From Chloroflexota bacterium (GTDB lineage: Bacteria; Chloroflexota; Limnocylindria; Limnocylindrales; CSP1-4), in contig PLZO01000043.1 in the NCBI GenBank assembly GCA_003152165.1, forward strand, positions 5,967-52,421: a stretch of DNA of 46,455 bases. The letters run 5' to 3'. Positions 1 to 46,455 of this stretch are shown one piece after another. Made by a program: the position numbers and the translations under genes. The notes beneath the pieces were generated by a model, which saw only the letters and a list, made by a program, of their open reading frames with translations, was not told the DNA's origin and searched no databases. Numbering within the stretch: position 1 is the first letter of the stretch; every line of letters starts with the position of its first letter.

Positions 1-1
1 T

Positions 2-1324
2 CGGTCCAAGACGAAGTTCTGGCAGATGGTTGGACGGGGCACACGACTCTCGCCTGACCTCTTCGGATCAGGCATGGACAAGCAGTTCTTTTCCATCCTC
101 GACTATTGCCAGAACCTGGAGTTCTTCGGCCAGAACCCAGAAGCCACCGACGGCGTGCTCGTTGACTCGCTCGGCAAACGCCTGTTTGTCACGCGTCTGG
201 AACTTGTCGGGGAGCTGGACAAACGGCTGCCCGCAGAGGCCGTGGTCGATTCCTTCAGAGAGTCGCCTGGCACCTATGGCGAGCCGACAAGTGAGACCGA
301 AGTCCGTCGCGCACTGGTGACCGTTCTCCACGGAGAAGTCGCCGCGATGAACACAGAGAACTTCCTCGTGCGACCTCAGCGACGTCTCGTGGAGACATAC
401 GCCAAGCCCGAAGCGTGGACGCACCTGAGCACCGAGGCCGCTATCGAGCTGGCCCACGAAGTTGCCGGGCTGCCGTCCGAGCTCGCGGCAGAGGCCGAAG
501 AGGCGAAGCGGTTCGATCTGCTCCTCCTCAACCTCCAGTTGGCTCTGTTGCGCTCTGAACCTGCCTTTGAACGCCTTCGCGATCAGGTCAAGGCGATCGC
601 TGGCTTGCTGGAGGAGAAGTCAGCCATCCCGATGGTCCGCGCCCAGATGGCGTTGATCCAGGATGTTCAGACCGAGGAATGGTGGCTCGACGTGACCGTG
701 CCGATGCTGGAGTCGGTGCGGCGACGACTGCGGGACCTCGTGAAGCTGATCGAGAAGCGGAAGCGCAAGCCAATCTTCACTGACTTCGCGGATCAGATGG
801 GTGTCGAGACGGCGGTGGAGTTGCCCGGCTTCATCGTCGGCGAGAGCTTCGAGAAGTTCCGCGCCAAGGCGCAGGCGTTCCTGCGCGAACACGAGGGCGA
901 CTTCGCGGTCCGCAAGCTCCGCATGAACCGGGCTCTGACGCCGAGCGACCTCGCGGCCCTGGAGCGGCTGCTGGCCGAGAGCGGCATCGGCGGGAGGGAC
1001 GATATCAACCGCGCCAAGGAACGCTCCCAAGGTCTCGGGTTGTTCGTTCGCTCCATGGTCGGGCTCGACCGGGAGGCCGCCAAGGCGGCGCTCGCGGGAT
1101 TCCTGGCCGGCAAGACCTTCAGTGCGAACCAGATCGAGTTCGTCAACCTGATCGTGGATCACTTGACCGAGCACGGTGTCATGGAGGCGTCACTGCTCTA
1201 CGAGTCGCCGTTCACCGACCTTGCGCCGACCGGCCCAGACGGAATCTTCAGCTCCGCCCAAGTGGACGAGCTGATGGCCGTCCTAGCGAACGTCAGATCG
1301 ACAGCAGTGGGGGTGGCTGCCTGA
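2..1324 (+). CDS. hsdR: Type I restriction enzyme R subunit (EcoEI-like), C-terminal part; 5' end outside window
   Basis: Frame is open from base 2: [15 protein letters not shown] (SF2 helicase motif VI), then [14 protein letters not shown] and an EcoEI_R_C-like tail ([43 protein letters not shown]). Confidence 0.88.
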
Positions 1325-2145
1325 TGCCGAGCGGCCGTTCATTCTCCGAGCGCCTTGGCCTCCACCAACCGCGGGCCGTGGCTCAGGTCGCCTCGATGGA
1401 CGATGACCTGCGCAACAGGCTGTGGAGCGTGCTCCATCTCCAGTTCTGGCGGCACCTGTACGACCCTTTCGGTGGTGGGACCGCCCAAGAGCTCCTCCTA
1501 AGCGTCTGGGTCAATCACCTGAAGCTTCCGGCTGACACGTTCTCAGTTGACCAAGCGTTCAAGGGACTGCGAGACCTGTTCTTCAAGTGGGCTTGGAATG
1601 AGGTCTACGACGTGCTGGAGTTCGTCGCCAGCGTGGGCTTGGACTGGCAGAAGCAGGAGGCTTATCTGAACGCCTGCAACGCGATCCTCGATCGTGAACT
1701 GGCGGGCTACCGGTTCATCGGTTCGCAGATCGTCCCGATCGCCACGAGCGAGGAACTGAGCGCGATCGAACAGGCAAACCGTGATGCGGGGCCGTACCGG
1801 CCGATCCGAGACCACCTCGCCCAGGCGGCTAGCCTCCTGAGTGACCGAACAAACCCTGACTTCAGGAACTCGATCAAGGAGTCGATCAGCGCGGTGGAAG
1901 CCGCATGCGAGGTTGTATCAGGGCACAAAGGGAGCCTTGGCGACTGTCTCAAGGTGCTCGAGCGAGCCGGCAAGATGCACCCAGCATTCAAGGACGCTCT
2001 CTCGAAGCTCTACGGCTGGACAAGCGATGCACAGGGAATCCGTCACGCACTGATGGATGAACCGACGCTGGATCTTGCCGACGCACGGTTCATGCTCGTT
2101 GTGTGCAGTGGCTTCGTGTCGTACCTGCTAAGCCACAAGCCGTAG
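1324..2145 (+). CDS. AbiJ-NTD4 domain protein with C-terminal HEPN-like domain (putative anti-phage)
   Basis: FSERLG...SMDDDLRNRLWS N-terminus, WNEVYDVLEF, NSIKESISAVEA and LYGWTSDAQGIRH match this family as I recall it. The start overlaps the hsdR stop (TGATG). Confidence 0.75.
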   Translation: MPSGRSFSERLGLHQPRAVAQVASMDDDLRNRLWSVLHLQFWRHLYDPFGGGTAQELLLSVWVNHLKLPADTFSVDQAFKGLRDLFFKWAWNEVYDVLEFVASVGLDWQKQEAYLNACNAILDRELAGYRFIGSQIVPIATSEELSAIEQANRDAGPYRPIRDHLAQAASLLSDRTNPDFRNSIKESISAVEAACEVVSGHKGSLGDCLKVLERAGKMHPAFKDALSKLYGWTSDAQGIRHALMDEPTLDLADARFMLVVCSGFVSYLLSHKP

Positions 2146-2204
2146 AACGGTCCGACGTCTCGTCGCGACGGAAGTGTTCAATCGCGGCGCTACCCCTTTA
2201 CCCC

Positions 2205-2218
2205 CCGCCGGCGTTGAC
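2205..2218. repeat. Target-site duplication copy 1 (CCGCCGGCGTTGAC)
   Basis: Identical to 32274-32287 and 13/14 identical to 12838-12851; flanked by TACCCC and GGGGTAG. Confidence 0.88.
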
Positions 2219-2254
2219 GGGGTAGTAGATAGACCAGCCGGAAGTTGCCGCCCC
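2219..2254 (+). repeat. Left TIR of element B
   Basis: GGGGTAGTAGATAGACCAGCCGGAAGTTGCCGCCCC; 31/36 ungapped identity to the reverse complement of 12802-12837. Confidence 0.88.
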
Positions 2255-2313
2255 CAGCGAGGACTGGTCGTCAAGCCGTCTTGATCTGCCCCGTCGTGCG
2301 GTCGGACCCGCGG

Positions 2314-3354
2314 TCAGGACGTTGGCCTAGGCAAGATCTGGACACCGAACACCGCGATCAGGACCGCGAGCACCGCTACGAGGACATCATTTGCAAATGG
2401 ATATGCGGACCCGAAGGTGGGCGTCTTCTCGAGTCCATCGATCTTGATGTCCGAGATTTGCGCAGGGTCCGGAACGACCTGTAGTGGTGGATCTTCAGGG
2501 CGAAAAGACAACTCGAAGGAGGTCGTCCTAGTGAACTCCAGACCCAGGGTAGTGTCGGAGGTCAGGGTGTAGTCCTGAGTCGAAGCCTCAATCGTTCCTG
2601 TGGCGCCCTTGAGTGAAATGTTATCCCCCGTGGCGACTACTGCGGTGGGATAACCAACGCCCTGAACAATTATCACCGGGCTCTCTCCGGGGCCGCATCC
2701 GGGTACTCCGATCCCCTTCGAGACCACTTGGATCATCTTGGTCGGCGCTCCCCCAACGCGGCGAGTGAAATACGTCTGCTCTCCATTGCCGATCGACAAG
2801 GTTCCAGCCTTCGCCGGGTCGAGCATCAGGGTGAGGGGGGTTTGTCCGCCTTCGATACATGCGTCATACCGTCCGCCTACTGAGGTCGGGTACTCGGTCA
2901 AGGTGCTGGCCTGCAGGCCGCTTGCACTTCCTGTCAGGGCGGTACCAACTGACCATGTGAATTGAAGCGGGCCATTTGTCGATAGACCCTTGTCGCAGGA
3001 GCCGGCGAGGTGGGTCGCCAGCGCAGCGCATGTGGCGTCATCAAGTCCGATCTCAATCGACGCCCCAGACCAAGCATTGAGTACGTCGAGTTCCGTCACG
3101 GAGGACTGCAGCGAGAGAGTGCCTGTCGACGTCTCGGAGCTTGTGAGCAGTTGAGTACCATCTGCGATGTGGGTCGCCTGAAGGTGTACCGGGCTTGGGG
3201 CTCGCGTTACACCGACGACTACCAGGCCTGCTATGTCGAGCACTATCAACGCAAAGGTAAACGCCACGCTCGTGCGCCTCAGCCTCAAACCAGACGTGGG
3301 ACGCGAGGGCTTGCCACCATCGACTGGATGATCCGGGCGTGATTCGCTAGCCAA
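2314..3354 (-). CDS. Hypothetical membrane-anchored protein
   Basis: 346-aa ORF with hydrophobic N- and C-terminal segments around an S/T/G-rich beta-type region; overlaps the hsdS stop. No family recognised. Confidence 0.55.
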   Translation of the reverse strand: MASESRPDHPVDGGKPSRPTSGLRLRRTSVAFTFALIVLDIAGLVVVGVTRAPSPVHLQATHIADGTQLLTSSETSTGTLSLQSSVTELDVLNAWSGASIEIGLDDATCAALATHLAGSCDKGLSTNGPLQFTWSVGTALTGSASGLQASTLTEYPTSVGGRYDACIEGGQTPLTLMLDPAKAGTLSIGNGEQTYFTRRVGGAPTKMIQVVSKGIGVPGCGPGESPVIIVQGVGYPTAVVATGDNISLKGATGTIEASTQDYTLTSDTTLGLEFTRTTSFELSFRPEDPPLQVVPDPAQISDIKIDGLEKTPTFGSAYPFANDVLVAVLAVLIAVFGVQILPRPTS

Positions 3355-4552
3355 GGTCTGGGAGGTCGCCAGTCACACGGCCCATGAAAGCGGCCACGAT
3401 GCTCTCGGTGAGCTTCGCCCGTTGCTCAAACAGCCTCTCAAGCCCCCCTAAGCGCTCTTTGATTGTGTCCAGGCGTCTCACAACGCGCTCCTGCTCTCCC
3501 AAGGATGGGAGTGGGATCGGAACTTGCTGGAGATCGCGGAGGTTGAGTTCGGTGAGGCGGAAGCCTACCTTCTGCCGAGCCCAGTCTCCTCGCTCTCGAC
3601 TTCGGAGCTGGAACTGCCCTTGTGCGCCCAGGAGGTAGGCGTACAAATAGGTCGGAGTGACCTGTGCTCGATCGGCTCGCGCGATGGCGATATGAGTGTC
3701 GGTCGAAGCGATCACGTCCGGGTCATCGAACCGAGCCACGCGCCCCAGGCAACCTGCAGCTGAGCAGGCCACTAGGACATCTCCGGGTTTCAGCAGCGCC
3801 GCCGGTGGCACTCGGGAGGCGGCTCCAGGGTCGAGCGTGGCACTCGAGGGGACGTACCGACCCATCTGGACGTGCTGCGTCTTGATCAAGACATGGTCGG
3901 AAGGGCCCTGGGCAGACTGGCGCCCGCGGGCCAGGAATTCCGTCACGTCCGCAAGTTCTGGTGCGCCCAGCAATGCATCGTCCGGCCAGATCTCGAACTC
4001 TTTGGCGGCGAGGTATTCCTCCGCCGCCGACATGCCGGTCGCTTCGGCGCGCTCTAGAAGTTGGACGCTTGTCGACGTCCGATCCAGGACTCCGATCCAC
4101 GCGCGCTGTATTTCGATAGCCGGCAACGGGATGCGTACCTGCAAGAAACGCTCCGGCGTCACCCGGTTCTTGCCGCTCGTTCCTCGGGCTTGAGCGTCGC
4201 ATGCCGCCCAAAACCAAGGGGCACGGGCGATCCATCCAACCCATTCAGGAAGGAGCCGGGTGCCGTCTCACACGAGGGTCGGAAACTCAGCCGAGACGAA
4301 GGCGCCCTCTAGCTGGGCAGGAACTGAACCTACAGCGCCGTGACGCGCCCAGATCTTGTTGATCAATACGTCGCCATCGGCGAGTCGGAATAGAGCCGGC
4401 GCCCGAACGTCCGAGCCGTCAACCTGCTCCCGCTCGTAAGGTCCAAAGCCCCACCAATGGACGCCCACCTGTCGGTACGACTCGCCCGGGACCGGTACGA
4501 CCGCACGCTCAACGCGCTCCAGGACGTCCCCGAGCGGCGTCCAAGCGTTCAC
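3347..4552 (-). pseudogene. hsdS: Type I R-M specificity subunit with an in-frame TGA at 4268-4270
   Basis: ORFs 4268-4552 and 3347-4162 are in the same frame: SAEFPTLV*DGTRLLPEWVGWIARAPWFW...IPLPAIEIQ. The second TRD ends IPLPSLGEQERVV. Lies downstream of hsdM. Confidence 0.82.
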
Positions 4553-6110
4553 TGGATCCTCGTCTCCGCGTCAAGTTCTCGGAGGAGGCCCAACTGCTCA
4601 AGGATCTGGTTTTCGAGCGTGGCAAGCTCCTCGAGAAGGGCACTCGGGTCCTTGATCGATGCCCTGCCCGCAGCCTGCGGATTCCGAACATCAAGATTGC
4701 ATCCGCTCGCGAGGAGCTCGGCCACTGGGACTCTCCACGCCCGAGGCTCTTCCACGCGCGATGACCACCACGCGGCGCAGGCAGCCAGGTCCGACGACTG
4801 GATCGGGCTCGTCTTGCTGAACTGCTTCCGACCATCGGGGAGTGCAACTTCGTAGTACCAGACCTCTTCCGATGGCGTACTGGTGTCGAAGAAGAGCAGG
4901 TTCGTATTGATACTGGTGTAGGGAGAGAAGACCCCGTTGGGCAGGCGGACGATGGTGTGAAGATTGAAGCGGGTGAGTAGCTCTTCCTTGATCCGAGCCG
5001 CTGGGCCGCCGGCGAACAGGATCCCGTTGGGCACGACTACCGCCGCCCTCGCTGGCGCCTTGCCTTGGACCACGCGCCGCCGGAGTTTGCGCATGATGAG
5101 TTGTAGGAATAGAAGGGCTGTTTCGGCCGTCTGCCGGTCTGGCGGAAAGTTGTCCAAGATTCCACGTTCCTCCTCCCCACCGAAGGGTGGATTCGTGAGG
5201 ATGACATCAACTCTCTCCCTTTCGCCAATCTCAGCGACCTTGACGGCGAGACTATTGCCAGTGCTGATCTGAGGAAACTCGACGCCATGCAACAGAAGGT
5301 TCATCTGAGCGAGTAGGTAAGGGAGCGGCTTAGCCTCCCCACCCACAACGCTGCGACCTAACGTCACCCTGTCCGCAATCGTTTGGGCCTGCGGGAGAAG
5401 ATGCAGGTATGACTCGACCAGGAAGCCCCCCGTACCGCACGCCGGGTCCAGAACGATCTCGCCGATCTTAGGAGCCAACATCTCGACCATGAATCGGACC
5501 ACTGGCCGAGGCGTGTAGAACTCGCCTGAGTCGCCGGCAGCGTCGCGCATCTCACGGAGCATGGACTCGTACAACGTCCCGAGCGTGTGAATCTCCTCGG
5601 AACTCGCGAAATGGATCTCGTCGACCTTGTTGATAACGTCCCGAAGTAGGTATCCGTTGATCATGCGGTTGACGGCACCGCGGAAGACGGTCGCGATCAC
5701 ATCCCGCCGATCACCGCTGTCGTCGCCTTGAAGCTGCCGAAGGTATGCGAATAGGCCGAGCCCGGTCTCGCCGCCGGGCATTGTCGCTTGGTCGTTGTTG
5801 ATAAACGCAATGAGAGCCTCGCCAGAGATACCGTCGTCTGGCGACGCCCAGTCCCGCCACCGATACGGTGGTTCGACTGCTGGGATAAACCTACGACCAT
5901 CCAACTCCGTCTCGGTCTGTCGGACTCGTTCCATGACGTCAGGAATTTGAGAAACATGATCCAGGTGAGCATCGGCAGACGGTCGAGGTCGCCATTGAGA
6001 CCTTTGTCCTTCCGCATGATGTCGCGGGCGGCCTTGACAATGCTTGAGAGACGCTGGGCAGTTGTAATGGGGTCAGCGGCTCGGGCGGGCTCACGCATCG
6101 CTCTTGTCAT
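4549..6110 (-). pseudogene. hsdM: Type I R-M N6-adenine methyltransferase with a frameshift near 5941
   Basis: The N-terminus (ARDIMRKDKGLNGDLDRLPMLTWIMFLKFL) is in a different frame from the body (GEFYTPR, LDPACGTGGFL, NPPF). One added base would restore FLKFLDVMER. Confidence 0.85.
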
Positions 6111-8494
6111 CAGCTCACGTACAAGAGCGTTTGGAGTTCGGCGACGGCAACGCGAAGGCGCTCTGATCCGCCGAAGGCAGTTGCGATCTCGAGAACATTC
6201 CCGCGATTGGAGATTGGCGGAACCTTGAGAATGTCTGGGATCTGGAATTGAGCCGTCCCGTGGTCAGCGTACTTCTCCAGCAGGTCACTAAGGATCTCTT
6301 TCGCCTCCAGTCCGAACTGATCAAAGAATGCGGCCTCGTCTCTGTGTACGCGGTCTGCTCGCTCTCGACGGGATCGTAGTGGTGAGCTGAATGCGACAAA
6401 ACAGAGCAGGTCGAACGGATCGGCCTCTGGGTGATTCGCCGCCGTTGCAAGGGTCTCGAAGTCAATCCCTCGTCTCTCCAGCTCAGCGATCACGGTCGCG
6501 CGATCTCCTGGGGACCTCCAAGCATCCCGTAGTGCGGCGGCTGTCGGGAACAAGGTCCGGACCTGGTCGGCGGTGTAGTCGGTGAACTTGACCACCCGAA
6601 GCTGGCGACCCTCTGGGTCGAGCTCGTAGACGAGGTGAGCGACGATCTCGACCGTGCCGGCGTCGACGTAGAACTTTCGCGGTGGTCCTGGCTCCTCGGC
6701 CGTCGCGTGGATGAGCGCCGTTCCTGCGACTTCGAAATCTTCCCGATCAGCCACAGAGGCATTCGTTTCGGTCTCAGCGAGACTCCCGGGTATCGTCACT
6801 CCCTGATCGTCGACTCGCTCCTCAATGACTGCGACCGGATCGCCATCGAAGTCCGGATCGGCGAACGCCCGGGTGGCTGAGCCTGTGTAATCGAGGATCG
6901 TGAAGAAGAGCTTTCCGTAGTCGTCACGTACCCGGGTGCCCCGGCCGATGATCTGTTTGAACTCGACCATGGAGTTCACAACCCGCGCGAGCACGATGTT
7001 CTTGGTGGTTGGCGCATCGACCCCGGTCGTGAGGAGCTGCGACGTCGTCAGGATCGTCGGCGTGAGCGTCTCGAGCTCCTGGAAATGTCCCAAATGAGCT
7101 CGGCCGACTAGTCCCTCGTCCGAGGTTACCCGGCAGACGTAGTCGGGTTGCTCCGCGACGATGTCCACGTTGAGGTTACTCAGGGCCGCCCGCATCTCGC
7201 TCGCGTGCTCCTGGTCAACGCAGAAGACGATCGTCTTGGCGAAACGATCAGTCGACTTCAGGTAGTCGGTAAGGTGCTGGGCAATCGCGTCGGTTCGAGC
7301 CCGGAGGGCTATGACTCGCTCGAAGTCTGCAGTTTGATACTCGTCGTCTGGGATCTCGCGCCCGTACCGGTCGAGCTCCCCGGCTGTCGGCCGCCAACCT
7401 GCGGCGTCGTACGTCGTGACGACGCGATGGACGCGGTAGGGAGCTAGGAAGCCATCGTCGATGCCCTGGCGGAGGCTGTAGGTGTAGACGGGAGCTCCGA
7501 AGTAAGCGTAGGTGTTGCGGTTCTCCTCTCGAAGCGGCGTGGCTGTCATGCCGAGCTGGAACGCCGGAGCGAACCAATCGAGAATGTCTCGCCAGCGGCT
7601 CTCGTCCCGGGCGCTTCCGCGGTGGGCCTCGTCGACGATCACGAGGTCGAAGAAGTCGCGCGGATATTCGCGATAGAGCCCAGGTCGCGCTTCGTCCTCG
7701 GCGATCGCCTGATACGTGGAGAAATACAGCTCACGCGACTTGATCGCGTTCCCGTCCTCAATCTTCCAGCGCGCATCGCCAAACGGCGCGAAGATCCTGT
7801 CCTTCGGATCGTCGACGAGGATGTTCCGGTCCGCGAGGTAAAGGATCCGCGGTTTGGCCCGCTCGCCATCGCGGCTCCAGCCGGCCGACCAGAGCTTCCA
7901 ACAGATCTGGAACGCCACGACCGTCTTTCCGGTGCCGGTCGCCATCGTCAGGAGAGTCCGTGGCTGGCCGGCTAGGATCGCTTGGATGACCCGGTTGATC
8001 GCGACCTGTTGGTAATACCGAGGCGTCTTACCCGAGTCATGGAAGGCGGGCGAGAGAACCCGGGCGGCCTTCGTCTCGTCGTCCAATGCCGTCGCGCCGC
8101 GGTAGCGTTCCCAGAGGTCGGTTGGACTCGGGAAGGCCTCGAGGGTCCGCTCGAGTCCTGTCGAGAAGTCGAACTCGATGATGCCGGAGCCGTTAGTCGA
8201 GTAGGCGAATCGGAGGTCGAGGATCTGGGCGTAGTCCTTGGCCTGCTGGAGCCCGTCCGCGGGCAACTTGTAGGCCGCCTTCGCCTCGACGACCGCGATG
8301 GGGAAATCGCGAGTCAGCCGAAGGAGATAGTCAGCACGCCTGCCTGGACGTCGGCGAGCCTTGCCTCCCGTCACGACGATCCGGCCGTCGGTGAAGGTCA
8401 CTTGCTCGGTGTAGGAGTGCGGGAGGTCATTCCAGCCCGCCGCGTCGAGCCGGGGCTCGACGTATTTCCGGCAGGTGTCAGCCTCGTTGATCAA
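6110..8494 (-). CDS. hsdR: Type I restriction enzyme R subunit (EcoEI-like), apparently intact
   Basis: NEADTC start, ADYLL...VVEAK nuclease motif, MATGTGKT, DEAH, TATP, QIIGRGTR and an EcoEI_R_C tail. Confidence 0.93.
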   Translation of the reverse strand: MINEADTCRKYVEPRLDAAGWNDLPHSYTEQVTFTDGRIVVTGGKARRRPGRRADYLLRLTRDFPIAVVEAKAAYKLPADGLQQAKDYAQILDLRFAYSTNGSGIIEFDFSTGLERTLEAFPSPTDLWERYRGATALDDETKAARVLSPAFHDSGKTPRYYQQVAINRVIQAILAGQPRTLLTMATGTGKTVVAFQICWKLWSAGWSRDGERAKPRILYLADRNILVDDPKDRIFAPFGDARWKIEDGNAIKSRELYFSTYQAIAEDEARPGLYREYPRDFFDLVIVDEAHRGSARDESRWRDILDWFAPAFQLGMTATPLREENRNTYAYFGAPVYTYSLRQGIDDGFLAPYRVHRVVTTYDAAGWRPTAGELDRYGREIPDDEYQTADFERVIALRARTDAIAQHLTDYLKSTDRFAKTIVFCVDQEHASEMRAALSNLNVDIVAEQPDYVCRVTSDEGLVGRAHLGHFQELETLTPTILTTSQLLTTGVDAPTTKNIVLARVVNSMVEFKQIIGRGTRVRDDYGKLFFTILDYTGSATRAFADPDFDGDPVAVIEERVDDQGVTIPGSLAETETNASVADREDFEVAGTALIHATAEEPGPPRKFYVDAGTVEIVAHLVYELDPEGRQLRVVKFTDYTADQVRTLFPTAAALRDAWRSPGDRATVIAELERRGIDFETLATAANHPEADPFDLLCFVAFSSPLRSRRERADRVHRDEAAFFDQFGLEAKEILSDLLEKYADHGTAQFQIPDILKVPPISNRGNVLEIATAFGGSERLRVAVAELQTLLYVS

Positions 8495-8553
8495 ACGTGA
8501 TTCCCCCGATGCGACGGCCTCGAGTCTACGCGGTGCGTGAGACCGGCCACGCG

Positions 8554-9348
8554 CTACTGGGTCATCTCGTCATCGAGGAGGTAATTTGCCGTTCGGAGGT
8601 CCCCTACGGCCGCCTCGCGCCGACCCGTGCGCCAATGCAGCGCTGATGGATGAAATGTCGGCACGACTGAAGCCGCGCCGAGCAAGAAGATCCGACCATG
8701 GTCCCGCTCGACCTGCCGGTCCGCTCCTAAGAGCCTCCGGAGTGGGATCAGGCCGAGCGTGACGATCACGCGCGGCGTGACGGCTGCGACCTGAGCGTCG
8801 AGGTATGGCGCGCACGCGGCGATCTCGTCGGGCTTGGGATCGCGATCCCCGAGCGGGTGACAGAGCACCGTATTCGTTACGTACGCCTTATGGCGTACGA
8901 GACCGGCTTCGATGAGCAGCGAGTCGAGGATTTGCCCCGCTTTCCCGATGAACGGGCGACCAGCGCGATCCTCATCTTGACCTGGGGCTTCGCCTAGAAG
9001 GAGTAGGCCGGAGGTCCCGAGCCCCTCACCAAAGACTACCTTGGTCCGACTTTGGGCGAGCGGACACCGCCGACATTCCAGCGCCTCAGTACGGAGCGGC
9101 TTGAGCCCGACGGGGATAGCGGGCCAACGAGAACTCAGTTCGGCGCTCCCGGTGCGGTCGCGCGGAACTGTAGGCTCTAGCGATTGCGGTTGTCTAGGTG
9201 CCCCTTCGGCGCTTGCGCGGGTCGTTCGCGCGGAGCGCCTCGTCTGCCAAATACGCGGCGACGGCGGCCTCGGTGGTGAACCAGTCGCGCCCGAGCTTGC
9301 GTGCGACGAGCCTGCCGTTCCTGGCCAGGAGGCGGAGGTGCGAGGCAC
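8554..9348 (-). CDS. Family 4 uracil-DNA glycosylase (true start uncertain, probably downstream of 9194)
   Basis: CRRCPL, GEAPGQDED...PFIGKAG, TNTVLCHP and TFHPS motifs of Fe-S type-4 UDG. Confidence 0.85.
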   Translation of the reverse strand: MPRTSASWPGTAGSSHASSGATGSPPRPPSPRIWQTRRSARTTRASAEGAPRQPQSLEPTVPRDRTGSAELSSRWPAIPVGLKPLRTEALECRRCPLAQSRTKVVFGEGLGTSGLLLLGEAPGQDEDRAGRPFIGKAGQILDSLLIEAGLVRHKAYVTNTVLCHPLGDRDPKPDEIAACAPYLDAQVAAVTPRVIVTLGLIPLRRLLGADRQVERDHGRIFLLGAASVVPTFHPSALHWRTGRREAAVGDLRTANYLLDDEMTQ

Positions 9349-9475
9349 TCAGCCCGGAGCGAGCCGCCGCCTCGCGCAACGACAACAGGTCGTCCGCCAA
9401 GGCGGCCTCGGAGCAGGGCTTAGGTGTCCGAAGTCTACTGGCGGCCTTGCGTCTGCGAAACTGCCCTGATGACAC
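9194..9475 (-). CDS. Excisionase-like helix-turn-helix DNA-binding protein
   Basis: LLSLREAAARSGLSASHLRLLARNGRLVARKLGRDWF is typical of HTH_17/Xis-like proteins. Confidence 0.75.
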   Translation of the reverse strand: MSSGQFRRRKAASRLRTPKPCSEAALADDLLSLREAAARSGLSASHLRLLARNGRLVARKLGRDWFTTEAAVAAYLADEALRANDPRKRRRGT

Positions 9476-10422
9476 TTGGACATCTGCCCGCGGCCGACGC
9501 GGCGCTCTTGCGACGGTGGCTGACAGCTCTCGGTCTCTTGGCGAGTGCCGAGGAGTTGGTCCGTCGCGGCGACGATGCGGCGTGTTCGACCTCGCTCATT
9601 GCCGCCGATTCGGCGTGTGAGGCCGTTCTTGGGATCCTCGGCACGTGGTCGGCCCTGTCGCTGAAGCAAGAACCGACGTACAACGGGCTCATGGGTCGAG
9701 CGATCGACGCTGCTTCGCAAGCAGGGAGCTCTCTCAACGTTGGGCTGCTCGCAGATCTCCGAACAACCCGCGCGACAAGGAACACGGCCATGCATCACGG
9801 AGCAACAGCCACCGCGGCGCAGGCTGCGTTAGCCTGCCAGTGCGCCCGTCGCCTCCTTGATGTCCTGCCGGCTGTATCGACCAGGTTTGGCGCGCTTCAG
9901 CCCGGCGCCGGCATCGTTACGGCTATCGCCTCTCTTATCAATGCCCCCGACCTAGCTGAGCAGTTCGCGCTTGGCGAGCGAGCGCTGGCGGCCGGCGAGG
10001 CGGTCGAGGCCGCCGACGCAGCTTCTCGCGCTCATTCGGCCCTCCTTTATCGATTGGACCCACCGATGGGTCGTGAGCATCCGGGGCCTCTCTCGCCTTT
10101 CGACCTGAGGGAACTCGGCCGCGGCCGGCGCTACATCGAAGGGCTCGGCGAGAGCGTCGTCGAGCTTCAAGGGTGGGTGAACGCCTCAGCCCTAGGCTTG
10201 GAGCCCGTGAAGTACCGCAAACTCCGTAAGACGCTGGGGCTCCACCTGCAGTTCGCGGGCGGGACGGACGCAATCCGTCGCGAGCAGGTTCCGACCCTTG
10301 AGGCGTCCCGCTTGGCACTGGTCACCGTTGCCGAGATGGCCTTTCGCCTCTGGCAACTTGGCGGGCTTCTCGAAGGGACTCAGAAAGAGGTCATTCAGTC
10401 CCGATACGGCAACCGCTCCTGA
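9424..10422 (+). CDS. Hypothetical alpha-helical protein, possibly HEPN-like (start may be ATG 9469)
   Basis: 332-aa ORF with an RNTAMH (Rx4H) motif following a helical region; family not firmly recognised. Confidence 0.5.
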   Translation: MSEVYWRPCVCETALMTLGHLPAADAALLRRWLTALGLLASAEELVRRGDDAACSTSLIAADSACEAVLGILGTWSALSLKQEPTYNGLMGRAIDAASQAGSSLNVGLLADLRTTRATRNTAMHHGATATAAQAALACQCARRLLDVLPAVSTRFGALQPGAGIVTAIASLINAPDLAEQFALGERALAAGEAVEAADAASRAHSALLYRLDPPMGREHPGPLSPFDLRELGRGRRYIEGLGESVVELQGWVNASALGLEPVKYRKLRKTLGLHLQFAGGTDAIRREQVPTLEASRLALVTVAEMAFRLWQLGGLLEGTQKEVIQSRYGNRS

Positions 10423-12370
10423 CCGGGGAGCGCCATCAGCCGCGTCCGTGCCTCCCGGTGCGGCACCTTCCCCCCATTGAGCGCGTACCGCAGCGCTCGC
10501 TCGGACAGCCCCGACGCCTCCGCCAAAGGCCGCCACCCCCGCTCGTCCCGCAGCCGCCGGAGCGCCGGTAGCGCCGCCTCCCACTCGCGCCGCTCGTCGT
10601 GGTACTCGACGTAGACCTCGTCGGGGTCGGTCACGAGCCCGTCCTGGACGTCGTCGAGCCGGTTGCTCTCCTTTCCGATGTGAACAGGGAGGCCAACGGC
10701 TCGAACGGTTAGCCGCGGCAAGACGCCGATCGAGCCGCGCCGGCCAAGGCCGCCCCGTGGGTCGCCGCTCTTGGTCTCCGGGTGCAGACCGTAGGCGGCG
10801 ACGACGTCGCCGATCGTCTGGAGGCGGACCTTCCCGCGTTCACCGCCGGGGCGGGTCGTCACCGCGATCGGCCGCCCGTCGCGCCGGTTCCGCCATGGAG
10901 CGACAGCAGTTCCTCGGGCTTGCTGGTGAACGGGGCCATTGGGGTGACTGACTGGTCCAAGCCGCCTGGGAGAGCCGCAAGCGGGTCGACGTGGCCGAGG
11001 AGCAGGAAGCCGAACGGCTTGACCTGGCGCTCGTACTGCAGGCCCTTGTTGAGCGCCGCGAATGGCGCCAGGACCGCTGGGCTCGAGACCGGGAAGCTGG
11101 CTGACCGCCGGCAGGTCGAACCAGGCTGGCTCGGGCCCCGCGTCTCGGCCCTCGGCCTCGGCGATCAGACGCTGCCACACGACCTCGACCCACTCGGGCC
11201 ACTTCGCCGTCCACGCTGGCCTATCATCCGAGCGTCGCGGGAGCGGCGAGCGGTATAGGCCCAAGCCGTGTTCCGACGCCTTGCGCAGGCCCAACCCATC
11301 GGCGGATCGATTGGACAGGCTGAATCGCTTGGATGAGATTGCGAGGGCATAGAGCTCGTCGGGACGTGTTGGGTCGTCCAGCCCGACGTTCTCCGGCTCG
11401 AGCTTGATCAGCGCCGGCACGGAGCCTGGCGCGTACGGGTTGAGCGGCTCGAGACCGGCAAGCACCTCGGCGACCTCCACCCACGTCAGCGCGCGAACCG
11501 CCTCAGAGCCGTCGGCCAGCCGCTCCGCCCCGCCCCCGCAGGCGATCAGGCCGCAAGATTTCGACGAACAAATTAGCTGCGAGTCAGTGTCACAGGCGAT
11601 GTACGTTCCACCGCGGGCCTCGACGTCGGCCTGGAGCAACGCGAGAAGGAGTCGCGCGCCGCCGGTGATCGTGGCCGCGAGGGGCGGAAAACAGAACGCA
11701 CCCGGCTCCTCCGGCGTTGCGACCCGGGCGGTCAGGGGCCAGAGGCCAAGGACATCGACGACCCGGCCGCCGGGGACCGGGTCGAGCTGACGGACCTCGG
11801 CGAAGATCCCGTAGGCGCCCCCGTTCGCAAGCGTCTTCAGGAACTGGTCGAGCCGCTTGCGCTCGGTTGCCGTCAAGCGGCGATCCGCCTTGATCCGGGC
11901 GCGCATCTCGATCGCGAACCGGAACAGATCGTCGGACGTCGGGTCGACGAGAACGGACCCGCGCAACTGGATCGGCCGGAGCCCCGTCGCGCGGCCGATC
12001 GGCACGACTCGAAAGGCCTCGAGGATCGCCGGTGTGATGTCGCCCAGGAGCTTTGCCGCTAGGAGGTCGGCGAGCGTGAACCAGAGATCAGTGTTGGCCT
12101 CAAGGCGATTGAGCCCGATCGTCCAGGCCAACGATCCTCCGGCGGCGGTTTCCGGGTCGGCGAATCTGTCGGGGTCGGCGCCGTAACGGGCCCGAACCGG
12201 CAGCAGGTCACCCGCTGGTCGGATCCGGCAGCAGGTCACCCGCTGGTCGGATCCGGCAGAAGACCCCGGCGAGGCGCGGCCAGACCGCAGGGTCATGGAG
12301 GGCCGCACGGTCGAGCGTGGCGAGGAGGGTCTGGGCCTCCTCGGTTGCCTCGGAGGCCGTCAGACGTCTT
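10395..12370 (-). pseudogene. Casposon family B DNA polymerase remnant (5'-truncated, frameshifted)
   Basis: Homologous to 20016-23192: LAGVFCRIRPAG, KTLANGGAYG, CDTDS, ASEHGLG and a C-terminal HTH. The exonuclease domain and motif A are missing. A 28-bp duplication at 12197-12252 and shifts near 11090 and 10900 break the frame. Confidence 0.88.
12197..12252. repeat. 28-bp perfect tandem duplication inside the polB remnant
   Basis: CCGGCAGCAGGTCACCCGCTGGTCGGAT twice. Confidence 0.95.
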
Positions 12371-12398
12371 GCAACGACTCGGCTCTTGTGAGGCCCGC

Positions 12399-12608
12399 AT
12401 GACTGACGACAAGCAATCAACCCCAACGGCCCCAGAAATCCCGACCATCCCCGAGACACCGACAGTGTCCGTCCAACTGCCAGAGTCGGTCCCTAAGGCG
12501 GTGGCCGAGCCTCCGGCCACGTTCGGGGAGCAGATCGCGATGAGAGGCGGCCTGCCGAAGGACCTTGAGACGAGGATAGACAATCTGAGACGCGATCAGG
12601 ACCTGTGA
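12399..12608 (+). CDS. Small P/T-rich hypothetical protein
   Basis: 69-aa ORF MTDDKQSTPTAPEIP... preceded by GAGG; no homology recognised. Confidence 0.35.
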   Translation: MTDDKQSTPTAPEIPTIPETPTVSVQLPESVPKAVAEPPATFGEQIAMRGGLPKDLETRIDNLRRDQDL

Positions 12609-12801
12609 GCCCGTGGGCTAGTACCGGTTACGGCGGCAGTTCTGCGGCTGTTCGGTCCGTCGCTGTGCGAGCCATCTGGCCCTCTCCCTGACCGGTCGCT
12701 TGGCGCTGCCGCCTTTCCGGTTCGAAGAGAGAAGCCTTCTTTTCCTGCGCGGACAAGAGTGCTGGCCCTGGAATCTGGCATGCCACGTCCAGCCGAGGAA
12801 C

Positions 12802-12837
12802 GGGGCGGCAACTTCGGGCGGTCCTACCTACTACCCC
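12802..12837 (-). repeat. Right TIR of element B
   Basis: Reverse complement GGGGTAGTAGGTAGGACCGCCCGAAGTTGCCGCCCC pairs with 2219-2254. Confidence 0.88.
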
Positions 12838-12851
12838 CCACCGGCGTTGAC
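12838..12851. repeat. Target-site duplication copy 2 (CCACCGGCGTTGAC)
   Basis: One mismatch to the other two copies; sits exactly between the element B right TIR and the element C left TIR. Confidence 0.88.
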
Positions 12852-12887
12852 GGGGTAGTTGTGGGAGCGACACCGAGTTGCACCCCC
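12852..12887 (+). repeat. Left TIR of element C
   Basis: GGGGTAGTTGTGGGAGCGACACCGAGTTGCACCCCC; 33/36 identity to the reverse complement of 32238-32273. Confidence 0.92.
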
Positions 12888-12982
12888 CTCCGTCGCGGCT
12901 AGTAGATAGACGGCATGCAAGTTGCCGCTACCATCTCAGGGTCGTCTGAATCGCCCGATGGACTGTTCGTCCTTGAGAAGGG

Positions 12983-13519
12983 GTGTTCGTGCTCGAGCTA
13001 GTGATCTTCATTAGCTGCGGCGCTGAGGTCGAGGGCCTGCGTGATGTTGCGGCCCGCGTGCTCCGGGCACTTGAAAATGCCTTTCTTAACGGCCTCAAGA
13101 TCTCCGTCGTCATCCGCAATTGGGACTACCGCGACGAATCACCCGAGGTTGTGAAGACTGGGGAGTTCTCGGCTCGGAGCCTAAGAATGGTTGACTCCTC
13201 GAACGCCGTAATCGGGATCCTCGGACCCAGCGTCCCGCCGGTGACAGCTCTGGAGATCCTACGGGCCATCGAGCGTTTTGCAACCGGGGACGCGGACAAC
13301 GTCTGGCTCTTTGTGGATGCGTCCACACTTGGGCCTGTACACGCGAGGTACCTCGGGAAGATCAAGAGAAAGACCGGCATGGAGGTCGTCTATCAAAAGT
13401 TCATGGGCGATAGCGATTTCCAGGAGAAATTGTTCGTCGCATTGATTCCGTACGTCGTCCGGAAGACCATCCTCGAACGCCAGAACAGCCCTACGCTAGC
13501 GCCTGGGGGGGCTGCGTGA
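12983..13519 (+). CDS. DUF4062-like (TIR/NDT-fold) domain protein
   Basis: The pattern IFISCGAEVEGLRD...RNWD...VDSSNAVIGILG...VTALEILRA resembles DUF4062/TIR-like nucleotide-processing domains. Confidence 0.55.
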   Translation: MFVLELVIFISCGAEVEGLRDVAARVLRALENAFLNGLKISVVIRNWDYRDESPEVVKTGEFSARSLRMVDSSNAVIGILGPSVPPVTALEILRAIERFATGDADNVWLFVDASTLGPVHARYLGKIKRKTGMEVVYQKFMGDSDFQEKLFVALIPYVVRKTILERQNSPTLAPGGAA

Positions 13520-15888
13520 ACACGACGGGGTCTTCCGGATTCCTCCTTGCGATTTTCGACACGACCCGCATGGCGCTGTTCCCGGCAGCGGAGGAACGCA
13601 CGAGGCAAGAGCGTGGCCTAGCTCTCCTACTCGACGCTCGGTTCGCTGACTATCAGCGATTCGCCCCAGAAGCCGGCTGGCCTGGGATAGGTGAGTCCCT
13701 GCCCGGAACCGCATCTTCCGGAGAACGACTCTTGGCGGGATTTACCCTTCTTCTGAGCGGGGCTGACATCGCATCAACGACGCTTACGGACATCGCTGCG
13801 GACGAGACCATCCAAGCCGATGTGAGGTTGGTCGCGAGCATCCTTGGCTCGATCGCGCTTCGAGACGCGGGCCGCCCTGATCTCGCACTCCACCTCCTAG
13901 CCGTTCCCGGGACGGGAACACCGCTTGACCAGGCGCTTGTCGGAATACACCGAGCCGCGGCCGAGTTTGAGCTGGGCGCGGCGGAACGGTCATTGCATCT
14001 GACCTTGGCGGCCGAGAAGCTACTGCGACGAGAGCGCGGCTCCTCGCTTGTGCGCGACACCTTGCGCGAGGTCGTGCGACGTAACGTCAGGGCTTTTACC
14101 GTCGCGACGGGTCGACACGATGTCGCCTTCCGGCAACAGGCCTACAGCCGCCCAGGCGTTCTCGACGAGATCGAGGGACGCGTTGCTTACGGGCTCTCGT
14201 CTTGGCTCGGGCTCGAGTTCGATGGTCAATATGCGGACCCAACCGTGTCATCGCTTCACTTCCAGCAAGAGGACCCCGTAGAGACTCCTCTCACCGCAGC
14301 GCTCCTGCGGGCGGAGGTTCTTGGCGATTGGTATCTGACGAACGAAGCTCGTGGCAGGTTAGGTCGCTACCAGCTCATGAACTCGAGAGGGCAAGCCGGC
14401 CGAAATCCAGTACCGGCGCTGCACCTGCTTCGGCGTGCCGGAGATTCGGCGGCACTGAAGCGGGCGGCGAAGTGGTTTCATGCGGAAGGGCCGCTTCCTC
14501 CACTGCGCGAGTTCGGTGACGTAGTGGCATCGACCCCCTGGACCGATGCGACGGCAAAAGCCGACCTTGCATCCCTTCATGAAGTCGCCGATCTGATGAC
14601 CCCGAAGTTGGCCGAGGTCGCATTGGAGCGACTCATTGGGCAGATGGGCCACTACTTGGAGGGCATTCCAAATTTCAGGCTCGAGACGGATTTGAATGAG
14701 GTCGTGTCTGAGCTTTTGGCTGCGGCCGATACCGGCGACGGACTCGTCGCGCGTCGTTACCTACCCGTCGTCGAGGCGAGTACCGACCCATTAATGCTTC
14801 AAGGGGTAGGTATTGTCCTCAACCGGATCAAGTGGCACCGAGTTGACGAAGTGACCAGGAGCCTTTGGAGTGACTACTGCGCCGAGCATCTGGCTGGGTT
14901 GGACGACCACCGATTCCCCGCTTCGGTTCTTCTAAGATCGCTCCCAATAACCTCCGGGATCCGTCGTTCCGCCATAGACAGTTGGCGCCAGCATCCTGAC
15001 CTGTTGACCGGGGCGAACGCGCTCGCGGTCGATGCATCGTCGAAGCACCTTCGGGACGGCGTCGCGCACCTAGCGCGAACCAACCTGACCGAGACTAGGA
15101 GCGATGCCAAGAGAGGAACGCATGGCTTTGGGACCTATGTCGACGGCCCACTCTTGTTGACGCATCTGTTGCAGGATTACCCAAATCAGACGGGATGGGG
15201 CGACCTGACTGGGTTTCTACTCGATCCGATGGTGGCACCGTCAAAGAAGATCAAGCCCCTCTCCGAGATACTCCGGCGACCTGATACCGTCCCGCCGTCG
15301 GTTCACCGCCGGCTCGCCCGCTGGGTTCGGAAGGAGGTCCGATATGCACAGATTCCCATTGACCCGCCGGAAGCGTTTCGGGGGCTCGTTCTTCGCCTTC
15401 GCTTCTTCTACAAGGGGCGCAGTGCCGAGGCATTGTTGGCAGACCTCCTGACCCTTGCGACCGATGAGAGTCGCGCCGCGAGACACGAAGCCGCAAAGAG
15501 CCTTGCGTTCAGCCTCAGCTTAGTTCCGAGGGACACCGTTCTAACCTTGGGCCTGACTCTTTCGCAAGACAGCGCATGGGAAGTTCGAGCGGCGGCAGCG
15601 AGCGCCCTTGCTCGCATGGCTGGTACGCAGGATGACCCACTAACCCGGCTTGCCTGGGAACGAGTTCGGGCAACGCTGCTCGACCCAGGAGCCGTCGTCC
15701 CTTCGTGGGTACTCAACAGCCTCGCCAATGACGTGACGGTTGAAGTCCCGGCCCAGATCAGATCGGTTATCAACGAACTCTCCGAGCGGCACCTTTCGGC
15801 ATCGGTTCGGGCTGCGGCGAGTCTGTTTTCGGACGCACGATCAGGATCGACCACCAGCGCACGTGAGGCACCTCAAGGCCCTTCCTGA
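13516..15888 (+). CDS. Large alpha-solenoid protein (TPR-like N-terminus, HEAT-like C-terminus)
   Basis: 790 aa, helical; DESRAARHEAAKSL, DSAWEVRAAAASAL and HLSASVRAAA look like HEAT repeats. GTGA-coupled to the upstream gene. Confidence 0.6.
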   Translation: MNTTGSSGFLLAIFDTTRMALFPAAEERTRQERGLALLLDARFADYQRFAPEAGWPGIGESLPGTASSGERLLAGFTLLLSGADIASTTLTDIAADETIQADVRLVASILGSIALRDAGRPDLALHLLAVPGTGTPLDQALVGIHRAAAEFELGAAERSLHLTLAAEKLLRRERGSSLVRDTLREVVRRNVRAFTVATGRHDVAFRQQAYSRPGVLDEIEGRVAYGLSSWLGLEFDGQYADPTVSSLHFQQEDPVETPLTAALLRAEVLGDWYLTNEARGRLGRYQLMNSRGQAGRNPVPALHLLRRAGDSAALKRAAKWFHAEGPLPPLREFGDVVASTPWTDATAKADLASLHEVADLMTPKLAEVALERLIGQMGHYLEGIPNFRLETDLNEVVSELLAAADTGDGLVARRYLPVVEASTDPLMLQGVGIVLNRIKWHRVDEVTRSLWSDYCAEHLAGLDDHRFPASVLLRSLPITSGIRRSAIDSWRQHPDLLTGANALAVDASSKHLRDGVAHLARTNLTETRSDAKRGTHGFGTYVDGPLLLTHLLQDYPNQTGWGDLTGFLLDPMVAPSKKIKPLSEILRRPDTVPPSVHRRLARWVRKEVRYAQIPIDPPEAFRGLVLRLRFFYKGRSAEALLADLLTLATDESRAARHEAAKSLAFSLSLVPRDTVLTLGLTLSQDSAWEVRAAAASALARMAGTQDDPLTRLAWERVRATLLDPGAVVPSWVLNSLANDVTVEVPAQIRSVINELSERHLSASVRAAASLFSDARSGSTTSAREAPQGPS

Positions 15889-16038
15889 TTCGCCTGCAGT
15901 ACGAGACCGACAGCCGGTCCGCCGCGAGAGCTCGCTCAGAGACACATCCTGAAGTCCTGGTAGCACCTCAACGCGGAACACCTCAGGATCGGCCCGCTCC
16001 GGATGAGCCGCGTTCCAGGCGTTCTCCCCACGCTGCCG

Positions 16039-17679
16039 CTACCGCTGGCGACTCGCCATTCGCTGACGGGCAGCCGCAGCAACTGGCTCGACCCCAGTTG
16101 CCCGCAACTCCCGCAACCGAGCGACTCCGGCCGCCTGCATCGCCTCCCACCACATCGGATGCGGCGTTGCGGCTCCCTTCTTGATCTGCCTGCAGTAGCC
16201 GACCGATAGCCCGGTTGCCTCGGCGATGGAGTGGGCGGGCACCCCGGCGAGTGCCGGCAGGATCTCCCGCTCGAACTCGCCTGAGTCCTTCGGCCACGGA
16301 TGGGTCCGCTGCCAGCCACGCGCCTCCGCTACGGTCTCCGATGCCCGCCCGCCGATTCTCGCCCGGCCCGCGCCCGTGAGTACCGTTCGCAATCCGAGTG
16401 CTCGGCGTTCGGCCAGGCTCCGCTCGCCCGTGGCGATGAAGGTTGGGAGGTTCGTTGTGTCGACTGCCGCTCGGCACTCAGCCGAGCATGTCCGCCGGCC
16501 AACGGCTGCCGGACCGCCGCACCAGACGCACCCGCGGGCTACCCGCGAGACGATGTGCGTTGGCTTGCCCTTTGCCCGGGATCCCCGTCCCACGCTCCGG
16601 TTCGAACCACTGATCGGCGTGGGCAATGCTCGGCCGACCGGTCTCTGGTCGTCGAGGCGCCGGGCGACATCCTCAGCGACACGGCCGACGGCCTGCCGCC
16701 ACTCCCGCAGCGTCCCGGCCAGCTCGCACGCGAGCGGCGGGGTGACCCGACACACCCCCTGTCGCGTCTCGTAGAAGTCGCTCGCCGCGAACGCCCGCCC
16801 CTCGAGCAGCCGGAGCACGTACCGATCGACGAGCGGCCGGATCGGCTCCATGAGGTCGGCAGCGAGCGAGTCCCGGTTGAGCTGGTCGGCATGGAGCACG
16901 CCCAATCCTGGGTCGAGCCCGACAATCCTGGAGGCCAGCGTGGCCTCGGTCTCGAGCAGGGCATAGGTGAGATTCAGGAGGGCCTGAGCGGGCGTCGTCG
17001 CGAGCCTGGGACCACCGGTCAGCGCGGAGGCGCGGCTCCCGACAGTCAGCCAGTGGGCCGGGACGCGATCGACGTCGCGCCGGGCGAAGCGCACGGCGAT
17101 CGGCGCCCAGGCCGACCAGTAGGCACCGGCCGCCTGTGCCTCGGCGAGGCGGATCTCGTCCCGGTTCGTGGCCAGGTGGACCCTGGCCGCTGCTGACCTC
17201 ATCGCCACCTCGACCTCATCACTAACCGGTACCGATCGGTCGACGGCCACAAGCGTCTCGGCTTGCCCGGCGACCTTCTCGGCGATGAGACGGCGGGCGA
17301 TGTCGTTGCCCGCGGGCGTGTCGAGGGCCCGGGCCTGGGCCCGTCGGAGCCCGGGCCGATCCGTGCCTTGCGGCCCGAACGCCGCGAGTACTTGCCCATC
17401 GGCGTCGATCTGCAAGTAGCCCGCCCCGATGTCGGCGAGCCAGCGGATCGCATCGAACGTGATCGCCCCGGTGTGCCCGAGGACGACGAGCCGTTTCAGG
17501 CCGCCGGTCGCGCGGTGGACGATCGCCGTCCGACGCTGGCGGCCGATGCCGTCCGCGATCCGGAGGCGGCCGCGCCAAACGCGGACGTCGAGGCCGTAGC
17601 CGGAGAGGATGAGGACCCCGCCGGGGGCGACGAGGGCGGCTGGCCAGGCGGCCAGCGAATCGATAGCCTGAGCTTGCAT
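16039..17679 (-). CDS. cas1: Casposase (stand-alone Cas1 integrase) with C-terminal Zn-ribbon and HTH
   Basis: Cas1 motifs RLAEAQAAGAYW, ALLNLTYALLE, GLDPGLGVLHAD and SLAADLMEPIRP, then CVWC...CSAEC and an HTH (SIAEATGLSVGYCRQIKKG). GGAGG RBS before ATG 17679; no cas2 nearby. Confidence 0.93.
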   Translation of the reverse strand: MQAQAIDSLAAWPAALVAPGGVLILSGYGLDVRVWRGRLRIADGIGRQRRTAIVHRATGGLKRLVVLGHTGAITFDAIRWLADIGAGYLQIDADGQVLAAFGPQGTDRPGLRRAQARALDTPAGNDIARRLIAEKVAGQAETLVAVDRSVPVSDEVEVAMRSAAARVHLATNRDEIRLAEAQAAGAYWSAWAPIAVRFARRDVDRVPAHWLTVGSRASALTGGPRLATTPAQALLNLTYALLETEATLASRIVGLDPGLGVLHADQLNRDSLAADLMEPIRPLVDRYVLRLLEGRAFAASDFYETRQGVCRVTPPLACELAGTLREWRQAVGRVAEDVARRLDDQRPVGRALPTPISGSNRSVGRGSRAKGKPTHIVSRVARGCVWCGGPAAVGRRTCSAECRAAVDTTNLPTFIATGERSLAERRALGLRTVLTGAGRARIGGRASETVAEARGWQRTHPWPKDSGEFEREILPALAGVPAHSIAEATGLSVGYCRQIKKGAATPHPMWWEAMQAAGVARLRELRATGVEPVAAAARQRMASRQR

Positions 17680-17768
17680 GCGGACCAACCTCCGTGTGCC
17701 ATACCCCCGGGCTGTTATCAGCAGTCGCGGGGGTTATTGATGGGCTCTATTTAGATCGGCCCAAATGT

Positions 17769-19058
17769 TTATTCTTTTTCCCGCGGCCCAGCTTTCCCCT
17801 GTGCTTGACCGTCCGATCCTGCCGAGCGGGACGCTGCCGAGCGGGACGCCGCCGCCCGCCCGCCGACGCGCAGCGAATTCGGTTCGGCAAGATGTGCGGG
17901 ATATTTGGCGAAGAAGGCGTCGAGTTTCGCCGCATTCTGGGAACGCATTTCCCGAAGCTCGTCGAACCATTTCGCCCGGGCCCTTGTGCTTCGCATGGCT
18001 CGACGCATCCGGGCAGGTGAATAGTTTTCAGCGACTTCCGGGACCTCGGACCGCAACAGCTTCAGGCTGCGATAGGCGGGGAGAGCTTCCGTTTGCCATT
18101 GCCCCGCCGTGGCCACGATTGCGGAATAGCCCTCTTGGACCTGCTCGCCCCCATGGCGGCGGAACAGGATCCAGACCAGCATGAAGGTGATTCGGTCGAA
18201 CGAGGTCATGGCCGAGAACCATCGGGGGAATGCCCCGAATCCGAACGCACCAGGGCCAAAGGAGTCCTCCGTTGCTTCACTGACGCTGCCGAAGAGCGAA
18301 ACGAAGACTTTCAGCTCGTCGCGATAGCGGATGAGATCGCGGTCCACGGTCGAGGTCAAGACGTCTGACAACCGGTGTGCGGCCGCCAGGGCCGAGATCT
18401 CGAGGAGCGCACCGTCCGCGGGTCCGGCTAACCATGGGTCTGCATCGGGGAGACGGTCCGTCCTGGCTCGCTCCAGGCCGAGTGCCCGCTCGAGGATCTC
18501 GCCGTCGCCCGCGGACTCGGCATTGGCCGCGTCCGGCTCAAAGCCACCAAATCGACCGGCGGCGGTTTCGAGGACAGCCTTGGCGACTGTCGAGTAGGAG
18601 CTCCGGCCGACACGCTTACGGGCTTGGCGCAGCACCTTCACGTCGGTCCGTCCGCCCGCCATGCGGTCGGCAAGGTCATAAATCGAGTCGCTTCCTCCAG
18701 GCGCGTCGATCCGCGCTCGAAGCTCGGCGGTGCTGGCGTCCCTTGACTTCGCCGACTCGCCTAGCAGCGTCCGGACCTTCTCTAGCGACACGTCGTACCC
18801 CGCCCACCAGAGCTCCCACGCGGCAAGAGAGAGCCGCCGGTCTAGAGCGAGGATCCGGGCAAGGGCGAGCAACTGCTCACCCGTACCCCCGGGGTAGACA
18901 GTCTCGGTCCCATGGCCCTTGCCGAGGGGCCGCTGGCTCGGCCTCGGGATGAGCCCGGCACGATGCCATCGGGCGAGCTGGGCGGCGGTGACGTCGAATC
19001 CCGCCGCCGCGGCTAGCCCCAGCAACTCCTCCCGCGACTCCTCGTCCGACGTATGCAC
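17769..19058 (-). CDS. Hypothetical protein with N-terminal MerR-like HTH
   Basis: VTAAQLARWHRAGLIPRP N-terminal motif; 429 aa; upstream of and co-oriented with cas1. Confidence 0.6.
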   Translation of the reverse strand: MHTSDEESREELLGLAAAAGFDVTAAQLARWHRAGLIPRPSQRPLGKGHGTETVYPGGTGEQLLALARILALDRRLSLAAWELWWAGYDVSLEKVRTLLGESAKSRDASTAELRARIDAPGGSDSIYDLADRMAGGRTDVKVLRQARKRVGRSSYSTVAKAVLETAAGRFGGFEPDAANAESAGDGEILERALGLERARTDRLPDADPWLAGPADGALLEISALAAAHRLSDVLTSTVDRDLIRYRDELKVFVSLFGSVSEATEDSFGPGAFGFGAFPRWFSAMTSFDRITFMLVWILFRRHGGEQVQEGYSAIVATAGQWQTEALPAYRSLKLLRSEVPEVAENYSPARMRRAMRSTRARAKWFDELREMRSQNAAKLDAFFAKYPAHLAEPNSLRVGGRAAASRSAASRSAGSDGQAQGKAGPREKE

Positions 19059-19193
19059 GGCGCAATCATACAGGCCTACGCGACGAGGTGCAAGAAGTGC
19101 TGATCACCAAAGTCCACACTTCGCAGCGGCTCGCCCATTAGTGCGGGCCAGGCTCGACCGAGTCGAGCCGATGCGATACATGGAGCCTACCTG

Positions 19194-19658
19194 GTGCGTC
19201 GATCGAAGCGAACAGTACGGTCCGATCCCGAGGCGCGTGAGCGCGCGTTGGATGCGCTGGCGCTCAGCCGTCGCCGCGGGGTCTCCCTCACCCGCGCCGC
19301 CCGCCTCACCCGCACCTCGCGGCGGACGGTGCTCAAGTACGCGGGCCAGGCCTATCGACGGGCGGGAGGGCGGTACGTCGCGAAGCCCTTCGACCGGATC
19401 CCACGCGAGTTGCAGGTGATGACGCCGTCGGGTCCAGAGGCTGTCCTCGTGCGTGACTCGCGCACGGCGGCGAAACTGTCGCGCCAAGCGAACGCGATCC
19501 GGCTCTATCGCGACTTCGGCGAGGAACGCTTGCTCCGCCAGCTGGGTACGGATTCCGTCACGATCAACGGCCGCCGGTACCGCCTCCAGCTCGACACGGA
19601 CGCCCTCGATCGGCTCATCGAGGGTGCCGAGATCCACTACGAGCTCTACGCGCGTTGA
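19194..19658 (+). CDS. Basic HTH DNA-binding protein (casposon core-type)
   Basis: ALDALALSRRRGVSLTRAARLTRTSRRTVLKY HTH; first gene of the polB operon. Confidence 0.65.
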   Translation: MRRSKRTVRSDPEARERALDALALSRRRGVSLTRAARLTRTSRRTVLKYAGQAYRRAGGRYVAKPFDRIPRELQVMTPSGPEAVLVRDSRTAAKLSRQANAIRLYRDFGEERLLRQLGTDSVTINGRRYRLQLDTDALDRLIEGAEIHYELYAR

Positions 19659-20107
19659 GCCGGGTGCGCGACGATCCGGTCCTGCGCGCCGCAACGCGGG
19701 CTGCCCGTCTCCCGATCGGCGCGGCCTGCGCCGTCTGCGGGCGGATGGCCGCCCTCGTGCCATCGCGCAACGGGCCGCCGATCCTCTGCCAGGACCATGA
19801 TCGGCAGCGCCGGGGTGTCTCGGACCGTGACATCGGGCACGTCGCCCGGCGCCGCAGTTTCGGCAGCCTGACCGTGCTCATGCCCGCGAGCGCCAACGAG
19901 CGGATCGAGGACATGCGGCGCGACCTTGGACTGGCGGACACCCCGGATCCGCTGGGCGACCCCCTGCTCGTTCATGCCGACTACCTCGAGGGTCGGGCGC
20001 TGATCGACCTCCTGTTTGCCGATCACCTCCGCCAACTCGAGGCGCACCTTCGTACCACCTTCGGTGATCGATACTTCGAGGGTGGCCCAGAAGCACCGAT
20101 CGTCTAG
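19655..20107 (+). CDS. Zn-finger / degenerate HNH-like protein
   Basis: CAVC...LCQDH zinc ligands followed by DIGHVARR...LTVLMPASAN, an eroded HNH-like motif. Overlaps both neighbours; sits directly upstream of polB. Confidence 0.5.
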   Translation: MSRVRDDPVLRAATRAARLPIGAACAVCGRMAALVPSRNGPPILCQDHDRQRRGVSDRDIGHVARRRSFGSLTVLMPASANERIEDMRRDLGLADTPDPLGDPLLVHADYLEGRALIDLLFADHLRQLEAHLRTTFGDRYFEGGPEAPIV

Positions 20108-23100
20108 CGCTCCCCGCGTCGTTGAGACCGCGATCGCGGTCCGCGCGTACACGGTCCCAGTCAAACGACTCAAGCAATCTAAGTTCCGGGCGCCCGACGA
20201 GGATCCGGACGCCGACGAGGCGCGACCCGGGGACATGCCCTGGACATGGCCCGAGACCGAGGTCGTCTTCGACACCGAGACCCGGATCGACGCGACCCAG
20301 CGCCTGACGTTTGGCTGGTACCAGATCCGCCGTAGAGGCACCCTCTTCCGCGAGGGGCCGATCAGCGCCGACGACCTGTCGGCCGAAGAAGGCGAAATCG
20401 TCGGCGGTTACGTCGCGACCCACCGAGCTGACAACGGCCGGGCGCTCCACCCGCTGGCCCGCCAGGCGTTTGCCGACTACCTCCTGTGGGGCTACGGCTG
20501 GAAGGCGCGGGCACTCCTCGTCGGCTTCAACCTGGCGTTCGATCTGTCGCGCCTGGCCATCGGGGCCCACCCGACGCGCGGCGGCGGTTACAAGCTGCGC
20601 TACTGGCGCCGGAGCCGCGACGAGGCTGACGAGCGCGCCCACAAGTTCCGGCCAGACGTCACTGTTCAAGCGATCGATGCTCGACGGCAGTTCATTCGTT
20701 TCCAGAAGCCGGAGGAGATCGATCTCCTCGATCTCCTTCCGGACGGCAAGCCGCCGCAAGGGAACTTCGTCGACCTCCACACGCTCGCGTACGCCTTCAG
20801 TGACCGGAATCTCTCGCTCGATTCGGCGTCCCGGCTGTTCGACTGCGTTCAGCGCAAGGAGACCGAGGATGTGGTCTACGGGGTCGTTGACGAGCGCCAT
20901 ATCGACTACTGCCGCCAGGACGTGCGGGTGACCGCCGAACTCCTCGACAAGCTCCGTGATGAGTACGAGCGGCACCCGATCGGCCACGTCTTGCCGGCAA
21001 CTCAGCTCGTCTCCGCGGCTTCGCTCGGGAAAGCGTACTTGCGGACGATGGGGATCACGCCGCTGGTCGAGCGGGCCGGTGACGTCGACCGTCTCCGGCT
21101 CGGCCAGGCGATGACCGCGTATCTCGGCGGCCGTGTCGAGACCGCGATCCGGCGCGTCGACCTGCCCTGCGTCTACGTCGACGCGACGAGTATGTACAGC
21201 AGCGTTTTCGCCCTCACCAAGCTCTGGCGGACGATCACCGCGGCTGAGCTTCGCGTCGAGGACGCGACCTCAGCCGCGACCGGGTACCTCGCGACGCTGA
21301 GTCGCGAGCGCTTGCTCGACCCATCCGCCTGGCCAGCGCTGGCCGGGGTGTTCTGCCGCGTCCGACCAGCCGGGCACCTCCTCCCGGTCCGGGCCCAATT
21401 CCGCGCAAGGCCCGATCGCGACGAGGCGCTCGGCGACGGCACCTACCAGATCGCGCTCACGCCGCTCGACAGTGGCGGCCAGGATCTCTGGTATGCCCTG
21501 GCCGACCTTGCCGCCTGCCGGATCCTGACCGGCGCCGCGCCCGACGTGCTCGAGGCGTTCCGGGTCGTCCCGGGCGACGAACAGGTCGCACTGTCGCCCG
21601 TCCGGCTCCGGGGCGAGCTCGAGATCGATCCCACCAGCGAGGACTTCTTCCAGCGGCTCATCGAGGCCCGCAAGCGCACCGAACGGACGACGGAGGAAGG
21701 CAAGCGCCTCGACCTCTTCCTCAAGACGATGGCCAGCGCCGCCGCCTACGGCATCTTCGCGGAGGTCCGCGAGCTGCCCGCCGTCGGGGGACGAGGCGGG
21801 ACGGTTGACGTCTGGGCCCGACGGTATTTCCGCTCGACCGGCGTCAGGCACCGTCTCGAGGAACCGGGCAAGTTCTGCTTCCCGCCCGTCGCGGCCACCG
21901 TCACGGCCTGCGCTCGCCTGCTCCTCGCCCTCCTCCAGGCCGAGGTCGAAGCCGAAGGCGGCCACTTCGTCGCGGGCGACACCGATGCGCTCATCCTGGT
22001 CGCCTCGCGTGTTGGTGGCCCAGTCCCGTGCCCGGGCGGCGACCTCCACGGCGCCGATGGTGGCGAGGCGATCCAGGCGCTGTCGTGGGCCGAGGTCGAC
22101 GCGATCCGGGAGCGCCTGAACCGGCTCAACCCGTACGACCGGAGCGCAGTCCCGGACCTGTTCAAGATCGAGGTCGAGAACTACCGGGTAATCGGGCGCG
22201 ACGGCCACGGGAAACCGATCGTCGACGAGCACGAGCGGGTCGAGCTCCACTGTGTCGCCATCAGCCCGAAGCGCTACGCCCTCTTCGAGGTTGGGCCCGC
22301 TGGCGAAACGGTCATCCGTCGGGCGTCCCAGCACGGGCTCGGCTACTTCCTGCCGCCGACCGAGCGCCCCACGTTCGACGATGCGACCGACGAGGTGAAG
22401 GCAACCTGGACCGAGCTCGTCTGGCAGCGCATCGTCGACGAGGTCCGCGGACGGACAGTTGGCCCGAGGCCCGGGTGGTTCTCGACGCTGGCCCCAAGCC
22501 GAGCCTCGATCACGAGCTGGAGGGCGCTCGACCCCTATCGCACGCTCAACTACCGGCGCCGGTACGCGCAACGGATCAAGCCTGCGAACTTCCTCCTTGT
22601 CGCCCACGACGACGCGCTTGTCGCCCTCCCGCCGGAGTACGACCGAGCCCGGTTGACGCCGATCGCGCCGTTCTCCCGGGAGCCCTCCGCGTGGCTCGGT
22701 TTGCCCTGGCGCAACCGGTTCGATGGCGCAGCGATCGAGCTCACGACGGAGCCCGGAGGTCGATCGGGCAAGATCAGGGTGAAGACCTACGGGGATGTCG
22801 TAACCGACTACCGGCTCCACCCGGACCCGAAGGCGGCGGCAGCCGACAGCGGACCCGTCCGGCGCGGCACCGTCGGGGTGGTCGGCCGACGGCCAGTTCG
22901 CGCGTCCGTAATCCGCTACATCGGCAAGGAGGCAGCGATGCTCGAAGAGGAGGAGTCCGGGCTGTTGCGACTCGGCGACGATGTCGTCGCGGAGTACGCG
23001 GATCACGGATCCGAATGGCAAGAGCTGGTCGATCAGCTGCGTCGGCTGCGGGATTCGAGCCGACTAACGGTCGGGGAGATCGCAAGAGCGGCCGGCGTGT

Positions 23101-23192
23101 CAGAGCGCACCGCGCAGTACTGGTTAAATGGCTCGACGACGACCCGCGATCCGCGCGTACAAGAGCGGCTGGTCGAGCTCGTTCGACGATAA
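20016..23192 (+). CDS. polB: Family B DNA polymerase with C-terminal HTH (probable start GTG 20082)
   Basis: Exo I FDTET, Exo II GFNLAFD, Exo III YCRQDV, Pol A YVDATSMYSS, Pol B KTMASAAAYG, Pol C GDTD, and a terminal HTH (GEIARAAGVSERTAQYW). Confidence 0.92.
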   Translation: MPITSANSRRTFVPPSVIDTSRVAQKHRSSSAPRVVETAIAVRAYTVPVKRLKQSKFRAPDEDPDADEARPGDMPWTWPETEVVFDTETRIDATQRLTFGWYQIRRRGTLFREGPISADDLSAEEGEIVGGYVATHRADNGRALHPLARQAFADYLLWGYGWKARALLVGFNLAFDLSRLAIGAHPTRGGGYKLRYWRRSRDEADERAHKFRPDVTVQAIDARRQFIRFQKPEEIDLLDLLPDGKPPQGNFVDLHTLAYAFSDRNLSLDSASRLFDCVQRKETEDVVYGVVDERHIDYCRQDVRVTAELLDKLRDEYERHPIGHVLPATQLVSAASLGKAYLRTMGITPLVERAGDVDRLRLGQAMTAYLGGRVETAIRRVDLPCVYVDATSMYSSVFALTKLWRTITAAELRVEDATSAATGYLATLSRERLLDPSAWPALAGVFCRVRPAGHLLPVRAQFRARPDRDEALGDGTYQIALTPLDSGGQDLWYALADLAACRILTGAAPDVLEAFRVVPGDEQVALSPVRLRGELEIDPTSEDFFQRLIEARKRTERTTEEGKRLDLFLKTMASAAAYGIFAEVRELPAVGGRGGTVDVWARRYFRSTGVRHRLEEPGKFCFPPVAATVTACARLLLALLQAEVEAEGGHFVAGDTDALILVASRVGGPVPCPGGDLHGADGGEAIQALSWAEVDAIRERLNRLNPYDRSAVPDLFKIEVENYRVIGRDGHGKPIVDEHERVELHCVAISPKRYALFEVGPAGETVIRRASQHGLGYFLPPTERPTFDDATDEVKATWTELVWQRIVDEVRGRTVGPRPGWFSTLAPSRASITSWRALDPYRTLNYRRRYAQRIKPANFLLVAHDDALVALPPEYDRARLTPIAPFSREPSAWLGLPWRNRFDGAAIELTTEPGGRSGKIRVKTYGDVVTDYRLHPDPKAAAADSGPVRRGTVGVVGRRPVRASVIRYIGKEAAMLEEEESGLLRLGDDVVAEYADHGSEWQELVDQLRRLRDSSRLTVGEIARAAGVSERTAQYWLNGSTTTRDPRVQERLVELVRR

Positions 23193-23195
23193 CTT

Positions 23196-24580
23196 GGGTT
23201 CACCCCCACGCGCGTGGGGACGACCCTCGAAATGCGGATGAGGTATCCCCCGTTGTGCGGTTCACCCCCACGCGCGTGGGGACGACGGACGCGCTCCAGC
23301 AGCAAGCCGGGCCCAACCGCGGTTCACCACCACTGGCGTGGGGACGACGATCGCGTCGGCCGAACGACACCTTCGCCCGGTTCACCCCCACGCGCGTGGG
23401 GACGACTTGTTGCCGCCGGGGCGAGCGAACCCTTCGCCCGGTTCACCCCCACGCGCGTGGGGACGACTTGTCGAACGTGACGTGCGTTATCTGAGTGTAC
23501 GGTTCACCCCCACGCGAGTGGGGACGACTCCAACGCTGAACGGCGCGACGCTCGACACCGACGGTTCACCCCCACACGCGTGGGGACGACGGCTCCAACA
23601 GCAGGCCGGCCCGAATCACTTCCTCGGTTCACCCCCACGCGCGTGGGGACGACGCGCGTTGGTCACGGCATCGATCGCGCTCTGGAGCGGTTCACCCCCA
23701 CGCGCGTGGGGACGACTGTCGAGGTGGCCGTCGGCCCAGGCGCCGAGAGCGGTTCACCCCCACGCGCGTGGGGACGACGCCCGCTCCAGCCAGAACGTCG
23801 GGTCCGGTTCACCCCCACGCGCGTGGGGACGACTGCCCTTGACAATACCTCTTCTCGACTATTCCACGGTTCACCCCCACGCGCGTGGGGACGACTGCTC
23901 GTCGGAGTCGATCGTCCCGTCGGTGACCGGCTCACCCCCACGCGCGTGGGGACGACGGCCCCGGCCCACGACCGGCCCGACTTGCGCTGACGGTTTCACC
24001 CCCACGTGCGTGGGGACGACCTGGGCCTGGCCTTCTTCGCGGCGGCGTTTATCGGTTCACCCCCACGCGCGTGGGGACGTCTGCTCGATGGCGGTGCCGT
24101 GACGTTCGTCTGCAACGGTTCACCCCCACGCGCGCGGGGACGACGGAGGCGATGCTCGCCGAGGAGCACATGATCATCGGTTCACCCCCACGCGCGTGGG
24201 GACGACTGGCCGAGGGCACCAGCAGCCTGACTGCCTTGCTCGATTCACCCCCACGCGCGTGGGGACGACGAGTTGGGTGAACTTCGTCTCGGGCTGGGTG
24301 ATCGGTTCACCCCCACGCGCGTGGGGACGACGAGGACGGGTCGACGGTCGCGGCCCAGTACCGCGGTTCACCCCCACGCGCGTGGGGACGACTGCGTCGG
24401 GTGCTTCGCCGCATGGCCCGGTGAACGGTTCACCCCCACGCGCGTGGGGACGACGCCCTCGGTCGCGGCTGGCTGGTCCCCGGGTTCATCGGTTCACCCC
24501 CACGCGCGTGGGGACGGCTCTGCTTGCGGACGTGCGTCGCGTACAGCTCGGCGGTTCACCCCCACGCGCGTGGGGACGAC
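23196..24580 (-). CRISPR. Type I-E CRISPR array, 23 repeats and 22 spacers
   Basis: 29-bp repeat CGGTTCACCCCCACGCGCGTGGGGACGAC on + (GTCGTCCCCACGCGCGTGGGGGTGAACCG on -, with the I-E type hairpin and AACCG end). Spacers 26-35 bp. Confidence 0.98.
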
Positions 24581-24614
24581 ACTAGGATTATTAGGCCCCA
24601 ATCGCGCGTCCCGA
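24581..24614 (-). promoter_or_regulatory. Very short putative CRISPR leader
   Basis: Only 34 bp separate the cas6e stop from the first repeat; the AT-richer CCTAATAATCCTAGT adjoins the repeat on the - strand. Confidence 0.45.
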
Positions 24615-25316
24615 TCACGGCGGCCCGACCGTGAGCAGACCGTGGCCGTAGGCCTTGCCGCTCCCGAACCCGGCCGTGATCGCCGCCCTCAGACGGTCGG
24701 CGTCGAGGACCGTCAGCACGCCTTCGAACGCAACCGAGCGTAGCGTCAGGCGCGTACGTGGTTGGTCGCCGGCGCGACGGGTGCCATGGCCGTCCCCGAG
24801 TCGTCGGACGACGACGGAGGAGGCGGCCTCGACCGGCCCGGCACCGACGCTGAAGCCCGCCTCCACTCCCTTCCGGACGAGCCACTCGAGGACATCGGCA
24901 TCGTCGTGGAGCGGGACGCGTCGGCCGTGTCGCCGGGCACCATCCGGGCCCGACTTCGTGTCGACCTTCCGAGTCGGATTGGCGACCAGGCGGAACCGCA
25001 GTCGGCGGCCCGGCTCGATCCGGGCAAGGAGCGTGCTGACCTCCCGGAACTCGGGTGGCTCGCCGACCGGGTAGATGTCCGGCAGCCGAGCCCAGTCGGG
25101 CCGGGTCGTGGACTGGACCAGGAGTGATGGTCCAGCCCCGAGCCGACCCTCGTCGAGGCGCCACAGGACCCCGTGGCTGGCCCGTGGTTCGGCTCCGCTG
25201 TCGGCGGGGAACGCCCGCATGACGAGCCGATGGATCTCCCCGAGGTCGGCGATCGCGGTCCGACCACCCGGACGCCGAGCGTCGATCCATAGGCGGGAGA
25301 GGTAGAGCTCAGCCAT
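24615..25316 (-). CDS. cas6e: Cas6e (CasE/Cse3) crRNA endoribonuclease
   Basis: LYLSRL, HRLVMRAF, VLWRLD, FRLVANPT and the C-terminal GFGSGKAYGHGLL glycine loop. Confidence 0.95.
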   Translation of the reverse strand: MAELYLSRLWIDARRPGGRTAIADLGEIHRLVMRAFPADSGAEPRASHGVLWRLDEGRLGAGPSLLVQSTTRPDWARLPDIYPVGEPPEFREVSTLLARIEPGRRLRFRLVANPTRKVDTKSGPDGARRHGRRVPLHDDADVLEWLVRKGVEAGFSVGAGPVEAASSVVVRRLGDGHGTRRAGDQPRTRLTLRSVAFEGVLTVLDADRLRAAITAGFGSGKAYGHGLLTVGPP

Positions 25317-26037
25317 CGTTGGCACCCCCGGATTCGACCAGCACGAGGTCGGCAGGCACGATCATCACGTGGCGGATGCCGCGGGGCAGGAACTCGCGGA
25401 CGGCGAACGCGGCACCCGGGGCGGGCTGATCCGCGATGATCAGCTCGGCCTCGTGCATCGGGCATTCGAGGGCAAGGCGGAGCGGATCGGTCGGCCGGCG
25501 GTCGCGTCCACGAACGACGAACGGCGCGGCCCGGAGCGCTGACTCGAGTCCCGCCTCGCGTAGTGGCGGTCCCAGAGGGGCGCGATCCGGGAGGGCGATC
25601 GGCTCGGCTGGCGGGAACGCCCGCCGGCCGAGGAACAGCGGGAAGCGCGGGGTCCTGAGCGCAGCGAGGATCTGGGCGAGCATGCCGGCATCGCCTTCGA
25701 ACCCGGCGGTGAAGACCGCGTCCGCGAGGTAGGCCCGACGGGACACGATCGGGTCGGAGCTGACTCGAGCCGGCCCGCCGTCGCGGCCGGGGGCGTGGGC
25801 GACGTCAAGGACGGTATGGAAGTCGACCTCAAGACGCCCCGGCCGATCGACTCGCACACCGAACCGGAGGGCGGCAAGGTCGTCGACCGCATCCTCGCGG
25901 CCTCGTCCGAGCGCCGCTGCGACCAGACCGATCACCCCGGACTTCGTCGGTTCCGGCATCGAGTCCCGATCGCCGAAGCGGCTCGCAACGCCCCAGCTCT
26001 GCTGAGGCCCGGCGAGTCGGAGGAGCAGCGTGGTCAT
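25309..26037 (-). CDS. cas5e: Cas5e (CasD)
   Basis: LLLRLAGPQQSWG, PTKSGVIGLVAAALG, RAYLADA and LFLGRRAFPP. Confidence 0.95.
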   Translation of the reverse strand: MTTLLLRLAGPQQSWGVASRFGDRDSMPEPTKSGVIGLVAAALGRGREDAVDDLAALRFGVRVDRPGRLEVDFHTVLDVAHAPGRDGGPARVSSDPIVSRRAYLADAVFTAGFEGDAGMLAQILAALRTPRFPLFLGRRAFPPAEPIALPDRAPLGPPLREAGLESALRAAPFVVRGRDRRPTDPLRLALECPMHEAELIIADQPAPGAAFAVREFLPRGIRHVMIVPADLVLVESGGANDG

Positions 26038-27119
26038 GCCGCGGCCGCGACCGACGCGACCAGCGCGTCGAGGGTCGGGACGCGGTTGGCCTCGAGCGAT
26101 CCGAGCTCGATCTCCCCCAGGGCGACGGCGGCGGTCGTCCGGACGTCTGCATCGCCGTACATCGCGGCCACCGAGTCACGGTAGGCGACCAGGGCGTCGA
26201 CGGACGCCCGGACGAGGTCACGTTGCTCGGTCTGACGGACGGGGGCGACGAAGGCGTTGGCCAGCGAGACGGGTGCACCGTCGCGAACGACGGCTAGTAC
26301 GAACGACGGCGGGTTATGGGCGGCGAACGCGTGCTGTTTGCCCGTCGGGAGCGCTAGGACGGCCGCCCGGATGATCGCAGGCAGGGCAGTCTTGAGGCGC
26401 TCGGCGCCTACCCGCTGCTCGAGCTCACCGAGGTCGATGGCCAGGTATCGGTAGAACGTGGCGCTGTTGAACCCGGTCGACTCGATCATCGCGGCGCCCG
26501 TCTCTTCGGCTCGAGCGAGCTCGTCGAGGGCCGTGAAGTAGTCGAACTCCGCCGCGAGGCGGTGGGTGCTGATTGCGTGGGCGACCGAGCAGGCGCCGTC
26601 GACCCCGACCTCGGGCAGGTCGGCGACCATCCGCCCGAAGAGGGCGAGATCGACCGCGCTCGAGCGGAGGGCAGCACGGGCGGGGCCGCGCATGGCCCCG
26701 AGGTCAGGCTTCGCCGCGGTCAGCGCGTCCCAGTGTTCCCGGGCTAGGGCGGCAAGGGCGTCGGCCTCATCGTCGCCGAGCAGGATCAGGTACTTCGTCT
26801 CGGCGTCGCCTTTCTTCGTATCGCCGACGACGATCCCGGCCGCCTCGAACAGCCGGCTAGCGGCGACGAGGCTCTCGGTGCGCGGGTGCTCCGCGAGCCG
26901 GTCGGCGACGAGCTCCGACACCCGCTTCGTGCGGGTCGAGAGCTCCCCCGGTGGGAGAGCATCCCGAAGGGCCAGGCGCATCGCCCGCTTGAGCGCCTGC
27001 GAGCTGATCCGGGCGCGACGGACGCCCCCGAACATTGCGTCCTTCGGGTTGCCGGTGTCGTCGCGGTTCAGGTTCGCCGGGGCGACATTCTGGAGAATGT
27101 GAAGCTCGAGGAAAGCCAT
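26034..27119 (-). CDS. cas7e: Cas7e (CasC/Cse4)
   Basis: LELHILQ...NLNRDDTGNPK...RARISSQALKRAMR, DLALFGRM, VAHAISTH and DYFTALD. Start ATG 27119 follows AAGGA. Confidence 0.95.
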   Translation of the reverse strand: MAFLELHILQNVAPANLNRDDTGNPKDAMFGGVRRARISSQALKRAMRLALRDALPPGELSTRTKRVSELVADRLAEHPRTESLVAASRLFEAAGIVVGDTKKGDAETKYLILLGDDEADALAALAREHWDALTAAKPDLGAMRGPARAALRSSAVDLALFGRMVADLPEVGVDGACSVAHAISTHRLAAEFDYFTALDELARAEETGAAMIESTGFNSATFYRYLAIDLGELEQRVGAERLKTALPAIIRAAVLALPTGKQHAFAAHNPPSFVLAVVRDGAPVSLANAFVAPVRQTEQRDLVRASVDALVAYRDSVAAMYGDADVRTTAAVALGEIELGSLEANRVPTLDALVASVAAAA

Positions 27120-27157
27120 TGATCGTCGTCCTTCCTTCAGAACAGGGATCGCCGTCG

Positions 27158-27682
27158 TCAGTCGACGTCGGGGAGATTCGCCTGGTCGTCGGTCACCACG
27201 CCCGCAGCCGCGCGGTAGGCGACCGCCCATCGGCGCTGGACGGGCGTGCCGTCGAGCGACCAGCGGCCCAGATCGGCCGCCAAGAGACCCCAGTCGGCCA
27301 GCTTCGCGGCATCGCCGAGCACGTCGACGAGGGCCGCCAGCCGTGTGGGCACGTCCTCGCGTTCCGCTTCGACCACGGCGAGGAAGCGCCGCTCGATCCC
27401 GGGCCGGGTCGCGGGCTCGCGGCTGCGCTCCCCGGCAAGGCGGGGGACTGGGACCCCGGCCCCCGGTTTCGGCGCGGCGCCGACCCGGGCGACGAGAGCC
27501 GCCACATCGAGCCAGTCGCGCTCGTCCCAGCGGGTCATCTCGGGCGGGAGCAGGCGTCCGAGCGGCCCGAGAAGGGCCGACGCGTCTCCCGCACGCAGCG
27601 TCCGGCGGACCTCGCCGAGCGTGCCAGGGTCGGCTGCCAGGCGAGCGAAGACCGCCGCGGCGTGGCCCGGGTTGACCATCAC
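27158..27682 (-). CDS. cse2: Cas11e (CasB/Cse2) small subunit
   Basis: Lies between cas8e and cas7; ERRFLAVV, DWGLLAADLGRW and VQRRWA motifs. Confidence 0.85.
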   Translation of the reverse strand: MMVNPGHAAAVFARLAADPGTLGEVRRTLRAGDASALLGPLGRLLPPEMTRWDERDWLDVAALVARVGAAPKPGAGVPVPRLAGERSREPATRPGIERRFLAVVEAEREDVPTRLAALVDVLGDAAKLADWGLLAADLGRWSLDGTPVQRRWAVAYRAAAGVVTDDQANLPDVD

Positions 27683-27690
27683 ATCCCTCC

Positions 27691-29304
27691 TTAAGCGACA
27701 GCGTCGAGGTAGCGTCTGAGCGCCTGTCGAAAGATCGTCTCCCCCGCGGCGAGTGCGAATGGCTGGGCCGGGAAGGCGGTGAGCGCATCCTCAAAGGCGT
27801 CGCCGGCCGCCCGATCGACGGTCGCGCGCCACCGTCCGAGGATCTCGGCATACCCGGGCGCGACCGCGGCGAGATCGAGAAGTAGTCGGCGGAAGGAGCC
27901 ATCGAGCGCCGACCAGTAGCCACTCGCGCCGCCGAAATGCTCGATCGCCTCCCGCACGCCTGCGCGCACCCGCACCCCGGCAGGCGTGCGCGGTCCCATC
28001 TCGGGCAGGGACGCCGCCTCGGGTTCGAGAAGCTTGTTCAGGGCGCCTGAGCGGAGGAGCGCACGTTCCCCGGCTTCGGCCATCGCGATCGCGATGGCGA
28101 CCACGTCGCGCCGGTTGGCTTCGGCATCGAGGAGAGCGGCGACCGGCGGCGCGAGCATCTCGCGGCGCGTTCCGTGGACCTTGTTCTGGCCGGGTTCGGT
28201 TGCCTGTCCAAGCACCGTCACCGGAAGGACGCCGGCCGCATCCGCGTAGCCGAGTTCGGCGAGGCGGGCGTGGAAGCTCAGGATCCCGGGCCGACGGACC
28301 CGCCCGGCATCGGTCGATGTCCCACCAAGGAGCGCGAGGCTGTCGCGCCAGGCCATCCGGTCACGGCCGAGCTCGACCCGCAGCCACGGGCTCTCGCCCT
28401 CCTTCGGTTTCGCACGCGCACGCAGGGCGACGAACGGGTCCGGCAGGTCTTCGGGGAGCGCAACGCAGGTCTCCCCGTCGAACTCGACCAGCCCGGCCAC
28501 CCACACCACGCCGTGTTCCACGACGGGGACGAACTCGACGGCGCGGCTTCGCCAGGTGAGCAGGTCGAGCAGCCCGTCGGGGTGCCGAGCGCCGGGTCCG
28601 GTCAGCGGCTCGCGCTCCCAGGCCGGTCGGTCACCTGCAGTCGTACCAGCGGGCAGCCCAGCCGCCGGATCGTAGGCCTCCAGGTTCGCGATGAGCGTCG
28701 CGTAGAGGGTCGGTGCGGCGACCATGATAATGGCGTAGCGGGCAGCCGGCGCATCCTTCGCGGCGCGGAACGGGCCGCCGGGCCACTGCGCCTGGGCGCG
28801 CGCCAGGGCAAACGTCTGCCAGGCGACCAAGGCGCGCGCAGCCTCGGCTGGAGATGCCCCGCTGGCTGGCAACCGGTGCTCGAAGAAGACGGGCTTGTCC
28901 GCCCCCGGCCGTTCGGGCACGAGCCTCGCCAAGGACGCGAGCTCCTTCGCCCGCTCGGCCAGCCCAGTAACCTGCCCGAAGGGCCGGGTCGCGTGGAACA
29001 GGTCGAGTCGGTCGTCGACCGCGTCGAGGTAGCGCACGACCGCATCGGGCTCGAACCGGCCCGCATCGCGCAGCGTGGCCCACGCCGCTTCGTCGGTCGG
29101 GCCGCCAACGATCCGGTGACCGAAGGCGACGAGGTAGCGCATCAGGGCGGCGACCACCAAGGGCGAGGAATCGACGACAACGCGCAGTTCGTGCGCCGAG
29201 AGGAAGACCTCGCGAAGGCCGGCCATCCGCGGGCGCCCGGCAAGGTCGGTAACCGCGATCCAGGGTTCGGTGCGAAGGTCGTAGCGCGGACGTTGCGACA
29301 TCAC
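27691..29304 (-). CDS. cas8e: Cas8e (CasA/Cse1) large subunit
   Basis: YDLRTEPWIAV, LDLFHATRPFGQ, SPAEAARALV and LLTWRSR. Confidence 0.92.
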   Translation of the reverse strand: MMSQRPRYDLRTEPWIAVTDLAGRPRMAGLREVFLSAHELRVVVDSSPLVVAALMRYLVAFGHRIVGGPTDEAAWATLRDAGRFEPDAVVRYLDAVDDRLDLFHATRPFGQVTGLAERAKELASLARLVPERPGADKPVFFEHRLPASGASPAEAARALVAWQTFALARAQAQWPGGPFRAAKDAPAARYAIIMVAAPTLYATLIANLEAYDPAAGLPAGTTAGDRPAWEREPLTGPGARHPDGLLDLLTWRSRAVEFVPVVEHGVVWVAGLVEFDGETCVALPEDLPDPFVALRARAKPKEGESPWLRVELGRDRMAWRDSLALLGGTSTDAGRVRRPGILSFHARLAELGYADAAGVLPVTVLGQATEPGQNKVHGTRREMLAPPVAALLDAEANRRDVVAIAIAMAEAGERALLRSGALNKLLEPEAASLPEMGPRTPAGVRVRAGVREAIEHFGGASGYWSALDGSFRRLLLDLAAVAPGYAEILGRWRATVDRAAGDAFEDALTAFPAQPFALAAGETIFRQALRRYLDAVA

Positions 29305-32168
29305 GGGCGCAGACTCCTGATCCCGAGCTCGTCATCGATCCCGGTCCAGCGCAACTCGATCGCGTCGGGTCGGAGCAATCGACCACCGGCACCACGGAAG
29401 AGGGGACGTGCCCGCGCGAGACCGGGTGTCGCGGCAAACGTCGGCGGGATATCGATCCTGATCAGCTCGCGGCCCTGCGGCGAGATCTTACCCTGTCGGC
29501 TACCGGCGGACAGGGCCACGGTCCGCAGGACCGCTTCCCGGGCTAGGCCGGCGGGCAGCCGTCGGGTCCGGGCGAGGTCAAGGGCACTGGCGCCGATCCG
29601 CGGGTGGGCGGGGTCACCTTCGAGGATTGCGACCGTGATCGAGTCGGTCCCGAGTCTCGTCGCGATCGCGAACTCATCGTCGTCGCCCGGATGATGGTAG
29701 AAGGCGACCGGGTCGGGCAGTCGTGACCCGCCGGGCGCTGGTAGCCGGCGGATCGCGGCCAGGGTCATGGCGTCTTTGAGCATGGCCCGGCTCGCGCTGG
29801 CCCCATCGAGCCAGCGCCGCTGCCACGGGGGCGAGAGCCCGTCAGGGGGTCCGGTCTCCGCGTAGACGGCCTCGACGAGCGAGGATACGTCGTCCGGAAC
29901 GCGAAGGTAACCATCGCTCTCCGCGATTAGGTGCTCGAGCGCAAGGAGCGTCCGATCGAGGAGATGGGGGTCGTAGACCGCGGCGCTGCCCCGGTCGTGT
30001 CGGGGGAGCCCGTCGTCGCCCTGATCGGGTTGGACCACGAGTAGGGTGGGTTGCCGCAGCGATCGTGGACGCGACGCGTCGTTCCGCCGATTCCGCTGGA
30101 GTCGACCAGCTCGCTGGAGGAGGAGGTCGATCGGGGCGAGGTCGCTGAGCAGGAGGTCAAAGTCGAGGTCGAGCGACTGCTCGATGACCTGCGTCGCGAC
30201 GAGGACCGAGCCTCCATCTCGGGCGGCACTGCTGCCATAGCGCTTGACGCAGCGGCCCTCACGCTCGAGGCGAGCTGCGAGGGGGAAGCGTGCATGAAAG
30301 AGCTCGACAAGGGTCGGGTCGCCACGCTCGGCCGCGCGGGCTCGCAGGTTGCCAAAGATCGCCTGGGCACCGCTCACCGTGTTCGCGACAAGCCCCACCT
30401 TGCCCCCTTGACGGGCCGCGTCGAGCAGGTCGTCGATAAGGCTTTCGTCGCGACGCGGGTCGCCAGCCCAGACCACGCGGATCGTCCGCCGCGCCGCCCG
30501 GCTGACCTCGAGGGTCGCTGCCCCGCCCCCCGTCGCGGATGCCCAGCTGAGCCTCGGGTAGGCCGGAGCGCCCGAGCCATCGATCGTTGTTTGCGCATCT
30601 CCGCTGTCCAAACCCCCTGAGGTCGCGACCAGGCCCTGCATGAATGAGGCGAGGAGGGCTCGGCGGCGGGCGTCGGGCAGCGTGGCCGAAAGCACGATAA
30701 CGCTCGAGCCAGACGCCGCCAGGTACCCAAGCAGCTGCTCGATGAGCGCGAAAGAATAGGCATCGTAGGCATGAACCTCGTCGAGGATGACGACCTTCCC
30801 GGCGAGCCCGAGCAGCCGGACGAAGGCGTGCGGCGCCGCCAGGACCCCAATGAGAGCTTGGTCGACCGTGCCAACGCCAAACGGAGCGAGGAGCCCACGC
30901 TTGCGACGCGTGAACCAATCAGTCGCCACGACGGCACCGGCGAGTGGACGGTCGGACGAAGCCGCCTCGAGCTGGGCCGGCTCGAGATCGACGGTAGCCG
31001 CCTGCTCCCGACCGAGCTCGAGCAGCTCAGCAAAGTCGGCGTTGAGCTCCCGATTCGCATGGAGCAGCGCGAGCGCGACGAGCTCGGTCGGATATCGACG
31101 GGCAAGCCAGTCGCGCATGCGGCCAAGCATTTGGTTGCTTGTCGCCTGCGTCGGCAGGGCGAAATAGAGCCCGCGATAGCCGGACGCATTGGCCCACCGA
31201 TCGGCCAGGTGGAGGGCCGCCTCGGTCTTGCCCTCGCCGGTCGGAGCCTCGACAAGGGCTAGGGCCGGACCGGTCACGTTGAGTGACAGCTGCTCGACTG
31301 CGCTCTGAAGCGGTCGCGGCTCGAAACCGAAGCTCGACGAGAACGACACCGGTGCATGCCCGGGGTGCCAGCCGCTCCACTCGAGTCGAGAGAGCGCGGT
31401 CTGGGCCCGACTTCGTGCGCGCCGACCGTACCCGACCGGGTCCAGCGCTCCCGCATCGCCGGCGTACTTAAATACGGTCTCATCGGAGGCGATCCAGTCG
31501 CAAACCGAGACGATGCCCGCAAGTAGGAGGGCGCCGATCCACGAAATCCGGGTCGGGACTCCTTCCCCAAGACCAACGAACTCGGCGGTGTGTCCGATCA
31601 GCTCCGCGCGCGCATCCGCCCAGGTCGGTCCGCCTGCTTGCGCCGTCCCGCTGGGCGCCGTTCGGAAGGGGACCCCGTGATGACCTCCGATCACCGTAGC
31701 GATGACGACCGCCTGAGGGCGGCCGACACCGCGCTGCACGAGCTCCTCGACGAGGAACTGTCCAGTGAGCGCCCCGTGCGAGACGGTCGAGGAGCCGAAC
31801 CCGCGGCCTGGATCGTCGAGTTGGGCGGCAGACAAGCGGTCGCGGTGGTCGAGGACCCCGGGCAGCACGCGCCACTGAAATGCCGGGCTCGCCTTGCCCA
31901 GGTCGTGGAGGCCACAAAGGTAGGTCAGCCATGACCGCGTGCCACCGGGGGTCAGCCCGAGGTCAGCTGCGATCGCGCCAAGAACAGGCTCGGGGACGAC
32001 CCGGTCTACGAACGCCTCGGTTGTCGCCGCCGTGTCGAGCGCATGGCACAGCAACGGGTGAAACCCATGGCTGCCGTCCCCGACCTTGCCCCAGATTGCG
32101 CTGAGAGACGGGGACCCGCCTGCACTGTCTCGGATGTCCCATGCCCTCCCCGGGGTTCGGCGGGCCAA
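29301..32168 (-). CDS. cas3: Cas3 HD nuclease-helicase
   Basis: LLCHALD, LHDLGKASPAFQ and GHHG (HD domain); APTGEGKT, DEVH, SAT and QRAGRLQR (helicase). Confidence 0.96.
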   Translation of the reverse strand: MARRTPGRAWDIRDSAGGSPSLSAIWGKVGDGSHGFHPLLCHALDTAATTEAFVDRVVPEPVLGAIAADLGLTPGGTRSWLTYLCGLHDLGKASPAFQWRVLPGVLDHRDRLSAAQLDDPGRGFGSSTVSHGALTGQFLVEELVQRGVGRPQAVVIATVIGGHHGVPFRTAPSGTAQAGGPTWADARAELIGHTAEFVGLGEGVPTRISWIGALLLAGIVSVCDWIASDETVFKYAGDAGALDPVGYGRRARSRAQTALSRLEWSGWHPGHAPVSFSSSFGFEPRPLQSAVEQLSLNVTGPALALVEAPTGEGKTEAALHLADRWANASGYRGLYFALPTQATSNQMLGRMRDWLARRYPTELVALALLHANRELNADFAELLELGREQAATVDLEPAQLEAASSDRPLAGAVVATDWFTRRKRGLLAPFGVGTVDQALIGVLAAPHAFVRLLGLAGKVVILDEVHAYDAYSFALIEQLLGYLAASGSSVIVLSATLPDARRRALLASFMQGLVATSGGLDSGDAQTTIDGSGAPAYPRLSWASATGGGAATLEVSRAARRTIRVVWAGDPRRDESLIDDLLDAARQGGKVGLVANTVSGAQAIFGNLRARAAERGDPTLVELFHARFPLAARLEREGRCVKRYGSSAARDGGSVLVATQVIEQSLDLDFDLLLSDLAPIDLLLQRAGRLQRNRRNDASRPRSLRQPTLLVVQPDQGDDGLPRHDRGSAAVYDPHLLDRTLLALEHLIAESDGYLRVPDDVSSLVEAVYAETGPPDGLSPPWQRRWLDGASASRAMLKDAMTLAAIRRLPAPGGSRLPDPVAFYHHPGDDDEFAIATRLGTDSITVAILEGDPAHPRIGASALDLARTRRLPAGLAREAVLRTVALSAGSRQGKISPQGRELIRIDIPPTFAATPGLARARPLFRGAGGRLLRPDAIELRWTGIDDELGIRSLRP

Positions 32169-32237
32169 GAATTCCTAAGAAACACAGCCTAGTCCTGCTA
32201 GGGACCGGTCAAGGCACTGTTATCTCCTGACGAGCGA

Positions 32238-32273
32238 GGGGGTGCAACTCGGTGTCACTCCGGCAACTACCCC
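32238..32273 (-). repeat. Right TIR of element C
   Basis: Reverse complement GGGGTAGTTGCCGGAGTGACACCGAGTTGCACCCCC pairs with 12852-12887. Confidence 0.92.
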
Positions 32274-32287
32274 CCGCCGGCGTTGAC
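32274..32287. repeat. Target-site duplication copy 3 (host-side junction)
   Basis: CCGCCGGCGTTGAC; housekeeping genes begin 87 bp later. Confidence 0.9.
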
Positions 32288-32312
32288 GGGGGGGCGCGGA
32301 GGGCGGTACGAT
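32283..32312 (+). promoter_or_regulatory. Putative sigma70-type promoter of sufU, overlapping the TSD
   Basis: TTGACG-18 bp-TACGAT, ending about 60 bp upstream of the sufU ATG; motif match only. Confidence 0.4.
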
Positions 32313-32373
32313 CAATCCCGACAAGATCGCTCGGAATTGGCTCCCCGCGACGAGGCGCTACACTTCCGGACCA

Positions 32374-32823
32374 ATGGACGACCTGTACCGCGACTACATC
32401 CTCGAGCACTACCGCCGACCCCATAACTTCGGCGTGCTCGATGCACCCACGGCGACCTTCGAGGGCGCCAACCCACTATGCGGCGATCGGATCACGATGC
32501 AGCTGGGGATCCGTGACGGGGTCGTGGCCGAGATCGCCTTCACCGGCCGCGGCTGCGCGATCAGCCAGGCGAGCGCCTCGCTGTTGACCGACGAGATCAT
32601 GGGCATGCCCGTCGAGAAGGCCGAGGCATTCCGCGCCGACGATCTGCTCGAATTGCTCGGGATCGACATCAGCCCGGCCCGCCTGAAGTGCGCAATGCTC
32701 AGTCTTGAGACGCTCGAGCACGCCCTGGCCGAGACACCCGGCGCCAGCGACGCCGCCCTCGACGCCGCCCTCGACGCCGCGCCAGTCGAGGCCGCTGCGT
32801 CAACCGAACCAGCCAACTCATGA
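32374..32823 (+). CDS. sufU: SufU/IscU (NifU-N) family Fe-S/sulfur-transfer protein
   Basis: LYRDYILEHYRRPHNFG, NPLCGD, GCAISQASAS and ARLKCAML. Confidence 0.9.
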   Translation: MDDLYRDYILEHYRRPHNFGVLDAPTATFEGANPLCGDRITMQLGIRDGVVAEIAFTGRGCAISQASASLLTDEIMGMPVEKAEAFRADDLLELLGIDISPARLKCAMLSLETLEHALAETPGASDAALDAALDAAPVEAAASTEPANS

Positions 32824-32940
32824 TCCGCATCCTCGGCCCTTGCAGGTGTCTCACGCCGGCCTGAGGCCGGCCGCCGTCATCTGACCCGCCCTGGCACGCA
32901 GCCCGCGCCAGCCCGTCGTTTCCGGAGCAACTCCGACGTC

Positions 32941-34167
32941 ATGACCAAGTCCTATTCCGACATCCTGCGCGAAGCGCGCGCCGAAGTCCGCGAGGTGTCA
33001 GCCCTCGAAGTCGATCGTCAGCGCGAATCGAAGGCACCGCCGCTGCTCGTCGATGTCCGCGAGAGCCACGAGTGGGAGGCCGGTCACCTGCCCGGTGCCG
33101 TCCATGTTCCCCGCGGCCATCTCGAGAGCAAGATCGAGGGTGAGGCGCCCGACCGCTCACGACCGATCGTCACGTACTGCGCGTCCGGGATCCGCTCCGT
33201 CTTCGCCTCCCGAACCCTGGCCGAGATGGGCTACACGGACGTCGTATCGATGGCCGGCGGCTTCCAGGGCTGGAAGTCGCAGGGTCTGCCCTGGGAGACG
33301 CCCACGATCCTTTCGCCCGAGCAGAAAGTCCGCTACAGCCGCCACCTGCTGATCCCCGAAGTTGGGGCGCTAGGCCAGGCGAAGCTGCTCGAATCAAAGG
33401 TCCTCCTGGTCGGGGCGGGTGGCCTCGGCTCGCCGGCGGCGCTGTACCTGGCAGCCGCCGGGGTGGGCACGATCGGGATCATCGACTTCGACGTCGTTGA
33501 CCTTTCCAACCTCCAGCGCCAGATCATCCATACGACCGATCGGATCGGCGAGAAGAAGGTCGATTCGGCGCGCAAGTCGCTCCTGGCGCTCAACCCCGGG
33601 ATCAACGTGATTGGCCACGATGAGATGCTCGTCGCCGACAACGTCGAGCGGGTCATCTCGGGCTACGACGTGATTCTCGACGGGACGGACACGTTCGAGA
33701 CGCGCTACCTCCTGAACGATGCGGCCGTGATCGCCGGCATCCCGGTCGTCCACGCCAGCGTCTTCCGGTTCGAAGGCCAGCTCACGGTCTTCAAGCCGTT
33801 CGACGGTCCGTGCTACCGCTGCCTGTACCCCACGCCGCCGCCGCCCGAGCTGGCACCGGGTTGCTCGGTCGCCGGTGTCCTGGGCGTCGTGCCCGGGATC
33901 ATGGGTCTGCTCCAGACAAACGAGGTCCTCAAGCTGCTCCTGGGGATCGGCGAGACACTGGCCGGCCGGCTGCTCCTCTTCGATGCCCTCGAAGGCTCGT
34001 TCACCGAGCTCAAGCTCCGCCGCGATCCGGCCTGCCCCGTCTGCTCGGATAGCGCGGTCGCGGCCAGGACGGCCGGAGAACCGGTGCCCGTCCCTGTCGG
34101 CCAGGATGCCCCGTTCCTGCTGGGTGCGGCCATCGGGCCCGGCTCGATCAACCCGGCCGCACGATGA
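32941..34167 (+). CDS. moeB: MoeB/MoeZ-type sulfur-carrier adenylyltransferase with N-terminal rhodanese
   Basis: Rhodanese DVRE...GHLPGA...YCASGIRS; ThiF domain RYSRHL, GAGGLG, SNLQRQ, CYRC and CPVC. Confidence 0.92.
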   Translation: MTKSYSDILREARAEVREVSALEVDRQRESKAPPLLVDVRESHEWEAGHLPGAVHVPRGHLESKIEGEAPDRSRPIVTYCASGIRSVFASRTLAEMGYTDVVSMAGGFQGWKSQGLPWETPTILSPEQKVRYSRHLLIPEVGALGQAKLLESKVLLVGAGGLGSPAALYLAAAGVGTIGIIDFDVVDLSNLQRQIIHTTDRIGEKKVDSARKSLLALNPGINVIGHDEMLVADNVERVISGYDVILDGTDTFETRYLLNDAAVIAGIPVVHASVFRFEGQLTVFKPFDGPCYRCLYPTPPPPELAPGCSVAGVLGVVPGIMGLLQTNEVLKLLLGIGETLAGRLLLFDALEGSFTELKLRRDPACPVCSDSAVAARTAGEPVPVPVGQDAPFLLGAAIGPGSINPAAR

Positions 34168-34499
34168 GCACGGTCTGGATCCCACCGGTCCTGCGCGCCG
34201 CGGCCGGTGGCGCCAAGCAGCTCGACCTCGACGGGGCCACGGTGGGTGAGGTGATCGATGCCCTGATCAGCGCTCATCCGTCGCTCGGATCCCAGATCCG
34301 GACACCGGACGGCGCGCTCAATCGCTTCGTCAACGTCTACGTCAACGGACAGGACATCCGCTACCTCGGCGGCGAGTCCACTGCGGTGGCGACCGCCGAC
34401 GAGGTGCGCCTCCTGCCGGCCATGGCCGGCGGCGCGCTGGGCGGTTCGGCCGGCGGCCCGGCCGCAGGATCCCGGGCCACGGTCCGATGGTCACACTGA
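34164..34499 (+). CDS. cysO: MoaD/ThiS-family ubiquitin-like sulfur carrier (CysO-like)
   Basis: FVNVYVNGQDIRYL...LPAMAGG followed by a 21-aa extension; operon context. Confidence 0.8.
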   Translation: MSTVWIPPVLRAAAGGAKQLDLDGATVGEVIDALISAHPSLGSQIRTPDGALNRFVNVYVNGQDIRYLGGESTAVATADEVRLLPAMAGGALGGSAGGPAAGSRATVRWSH

Positions 34500-35497
34500 G
34501 CGAAGCCGCGTCGGGACACGAGCACGTCCATGCCCACGAGGCGCTGAGCCCGCACGGCGGTCGTTACGACAGCATCCTCGACGCGATCGGCCACACCCCG
34601 CTCGTCGAGATCCCCCGGATGTCGCCGAACCCCCGCGTCCGGATCTTCGCCAAGCTCGAAATGATGAACCCGACCGGCTCGGTCAAGGATCGAGTCGCCC
34701 GAGCGCTCATCGCGGATCTCGAGGAGTCCGGTCGGCTGAGGACCGATTCGATCATCCTCGAGCCGACCTCGGGCAATACCGGCATCGCCCTGGCGATGAT
34801 CGGTCGGCGCAAGGGTTACCGCGTCGCCCTGGTCATGCCCGACAACGTCACCCAGGAGCGGCGCCAGCTGGCCGCCCTGTTCGGTGCCGAGGTGATCGAC
34901 TCACCTGGCCGGCTGGGTAGCAACGGGGCGATTGCCCTGGCCAAGCATCTCGTGGCCAAGGACCCGCGCTTCGTCATGCCCTACCAGTACGGCAATCCGG
35001 CCAACCCCCGCGCCCATGAGCTCACGACTGGCCCCGAGATCCTGGCCGACTGCCCCGAGATCGATGTGTTCGTGGCGGGCCTCGGCACGGGCGGCACGCT
35101 GATGGGCGTGGCCCGCTTCTTCCAGCGGGCCAAGCCGGGCGTCCGGATCGTGGCCGCCGAGCCGCTGCCGGGCGAAAACGTCCAGGGCCTGCGCTCGCTC
35201 GCTGACGGATTCATCCCCGAGATCCTCGACCCGAGCCTGCTCGACGCGAAATACCTCGTCAGCAACCGCGATGCGATCGCTGCATTGCGCGACCTCGTCG
35301 ATCGCGAGGGGATCTTCGCCGGACCGTCGTGTGGCGCGGTCCTCGTCGCGGCGGCGCGGGAGGCGCAGACCATGACCAGCGGAACGATCGTCGCGCTCTT
35401 GCCCGACGGCGGCTGGAAGTACCTCTCGGCGGGCACGTTCAATCGGGACCTCGATGAGATGGACGCCGATCTCGAAGGCGGCGTGAACTGGTGGTAG
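34487..35497 (+). CDS. cysM: PLP-dependent cysteine synthase (CysM, sulfur-carrier dependent type)
   Basis: IGHTPLV, NPTGSVKDR, PTSGNTG, GLGTGGT and DGGWKYLS. Confidence 0.9.
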   Translation: MVTLSEAASGHEHVHAHEALSPHGGRYDSILDAIGHTPLVEIPRMSPNPRVRIFAKLEMMNPTGSVKDRVARALIADLEESGRLRTDSIILEPTSGNTGIALAMIGRRKGYRVALVMPDNVTQERRQLAALFGAEVIDSPGRLGSNGAIALAKHLVAKDPRFVMPYQYGNPANPRAHELTTGPEILADCPEIDVFVAGLGTGGTLMGVARFFQRAKPGVRIVAAEPLPGENVQGLRSLADGFIPEILDPSLLDAKYLVSNRDAIAALRDLVDREGIFAGPSCGAVLVAAAREAQTMTSGTIVALLPDGGWKYLSAGTFNRDLDEMDADLEGGVNWW

Positions 35498-35943
35498 CCC
35501 ATCCCGGGCCGGCCACGGCGGAGCTGCTTCCGGAGATCCGGGCGGGAATCATCGAGCAGGCCCGGCGCGAATACCCGAACGAGGCCTGTGGGCTGATTGT
35601 CGGCTCGGGTCTCGCGGCCGGCGGCGGCCGCCCGTTGCGTTTCGTCCCGACCCGCAACGCGGCCGGCTCGCCTTATCGCTACGAGATCGATTCGGGCGAG
35701 CTGTTCACCGTGACGTTCGAGGCCGATGCCAACGACGAGGAAGTCTGGGGGATCGTCCATTCCCATACGCATACCCCAGCGCAACCGTCGCCGACCGACA
35801 TCAGCCTGGCGTTCTACCCGGACGCGCTCTACGTCCTTGTCTCACTGGGCGCATCCGAGGCGGACGCGGGAACCGGCGAACCCGGCATCCGGGCCTGGCG
35901 GATCGTCGCCGGCGAGGTCTTCGAGGTCGCGCTGATCGGGTGA
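35491..35943 (+). CDS. mec: JAMM/MPN+ (M67) metallopeptidase, Mec-like
   Basis: YPNEACGL and HSHTHTPAQPSPTD (JAMM motif). Confidence 0.88.
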   Translation: MVAHPGPATAELLPEIRAGIIEQARREYPNEACGLIVGSGLAAGGGRPLRFVPTRNAAGSPYRYEIDSGELFTVTFEADANDEEVWGIVHSHTHTPAQPSPTDISLAFYPDALYVLVSLGASEADAGTGEPGIRAWRIVAGEVFEVALIG

Positions 35944-36344
35944 GCAGCGCGCGTCTCTATTGGCCGCTCGGCCTCGGGCTGGCTGCGCTCGTTGCCGGGA
36001 CCGCCTTCGGCTGGAATGCCGGCCTGCTCAACACCCTCGTCACGCCGCCGGCCATCGTGCGTGCGGCGCTCGTCGGCGCCGGTGCCTGGCTTGGCCTCGA
36101 GATGCTCCGTCGCGCCCTGATCGGGCTGACCACCGGTGATGACATGCGAACGGCCGTCCGTGCCATCCGGTTCGTGTTCCTGGCGGTCGCAGCATTCGCC
36201 GCCGGTGCTGGCTGGCTGCTGGCGAACCCGCTGCCGCTCATCGTGGCCCTCGTGATCGCGGGCGTCGACGTGGTCGAGACGTCGTTCCTGCTGATCGTGG
36301 TCGGGGCTCGCCGGATCGCCGACCCGGGCGAGCCCACGGAGTAG
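35940..36344 (+). CDS. Small integral membrane protein
   Basis: About four hydrophobic segments; GTGA-coupled to mec. Confidence 0.65.
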   Translation: MSSARLYWPLGLGLAALVAGTAFGWNAGLLNTLVTPPAIVRAALVGAGAWLGLEMLRRALIGLTTGDDMRTAVRAIRFVFLAVAAFAAGAGWLLANPLPLIVALVIAGVDVVETSFLLIVVGARRIADPGEPTE

Positions 36345-36356
36345 CCAGAACCGGCC

Positions 36357-37313
36357 TCAGGATCGAGACGCGGCGACCTGCCCAGGTGCGGCCTGGCTCG
36401 CCGTTTCGGTGGCCGCATCGACTCGCCCGCGGACGACGAGGACCGAGCACGGGGCGTGGAGCATGACGCTGCGCGCCGTTCCGCCGAGAGCGATCCGGGC
36501 CAAACCGGTATGCCCGCGTGTGCCGATCACGACCAGGTCGCCCTGGTGCTCGACCGCCGCCTCGACGATCGCGCTGGCCGGTGAGCCGTCGCGCACGTCG
36601 ATCGTCACGTCTCGGCCCGCTTCGGTCAGTGTTTGGGCCGCTCGCGTTGCCATCTCTAGGGTCTGCGCTCGGGCAATCTCGGCCGACTCGATGTAGGACT
36701 TCAGGACCTGCTCGTAGAGGCCCAGCTGAACCTCCATCGTGACCGGGATGCCGACGTCGGCCACGCTGACGACGGTGATCGGAAGGTGATTGAAGATGGG
36801 CCAGCGGGCGACGGCCTCGGTTGCCTGGCGGCTGGACTCCGACCCATCCGCGGCGAGCAGCACATTCCTCAGGTTCGGCTCACGGACGACGAGAACCGGG
36901 CAAGGTGCGTGCTCGAGAACCGCGGTCGAGGTAGATCCAAGGAACATCGATTTGACAGCCCCGTGACCCCGGTGGCCGACGACGACCAGGTCGGCTTCGA
37001 AGTCGCGGGCCTCGTCGATGATCGCCTTGGCCGGCTCCCCGTGAAGGAGCACGGAATCAACGTGGGCGTGACCGGCAGTCTCGAGCGCCTGCGAGGCGGT
37101 TTCGAGCGCCGTCATCAGGTGCGCTCGCTGGCCCTCAGGTCCGTGCGTCGAGCCAGGAAGGTCTGCGTGCCAGTCGATTCCTCCGGCCGGCGGAACGTGG
37201 TCGAGGACCGCGATCACCCGGATGTCCGTCTCCGCGGGTAGGTTCAGCTTGGCGACGAGGGCGCGGGCGCGATCCGATGTGATCGATCCGTCAATGGCCA
37301 ACAAAATGCGCAT
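36357..37313 (-). CDS. Tandem-domain universal stress protein
   Basis: MRILLAIDGS, VVGHRG...LGSTS...APCPVLVV, and a second USP domain. Confidence 0.92.
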   Translation of the reverse strand: MRILLAIDGSITSDRARALVAKLNLPAETDIRVIAVLDHVPPAGGIDWHADLPGSTHGPEGQRAHLMTALETASQALETAGHAHVDSVLLHGEPAKAIIDEARDFEADLVVVGHRGHGAVKSMFLGSTSTAVLEHAPCPVLVVREPNLRNVLLAADGSESSRQATEAVARWPIFNHLPITVVSVADVGIPVTMEVQLGLYEQVLKSYIESAEIARAQTLEMATRAAQTLTEAGRDVTIDVRDGSPASAIVEAAVEHQGDLVVIGTRGHTGLARIALGGTARSVMLHAPCSVLVVRGRVDAATETASQAAPGQVAASRS

Positions 37314-37420
37314 CGCGCACCTCCTGCGATTGACCTGATTGTGGGCCCGAACGCACGCCGGCCGAAGGGCCGAACGGCCTCAAACGGGCAGGCCATTCGG
37401 GTGGCCGCCGAGCACCCAGC

Positions 37421-37460
37421 CGCCGGGCTTTGCGCCGGGTCGCCGGGCTTTGCGCCGGGC
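37421..37460. repeat. 20-bp tandem repeat, two copies (intergenic)
   Basis: CGCCGGGCTTTGCGCCGGGY twice. Confidence 0.8.
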
Positions 37461-37632
37461 CGCGGCGTTTGCCAGCGACGATTGCGTTTGGTGCTTTCCA
37501 CGCGACAAACCAGCACGTTTCGAGCCGGTCGGCGACCCGGACGGGCGAGAGCCATGCGTACTCACCCCGCTCCGTGCACGGCTCGGGATATCTTTCGACG
37601 TCACGGCGGACCGCGGACCAGGCAAGACCTGA

Positions 37633-37670
37633 CGCACCAAACGCACCACACGCACCAAACGCACCAAACC
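37633..37670. repeat. 9-bp tandem repeat, about four copies (intergenic)
   Basis: CGCACCAAA/CGCACCACA units. Confidence 0.8.
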
Positions 37671-37688
37671 CTGGGGTTCCAGTGGGCC

Positions 37689-38495
37689 TCAACCGGGGCG
37701 CTTGACCAATGCCTCGATCAATGCCGCGTCCGTGGGCGTTGAACCGAGCCCGAGGCGAACCCCGACCCGGCTGGCCAACTGCGGCTCGACATACGTGCCG
37801 GCGAGCGCTCCCCAATTCGCCTCGGCGAACACCTCCCCAGGCGTGCCGTCAAGGATCACCCGGCCAGCCCGCATGACGACCACCCGGGGGAACGCCTCGG
37901 CCACGAAACGCATGTCGTGGCTGATCGCGACCACGGTCCGACCGGCCGCGGCAAGGTCCGCGACGATTCGGCGGACGCGCTCCACGCCGCGCAGGTCCTG
38001 GCCTGTCGTGGGTTCGTCGAGGACCACTGTCGGCGTGCCCATCGCCAGGATCGAGGCGAGAGCAAGGAGCTTTCGGTTCGAGAAACCGAGGTCGTACGGG
38101 TTGCGCTCGCCCTGCTCGGTCAAGCCCACCGCGTCGAGGGCCTTCGTCACCGCCGTTTCGAGAGCTGCGCTGCGGAGGCCGAGGTTGTGCGGCCCGAAGG
38201 CGACCTCGGTCCGGACCTGGCCGGCGAAGATCTGCCGATCCGGATCCTGGAAGGCCAATCCGACGTTGGCCGCCAGGGCCGCGACTCGGAGGCCGGCAGT
38301 CAGCTGCCCGTCGATCAGCACGTCGCCCAGCGTCGGGCGGAGCAGGCCGTTGAAATGGCGGACAAGGGTCGATTTGCCGCTGCCATTCTGGCCGATGATT
38401 GCGATCTGCTCGCCATCACCAATCCGAAGGTGGACCCCGTCGACGGCGCGCGTCCCGTCGGGGTAGACGTGAACCAGCCCGCGGACCTCGATCAT
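37689..38495 (-). CDS. ECF transporter ATPase
   Basis: GQNGSGKST, FQDPDRQ, LDEPTTGQD and SHDM. Confidence 0.9.
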   Translation of the reverse strand: MIEVRGLVHVYPDGTRAVDGVHLRIGDGEQIAIIGQNGSGKSTLVRHFNGLLRPTLGDVLIDGQLTAGLRVAALAANVGLAFQDPDRQIFAGQVRTEVAFGPHNLGLRSAALETAVTKALDAVGLTEQGERNPYDLGFSNRKLLALASILAMGTPTVVLDEPTTGQDLRGVERVRRIVADLAAAGRTVVAISHDMRFVAEAFPRVVVMRAGRVILDGTPGEVFAEANWGALAGTYVEPQLASRVGVRLGLGSTPTDAALIEALVKRPG

Positions 38496-39313
38496 CGCCC
38501 GGCGCCGTTGGCGAGCACGACGTCGGGGTCGAGTCCGCGGCGCCGGATTGCCCCTGCCAGGCGCACCCGCGACGGTGCATCGACGCCCCAGCCCTCGAGT
38601 CGGCGGTCCTCGAGGACTTCGGCTGCCGGTCCGTCAAGGACGATCCGACCCTGGTCGACCACCAGTACCCGCCGGCACAGTCCATCGAGCAGGTCCGTCT
38701 TGTGCTCCACGATCAGGAGGGCCGTGCCGGTGTCCCTGGCCAGGCCCGCCAGCGTCTCGCCCACCAGCCTCGTTCCGGCCGGGTCGAGCTGGCTCGTTGG
38801 CTCGTCGAGGATGAGCATCGTCGGACGCAGGGCAAGGACCGACGCGAGGGCGACGAGCTGGGCCTGGCCACCAGACAGCCGATCCGGCTGGCGCTCGGCG
38901 AGGTGCTCGACCCTGGCCAGGTGCATTGCCCAGCCCACTCGCTCGACGATCGTCTCGACGTCCAGGCCAAGGTTGCGCGGCCCGAAGGCAACCTCCTCCC
39001 AGACCGTGGTGGTGGTTCCGCTGAGCTGAGTGGCGGCATTCTGGAAGAGGATCCCGCAGCGCTGGGCCACATCGTACGGCGCCAATTCCCGTGACTCGGT
39101 CCCGTCGATCAGGACGGAGCCTTCGAGCTTCCCGCCGATCGCGCCCGGCGCCAGACCAGCCGCGACCAGGCACAGGGTTGATTTGCCCGCGTCATTGGCA
39201 CCGCAGACTCCTACCACCTCGCCCGCCCCGATCTCCAGATCGATCCCGTCCAGGGCCCATTTGGATGACCCGGCGTAGCGGTAGCGGACGCGCCGGAGGG
39301 CGGAGACGGTCAT
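38492..39313 (-). CDS. ECF transporter ATPase
   Basis: GANDAGKST, LSGGQ and LDEPTSQLD; start ATG 39313 overlaps the ecfT stop. Confidence 0.9.
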   Translation of the reverse strand: MTVSALRRVRYRYAGSSKWALDGIDLEIGAGEVVGVCGANDAGKSTLCLVAAGLAPGAIGGKLEGSVLIDGTESRELAPYDVAQRCGILFQNAATQLSGTTTTVWEEVAFGPRNLGLDVETIVERVGWAMHLARVEHLAERQPDRLSGGQAQLVALASVLALRPTMLILDEPTSQLDPAGTRLVGETLAGLARDTGTALLIVEHKTDLLDGLCRRVLVVDQGRIVLDGPAAEVLEDRRLEGWGVDAPSRVRLAGAIRRRGLDPDVVLANGAGR

Positions 39314-40098
39314 GGCAGGGCCAGGTGGCCGCTGATCGTGGCAACAATGAGCACGATCGTGGCTAGGCCGAGCAGCCAGCGACCAGCGCGCTGGGCAGCG
39401 TCGTCGGGCATCGGTCGGAGCAGCGCGCGGCGGGCCGGCGCCGAGAATGCACGGGCCTCGAGTGCTAGCGTGCGCTCCTCGACCTCGGACAGAGCCCCTG
39501 AGATCATCGGTCCGACAAGGGGCACCACACCGCGGACCCTCCGCCACACAGAGCCTTCGGTATTGAGGCCTCGAGCCCGTTGCGAGTCGGCGACTTCGCC
39601 GGCGCGTGCGGCAAGGCGGGGAATGGTCTGGATGGCGGCGCCGATAATGAAGGTGGCCCGCCTGCCCATGCCTCGTCGCTCGAGATCGGCCAGCAGGTCA
39701 TCCGTGGGCGTCGTCAGCGCGAAGACCGCCACGCTCAGGGCGAAGGCCACGATTCGAAGCGAGGCCTGGCCTGCGATCGTCAGGCCGGTGCCAGTCGCTC
39801 GCAGCGGGCCGATCACCATGATCGTGTCGGTGGCTCCTGGGTACAGGAAGACGTCAATCAGGACGATCGAGATCAGGAGTGGCAGGGTCGCCAGCACAAA
39901 CGGCAGGAATGCGCGACCGAGCCCTGCCCGAGCGACCGTGGCCCCGACGACGATCAGGGCGAGAATCGGCGCGAGCCAGCCGCGCAGGACGAAGGCGAGA
40001 GCCGCCGTCGAAAGCGCGATCACCAGTTTCGTCGTCGGGTTCAGGCTACGGTAGAACCCCGCCGGGGTTCGACGGACGAAGTCCGGGACAGAAGTCAG
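39310..40098 (-). CDS. ecfT: ECF transporter transmembrane T component (start approximate)
   Basis: LNPTTKL plus the SQRARG and ALEARAF coupling motifs. Confidence 0.85.
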   Translation of the reverse strand: MTSVPDFVRRTPAGFYRSLNPTTKLVIALSTAALAFVLRGWLAPILALIVVGATVARAGLGRAFLPFVLATLPLLISIVLIDVFLYPGATDTIMVIGPLRATGTGLTIAGQASLRIVAFALSVAVFALTTPTDDLLADLERRGMGRRATFIIGAAIQTIPRLAARAGEVADSQRARGLNTEGSVWRRVRGVVPLVGPMISGALSEVEERTLALEARAFSAPARRALLRPMPDDAAQRAGRWLLGLATIVLIVATISGHLALP

Positions 40099-40135
40099 GT
40101 TGGTCTCCGCGTGGGGGAATCCCGGGGCGGATTCG

Positions 40136-40957
40136 TCAGTCGACGCTGGTGCCGACCAGCCGCTCGCCGTTCGGGAAGCGGGCGATGATCCTGCGCGACA
40201 GGCCCGCCAGGATGATGAACACGACGAAGCTCGTGATCGTCTTGTCGATCGGGTCGCTGAACAAGCCCTGGCCGAGGGACGCATGAATCACGTCAGAACC
40301 GCCCTGCCGGAGGGCTGCCACCAGGACGTCGACGCCAGATCCCGTCACCCCACCGAAGACATACGCCGAGATCGGCGCCGAGACGAAGGCCGCCACGATC
40401 CCGGTGATCACGCCGGCCAGGGCGACCCAAAACCCGGCCAGGTCTTTGGAGACGAGAATGAAGCCCCCGACCATGATCGCGGCCACGATCCCGATCAGGA
40501 CGATTGCCGTGAAGACCCAGCTTGGGTAGCCCCCGATATTGGGATCCGTGTAGGCCCGGTTGTTCAGGATCGGGTAGACGATCACCCCGATGATTAAGGC
40601 GGCAGTCACTGCGGCCACAATCAGAACGGTTCGCGAGGCAGGTCGCGATCGGTAGATACCGAGCTGGCCCCAGACCCCGGCCAACAGGCCGATGACGCCG
40701 GCCGTGATTGCGAATGGACCAATCGTGCCACCGCCAATGCCCGGGGCGTACTGCCAGATCAGGTTCGACAGCACGCCGGTCAGCGCCCCCGCAATCGGCC
40801 CAGCCAGCACGCCGACCAGGATCGTGCCGATGGAATCCAGGTAGATCGGCAATTTGAGCACGGTCTGGACGGTATACCCGAGGACCACGTTGATCGCGAT
40901 CGCGATCGGGATCAGCACGATTGTCCGCGTCGTGAACTGGCGCGAGATCCAGCCCAT
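40136..40957 (-). CDS. ECF transporter substrate-binding S component
   Basis: IAIAINVVLG, LPIYLDSIGTILVGVLAGP and DPIDK. A nucleoside-type substrate is inferred only from the neighbouring gene. Confidence 0.85.
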   Translation of the reverse strand: MGWISRQFTTRTIVLIPIAIAINVVLGYTVQTVLKLPIYLDSIGTILVGVLAGPIAGALTGVLSNLIWQYAPGIGGGTIGPFAITAGVIGLLAGVWGQLGIYRSRPASRTVLIVAAVTAALIIGVIVYPILNNRAYTDPNIGGYPSWVFTAIVLIGIVAAIMVGGFILVSKDLAGFWVALAGVITGIVAAFVSAPISAYVFGGVTGSGVDVLVAALRQGGSDVIHASLGQGLFSDPIDKTITSFVVFIILAGLSRRIIARFPNGERLVGTSVD

Positions 40958-41027
40958 TCGTTGATCCTCCGCACCCTGCCTGCTCGCACGATCCGGACGT
41001 CCGCCGGGCCTCGAGACTCCCTCGCTC

Positions 41028-42116
41028 CTAGGGTGCCACGTTCGATAGGTTGGCGGCTACTCCAACTCGCTCGGCCAGCGCCCCGACCCGCTCGATCAGG
41101 CGGGCCAGGAACTCGTCGGCATCGGCGGTCAGCGCCACGTCCACGTTAGGCGTCCGGCGCCACAGGCCGCGGAAGTCGGCAATCGTCTGGCCGGCGGCCA
41201 GCGCGCCGCCGGTCTCGACGTCCACGGCCAGCGCCTCGGTCCGGACCAGCGTCTCGTCCAGGGCAGCCGCAACGGCCAGCGGATCGTGGATGAATGCGCC
41301 ATAGAAGCCGTCGTAGGTCGCGTGAAACTCCATGTAGAAACGCAGTGCGTCGGCCACGAAGCGCACGACCGGGTTGCTCGCAACGGAGCGAGTCGCATGC
41401 ATCGGATCCTCGCCCCGACCCAGCGCAATCGCGTCATCAGGGCGGCTGCCTGCGCGTCGCGCCAGTGCCACGACGTGATCCGGGCGGATGACCGCCTGCT
41501 CGGTCACGTCGAGGCCCAGGGCCAGGATCCGGGGCACCCTTGGATCGGCCTCGATCGCCTCCGTCCAGGCGTGCACGACGGCCCGGGCGGCGTCGGGATC
41601 GCAGTGGATGTTCCATTCGGACACCGGCGTCGTGTTGCCCGGCACGCGGAACGCCCCGCCCATGATCACCAGCCGGCGCAGCAGCCGGGGCAGGGCCGGC
41701 TCGCGCTCGAGCGCGACGGCGAGGTTCGTCAGCGGTCCGATGCACAACAGGGTCAGCTCGCCCGGCCGGCGGCGGGCCTCCTCGGCGATCAGGTCGGCGG
41801 CATGGCGTTCGGAGAGTGGGCGCCGCCCGGACGGCAGCTCGGCGTAGCCGATGCCCTGCGGTCCGTGCGTCTCGGGCGTGATCTCGAGCGGACGGACGAG
41901 CGGAACGGCCCGTCCGAGAGCAACCTCAACATCGCCACGGCCGATCAGCTCGAGCAGCCCGCGGTTGTTCTCGGCCACCTGGTGGGCCTCGACGTTGCCG
42001 CTGCAGCAGGTCACCGCCACTAGCTCGGCGTCGTCCGAGGCGCACAGGTAGAGCAGGGCCAGGCTGTCGTCGATGCCCGTGTCGCAGTCGACCACGATCG
42101 GCCGTCGTTCGGTCAT
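41028..42116 (-). CDS. Inosine/uridine-preferring nucleoside hydrolase
   Basis: DCDTGIDD, GPLTN, MGG, SEWNIHCDPDAA and HDP. Confidence 0.93.
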   Translation of the reverse strand: MTERRPIVVDCDTGIDDSLALLYLCASDDAELVAVTCCSGNVEAHQVAENNRGLLELIGRGDVEVALGRAVPLVRPLEITPETHGPQGIGYAELPSGRRPLSERHAADLIAEEARRRPGELTLLCIGPLTNLAVALEREPALPRLLRRLVIMGGAFRVPGNTTPVSEWNIHCDPDAARAVVHAWTEAIEADPRVPRILALGLDVTEQAVIRPDHVVALARRAGSRPDDAIALGRGEDPMHATRSVASNPVVRFVADALRFYMEFHATYDGFYGAFIHDPLAVAAALDETLVRTEALAVDVETGGALAAGQTIADFRGLWRRTPNVDVALTADADEFLARLIERVGALAERVGVAANLSNVAP

Positions 42117-44485
42117 GCCGGTCGCGCCACAGCGAGGCCGTCGCGCCCGCTTTCACCGAGGGCGACGTAGAGCTCCTCTTCCTGGGCCATGTGCAGCTCG
42201 AGGATCGCGTGGAGGCTGTAGAGGACTCGGCGCAGGTCGCGATGGTCGCCATCGTCCGGCCCGCTCGCCGGCAGGTCGTCGACGAGGCGGCCGAACAGTC
42301 CGATCAGGTGGAAGATCTCGCGGTGGGTTCGGCTCAGCGGCGCGGTCGTGTCGTCGTCGCCCGCTGCCGAGGCGACCGACGGGTAGACGGTTTGGTCCTC
42401 GTAGCGCTCATGGCTGAGCAGCGGTCCAACGAGAAACGCGTTGGTCGTCTGGAGCTCGCCCAGGGCGGCCGTCGGCTCCAGCTCGTCGAGCTGGTCGGCC
42501 GTCAGCCGAAGCCGCCTGATCTCGGAGCGAAGGTCGAGGTGAGCCGCATGCAGGGCGGGCCCCGTTTCCGCCCAGCCGGGTACGGTCGTCTGCTGGTCGC
42601 GATCGCCGCCCAGGGCGCGCAGGGCGTTGAGGATCACGGCCACGTCGATCAACTCCTGGAGGATCGCGCCGGCCACCGGGGGCAGCAGGCCGAACGCCGC
42701 CGCGATCATCGCGATCACGGACAGGCCGATCCCGAGGACGACCGACTCCAGGGCGATCCGGCGGGACCGTCGGGCGATCCGGATCGCTTCGGCCAACCGA
42801 TCCAGCCGGTCGACCACGATCACGATGTCGGCCGCCTCCGATGCCGCGGTCGCGCCCCGAGCACCCATCGCCACCCCGACATCGGCGGCGGCCAGCGACG
42901 GCGCGTCGTTGATTCCGTCGCCGACCATCACCACGATGCCGCCCGAATCGGCCCGCTCAGCGGCCACGATCTCGAGCTTCTCGGCGGGCGCTCGTTCGGC
43001 CAGGATCGCGTCAACGCCGATCGCCGCGCCGACCGTCTCGGCCACGGCCGGCGTGTCACCCGTGACCATCACGATGCGGCGGATCCCGGCTCGGCGCAGA
43101 AGCCGCAGGGCCCGCGGCGTCTCGGTCCGGATCGGATCAGTCAGGATCAACACGCCCTCGATCAGGCCGGCCACGCCCACGAATGCTGTCGAAGAGCCTT
43201 CGAGTGCCATGCGGCGACCCAGCTCCCGGACCTGTTTGGGCAGCGGCCGGCCATCGGCGATCCAGTCGGCCTGACCCACCTGGATCGTCCGGCCCGAGAG
43301 CGTGCCCGTCACGCCGCTTCCGGCGCGCTCTGCGACATCCGCCGGGAGTTCGAGCGTGAGGCCGCGCTCGTGGGCTGCCCGAACGACGGCCCCGGCGAAG
43401 ACATGTGGTGAGAGCTGCTCGAGCGAGGCGGCCAGCCGGAGCAGCTCGTCCGGGCTGATCGAACCGAACGTCTCGACCTCCGCGACGGTCGGCGTGCCCG
43501 ACGTCAGCGTGCCGGTCTTGTCGAACAGGACCACGCTCGCGCCGGCCAGGCTCTCCAGCGCCCCTCCGCCCTTGACGATGATCCCGCGACCGGCGGCCCG
43601 CGAGATCCCGGAGACGATCGCGATCGGAGCGGCCAGGATGAGCGGGCAGGGGGTTGCCACGACCATCACGGCCAGCGCCCTGACCGGGTCGCCCGACAGG
43701 AGCCAGGCGATCCCGGCGATCCCAAATGTCAGGGGTAGGAACAGCAGGGCAAACCGATCGGCCAGGCGGACGAACGGTGCCTTGGATGACGCCGCTGAGG
43801 CAACGAGCCGGATGATCCCGGCGTACGTGCTGCCTTCGGCGCTGGCCAGGGCGATCAGGTCGAATGGGCTGCCGGCGTTGACGGTTCCAGAGGCGATCTG
43901 GTCACCCGGCTCCCGGGTGGTCGGGCGAGACTCACCGGTCAGCGCCGATTCGTCGAGGACGGCCGGCTCGCCCACGATCGTCCCATCCACCGGCACCACC
44001 TCGCCGGGCTTGACGAGGAGGCGGTCGCCGGGAATCACCGACTCGATCGGCGGTGAGGTCAACCCGCCGGGTCCGTAGCGATGCACGACGCGGGGCGACC
44101 GGGCAAGCAGCGCCGCGAGCTCCCGCCGGGCGCGGGTGTCGGCGTAGTCCTCGAGCGCCCGCCCGGTCGTGATCATCACGGCGATCACGGCGCCGGGCAA
44201 CGATTCCCGGAGGAGCACCGCCCCGATCATCGCGACCACGGCGATCAGGTCCACGCCGACCTGGCCGTGCCGGAGGGCGTCGACGATCTCGACCACGAGC
44301 CGGCCCGCGACGACGACGGTCAGTGCGGTCCAGACGTCGAAGGCGAGCTCCGAGCCGCCGCCAACGGCCGCCACGATCCCCACGGCCAAGGCAGCGATCG
44401 AGATCGGCAGCAGGAGCCTGTCGATCTGGCGCAGGACTGACTCGAGCGTGGCCGGCTGGGCGGTCGAGCCGGAAGTCGTCGTCAC
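42113..44485 (-). CDS. Heavy-metal P-type ATPase (P1B-5) with C-terminal hemerythrin domain
   Basis: LTGES, TPCP, DKTGT, GDGIND and QELID; C-terminal H...HERYED...H...HMAQEE. Start GTG 44485 with GGAG RBS. Confidence 0.9.
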   Translation of the reverse strand: MTTTSGSTAQPATLESVLRQIDRLLLPISIAALAVGIVAAVGGGSELAFDVWTALTVVVAGRLVVEIVDALRHGQVGVDLIAVVAMIGAVLLRESLPGAVIAVMITTGRALEDYADTRARRELAALLARSPRVVHRYGPGGLTSPPIESVIPGDRLLVKPGEVVPVDGTIVGEPAVLDESALTGESRPTTREPGDQIASGTVNAGSPFDLIALASAEGSTYAGIIRLVASAASSKAPFVRLADRFALLFLPLTFGIAGIAWLLSGDPVRALAVMVVATPCPLILAAPIAIVSGISRAAGRGIIVKGGGALESLAGASVVLFDKTGTLTSGTPTVAEVETFGSISPDELLRLAASLEQLSPHVFAGAVVRAAHERGLTLELPADVAERAGSGVTGTLSGRTIQVGQADWIADGRPLPKQVRELGRRMALEGSSTAFVGVAGLIEGVLILTDPIRTETPRALRLLRRAGIRRIVMVTGDTPAVAETVGAAIGVDAILAERAPAEKLEIVAAERADSGGIVVMVGDGINDAPSLAAADVGVAMGARGATAASEAADIVIVVDRLDRLAEAIRIARRSRRIALESVVLGIGLSVIAMIAAAFGLLPPVAGAILQELIDVAVILNALRALGGDRDQQTTVPGWAETGPALHAAHLDLRSEIRRLRLTADQLDELEPTAALGELQTTNAFLVGPLLSHERYEDQTVYPSVASAAGDDDTTAPLSRTHREIFHLIGLFGRLVDDLPASGPDDGDHRDLRRVLYSLHAILELHMAQEEELYVALGESGRDGLAVARPA

Positions 44486-44540
44486 AGCTCCATCATCGTC
44501 ACGATCGCGATCCGGCGCTCGGCGGGAGCTCGATTGGGGC

Positions 44541-45143
44541 TCAGGCCGGGGCCGAGCTCGGCGGAAGGTCGAGCCGTACGATCGGGCGAGCGACCGTTGC
44601 CTGGGGCGAGTCGATCTCGCGAGCCACGTGGAAACCCGCCCGCAGGAAGGTCGAGAGCGTGCCGGTGTAGAGCGTTGGCCCGGTCGGCCGGCCGAGCGAC
44701 GTGTCAACGGGATACGCTTCGAGTGCGGGCGCGCCATGCTCTGCGGCGAAGACGATCGCCGCATCGAGGAGCCGGGCGCCAACTCCCTGCCGGCGTGCCC
44801 GCCGGGCCACGACGAAGCACACGATCGACCAGACCGGCACGGCATCGAGCCGCGGTCGGACGCGTGAACGCTCCAGGCGCTGGAAGTCCTCGCGCGGCCC
44901 CAGGCTGACCCAGCCGACCGCGCGGCTGTCCCCGGCCAACGCGACCAAGCCGGGCGCGACGGGAGCCGCGGCCAGCGCTTCGAGGCGATTCCGGTTCGCG
45001 GCTTTCTGCTCGGCGCGGTTCGCGCTGAAGCCGCTCGTGCGCCAGAACTGGCACCAGCACCAGCGTGGGTCGCCACCCTCTTCGAAGAGCGCGGCCAGCC
45101 TCGGCCAGGTCTCGGTCGTCAGCGGTCGAATGTCCAGCTCCAT
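44541..45143 (-). CDS. GNAT-family acetyltransferase
   Basis: CWCQFWR, VGWVSLGPR, RRQGVG, LEAYP and FLRAGF. Confidence 0.88.
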   Translation of the reverse strand: MELDIRPLTTETWPRLAALFEEGGDPRWCWCQFWRTSGFSANRAEQKAANRNRLEALAAAPVAPGLVALAGDSRAVGWVSLGPREDFQRLERSRVRPRLDAVPVWSIVCFVVARRARRQGVGARLLDAAIVFAAEHGAPALEAYPVDTSLGRPTGPTLYTGTLSTFLRAGFHVAREIDSPQATVARPIVRLDLPPSSAPA

Positions 45144-45195
45144 GGCCAAACGATAGCCGCCGACCAGGCCTTCGGCGGCTCGTACACTCAATCGC

Positions 45196-46371
45196 GTGAA
45201 CAAGATGGTTGGCCAGCCGATCCTGCCTCCGGCCACGATCGGGATCATCGGCGGCGGCCAGCTCGGCCGGATGCTCGCGTCGGCAGCCCGGGTGATGGGC
45301 TACCGGATCGCGATCCTCGACCCCGATCCCGAGTGCCCCGCAGCGGGCGCCGCTGATGAGCTCATGGTCGGCGGCTACGACGATGTAGCGGCCGCGGTTC
45401 GCCTCGCCGAAGCCAGCTCGGTCGTGACGTACGAGCTCGAGCATGTCGCCGCTGCGGTTGGGCGGGCGGTCGCCGAGCGGCGGGCCCTGCGACCGAGCCT
45501 TCGAGCGCTCGAGGTCACCCAGGATCGCCTGGCCGAGCGGCAGTTTCTGGAGGGCGCCAGAGCACCCGTGGCCCCGTGGTGGGTGGTTCGAACCCGGGCC
45601 GAGCTTGGCGCCGCGACCGTGGCCCTTGGCGCGCCGCTCCGGCTGAAGGCTGCAATCGGCGGCTACGACGGGCGGAGCCAGGTGCGAATCTCCGGCCCTG
45701 GCGATCTCGAAGCGGCGTGGGCCGCCCTGGAGCGCTCGGCTGCGGCGGCCGGGCTGCTCCTGGAATGCGAGCTCGACTTCGCCTGCGAGCTGTCCGTCGT
45801 CGTGAGCCGGGGGCTCGACGGTCGAGCCGTGCCGTTCGCCGTTGGCCGCAATCGCCACGACGCCGGGATCCTGTTCGAGACGGTCGTACCGCCGCCGGCG
45901 CCGGTCAGCGCGGCGATCGCCGCCCGGGCCCAGGAGCTGGCCGTCCACCTCGCGACCGCGCTCGACGTCGTCGGCACGCTGACCGTCGAGATGTTCCTGC
46001 TGGCCGACGGCTCGCTCGTCGTCAACGAGCTGGCCCCGCGGGTCCACAACAGCGGCCACTGGACGATCGAGGGCGCCGCGACCAGCCAGTTCGAGCAGCA
46101 CATCCGGGCGATCTGCGGCTTGCCCCTCGGCAATCCGACGGCCCACGGTCCGGCGGCGATGATCAACCTCCTGGGCACCGGCGAGCGGCGCCCGGCAGGT
46201 CTCGTCGGCGTCCCGACCGCCCTCGCTGACCAGGCGGTCCACCTCCACCTGTACGACAAGCGGCAGGTCTTCGAGCGCCGCAAGATGGGCCACCTGACCG
46301 TGCTCGCCGCGACGCCCGCGGAAGCTCTCGAGCGAGCCGTCCGTGCGCGCGCCGCCCTCAGCTGGAGCTGA
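45196..46371 (+). CDS. purK: N5-carboxyaminoimidazole ribonucleotide synthase
   Basis: GIIGGGQLGRM, GYDGRSQ, NELAPRVHNSGHWT and RKMGH. Confidence 0.95.
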   Translation: MNKMVGQPILPPATIGIIGGGQLGRMLASAARVMGYRIAILDPDPECPAAGAADELMVGGYDDVAAAVRLAEASSVVTYELEHVAAAVGRAVAERRALRPSLRALEVTQDRLAERQFLEGARAPVAPWWVVRTRAELGAATVALGAPLRLKAAIGGYDGRSQVRISGPGDLEAAWAALERSAAAAGLLLECELDFACELSVVVSRGLDGRAVPFAVGRNRHDAGILFETVVPPPAPVSAAIAARAQELAVHLATALDVVGTLTVEMFLLADGSLVVNELAPRVHNSGHWTIEGAATSQFEQHIRAICGLPLGNPTAHGPAAMINLLGTGERRPAGLVGVPTALADQAVHLHLYDKRQVFERRKMGHLTVLAATPAEALERAVRARAALSWS

Positions 46372-46455
46372 GCGACCGGGGGCTGGTGTCATGGGGCAGA
46401 ATGGCCACAGCCCACGACGCTCGCCCGCGCGATCCGCGACCCAGCCAGGAGTGAC

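Follow-up and report, generated by a model that had tools for sequence, protein, structure and literature searches.

The CRISPR adaptation machinery has been proposed to descend from casposons, whose bacterial families have received hardly any study. Among other systems that accumulate DNA at one place, Tn7-like transposons insert site-specifically beside a conserved gene, leave that gene intact, and build up in tandem into attTn7 islands; their CRISPR-associated members (CAST) are moved by a TnsABC transposase, carry a CRISPR-Cas module without adaptation genes, have no Cas3, and rely on Cascade to direct their transposition. Integrons grow a row of cassettes at the promoter end, the newest cassette being proximal, through a tyrosine integrase and attI/attC sites, and have no TIRs or TSDs. 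Little is known about casposons beyond family 2 (PMC8464041). Tandem casposons, their analogy with CRISPR arrays, and polar insertion were already published in 2016: as far as the available portions of these papers go, Krupovic et al. (2016) described tandemly integrated family 2 casposons of Methanosarcina and drew the comparison with Tn7 (PMC4779613), and Beguin et al. (2016) developed a leader/TSD model for Aciduliprofundum boonei (PMC5137440). In the same portions, these archaeal tandems are pairs of close relatives at tRNA genes or intergenic sites, whereas the stack described here is bacterial, targets the -35 box of a promoter, and comprises at least five heterogeneous units and a relic, mostly cargo-only units but one with CRISPR-Cas; common to both are a partner that is often decayed, a TSD of ∼14-15 bp, and, as proposed for the present stack, a flanking segment needed for targeting (PMC4779613, PMC5137440). 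A bacterial host is shared with the family 3 casposon AceAut-C1 of Candidatus 'Acetothermum autotrophicum', according to the available text of Krupovic et al. (2014) (PMC4046053).

The stretch of DNA analyzed here (the window) comprises 46,455 nucleotides of contig PLZO01000043.1 (C86 in our numbering) of a Chloroflexota metagenome-assembled genome. Together with neighboring contigs it holds a stack of at least five elements and one relic, which very probably are casposon-family transposons brought together as a casposase inserted them, one after another, at a single site, the sufU promoter (Table 1). All units have imperfect TIRs with the common termini 5'-GGGGTA...TACCCC-3', and neighboring units are separated solely by one copy of a 14-bp target, CCGCCGGCGTTGAC. 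The target and the conserved termini on either side (TACCCC and GGGGTA) make up a 24-nt unit found at 2199-2222 (24/24 positions), 12832-12855 (23/24, G>A), and 32268-32291 (24/24), exactly where a preliminary description of this DNA had placed a recurring motif. Three full copies in the window are far above chance; the 14-mer alone, at ≤2 mismatches, gave six matches against 2.3 expected, which was not significant. A scan of the 3.6-Mb genome at ≤4 substitutions recovered six copies of the 24-nt unit: the three in the window, an exact one at C86:109-132, 5,857 bases ahead of the first base of the window, and two on other contigs, C158:2834-2857 (1 mismatch) and C66:4095-4118 (4 mismatches). 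Because TIR-like ends adjoin all six, the unit is not the dispersed repeat that the preliminary description had named as fatal to its own reading. That description had also foretold a further TSD copy and the left TIR of element A upstream, and both were found on C86; the TIR starts GGGGTAAAGAGCAAGC where GGGGTAAAGGGGTAGCG had been predicted, with the first 9 nt in agreement and an inner TGAACAC block in common. A tandem array is thus formed by the junctions A/B, B/C, and C/host in the window and X/A upstream of it, and the TIRs and the 14-bp TSD common to all junctions agree with the ∼14-15 bp expected of casposons. Two further claims, a TSD of casposase size and repeated insertion at one target, fit this arrangement as well, the TSD core being 14 bp and each TIR-bounded unit being parted from the next by a duplicated copy of the target. 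No tRNA gene that could serve as target was found in the window.

Table 1. Features of the casposon stack and its target, with positions in the window unless a contig is named.
Feature	Position	Strand	Remarks
Element A	whole, G000:C86:129-8170 (8,042 bp); right 2.2 kb, 1-2204		right TIR ends ...TACCCC at 2204; no Cas1, no PolB
HsdR-like type I gene, C-terminal part (A)	2-1324	+	Pfam
AbiJ-like/PDC-S32 gene (A)	1324-2145	+	Pfam, PADLOC
TSD copy, junction A/B	2205-2218	+	CCGCCGGCGTTGAC
Element B, decayed casposon	2219-12837 (10,619 bp)		TIRs 2219-2271 and 12785-12837
Unknown, 346 aa (B)	2314-3354	-	
hsdS (B)	3347-4162	-	
hsdM (B)	4549-5934	-	
hsdR (B)	6110-8494	-	
Family-4-type UDG (B)	8554-9348	-	
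Unknown, 332 aa (B)	9424-10422	+	
polB fragment (B)	10395-12308	-	C-terminal 60%
TSD copy, junction B/C	12838-12851	+	CCACCGGCGTTGAC, 1 substitution
Element C, complete casposon with CRISPR-Cas cargo	12852-32273 (19,422 bp)		TIRs 12852-12887 and 32238-32273
Extra B-type TIR-like copy, just inside C left TIR	12899-12933	+	
178-aa cargo protein (C)	12983-13519	+	
790-aa cargo protein (C)	13516-15888	+	HEAT repeats, C-terminal
Casposase, 549 aa (C)	16039-17688	-	Cas1 domain, C-terminal four-Cys zinc ribbon and HTH; Pfam, NCBIfam, PDB, alignments
429-aa protein (C)	17769-19058	-	weak MerR-like HTH; homologs in 5/81 related loci
Small HTH protein, 154 aa (C)	19194-19658	+	upstream of polB; homologs in 30/81 related loci
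Family B DNA polymerase (C)	20016-23192	+	C-terminal HTH; motifs, weak Pfam DNA_pol_B_2 match
CRISPR array, 23 repeats and 22 spacers (C)	23197-24580	-	period 55-64 nt, repeat 29 nt
Type I-E interference operon (C)	24615-32168	-	Pfam, NCBIfam, PADLOC
cas6e	24615-25325	-	
cas5e	25309-26037	-	
cas7e	26034-about 27110	-	
cse2/cas11e	27158-27682	-	PADLOC Cas11e E 1.5e-14
cse1/cas8e	27691-29304	-	
cas3	29301-32168	-	HD nuclease domain intact
TSD copy, junction C/host, promoter-proximal	32274-32287	+	CCGCCGGCGTTGAC; last 5 nt = first 5 nt of -35 hexamer
sigma70-type promoter-like site of sufU	32283-32312	+	TTGACG, 18 nt, TACGAT; promoter-calling tool
sufU/iscU-like gene (NifU_N), first host gene right of stack	32374-32823	+	Pfam

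Tandem islands with direct repeats between them are common among tyrosine-integrase elements, and the repeat unit appears 24 nt long, as would be expected if the copies were att sites of integrase-borne islands stacked at one attB rather than TSDs. This origin is regarded as highly improbable, since a tyrosine or serine recombinase domain was absent from all scanned ORFs of A, B, and C, inverted termini directly adjoin the repeat in every unit, related elements are flanked by 14-bp duplications of unrelated sequence, and the conserved neighbors are Cas1 and PolB. More broadly, the Pfam scans of ORFs turned up no integrase or transposase family, several of the scanned ORFs having no match at all. 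Three contigs, C66, C158, and C39, share the left part of the stack between them; C66 is tentatively linked to C158 by a 24-nt overlap inside a paralogous gene family, and the joining of this part to C86 is likewise putative. With the genome in 177 contigs, the left part broken at repeats, and a conflicting junction variant on C39, chimeric joins at a short repeat come into consideration for the whole arrangement. Such an artifact has very little probability here: a single 127.8-kb contig spans A, B, and C together with 90 kb of host DNA, the shared repeat is just 24-26 nt, contigs identical to element C were recovered in four runs from four studies, and the same site is occupied in five related genomes.

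The units of the stack carry two type I R-M systems, AbiJ/PDC-S32, UDG, and STAND-like cyclases (cyclase-NTPase-TPR genes), and the stack would therefore work as a defense island. The preliminary description had spoken of at least three different, unrelated casposons, and neither the count of casposons nor the word unrelated can be kept as it stood: Cas1 and PolB occur together in C alone, B is without Cas1 and has a truncated, internally garbled polB, and A has neither, while the TIRs of B and C are homologous over ∼37 nt and their PolBs are 41% identical. Its statements that B and C each have their own TIR pair and that their PolBs are clearly diverged were sound; the pairs align over 53 nt at 75% identity in B and over 36 nt at 92% in C, and the 41% amino-acid identity of the polymerases is that of a fragment in B, matching residues ∼407-1040 of the 1058 in C, with motifs B and C kept and the exonuclease domain and motif A missing. 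The middle of this gene looks frame-shifted. By tblastn across the whole genome, an intact Cas1 and a full PolB were found in C only, the other matches being a Cas1 pseudogene on C158, where unit Y has Cas1 in this form only, and the polB fragment in B. Unit A and the units on other contigs are non-autonomous or decayed. In GC content, neither the casposon core (66.4%) nor the cas module (70.8%) stands apart from the host (69%); the values for A and B are lower, 63-64%.

Element A, whose TIRs are ∼60% identical (counted from the TIR alignment), has no casposon gene, and a casposon origin is therefore read solely from the termini and the TSD. The resemblance of its TIR to the B and C types is limited to the terminal GGGGTA, Cas1 and PolB are missing, and several of its proteins lack a family match, which leaves room for A and the small cyclase-gene units being unrelated TIR elements or islands moved by another enzyme. 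That they are casposon derivatives is the preferred reading, and a separate origin is considered improbable: exact copies of the same 14-bp TSD flank A, six terminal nucleotides are in common, an A-type end lies at the same site in the related genome G002, and other transposase or integrase families are absent among the ORFs scanned.

Element C is predicted to be autonomous from its gene content: its PolB is complete, a small HTH protein is encoded, and its Cas1 casposase bears a tail of zinc ribbon and HTH. No intact Cas1-family gene other than that of the casposase was found in the genome. The protein matched Pfam Cas_Cas1 (E 7e-38) and the generic cas1 model TIGR00287 (110 bits; cut-off 71.7), with no subtype model at cut-off; among PDB sequences, A. 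fulgidus Cas1 (4n06, E 2e-18) was the best match and the M. mazei casposase (6opm, E 4e-18) the second. Invariant E/H/D-type columns are kept in an alignment of 32 homologs, and the nearest relatives are from records titled Chloroflexota or Limnocylindrales MAGs. The polymerase retains Exo I (FDTET85), Exo II (FNLAFD171), and Exo III (YCRQD298), as well as Pol A (VDATSMYS388), Pol B (KTMASAAAYG570), and Pol C (GDTDA654); it had no match among PDB sequences and shares 38% identity with the PolB of related locus L004 across 980 aa. Homologs of the small HTH protein are always beside polB, and the L004 ortholog gave weak HTH matches. The antisense ORFs at 19104-19763 and 19878-20987 are probably spurious, no relatives of the 178-aa and 790-aa cargo proteins were found in 81 casposon loci, and the extra B-type TIR-like copy may be a sub-terminal repeat or else what is left of an older end. 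Compared with family 3, by the published description, the Cas1 of element C and that of AceAut-C1 both carry a C-terminal zinc-binding domain together with an HTH, and PolB, a conserved small HTH protein, TIRs, and a TSD are present in both family 3 casposons and C (PMC4046053). In contrast, no HNH gene was detected in C (a six-frame search of the genome with one HNH model, PF01844, gave three matches, none on C86), whereas HNH is reported in family 2 and 3 casposons (PMC4046053); the cargo here also includes complete defense systems, and a promoter target is not described for family 3 in the available text of that source.

The CRISPR-Cas module lies wholly within the TIR pair of element C. 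Adaptation genes cas1e and cas2 were not found, with no match for TIGR03638, PF09707, or PF09827 in the 92%-complete genome. The array and the cas operon presumably point the same way, because on the minus strand its repeat ends ...GTGAACCG, which we take to resemble the end of type I-E repeats. It stands 4 nt past the polB stop and is separated from the cas6e stop by just 34 nt (24581-24614), leaving no room for a leader. None of the 22 spacers had a full-length match in the genome; matches to the 81 casposon loci and the loci of relatives were all ≤22 nt, and those to 50,697 phage records were chance-level partial matches of 80-91%. In the metagenome runs X2 and X5, alternative spacers occur between copies of the CRISPR repeat; with sides of only 21-27 nt, these spacers may belong to other organisms. 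The casposase is an unlikely spacer integrase for this array, as its duplications are 14 bp and the repeat is 29 nt.

Element C would have captured a whole type I-E interference module and a 22-spacer array, without adaptation genes. None of 30 relatives has Cse1, and Cas7e was found in none of 23 genomes of the same family and in 30 of 400 in the phylum, at ≤50% identity; by this distribution, the I-E system appears foreign to the lineage. An I-E locus of the chromosome, or one acquired in some other way, could instead have recombined into, or been trapped beside, an integrated casposon, where it would now simply sit between a TIR and the casposon core, never having been transposed by the casposase. 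That account is unlikely, yet it keeps an appreciable share of the probability: I-E genes occur in none of the 81 related casposon loci, no second copy of C or its I-E module was found in the data searched, the leaderless array sits against polB as it would after an abrupt recombination or deletion, and the solo B-type TIR within the left end of C points to a past rearrangement. Against it, the module is wholly inside a 92%-identical TIR pair flanked by TSD copies, the absence of I-E genes from the 30 relatives and 23 family genomes leaves no resident locus to trap, the casposon core and the cas genes have similar depth in four independent runs, and a module acquired in place would still now be within the unit that the casposase would move. 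As cargo of element C, the module most likely provides an immunity that is portable but non-adapting, or a weapon for use on rival elements. In combining an interference module and an array with no adaptation module of its own, C resembles other systems borne by mobile elements, for which a review, in its available part, lists phages, plasmids, and transposons as carriers and casposons only as ancestors of the adaptation module (PMC11656645). It differs from CAST in that its Cas1 is unrelated to TnsABC, its Cas3 is intact, and there is no sign of RNA-guided insertion. No published casposon with a type I-E interference module was found in the literature.

To the right of the stack, the promoter call was made once, against 0.0 in shuffles, and the promoter precedes sufU by 62 nt. 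The genes on the flanks of the stack are bacterial housekeeping genes. The 3' TTGAC of the target is the -35 box of this TTGACG-N18-TACGAT promoter. Across eight elements with TIR-located junctions, that of the window included, seven have a TSD ending in TTGAC (the exception being L059), and a TAnnnT follows TTGAC after 17-18 nt at six of seven junctions found without reference to the -10 box, compared with a background of 86/4720 (1.8%) in this genome and 34/1591 (2.1%) in related loci. For further junctions at L040 and L084, the search pattern itself required the -10 box. The genes downstream of the target vary (sufU here, RodZ-like in L080, radical-SAM-like in L084), and the promoter is also present at sites of relatives without a TIR end (G005, G015). 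The -10-like box could be kept for host transcription alone and not be read by the casposase.

The wider family is represented by 696 casposase homologs and 81 related loci, in which PolB stands beside Cas1 in 51, the small HTH protein in 30, an R-M methylase-like gene in 4, and UDG in 2. Six related two-ended elements (L059, L070, L080, L087, L089, and L104) have 14-bp TSDs, as does an off-site 1.6-kb TIR element of this genome (C74:70649-72216), and L004, truncated on the left where its contig starts, is compatible with one. Comparison with empty alleles, proposed in the preliminary description, covered 11 congeneric sites, 9 of them resolved: a TIR end is present at five (A-type in G002; B-type in G006, G007, G008, and G014) and absent at four. 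A casposase fragment lies 3.7 kb from the site in G008. For the occupied sites of G007, G008, and G014, a search with the B-type signature reaching ∼60 kb upstream found no left TIR, and these sites appear to harbor either right ends on their own or decayed elements.

The overlap of the duplicated target with the -35 box supplies a mechanism by which the stack could grow with polarity. In the proposed mechanism, the casposase would bind the conserved termini and make cuts staggered by 14 bp, and gap repair would duplicate the target in such a way that a full -35 box stays beside the native spacer and -10 box. Expression of sufU would be maintained, and because only the promoter-proximal copy would remain a complete target, the stack would grow at its promoter end; C, which adjoins sufU, would be its youngest element, and the promoter (spacer and -10 box) would act as a CRISPR leader does. 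The promoter of the stack drives a host gene and not the cassettes, unlike that of integrons. In keeping with such growth, TIR identity drops away from the promoter (C 92%, B 75%, A ∼60%), only C is intact, and in stacks L070 and L089, and possibly L087, the Cas1-bearing unit adjoins the promoter. The TSDs do not support C as the newest element, because the copies flanking it differ by one base and three others are identical, and decay is not strictly monotonic, because the distant unit Y keeps a Cas1 pseudogene, whereas the nearer A and B have no Cas1. In four peat metagenome runs, neither reads nor contigs showed a joint that skips a whole element, C among them, and none of the matches listed was a contig bridging a junction; as contigs cannot show absence, this result does not bear on excision. 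The polarized insertion suggested in the preliminary description is plausible but not proven, and is backed here by a target reaching into the flanking -10 box and by three (possible) stacks in relatives. It is tentatively proposed, at somewhat less than an even chance, that this bacterial casposon family reads sigma70-type promoters, that its stacks grow only promoter-proximally as assembly lines for defense islands, and that C exemplifies a casposon able to take up and transport an entire CRISPR-Cas effector module.

For a casposon family widespread in soil and peat, these observations yield a testable target rule, by which the 14-bp TSD ends in the TTGAC of the -35 box and the flanking DNA supplies the -10 box, and the natural multi-unit stack offers a place to test polar, leader-like insertion. 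For inserting DNA at chosen sites, a promoter-specific integrase that copes with large cargo would have practical appeal as well. Casposon ends appear to mobilize or accumulate defense systems, including a complete type I-E interference module, for which no published report was found. If the proposal is true, the stack would be a natural, large-scale counterpart of leader-directed CRISPR spacer insertion, and element C would be a single mobile unit in which Cascade-Cas3 and an array are joined by a Cas1 integrase, a combination from which CRISPR-Cas has been postulated to originate.

The 24-nt unit TACCCC-CC[G/A]CCGGCGTTGAC-GGGG named in the preliminary description was located at 2199-2222, 12832-12855, and 32268-32291 of the window, and a scan of the whole source assembly (3.6 Mb, 177 contigs) allowing up to four substitutions recovered six copies, including the exact one that had been predicted upstream of the window. 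All six abut ends resembling terminal inverted repeats (TIRs); therefore, the motif is not a dispersed repeat unrelated to element ends. Each unit of the stack starts with GGGGTA and ends with TACCCC, with the 14 bp CCGCCGGCGTTGAC between neighboring units, and the 24-mer is thus a 14-bp target-site duplication (TSD) plus conserved TIR termini. A reading of the ends as att sites was rejected because a 1.6-kb element with B-type TIRs elsewhere in the genome (C74:70649-72216) carries a ~14-bp duplication of sequence unrelated to the stack TSD (CATCGACGAGGC with 1-2 nt more, where the site lacks TTGAC), so that the ends behave as transposon ends; this element resembles a non-autonomous derivative of a casposon, inserted off target. 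A lone B-type TIR end on the - strand of contig C150, near position 31796, follows ...CCGTTGAC, and a search with one end signature located no partner end within 40 kb.

Features of the stack. Units A, B, and C are TIR-bounded, with C nearest sufU; coordinates are those of the window unless prefixed with a contig of the source genome (C86 contains the window, at 5967-52421).
Feature	Position	Strand	Size	Details
Element A	C86:129-8170		8,042 bp	weaker TIR: GGGGTAAAG + inner TGAACAC block
Element B	2219-12837		10,619 bp	TIR 53 nt, 75%
Element C	12852-32273		19,422 bp	TIR 36 nt, 92%
24-nt unit, further copy	C86:109-132			exact
24-nt unit, further copy	C158:2834-2857			1 mismatch
24-nt unit, further copy	C66:4095-4118			4 mismatches
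Cas1 of element C	16039-17688	-	549 aa	generic Cas1 models only
Small HTH gene of element C	19194-19658
CRISPR array	23197-24580		23 repeats	inside the TIR pair of C

The three units had been described as three different casposons; their gene contents instead resolve into one autonomous casposon (C), one gutted casposon (B), and one cargo-only unit (A). By whole-genome tblastn, an intact Cas1 and a full PolB are each found only in C, whose 1058-aa PolB has all exonuclease and polymerase motifs. The C Cas1 ends in a four-Cys zinc ribbon and HTH, and among PDB structures it matched Archaeoglobus fulgidus Cas1 (4n06, E 2e-18), with the M. mazei casposase (6opm, E 4e-18) close behind. Element B retains a polB fragment (approximately residues 407-1040 of the C PolB, 41% identity) without the exonuclease domain or motif A, and carries a type I restriction-modification operon (hsdR, hsdM, hsdS) and a UDG. 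Element A encodes HsdR-like and AbiJ-like/PDC-S32 proteins and several of unknown function, and no casposon genes were found in it. C also has two genes at 12983-15888 that overlap at the start of the second, the first encoding 178 aa and the second 790 aa with C-terminal HEAT repeats; the pair may form a cargo module of unknown role. Off the stack, C8:9364-9828 holds a casposase C-terminal fragment (32% identity, three in-frame TGA).

Outside the window, C86:1-108 forms the right end of another unit upstream of A. Contig C66 carries host genes syntenic with the sufU neighborhood of relatives, followed by the relic of an A-type right end, then a degenerate TSD, and then the left end of a unit that carries a zinc-ribbon-cyclase-AAA-TPR gene; C158 contains the continuation of a gene of this kind, a TSD copy, and then a unit with a second cyclase gene and a Cas1 pseudogene (73% identity over residues 170-519, the N-terminal half being unrecognizable). 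By our reading, the stack comprises five or more units and a relic, with a tentative left-hand order and a putative link to C86; the C66/C158 overlap is 24 nt inside a multi-copy gene family, and C39 gives a competing path. At C39 3880-4051 lies a variant of the C66 junction, in which a TSD-like segment seems to have been flipped between an A-type end and the sequence upstream of the cyclase gene; it may reflect strain variation, an extra unit, or an inversion between the palindromic termini. The zinc-ribbon-adenylate/guanylate cyclase-AAA-TPR genes form a multi-copy family on C66, C158, C39, C74, C100, C101, and C102 (72-87% nucleotide identity), with at least two or three copies inside TIR-bounded stack units.

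The TSD overlaps a -35 hexamer, its final five bases forming the first five of the hexamer: a promoter scan found TTGACG-18-TACGAT at 32283-32312, 62 nt 5' of sufU. Among 11 congeneric loci, nine of which had a readable state, a TIR end occupies the equivalent site in five (A-type in G002; B-type in G006, G007, G008, and G014) but not in the other four (G005, G009, G010, and G015); the unoccupied alleles of G005 and G015 clearly have the promoter, and in G008 part of a casposase gene survives 3.7 kb from the site. With 696 matches, the casposase family is large; PolB adjoins Cas1 in 51 of 81 related loci, and the TSD is 14 bp in related elements having both ends. It ends in TTGAC in seven of the eight elements with junctions found via TIRs, the window's included (the exception is locus L059), and in six of those seven TAnnnT follows after 17-18 nt, against a background of 1.8-2.1%. 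Two more junctions (L040 and L084) were located by a pattern that itself required the -10 box. The downstream genes vary (sufU, RodZ-like, radical-SAM-like); therefore, the common denominator of the targets is promoter architecture, not one gene. Literature searches, which did not cover supplementary Table S1 of PMC4046053, found no published description of a -35/promoter target for casposons; the targets named in portions of that paper are tRNA, aEF-2, and "intergenic." In another Chloroflexota locus with a related casposon, the flank (L004 16285-16391) has a perfect TTGACA-18-TATAAT promoter and then a GGCAACTTCC motif resembling the inner TIR motif GGCAACTTCG. The region 3' of sufU (32941-35497) contains a rhodanese-ThiF/MoeB fusion gene and a PLP-dependent cysteine-synthase-like gene, ordinary sulfur-transfer housekeeping.

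Polar growth of the stack from the promoter side is plausible. At inner TSD copies, a TIR comes next instead of the spacer and -10 box, and if the casposase needs this flank, the full target would be the promoter-proximal TSD copy only; the A. boonei enzyme, as described in part of PMC5137440, requires an 18-bp segment beside its TSD. Several observations are consistent with polar growth: C, the sole intact unit, is promoter-adjacent; TIR identity declines away from the promoter (C 92%, B 75%, A ~60%, the last counted from the alignment); divergence among the TSD copies is greatest in the outermost one, which is identical to the variant at the G002 site; and in L070, L089, and possibly L087, the distal TSD of the unit with Cas1 has the TIR of a second unit on its far side. 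Counting against it, the TSD pair around C differs by one base, whereas three other copies are identical, and the C158 unit, far from the promoter, retains more Cas1 than A and B.

Element C also carries a type I-E CRISPR-Cas module: the - strand genes cas6e, cas5e, cas7e, cse2, cse1, and cas3 all lie within its TIR pair. Neither cas1e, cas2 of either family, nor other arrays with the same repeat were found in the source genome (92% complete), and the array has no space for a leader. The I-E system is foreign to the lineage: searches of 30 relatives did not find Cse1, and Cas7e turned up in 0 of 23 genomes from the same family and, at <=50% identity, in 30 of 400 from the phylum. Nor did the 81 related casposon loci yield any I-E genes within the available DNA, many of their contigs being short. 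Contigs identical to the casposon core and cas genes were present in four peat-metagenome runs from four studies. It is possible, though rather doubtful, that the module was never transposed by the casposase and is not mobile cargo. Given an intact Cas3, the module probably serves as portable interference with frozen spacer content. Adaptation of the I-E array by the casposase is unlikely, given duplications of 14 bp versus 29 bp. No published case of a casposon with CRISPR-Cas cargo emerged from literature searches, and portions of a review from 2024 on CRISPR systems in mobile elements (PMC11656645) mention casposons solely as ancestors of the adaptation module.

Within the array (23225-24552), spacers 2 and 7 are mostly alike, with few differences, and spacers 3 and 4 have common 3' ends, as if related targets had been sampled twice. 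The repeat periods are 55-64 nt; the I-E ruler is usually tighter. Across peat-metagenome runs X2, X3, and X5, array depth (23244-24561) was 3-5x that of the flanks in two runs, and in peat contigs copies of this repeat enclosed spacers other than those of C; therefore, peat communities harbor a variety of arrays built on it, possibly in other hosts.

Set beside the tandem Methanosarcina casposons, as portrayed in parts of PMC4779613, the stack is a bacterial, family-3-like counterpart, and it goes beyond them in its many heterogeneous and mostly cargo-only units, its promoter target, and its CRISPR-Cas passenger. Its relevance is chiefly to research on casposons and on the origin of CRISPR.

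What the first reader, a model, noticed from the sequence alone, without database searches (positions are those of the whole stretch)
12852..32273. Casposon carrying a type I-E CRISPR-Cas system whose only Cas1 is the casposase
Seen: 36-bp TIRs (33/36) and 14-bp TSDs enclose cas1, polB and HTH/HNH-like genes together with cas3-cas8e-cas11-cas7-cas5-cas6e and a 22-spacer array; there is no cas1/cas2 between cas6e and the array. Established: casposons are Cas1+PolB transposons proposed as ancestors of CRISPR adaptation, and type I-E operons normally end in cas1-cas2. Inference: this is a self-synthesising transposon that delivers CRISPR immunity. It places a casposase beside an effector module, the arrangement postulated for the origin of CRISPR-Cas, although here probably by secondary capture. 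I do not know a described casposon with this cargo, but I cannot search the literature.
Basis: partly seen in the sequence, partly recalled or inferred. Interest (0 to 1): 0.95.

Follow-up and report, generated by a model that had tools for sequence, protein, structure and literature searches.

The report
Casposon carrying a CRISPR interference module
A self-replicating Cas1 transposon in a peat-soil bacterium carries a complete type I-E CRISPR attack module and spacer array but no spacer-acquisition genes, and it is the last in a row of sister elements that carry other anti-phage systems.

Summary
A 36-nt inverted repeat (33/36) at 12852-12887 and 32238-32273, flanked by a 14-bp direct repeat (13/14), encloses a Cas1 gene, a divergent family-B polymerase, cas3-cas8e-cas11-cas7-cas5-cas6e and a 23-repeat array. 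There is no I-E cas1 or cas2 here or elsewhere in the 92%-complete assembly. No HNH gene was found. In a tree the Cas1 falls in a clade of PolB-linked Cas1 proteins, apart from I-E and other CRISPR Cas1. New context: the element is the last unit of a tandem row of at least four casposon-type elements, all at the same 14-bp target in the sufU promoter. Its neighbours and relatives carry type I restriction-modification, AbiJ, Thoeris or ApeA genes in the cargo slot where this one carries CRISPR-Cas. No Cas6e homologue was found in 400 other genomes of the host's class. The array looks old and static (10 of 23 repeats mutated). Best reading: an autonomous casposon that captured an interference-only I-E module. 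The casposase is very unlikely to serve adaptation. Because every unit reuses one target, the duplication does not prove that the cargo moved with the element. I found no published casposon with CRISPR-Cas cargo.

The parts
1..2204 (.). Right part of tandem element C. It starts at contig position C86:129, upstream of the window. Its TIRs begin GGGGTAAAG. It holds an HsdR C-terminal part (26-1324) and an AbiJ-like gene (1324-2145).
   Evidence: The TIR end at about 2175-2204 was read.
2205..2218 (+). Copy of the 14-bp target, CCGCCGGCGTTGAC, at the junction of elements C and A.
2219..12837 (.). Tandem element A, a non-autonomous casposon derivative. TIRs 2219-2249 and 12807-12837. Genes: hsdS 3347-4162(-), hsdM 4549-5934(-), hsdR 6110-8494(-), UDG 8554-9348(-), N-terminally truncated polB 10395-12308(-). 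No Cas1.
   Evidence: The TIR pattern has 2 matches against 0 in 100 shuffles. The PolB remnant is 42% identical to residues 447-1040 of the intact PolB, E=5e-116. Pfam and PADLOC hits.
12838..12851 (+). Left copy of the target site duplication of element B, CCACCGGCGTTGAC.
12852..12887 (+). Left TIR of element B.
   Evidence: I3, 36 nt, 92%.
12983..15888 (+). Left-end cargo of about 61% G+C: orf178 (12983-13519) and a 790-aa HEAT-repeat protein (13516-15888). Function unknown.
   Evidence: G+C; HEAT_2, below cut-off; nearest Atlas cluster is named DUF4062-containing, score 0.93; a lead only.
16039..17688 (-). Casposase: a Cas1 domain followed by a C-terminal Cys-rich segment and a conserved tail. 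Database gene calls give 546 aa.
17769..19058 (-). orf429, a conserved hypothetical protein with a weak MerR-like N-terminal HTH. Homologues lie next to Cas1 in 5 of 80 related metagenome loci.
20016..23192 (+). Family-B DNA polymerase fused to a C-terminal HTH. Likely starts are 20082 or 20235, from database gene calls of 1036 and 985 aa.
23196..24580 (-). CRISPR array: 23 repeats of 29 nt (13 perfect, 10 with 1-3 edits) and 22 spacers of 26-35 nt. It is read in the same direction as the cas operon.
24581..24614 (-). 34-nt gap between the cas6e stop and the first repeat. It ends in ..TAGT, like the sequence before the first repeat in canonical I-E loci. This is where cas1-cas2 normally sit.
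24615..25325 (-). cas6e
   Evidence: PF08798, E=7.7e-54, profile 1-223/223.
25309..26037 (-). cas5e
   Evidence: PF09704, E=1.4e-42.
26034..27119 (-). cas7e
   Evidence: PF09344, E=5.1e-111; TIGR01869; PADLOC Cas7e.
27158..27682 (-). cas11 (cse2)
   Evidence: PF09485, E=1.8e-13.
27691..29304 (-). cas8e (cse1)
   Evidence: PF09481, E=1.7e-74.
29301..32168 (-). cas3, with HD nuclease, helicase and C-terminal domains all matched.
   Evidence: PF18019 at 1-207/207, PF22590, PF00270.
32238..32273 (-). Right TIR of element B.
32274..32287 (+). Right copy of the target site duplication. It overlaps the -35 hexamer of a promoter-like site (TTGACG 32283-32288, TACGAT 32307-32312) in front of sufU (32374-32823).

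Best explanation
Element B (12852-32273) is an apparently autonomous casposon. It belongs to a large, mostly uncultured bacterial casposon family: a Cas1 with a C-terminal extension, a divergently transcribed PolB-HTH gene, TIRs that begin GGGGTA, and a 14-bp duplication. The casposase inserts at one specific site, a 14-bp sequence overlapping the -35 box of the sufU promoter. Each insertion regenerates that site, so elements pile up in tandem. In this family the segment between the 3' end of polB and the adjacent TIR is a cargo slot that usually holds anti-phage genes. In element B that slot holds a type I-E interference module (cas3, Cascade genes, cas6e) and a 22-spacer array. The module derives from a canonical I-E locus from outside the host's class and has lost cas1-cas2. 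Inferred function: Cas6e processes the array transcript, Cascade finds matching invaders and Cas3 degrades them. That gives a fixed, inherited immune memory that the host cannot update. The casposase and PolB serve only transposition and replication of the element. Shown: the anatomy, the family relationships, the tandem reuse of the target, and the absence of I-E elsewhere in the sampled class. Inferred: present activity of the casposon and of interference, and mobility of the composite as one unit.
For: TIR, TSD and gene content. Cas1 tree of 68 rows: the window Cas1 lies in a 25-row clade (SH-aLRT 99) made of homologues, 15 of which are taken from loci that also hold PolB. It is separate from 12 I-E Cas1 (support 100) and 31 other CRISPR Cas1. 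NCBIfam: it passes only the generic cas1 model, gets no hit to the I-E model, and falls far below every subtype cut-off. PolB relatives lie beside Cas1 relatives in 48 of 80 metagenome loci, 44 of them in the window's divergent arrangement, and in 3 of 3 related genomes fetched. PF03175 is hit by 18 of 27 PolB homologues. The invariant alignment columns follow the ExoI-III and A/B/C motif order of family-B polymerases; the motif names are recalled. Tandem row: five copies of the target with TIR ends on both sides, and similar junctions in G082, G401, G317 and one metagenome contig. Cargo slot: element A holds hsdRMS and UDG behind its polB remnant. G082 holds hsdM, hsdR, UDG and Fic; G401 holds hsdR, Mrr and hsdM-S. 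Among 56 ORFs lying behind polB in 19 metagenome loci there are Thoeris, ApeA and AbiEii families. The two TIRs of B match each other (33/36) and differ from the A-type and C-type TIRs of the neighbouring units. Foreign origin of I-E: a Cas6e homologue was found in 1 of 401 class genomes, the own one, and I-E Cas1 in 0 of 15 genomes of the own family against 22 of 301 in the phylum. Canonical origin: in 12 of 12 phylum I-E loci cas6e directly precedes cas1, and the array, with a related repeat, begins within about 100 nt of the end of the preceding ORF (a stop codon 20-70 nt before the first repeat where I could read one) after ..AGT or ..GGT, as in the window. Static array: 10 of 23 repeats are mutated and two spacers are shortened to 26 and 29 nt. 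All cas genes are open and match their profiles end to end. Assembly: the contig is 127,813 bp. Cas1, PolB, Cas7 and the truncated PolB each list a longest contig of 188,660 bp in the protein collection, and both PolBs one of 38,326 bp. Contigs of 4 runs from 4 studies cover all 30 bins, the listed pieces carry 0-1 differences, and one piece (24533-25900) bridges the cas6e-array joint.
Against: No second copy of a casposon with I-E cargo was found: 0 of 80 metagenome loci and 0 of 3 related genomes. The contig lengths listed for the closest Cas7 relatives (10,050 and 8,998 bp) match none of those listed for the closest Cas1 or PolB relatives. The TSD is uninformative about unit mobility because all tandem units share it. 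The polB stop lies 3 nt from the last repeat and only 34 nt separate cas6e from the first repeat, so both array ends look like deletion joints. No promoter-like site was found for the cas operon or the array by the simple scan. No spacer target was found. No HNH gene was found, and no reference casposases of families 1-4 could be put in the tree.
Confidence: 0.7

Rival explanations
1. A composite formed in place, not cargo that moves. Two neighbouring units of the tandem row, a Cas1-PolB casposon and an I-E-bearing TIR element or island, were fused by a deletion that removed the inner TIRs and one target copy. The present 19.4-kb unit has never transposed as such.
For: All units share one target, so flanking TSDs prove nothing. 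Both ends of the array abut neighbouring genes (3 nt and 34 nt). Deletion derivatives exist in the same row: element A lacks Cas1 and the N-terminal 446 residues of PolB. No second copy of the composite was found.
Against: The two outer TIRs are each other's best match (33/36), whereas adjacent units have other TIR types. The I-E block occupies exactly the slot where relatives carry cargo. I-E genes were not found in any other sampled genome of the class, so a resident host locus is unlikely. Even if it formed this way, the result is a TIR-bounded unit that the encoded casposase could move.
Confidence: 0.2
2. The casposase, alone or with host factors, also inserts spacers into the array, so the element would be a working analogue of the proposed proto-CRISPR.
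For: It is the only intact Cas1-family gene in the 92%-complete assembly. It lies 5.5 kb from the array inside one mobile unit. Contigs in runs X3 and X4 show other spacers between window-type repeats (table 5c), but the matching sides are only about 21-22 nt of repeat.
Against: No Cas2 was found. The Cas1 is far from I-E Cas1 in the tree. Repeat and spacer sizes are those of ordinary I-E arrays, and related repeats occur in 12 of 12 canonical loci that have cas1-cas2. Ten of 23 repeats carry mutations, which continuing leader-end duplication would tend to renew (the expectation is inference from established I-E adaptation). The region where canonical loci have cas1-cas2 and their short leader is reduced to 34 nt. 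The variant-spacer contigs may come from any organism with this common repeat type.
Confidence: 0.03
3. CAST-like use: Cascade guides casposon insertion to a crRNA-specified site.
For: It is a transposon-borne type I system without an adaptation module, as in Tn7-like CASTs (review PMC11656645, passages read).
Against: cas3 is present, with full HD and helicase matches. No spacer matches the own genome or the attachment region: the best self-hit is 22 nt with mismatches. Sister units without any CRISPR use the same target.
Confidence: 0.02
4. Assembly artefact: the MAG contig wrongly joins a casposon and a CRISPR locus from different genomes.
For: The genome is a 177-contig MAG. Repeats (TIRs, the array) are classic break and mis-join points. 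No listed Logan piece bridges the polB-array joint or the TIR ends.
Against: The contig is 127,813 bp. Cas1, PolB, Cas7 and the neighbouring truncated PolB all list a 188,660-bp longest contig (that these are one contig is inferred from the equal length). Depth is even, about 3-10 in nearly all bins (the two bins over the array range from 0.3 to 16, and the last bin over sufU runs higher), in 4 runs of 4 studies. One contig piece bridges the cas6e-array joint.
Confidence: 0.03

Closest known systems
Bacterial (family 3) casposons (Krupovic et al. 2014, PMC4046053; passages read)
   Same: A Cas1 integrase plus a family-B polymerase, TIRs (25-602 nt reported), a TSD (median 15 nt reported), a bacterial host, variable cargo, and Cas1 fused to extra zinc-binding or HTH domains in some members.
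   Different: No HNH endonuclease gene was found here, though HNH is reported in all family 2 and 3 members. The PolB hits the protein-primed type Pfam family PF03175. The cargo is a CRISPR-Cas effector module with an array. I could not place it against reference family 1-4 sequences.
Tandem family 2 casposons of Methanosarcina (Krupovic et al. 2016, PMC4779613; passages read)
   Same: [quoted passage not shown] One copy is often inactivated. The authors compare this to Tn7 islands.
   Different: Here there are at least four units with three TIR types, most are non-autonomous, and each carries a different defence system. The host is bacterial and the target is a promoter rather than a tRNA gene or an intergenic site.
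CRISPR-associated transposons (Tn7-like and Mu-like CASTs; review PMC11656645, passages read)
   Same: A type I CRISPR-Cas system without an adaptation module inside a cargo-carrying DNA transposon.
   Different: CASTs mostly lack Cas3 or its nuclease activity and use crRNA to choose the insertion site. Here cas3 is intact, the transposase is a Cas1 homologue rather than TnsABC, and targeting is by a fixed sequence shared with CRISPR-less sister elements.
Plasmid- and phage-borne CRISPR-Cas lacking cas1-cas2 (same review)
   Same: A mobile element carries an interference module and array but no adaptation genes. Such systems may borrow a host adaptation machinery in trans.
   Different: Here the carrier is a casposon, and no compatible host Cas1-Cas2 was found in the assembly or in the sampled class.
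Pipolins as defence islands (PMC11551731; passages read)
   Same: PolB-encoding integrative elements whose cargo is dominated by defence systems.
   Different: Pipolins use tyrosine recombinases and a primer-independent PolB. That study found a lower defence-gene density in the 48 reference casposons than in pipolins, unlike the family seen here.

Membership tests
Casposon (superfamily) | Cas1-family integrase that is not part of a CRISPR adaptation module and groups apart from CRISPR Cas1 | tested here: met
   Tree of 68 rows: a 25-row PolB-linked clade (SH-aLRT 99), separate from 12 I-E and 31 other CRISPR Cas1. Only the generic NCBIfam cas1 model is passed. PDB hits to 4n06 and 6opm at about E=1e-18, and none to any I-E Cas1 at E<=0.001. 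Reference casposases of families 1-4 were not in the tree.
Casposon (superfamily) | Family-B DNA polymerase gene in the element | tested here: met
   PF03175 E=1.5e-5, at 24.5 bits against a cut-off of 25.8. 18 of 27 homologues hit PF03175, best E=4.8e-7. Invariant columns follow the Exo I-III and A/B/C motif order. PolB is linked to Cas1 in 48 of 80 loci. No significant PDB sequence match. A fold test was not possible.
Casposon (superfamily) | Terminal inverted repeats | tested here: met
   36 nt, 33/36.
Casposon (superfamily) | Target site duplication | tested here: met
   14 bp, 13/14. The exact 14-mer occurs only at element junctions in the assembly. Caveat: the duplication is shared by all tandem units.
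Casposon (superfamily) | No other transposase or integrase gene in the element | tested here: met
   No integrase or transposase family was hit in the ORFs of 12852-32273 that were scanned.
Casposon family 2/3 | HNH endonuclease gene | tested here: not met
   No HNH family hit in any ORF tested. Short or divergent HNH proteins could have been missed.
Type I-E CRISPR-Cas | cas3, cas8e, cas11, cas7e, cas5e and cas6e | tested here: met
Type I-E CRISPR-Cas | cas1e-cas2e adaptation module next to cas6e | tested here: not met
   34 nt lie between cas6e and the array. TIGR03638 and PF09707 were not found in the assembly; the PF09707 control rang in only 1 of 14 control genomes, so the Cas2 search is weak. 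In 12 of 12 canonical phylum loci cas1 follows cas6e.
Type I-E CRISPR-Cas | 29-nt partly palindromic repeats with spacers of about 32-33 nt | tested here: met
   23 repeats; spacer lengths are 33 (9), 32 (5), 34 (5), 35, 29 and 26. Related repeats occur in 12 of 12 canonical loci.
CRISPR-associated transposon (CAST) | Loss of the Cas3 nuclease and a spacer directing insertion | tested here: not met
   cas3 gives full-length matches. No spacer matches the own genome.

The most novel reading that the evidence does not exclude
The casposase of this element, the only intact Cas1 in the cell, can integrate DNA at the adjacent I-E array. Alternatively, Cascade influences where or when the casposon moves. 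Either way the element would be a living example of a casposon functionally coupled to a CRISPR effector module, the step proposed for the birth of adaptive immunity. A milder form is more likely: the 19.4-kb composite transposes as a unit and is how type I-E immunity entered a bacterial class in which it was not otherwise found.
Probability: 0.04. Interest if true: 0.97.

Novelty: new variant of a known kind. Interest (0 to 1): 0.78.

Why it matters
Casposons are held to be the source of the CRISPR adaptation module. The standard scenario needs a casposon to land beside an effector module. Here the two are found inside one pair of casposon ends. A December 2024 review of CRISPR in mobile elements lists viruses, plasmids, Tn7-like and Mu-like transposons as carriers and mentions casposons only as ancestors. 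If the composite moves, casposons join the vehicles that spread CRISPR immunity, here into a lineage where I-E was not otherwise found.

The locus also gives a natural test bed. One can ask whether a casposase tolerates, ignores or acts on a CRISPR array, and how an array evolves without adaptation genes.

Separately, the tandem row shows that bacterial casposons can build a defence island by repeated insertion at one promoter-embedded target. Non-autonomous units carry restriction-modification and abortive-infection genes. This differs from the low defence content reported for the 48 reference casposons.

Tried and rejected
Empty site by synteny. The 1.5 kb upstream of the sufU target in 11 same-genus genomes shares nothing with the window's left flanks. 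The upstream flanks of the two cleanest unoccupied sites (G009, G010) are not syntenic with each other or with G000. A strict empty-site comparison was therefore not possible. Of the 11 loci, 6 lack any TIR-like end before the target, 4 carry an A-type end and 1 a C-type end.

Search for other casposons with I-E cargo.
- Genome contigs with the single Cas1 gave 2 loci.
- Metagenome contigs gave 80 loci, with 0 I-E genes and 0 arrays.
- Viral contigs gave none for the Cas1 alignment and none for Cas7.
- Matching contig lengths between the closest Cas7, Cas1 and PolB relatives gave no shared contig.

Spacer targets. There was no full-length match in the own genome or in any fetched locus. One spacer searched in viral contigs gave 0 matches.

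Reads and contigs.
- No listed Logan piece bridges the polB-array joint or either TIR end.
- Many 'joints' have sides of about 20-25 nt and probably come from other organisms or repeats.
- Loose ends at 32374/32375 come from relatives whose likeness starts at the sufU start codon, so they are not empty sites.
- No RNA holder was listed.

PDB sequence and profile searches gave only insignificant hits.

Other negatives. Rfam and tRNA scans of the window found nothing. orf219 (19104-19763, minus strand) looks like a wrong-frame ORF. The crude GC3 gene caller missed known genes, so I used it only to pick ORFs for scanning.

Papers. I found no paper describing a casposon with CRISPR-Cas effector or array cargo in six full-text searches. 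I read passages only, never whole texts, of PMC9939771, PMC4046053, PMC11551731, PMC4779613 and PMC11656645. PMC5665730, the 2017 casposon review, is not held. Supplementary tables of the 2014 and 2016 casposon papers list every element and its genes.

Full report
WHAT IS THERE. Its arms are 12852-12887 and 32238-32273, 36 nt, with 33 of 36 positions complementary. Directly outside lie CCACCGGCGTTGAC (12838-12851) and CCGCCGGCGTTGAC (32274-32287), matching at 13 of 14 positions.

Between the arms, reading left to right:
- a low-G+C pair of unknown genes (orf178 and a 790-aa HEAT-repeat protein; 61% G+C against about 70% elsewhere);
- a 549-aa Cas1 on the minus strand (PF01867, E=6.9e-38);
- a conserved 429-aa hypothetical protein;
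- a roughly 1000-aa polymerase on the plus strand with a C-terminal HTH;
- a CRISPR array of 23 repeats and 22 spacers;
- on the minus strand, cas6e, cas5, cas7, cas11, cas8e and cas3, each with full-length profile matches.

The cas6e stop is 34 nt from the first repeat, and the polB stop is 3 nt from the last. The I-E Cas1 model (TIGR03638) and the I-E Cas2 model (PF09707) find nothing in the own 92%-complete, 177-contig assembly. The Cas2 control rang in only one of 14 control genomes, so that negative is weak. The only Cas1-family genes are this one and a broken copy, 72% identical with one TGA, on contig C158. I found no HNH gene.

IS THE CAS1 A CASPOSASE? It passes only NCBI's generic cas1 model. 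It does not hit the I-E model and falls far below every subtype-specific cut-off. Against solved structures it matches two Cas1-family chains, 4n06 and 6opm, at about 1e-18, and no I-E Cas1 at E<=0.001. From memory, 6opm is the Methanosarcina casposase.

Its homologues are numerous in metagenomes: 694 proteins at E<=1e-10 among the candidates scored. Of 80 metagenome loci fetched with a Cas1 alignment, 48 also hold a relative of the polymerase, and 44 of those have the window's divergent arrangement. The other 32 are mostly short contigs. Three related genomes (G082, G401, G317) show the same gene pair.

In a maximum-likelihood tree of 68 Cas1 proteins, the window protein sits in a 25-row clade with SH-aLRT 99 on a long stem. 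Fifteen of those 25 rows come from loci that also hold PolB. The clade is separate from 12 I-E Cas1 (support 100) and 31 other CRISPR Cas1 from the same phylum, one of which lies beside an array in a genome of the same family. The tool warns that long branches meet, and no published reference casposases could be included. The placement 'not I-E, not with ordinary CRISPR Cas1' is therefore firm, but the family number is open.

THE POLYMERASE. The Pfam hit to PF03175 is just under its cut-off (24.5 against 25.8 bits). Even so, 18 of 27 homologues hit that family. The columns invariant across the 27 sequences follow the order of the exonuclease I-III and polymerase A, B and C motifs of family-B enzymes (the motif names are from memory).

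THE UNEXPECTED CONTEXT: A TANDEM ROW. The window's left flank ends in a sequence that recurs just before the sufU target in four same-genus genomes. A pattern built from it matches twice in the window, at 2219-2249 (plus strand) and 12807-12837 (minus strand), against 0 matches in 100 shuffles. These two sites are the TIRs of a second element, A (2219-12837), and another copy of the 14-bp target precedes it at 2205-2218.

Element A has no Cas1. It carries a polB remnant that is 42% identical to residues 447-1040 of the intact enzyme (E=5e-116), a type I restriction-modification system and a uracil-DNA glycosylase.

Upstream on the contig there is a further target copy at C86:115. It is preceded by another A-type TIR end and followed by a third TIR type that begins GGGGTAAAG. 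That TIR's partner ends at window 2204, which defines element C, carrying HsdR and AbiJ genes. Contig C158 holds a fifth target copy followed by an A-type TIR, a 1212-aa cyclase/STAND/TPR protein and the broken Cas1. It may be the unit that runs off the start of C86.

In the whole assembly the exact 14-mer occurs only at these junctions. The right-hand copy overlaps the -35 hexamer of a promoter-like site in front of sufU. Similar [TIR end][about 14 bp ending GTTGAC][TIR start] junctions occur in G082, G401, G317 and one metagenome contig. Tandem casposons sharing a TSD are known from Methanosarcina (PMC4779613).

CARGO SLOT. In element A the cargo lies behind the 3' end of polB, towards the TIR. 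The same holds in G082 (hsdM, hsdR, UDG, Fic) and in G401 (hsdR, Mrr, hsdM-S). I also scanned 56 long ORFs taken from up to 5 kb behind polB in 19 metagenome loci. This set certainly includes some host genes and wrong frames. Among its hits were Thoeris ThsA and ThsB, ApeA, AbiEii, SNF2 and three further Cas1 genes, the last pointing to tandem neighbours. In element B the same slot holds the array and the I-E operon. So the CRISPR-Cas module sits where this family keeps exchangeable defence cargo.

WHERE THE I-E MODULE COMES FROM.
- A Cas6e homologue (E<=1e-20) was found in only 1 of 401 genomes sampled from the class, and that one is the own genome.
- I-E Cas1 occurs in 22 of 301 genomes of the phylum and in 0 of 15 genomes of the own family.
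- The nearest Cas7 proteins in 5.8 billion are 89%, 76% and 63% identical, and the rest are at most 55%.
- In 12 of 12 canonical I-E loci of the phylum, cas6e is immediately followed by cas1. An array with a closely related repeat begins within about 100 nt of the end of the preceding ORF; where I could read a stop codon it lies 20-70 nt before the first repeat. The array is preceded by ..AGT (..GGT in one), and the window's 34-nt gap ends ..TAGT.

The simplest history is a canonical I-E locus that lost cas1-cas2 cleanly.

STATE OF THE ARRAY. Thirteen repeats are perfect and ten carry 1-3 edits, scattered along the array. Two spacers are shortened to 26 and 29 nt. Two pairs of spacers (S16/S21 and S19/S20) are variants of the same protospacer region, as expected from past genuine adaptation. 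No spacer matches the own genome, the related casposons or, for the one spacer tried, IMG/VR. I read this as an old memory that is no longer renewed. That reading is inference.

ASSEMBLY. The window lies inside a 127,813-bp contig. In the protein collection the identical Cas1, a PolB member, the Cas7 and the truncated PolB of element A each list a longest contig of 188,660 bp, and both PolBs list one of 38,326 bp. That these are single contigs is inferred from the equal lengths.

Twenty public runs from 14 studies, mostly labelled peat metagenomes, hold part of the stretch. Contigs of four of them, from four studies, cover all 30 bins at similar depth. The listed pieces carry 0-1 differences, and one piece bridges the cas6e-array joint. 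None of the listed pieces bridges the polB-array joint or the TIR ends.

HOW IT MOST LIKELY WORKS. The casposase recognises the TIRs and the 14-bp target. Insertion duplicates the target, keeps the sufU promoter intact and recreates a site for the next element. PolB presumably replicates the excised or integrated element. The I-E genes and array provide interference against a fixed set of invaders, which benefits both host and element.

Nothing indicates that the casposase feeds the array, or that Cascade guides insertion. cas3 is intact, and sister elements without CRISPR use the same site.

The main uncertainty is whether the 19.4-kb composite has ever moved as one piece, or whether it arose in place by fusion of neighbouring units. 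The shared target makes the TSD silent on this. The matched B-type TIR pair and the cargo-slot position favour a true cargo, but no second copy was found.

NOVELTY. Six full-text searches and passages from five papers turned up no casposon with CRISPR-Cas cargo. These included a 2023 casposon review and a December 2024 review of CRISPR in mobile elements. The 2017 casposon review and all supplementary tables could not be read. I rate the finding a new variant of a known kind: a casposon with a new and conceptually pointed cargo, in a defence island built by tandem casposition.

A relative's polymerase, on a contig of the same length as G082:C3, is named by NCBI as from a 'Candidatus Dormibacteraeota' MAG. 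The host lineage is therefore probably of that group. That is inference only.

Noticed in passing
window 1-12851, plus contig C86:1-5966 (L131) and contig C158 (L130): A tandem row of at least four casposon-type units at one 14-bp target. They have three TIR types and carry two type I R-M systems, AbiJ, UDG and a cyclase/STAND/TPR gene. Only element B has intact Cas1 and PolB.
   Followed up: yes
window 32283-32312: The casposon target overlaps the -35 hexamer (TTGACG) of a promoter-like site in front of sufU. The duplication keeps a complete promoter next to the gene.
   Followed up: partly
L128 (G007:C1:960600-980599) with L009: A closed same-genus genome has an element of about 10 kb at the same sufU site, flanked on both sides by TCCGGAGCGTTGAC and starting GGGGTAGT. 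No Cas1 or PolB was detected by tblastn, so it is probably a non-autonomous relative.
   Followed up: partly
L127 (G008:C11), about 3.7 kb upstream of sufU: A fragment 68-69% identical to the C-terminal domain of the casposase (residues 448-523), beside an A-type TIR end. It looks like a decayed casposon at the same site in another species.
   Followed up: no
L126 (G317:C5), about 3770-3860: A junction of an A-type TIR end, a 14-bp spacer and a B-type TIR start (similar to the window's TIR). The B-type unit shows no Cas1 or PolB within 8 kb.
   Followed up: no
window 12983-15888: orf178 and the HEAT-repeat protein have 61% G+C and no family assignment. The nearest Atlas cluster for the large protein is named DUF4062-containing (score 0.93). 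This may be a further defence gene pair at the left end of the casposon.
   Followed up: partly
window 23258-23660 (spacers S16/S21 and S19/S20): Two pairs of spacers are diverged versions of the same protospacer region, which suggests repeated past acquisition against related invaders.
   Followed up: no
L130 (C158) 1-2703 and 2864-6499: Two adjacent units each carry a large zinc-ribbon / nucleotide cyclase / AAA (STAND-like) / TPR protein, 76% identical at the DNA level over 1.8 kb. This is a candidate defence gene duplicated by tandem insertion.
   Followed up: partly
G000:C8:9364-9828 (L015): A stand-alone homologue of the casposase C-terminal domain (32-43% identity, residues about 366-523), with in-frame TGA codons, away from any casposon.
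   Followed up: no
table 5c (runs X3, X4): Contigs in other peat samples carry different spacers between repeats of the window's type. Either other arrays share this repeat or the array varies between populations.
   Followed up: no
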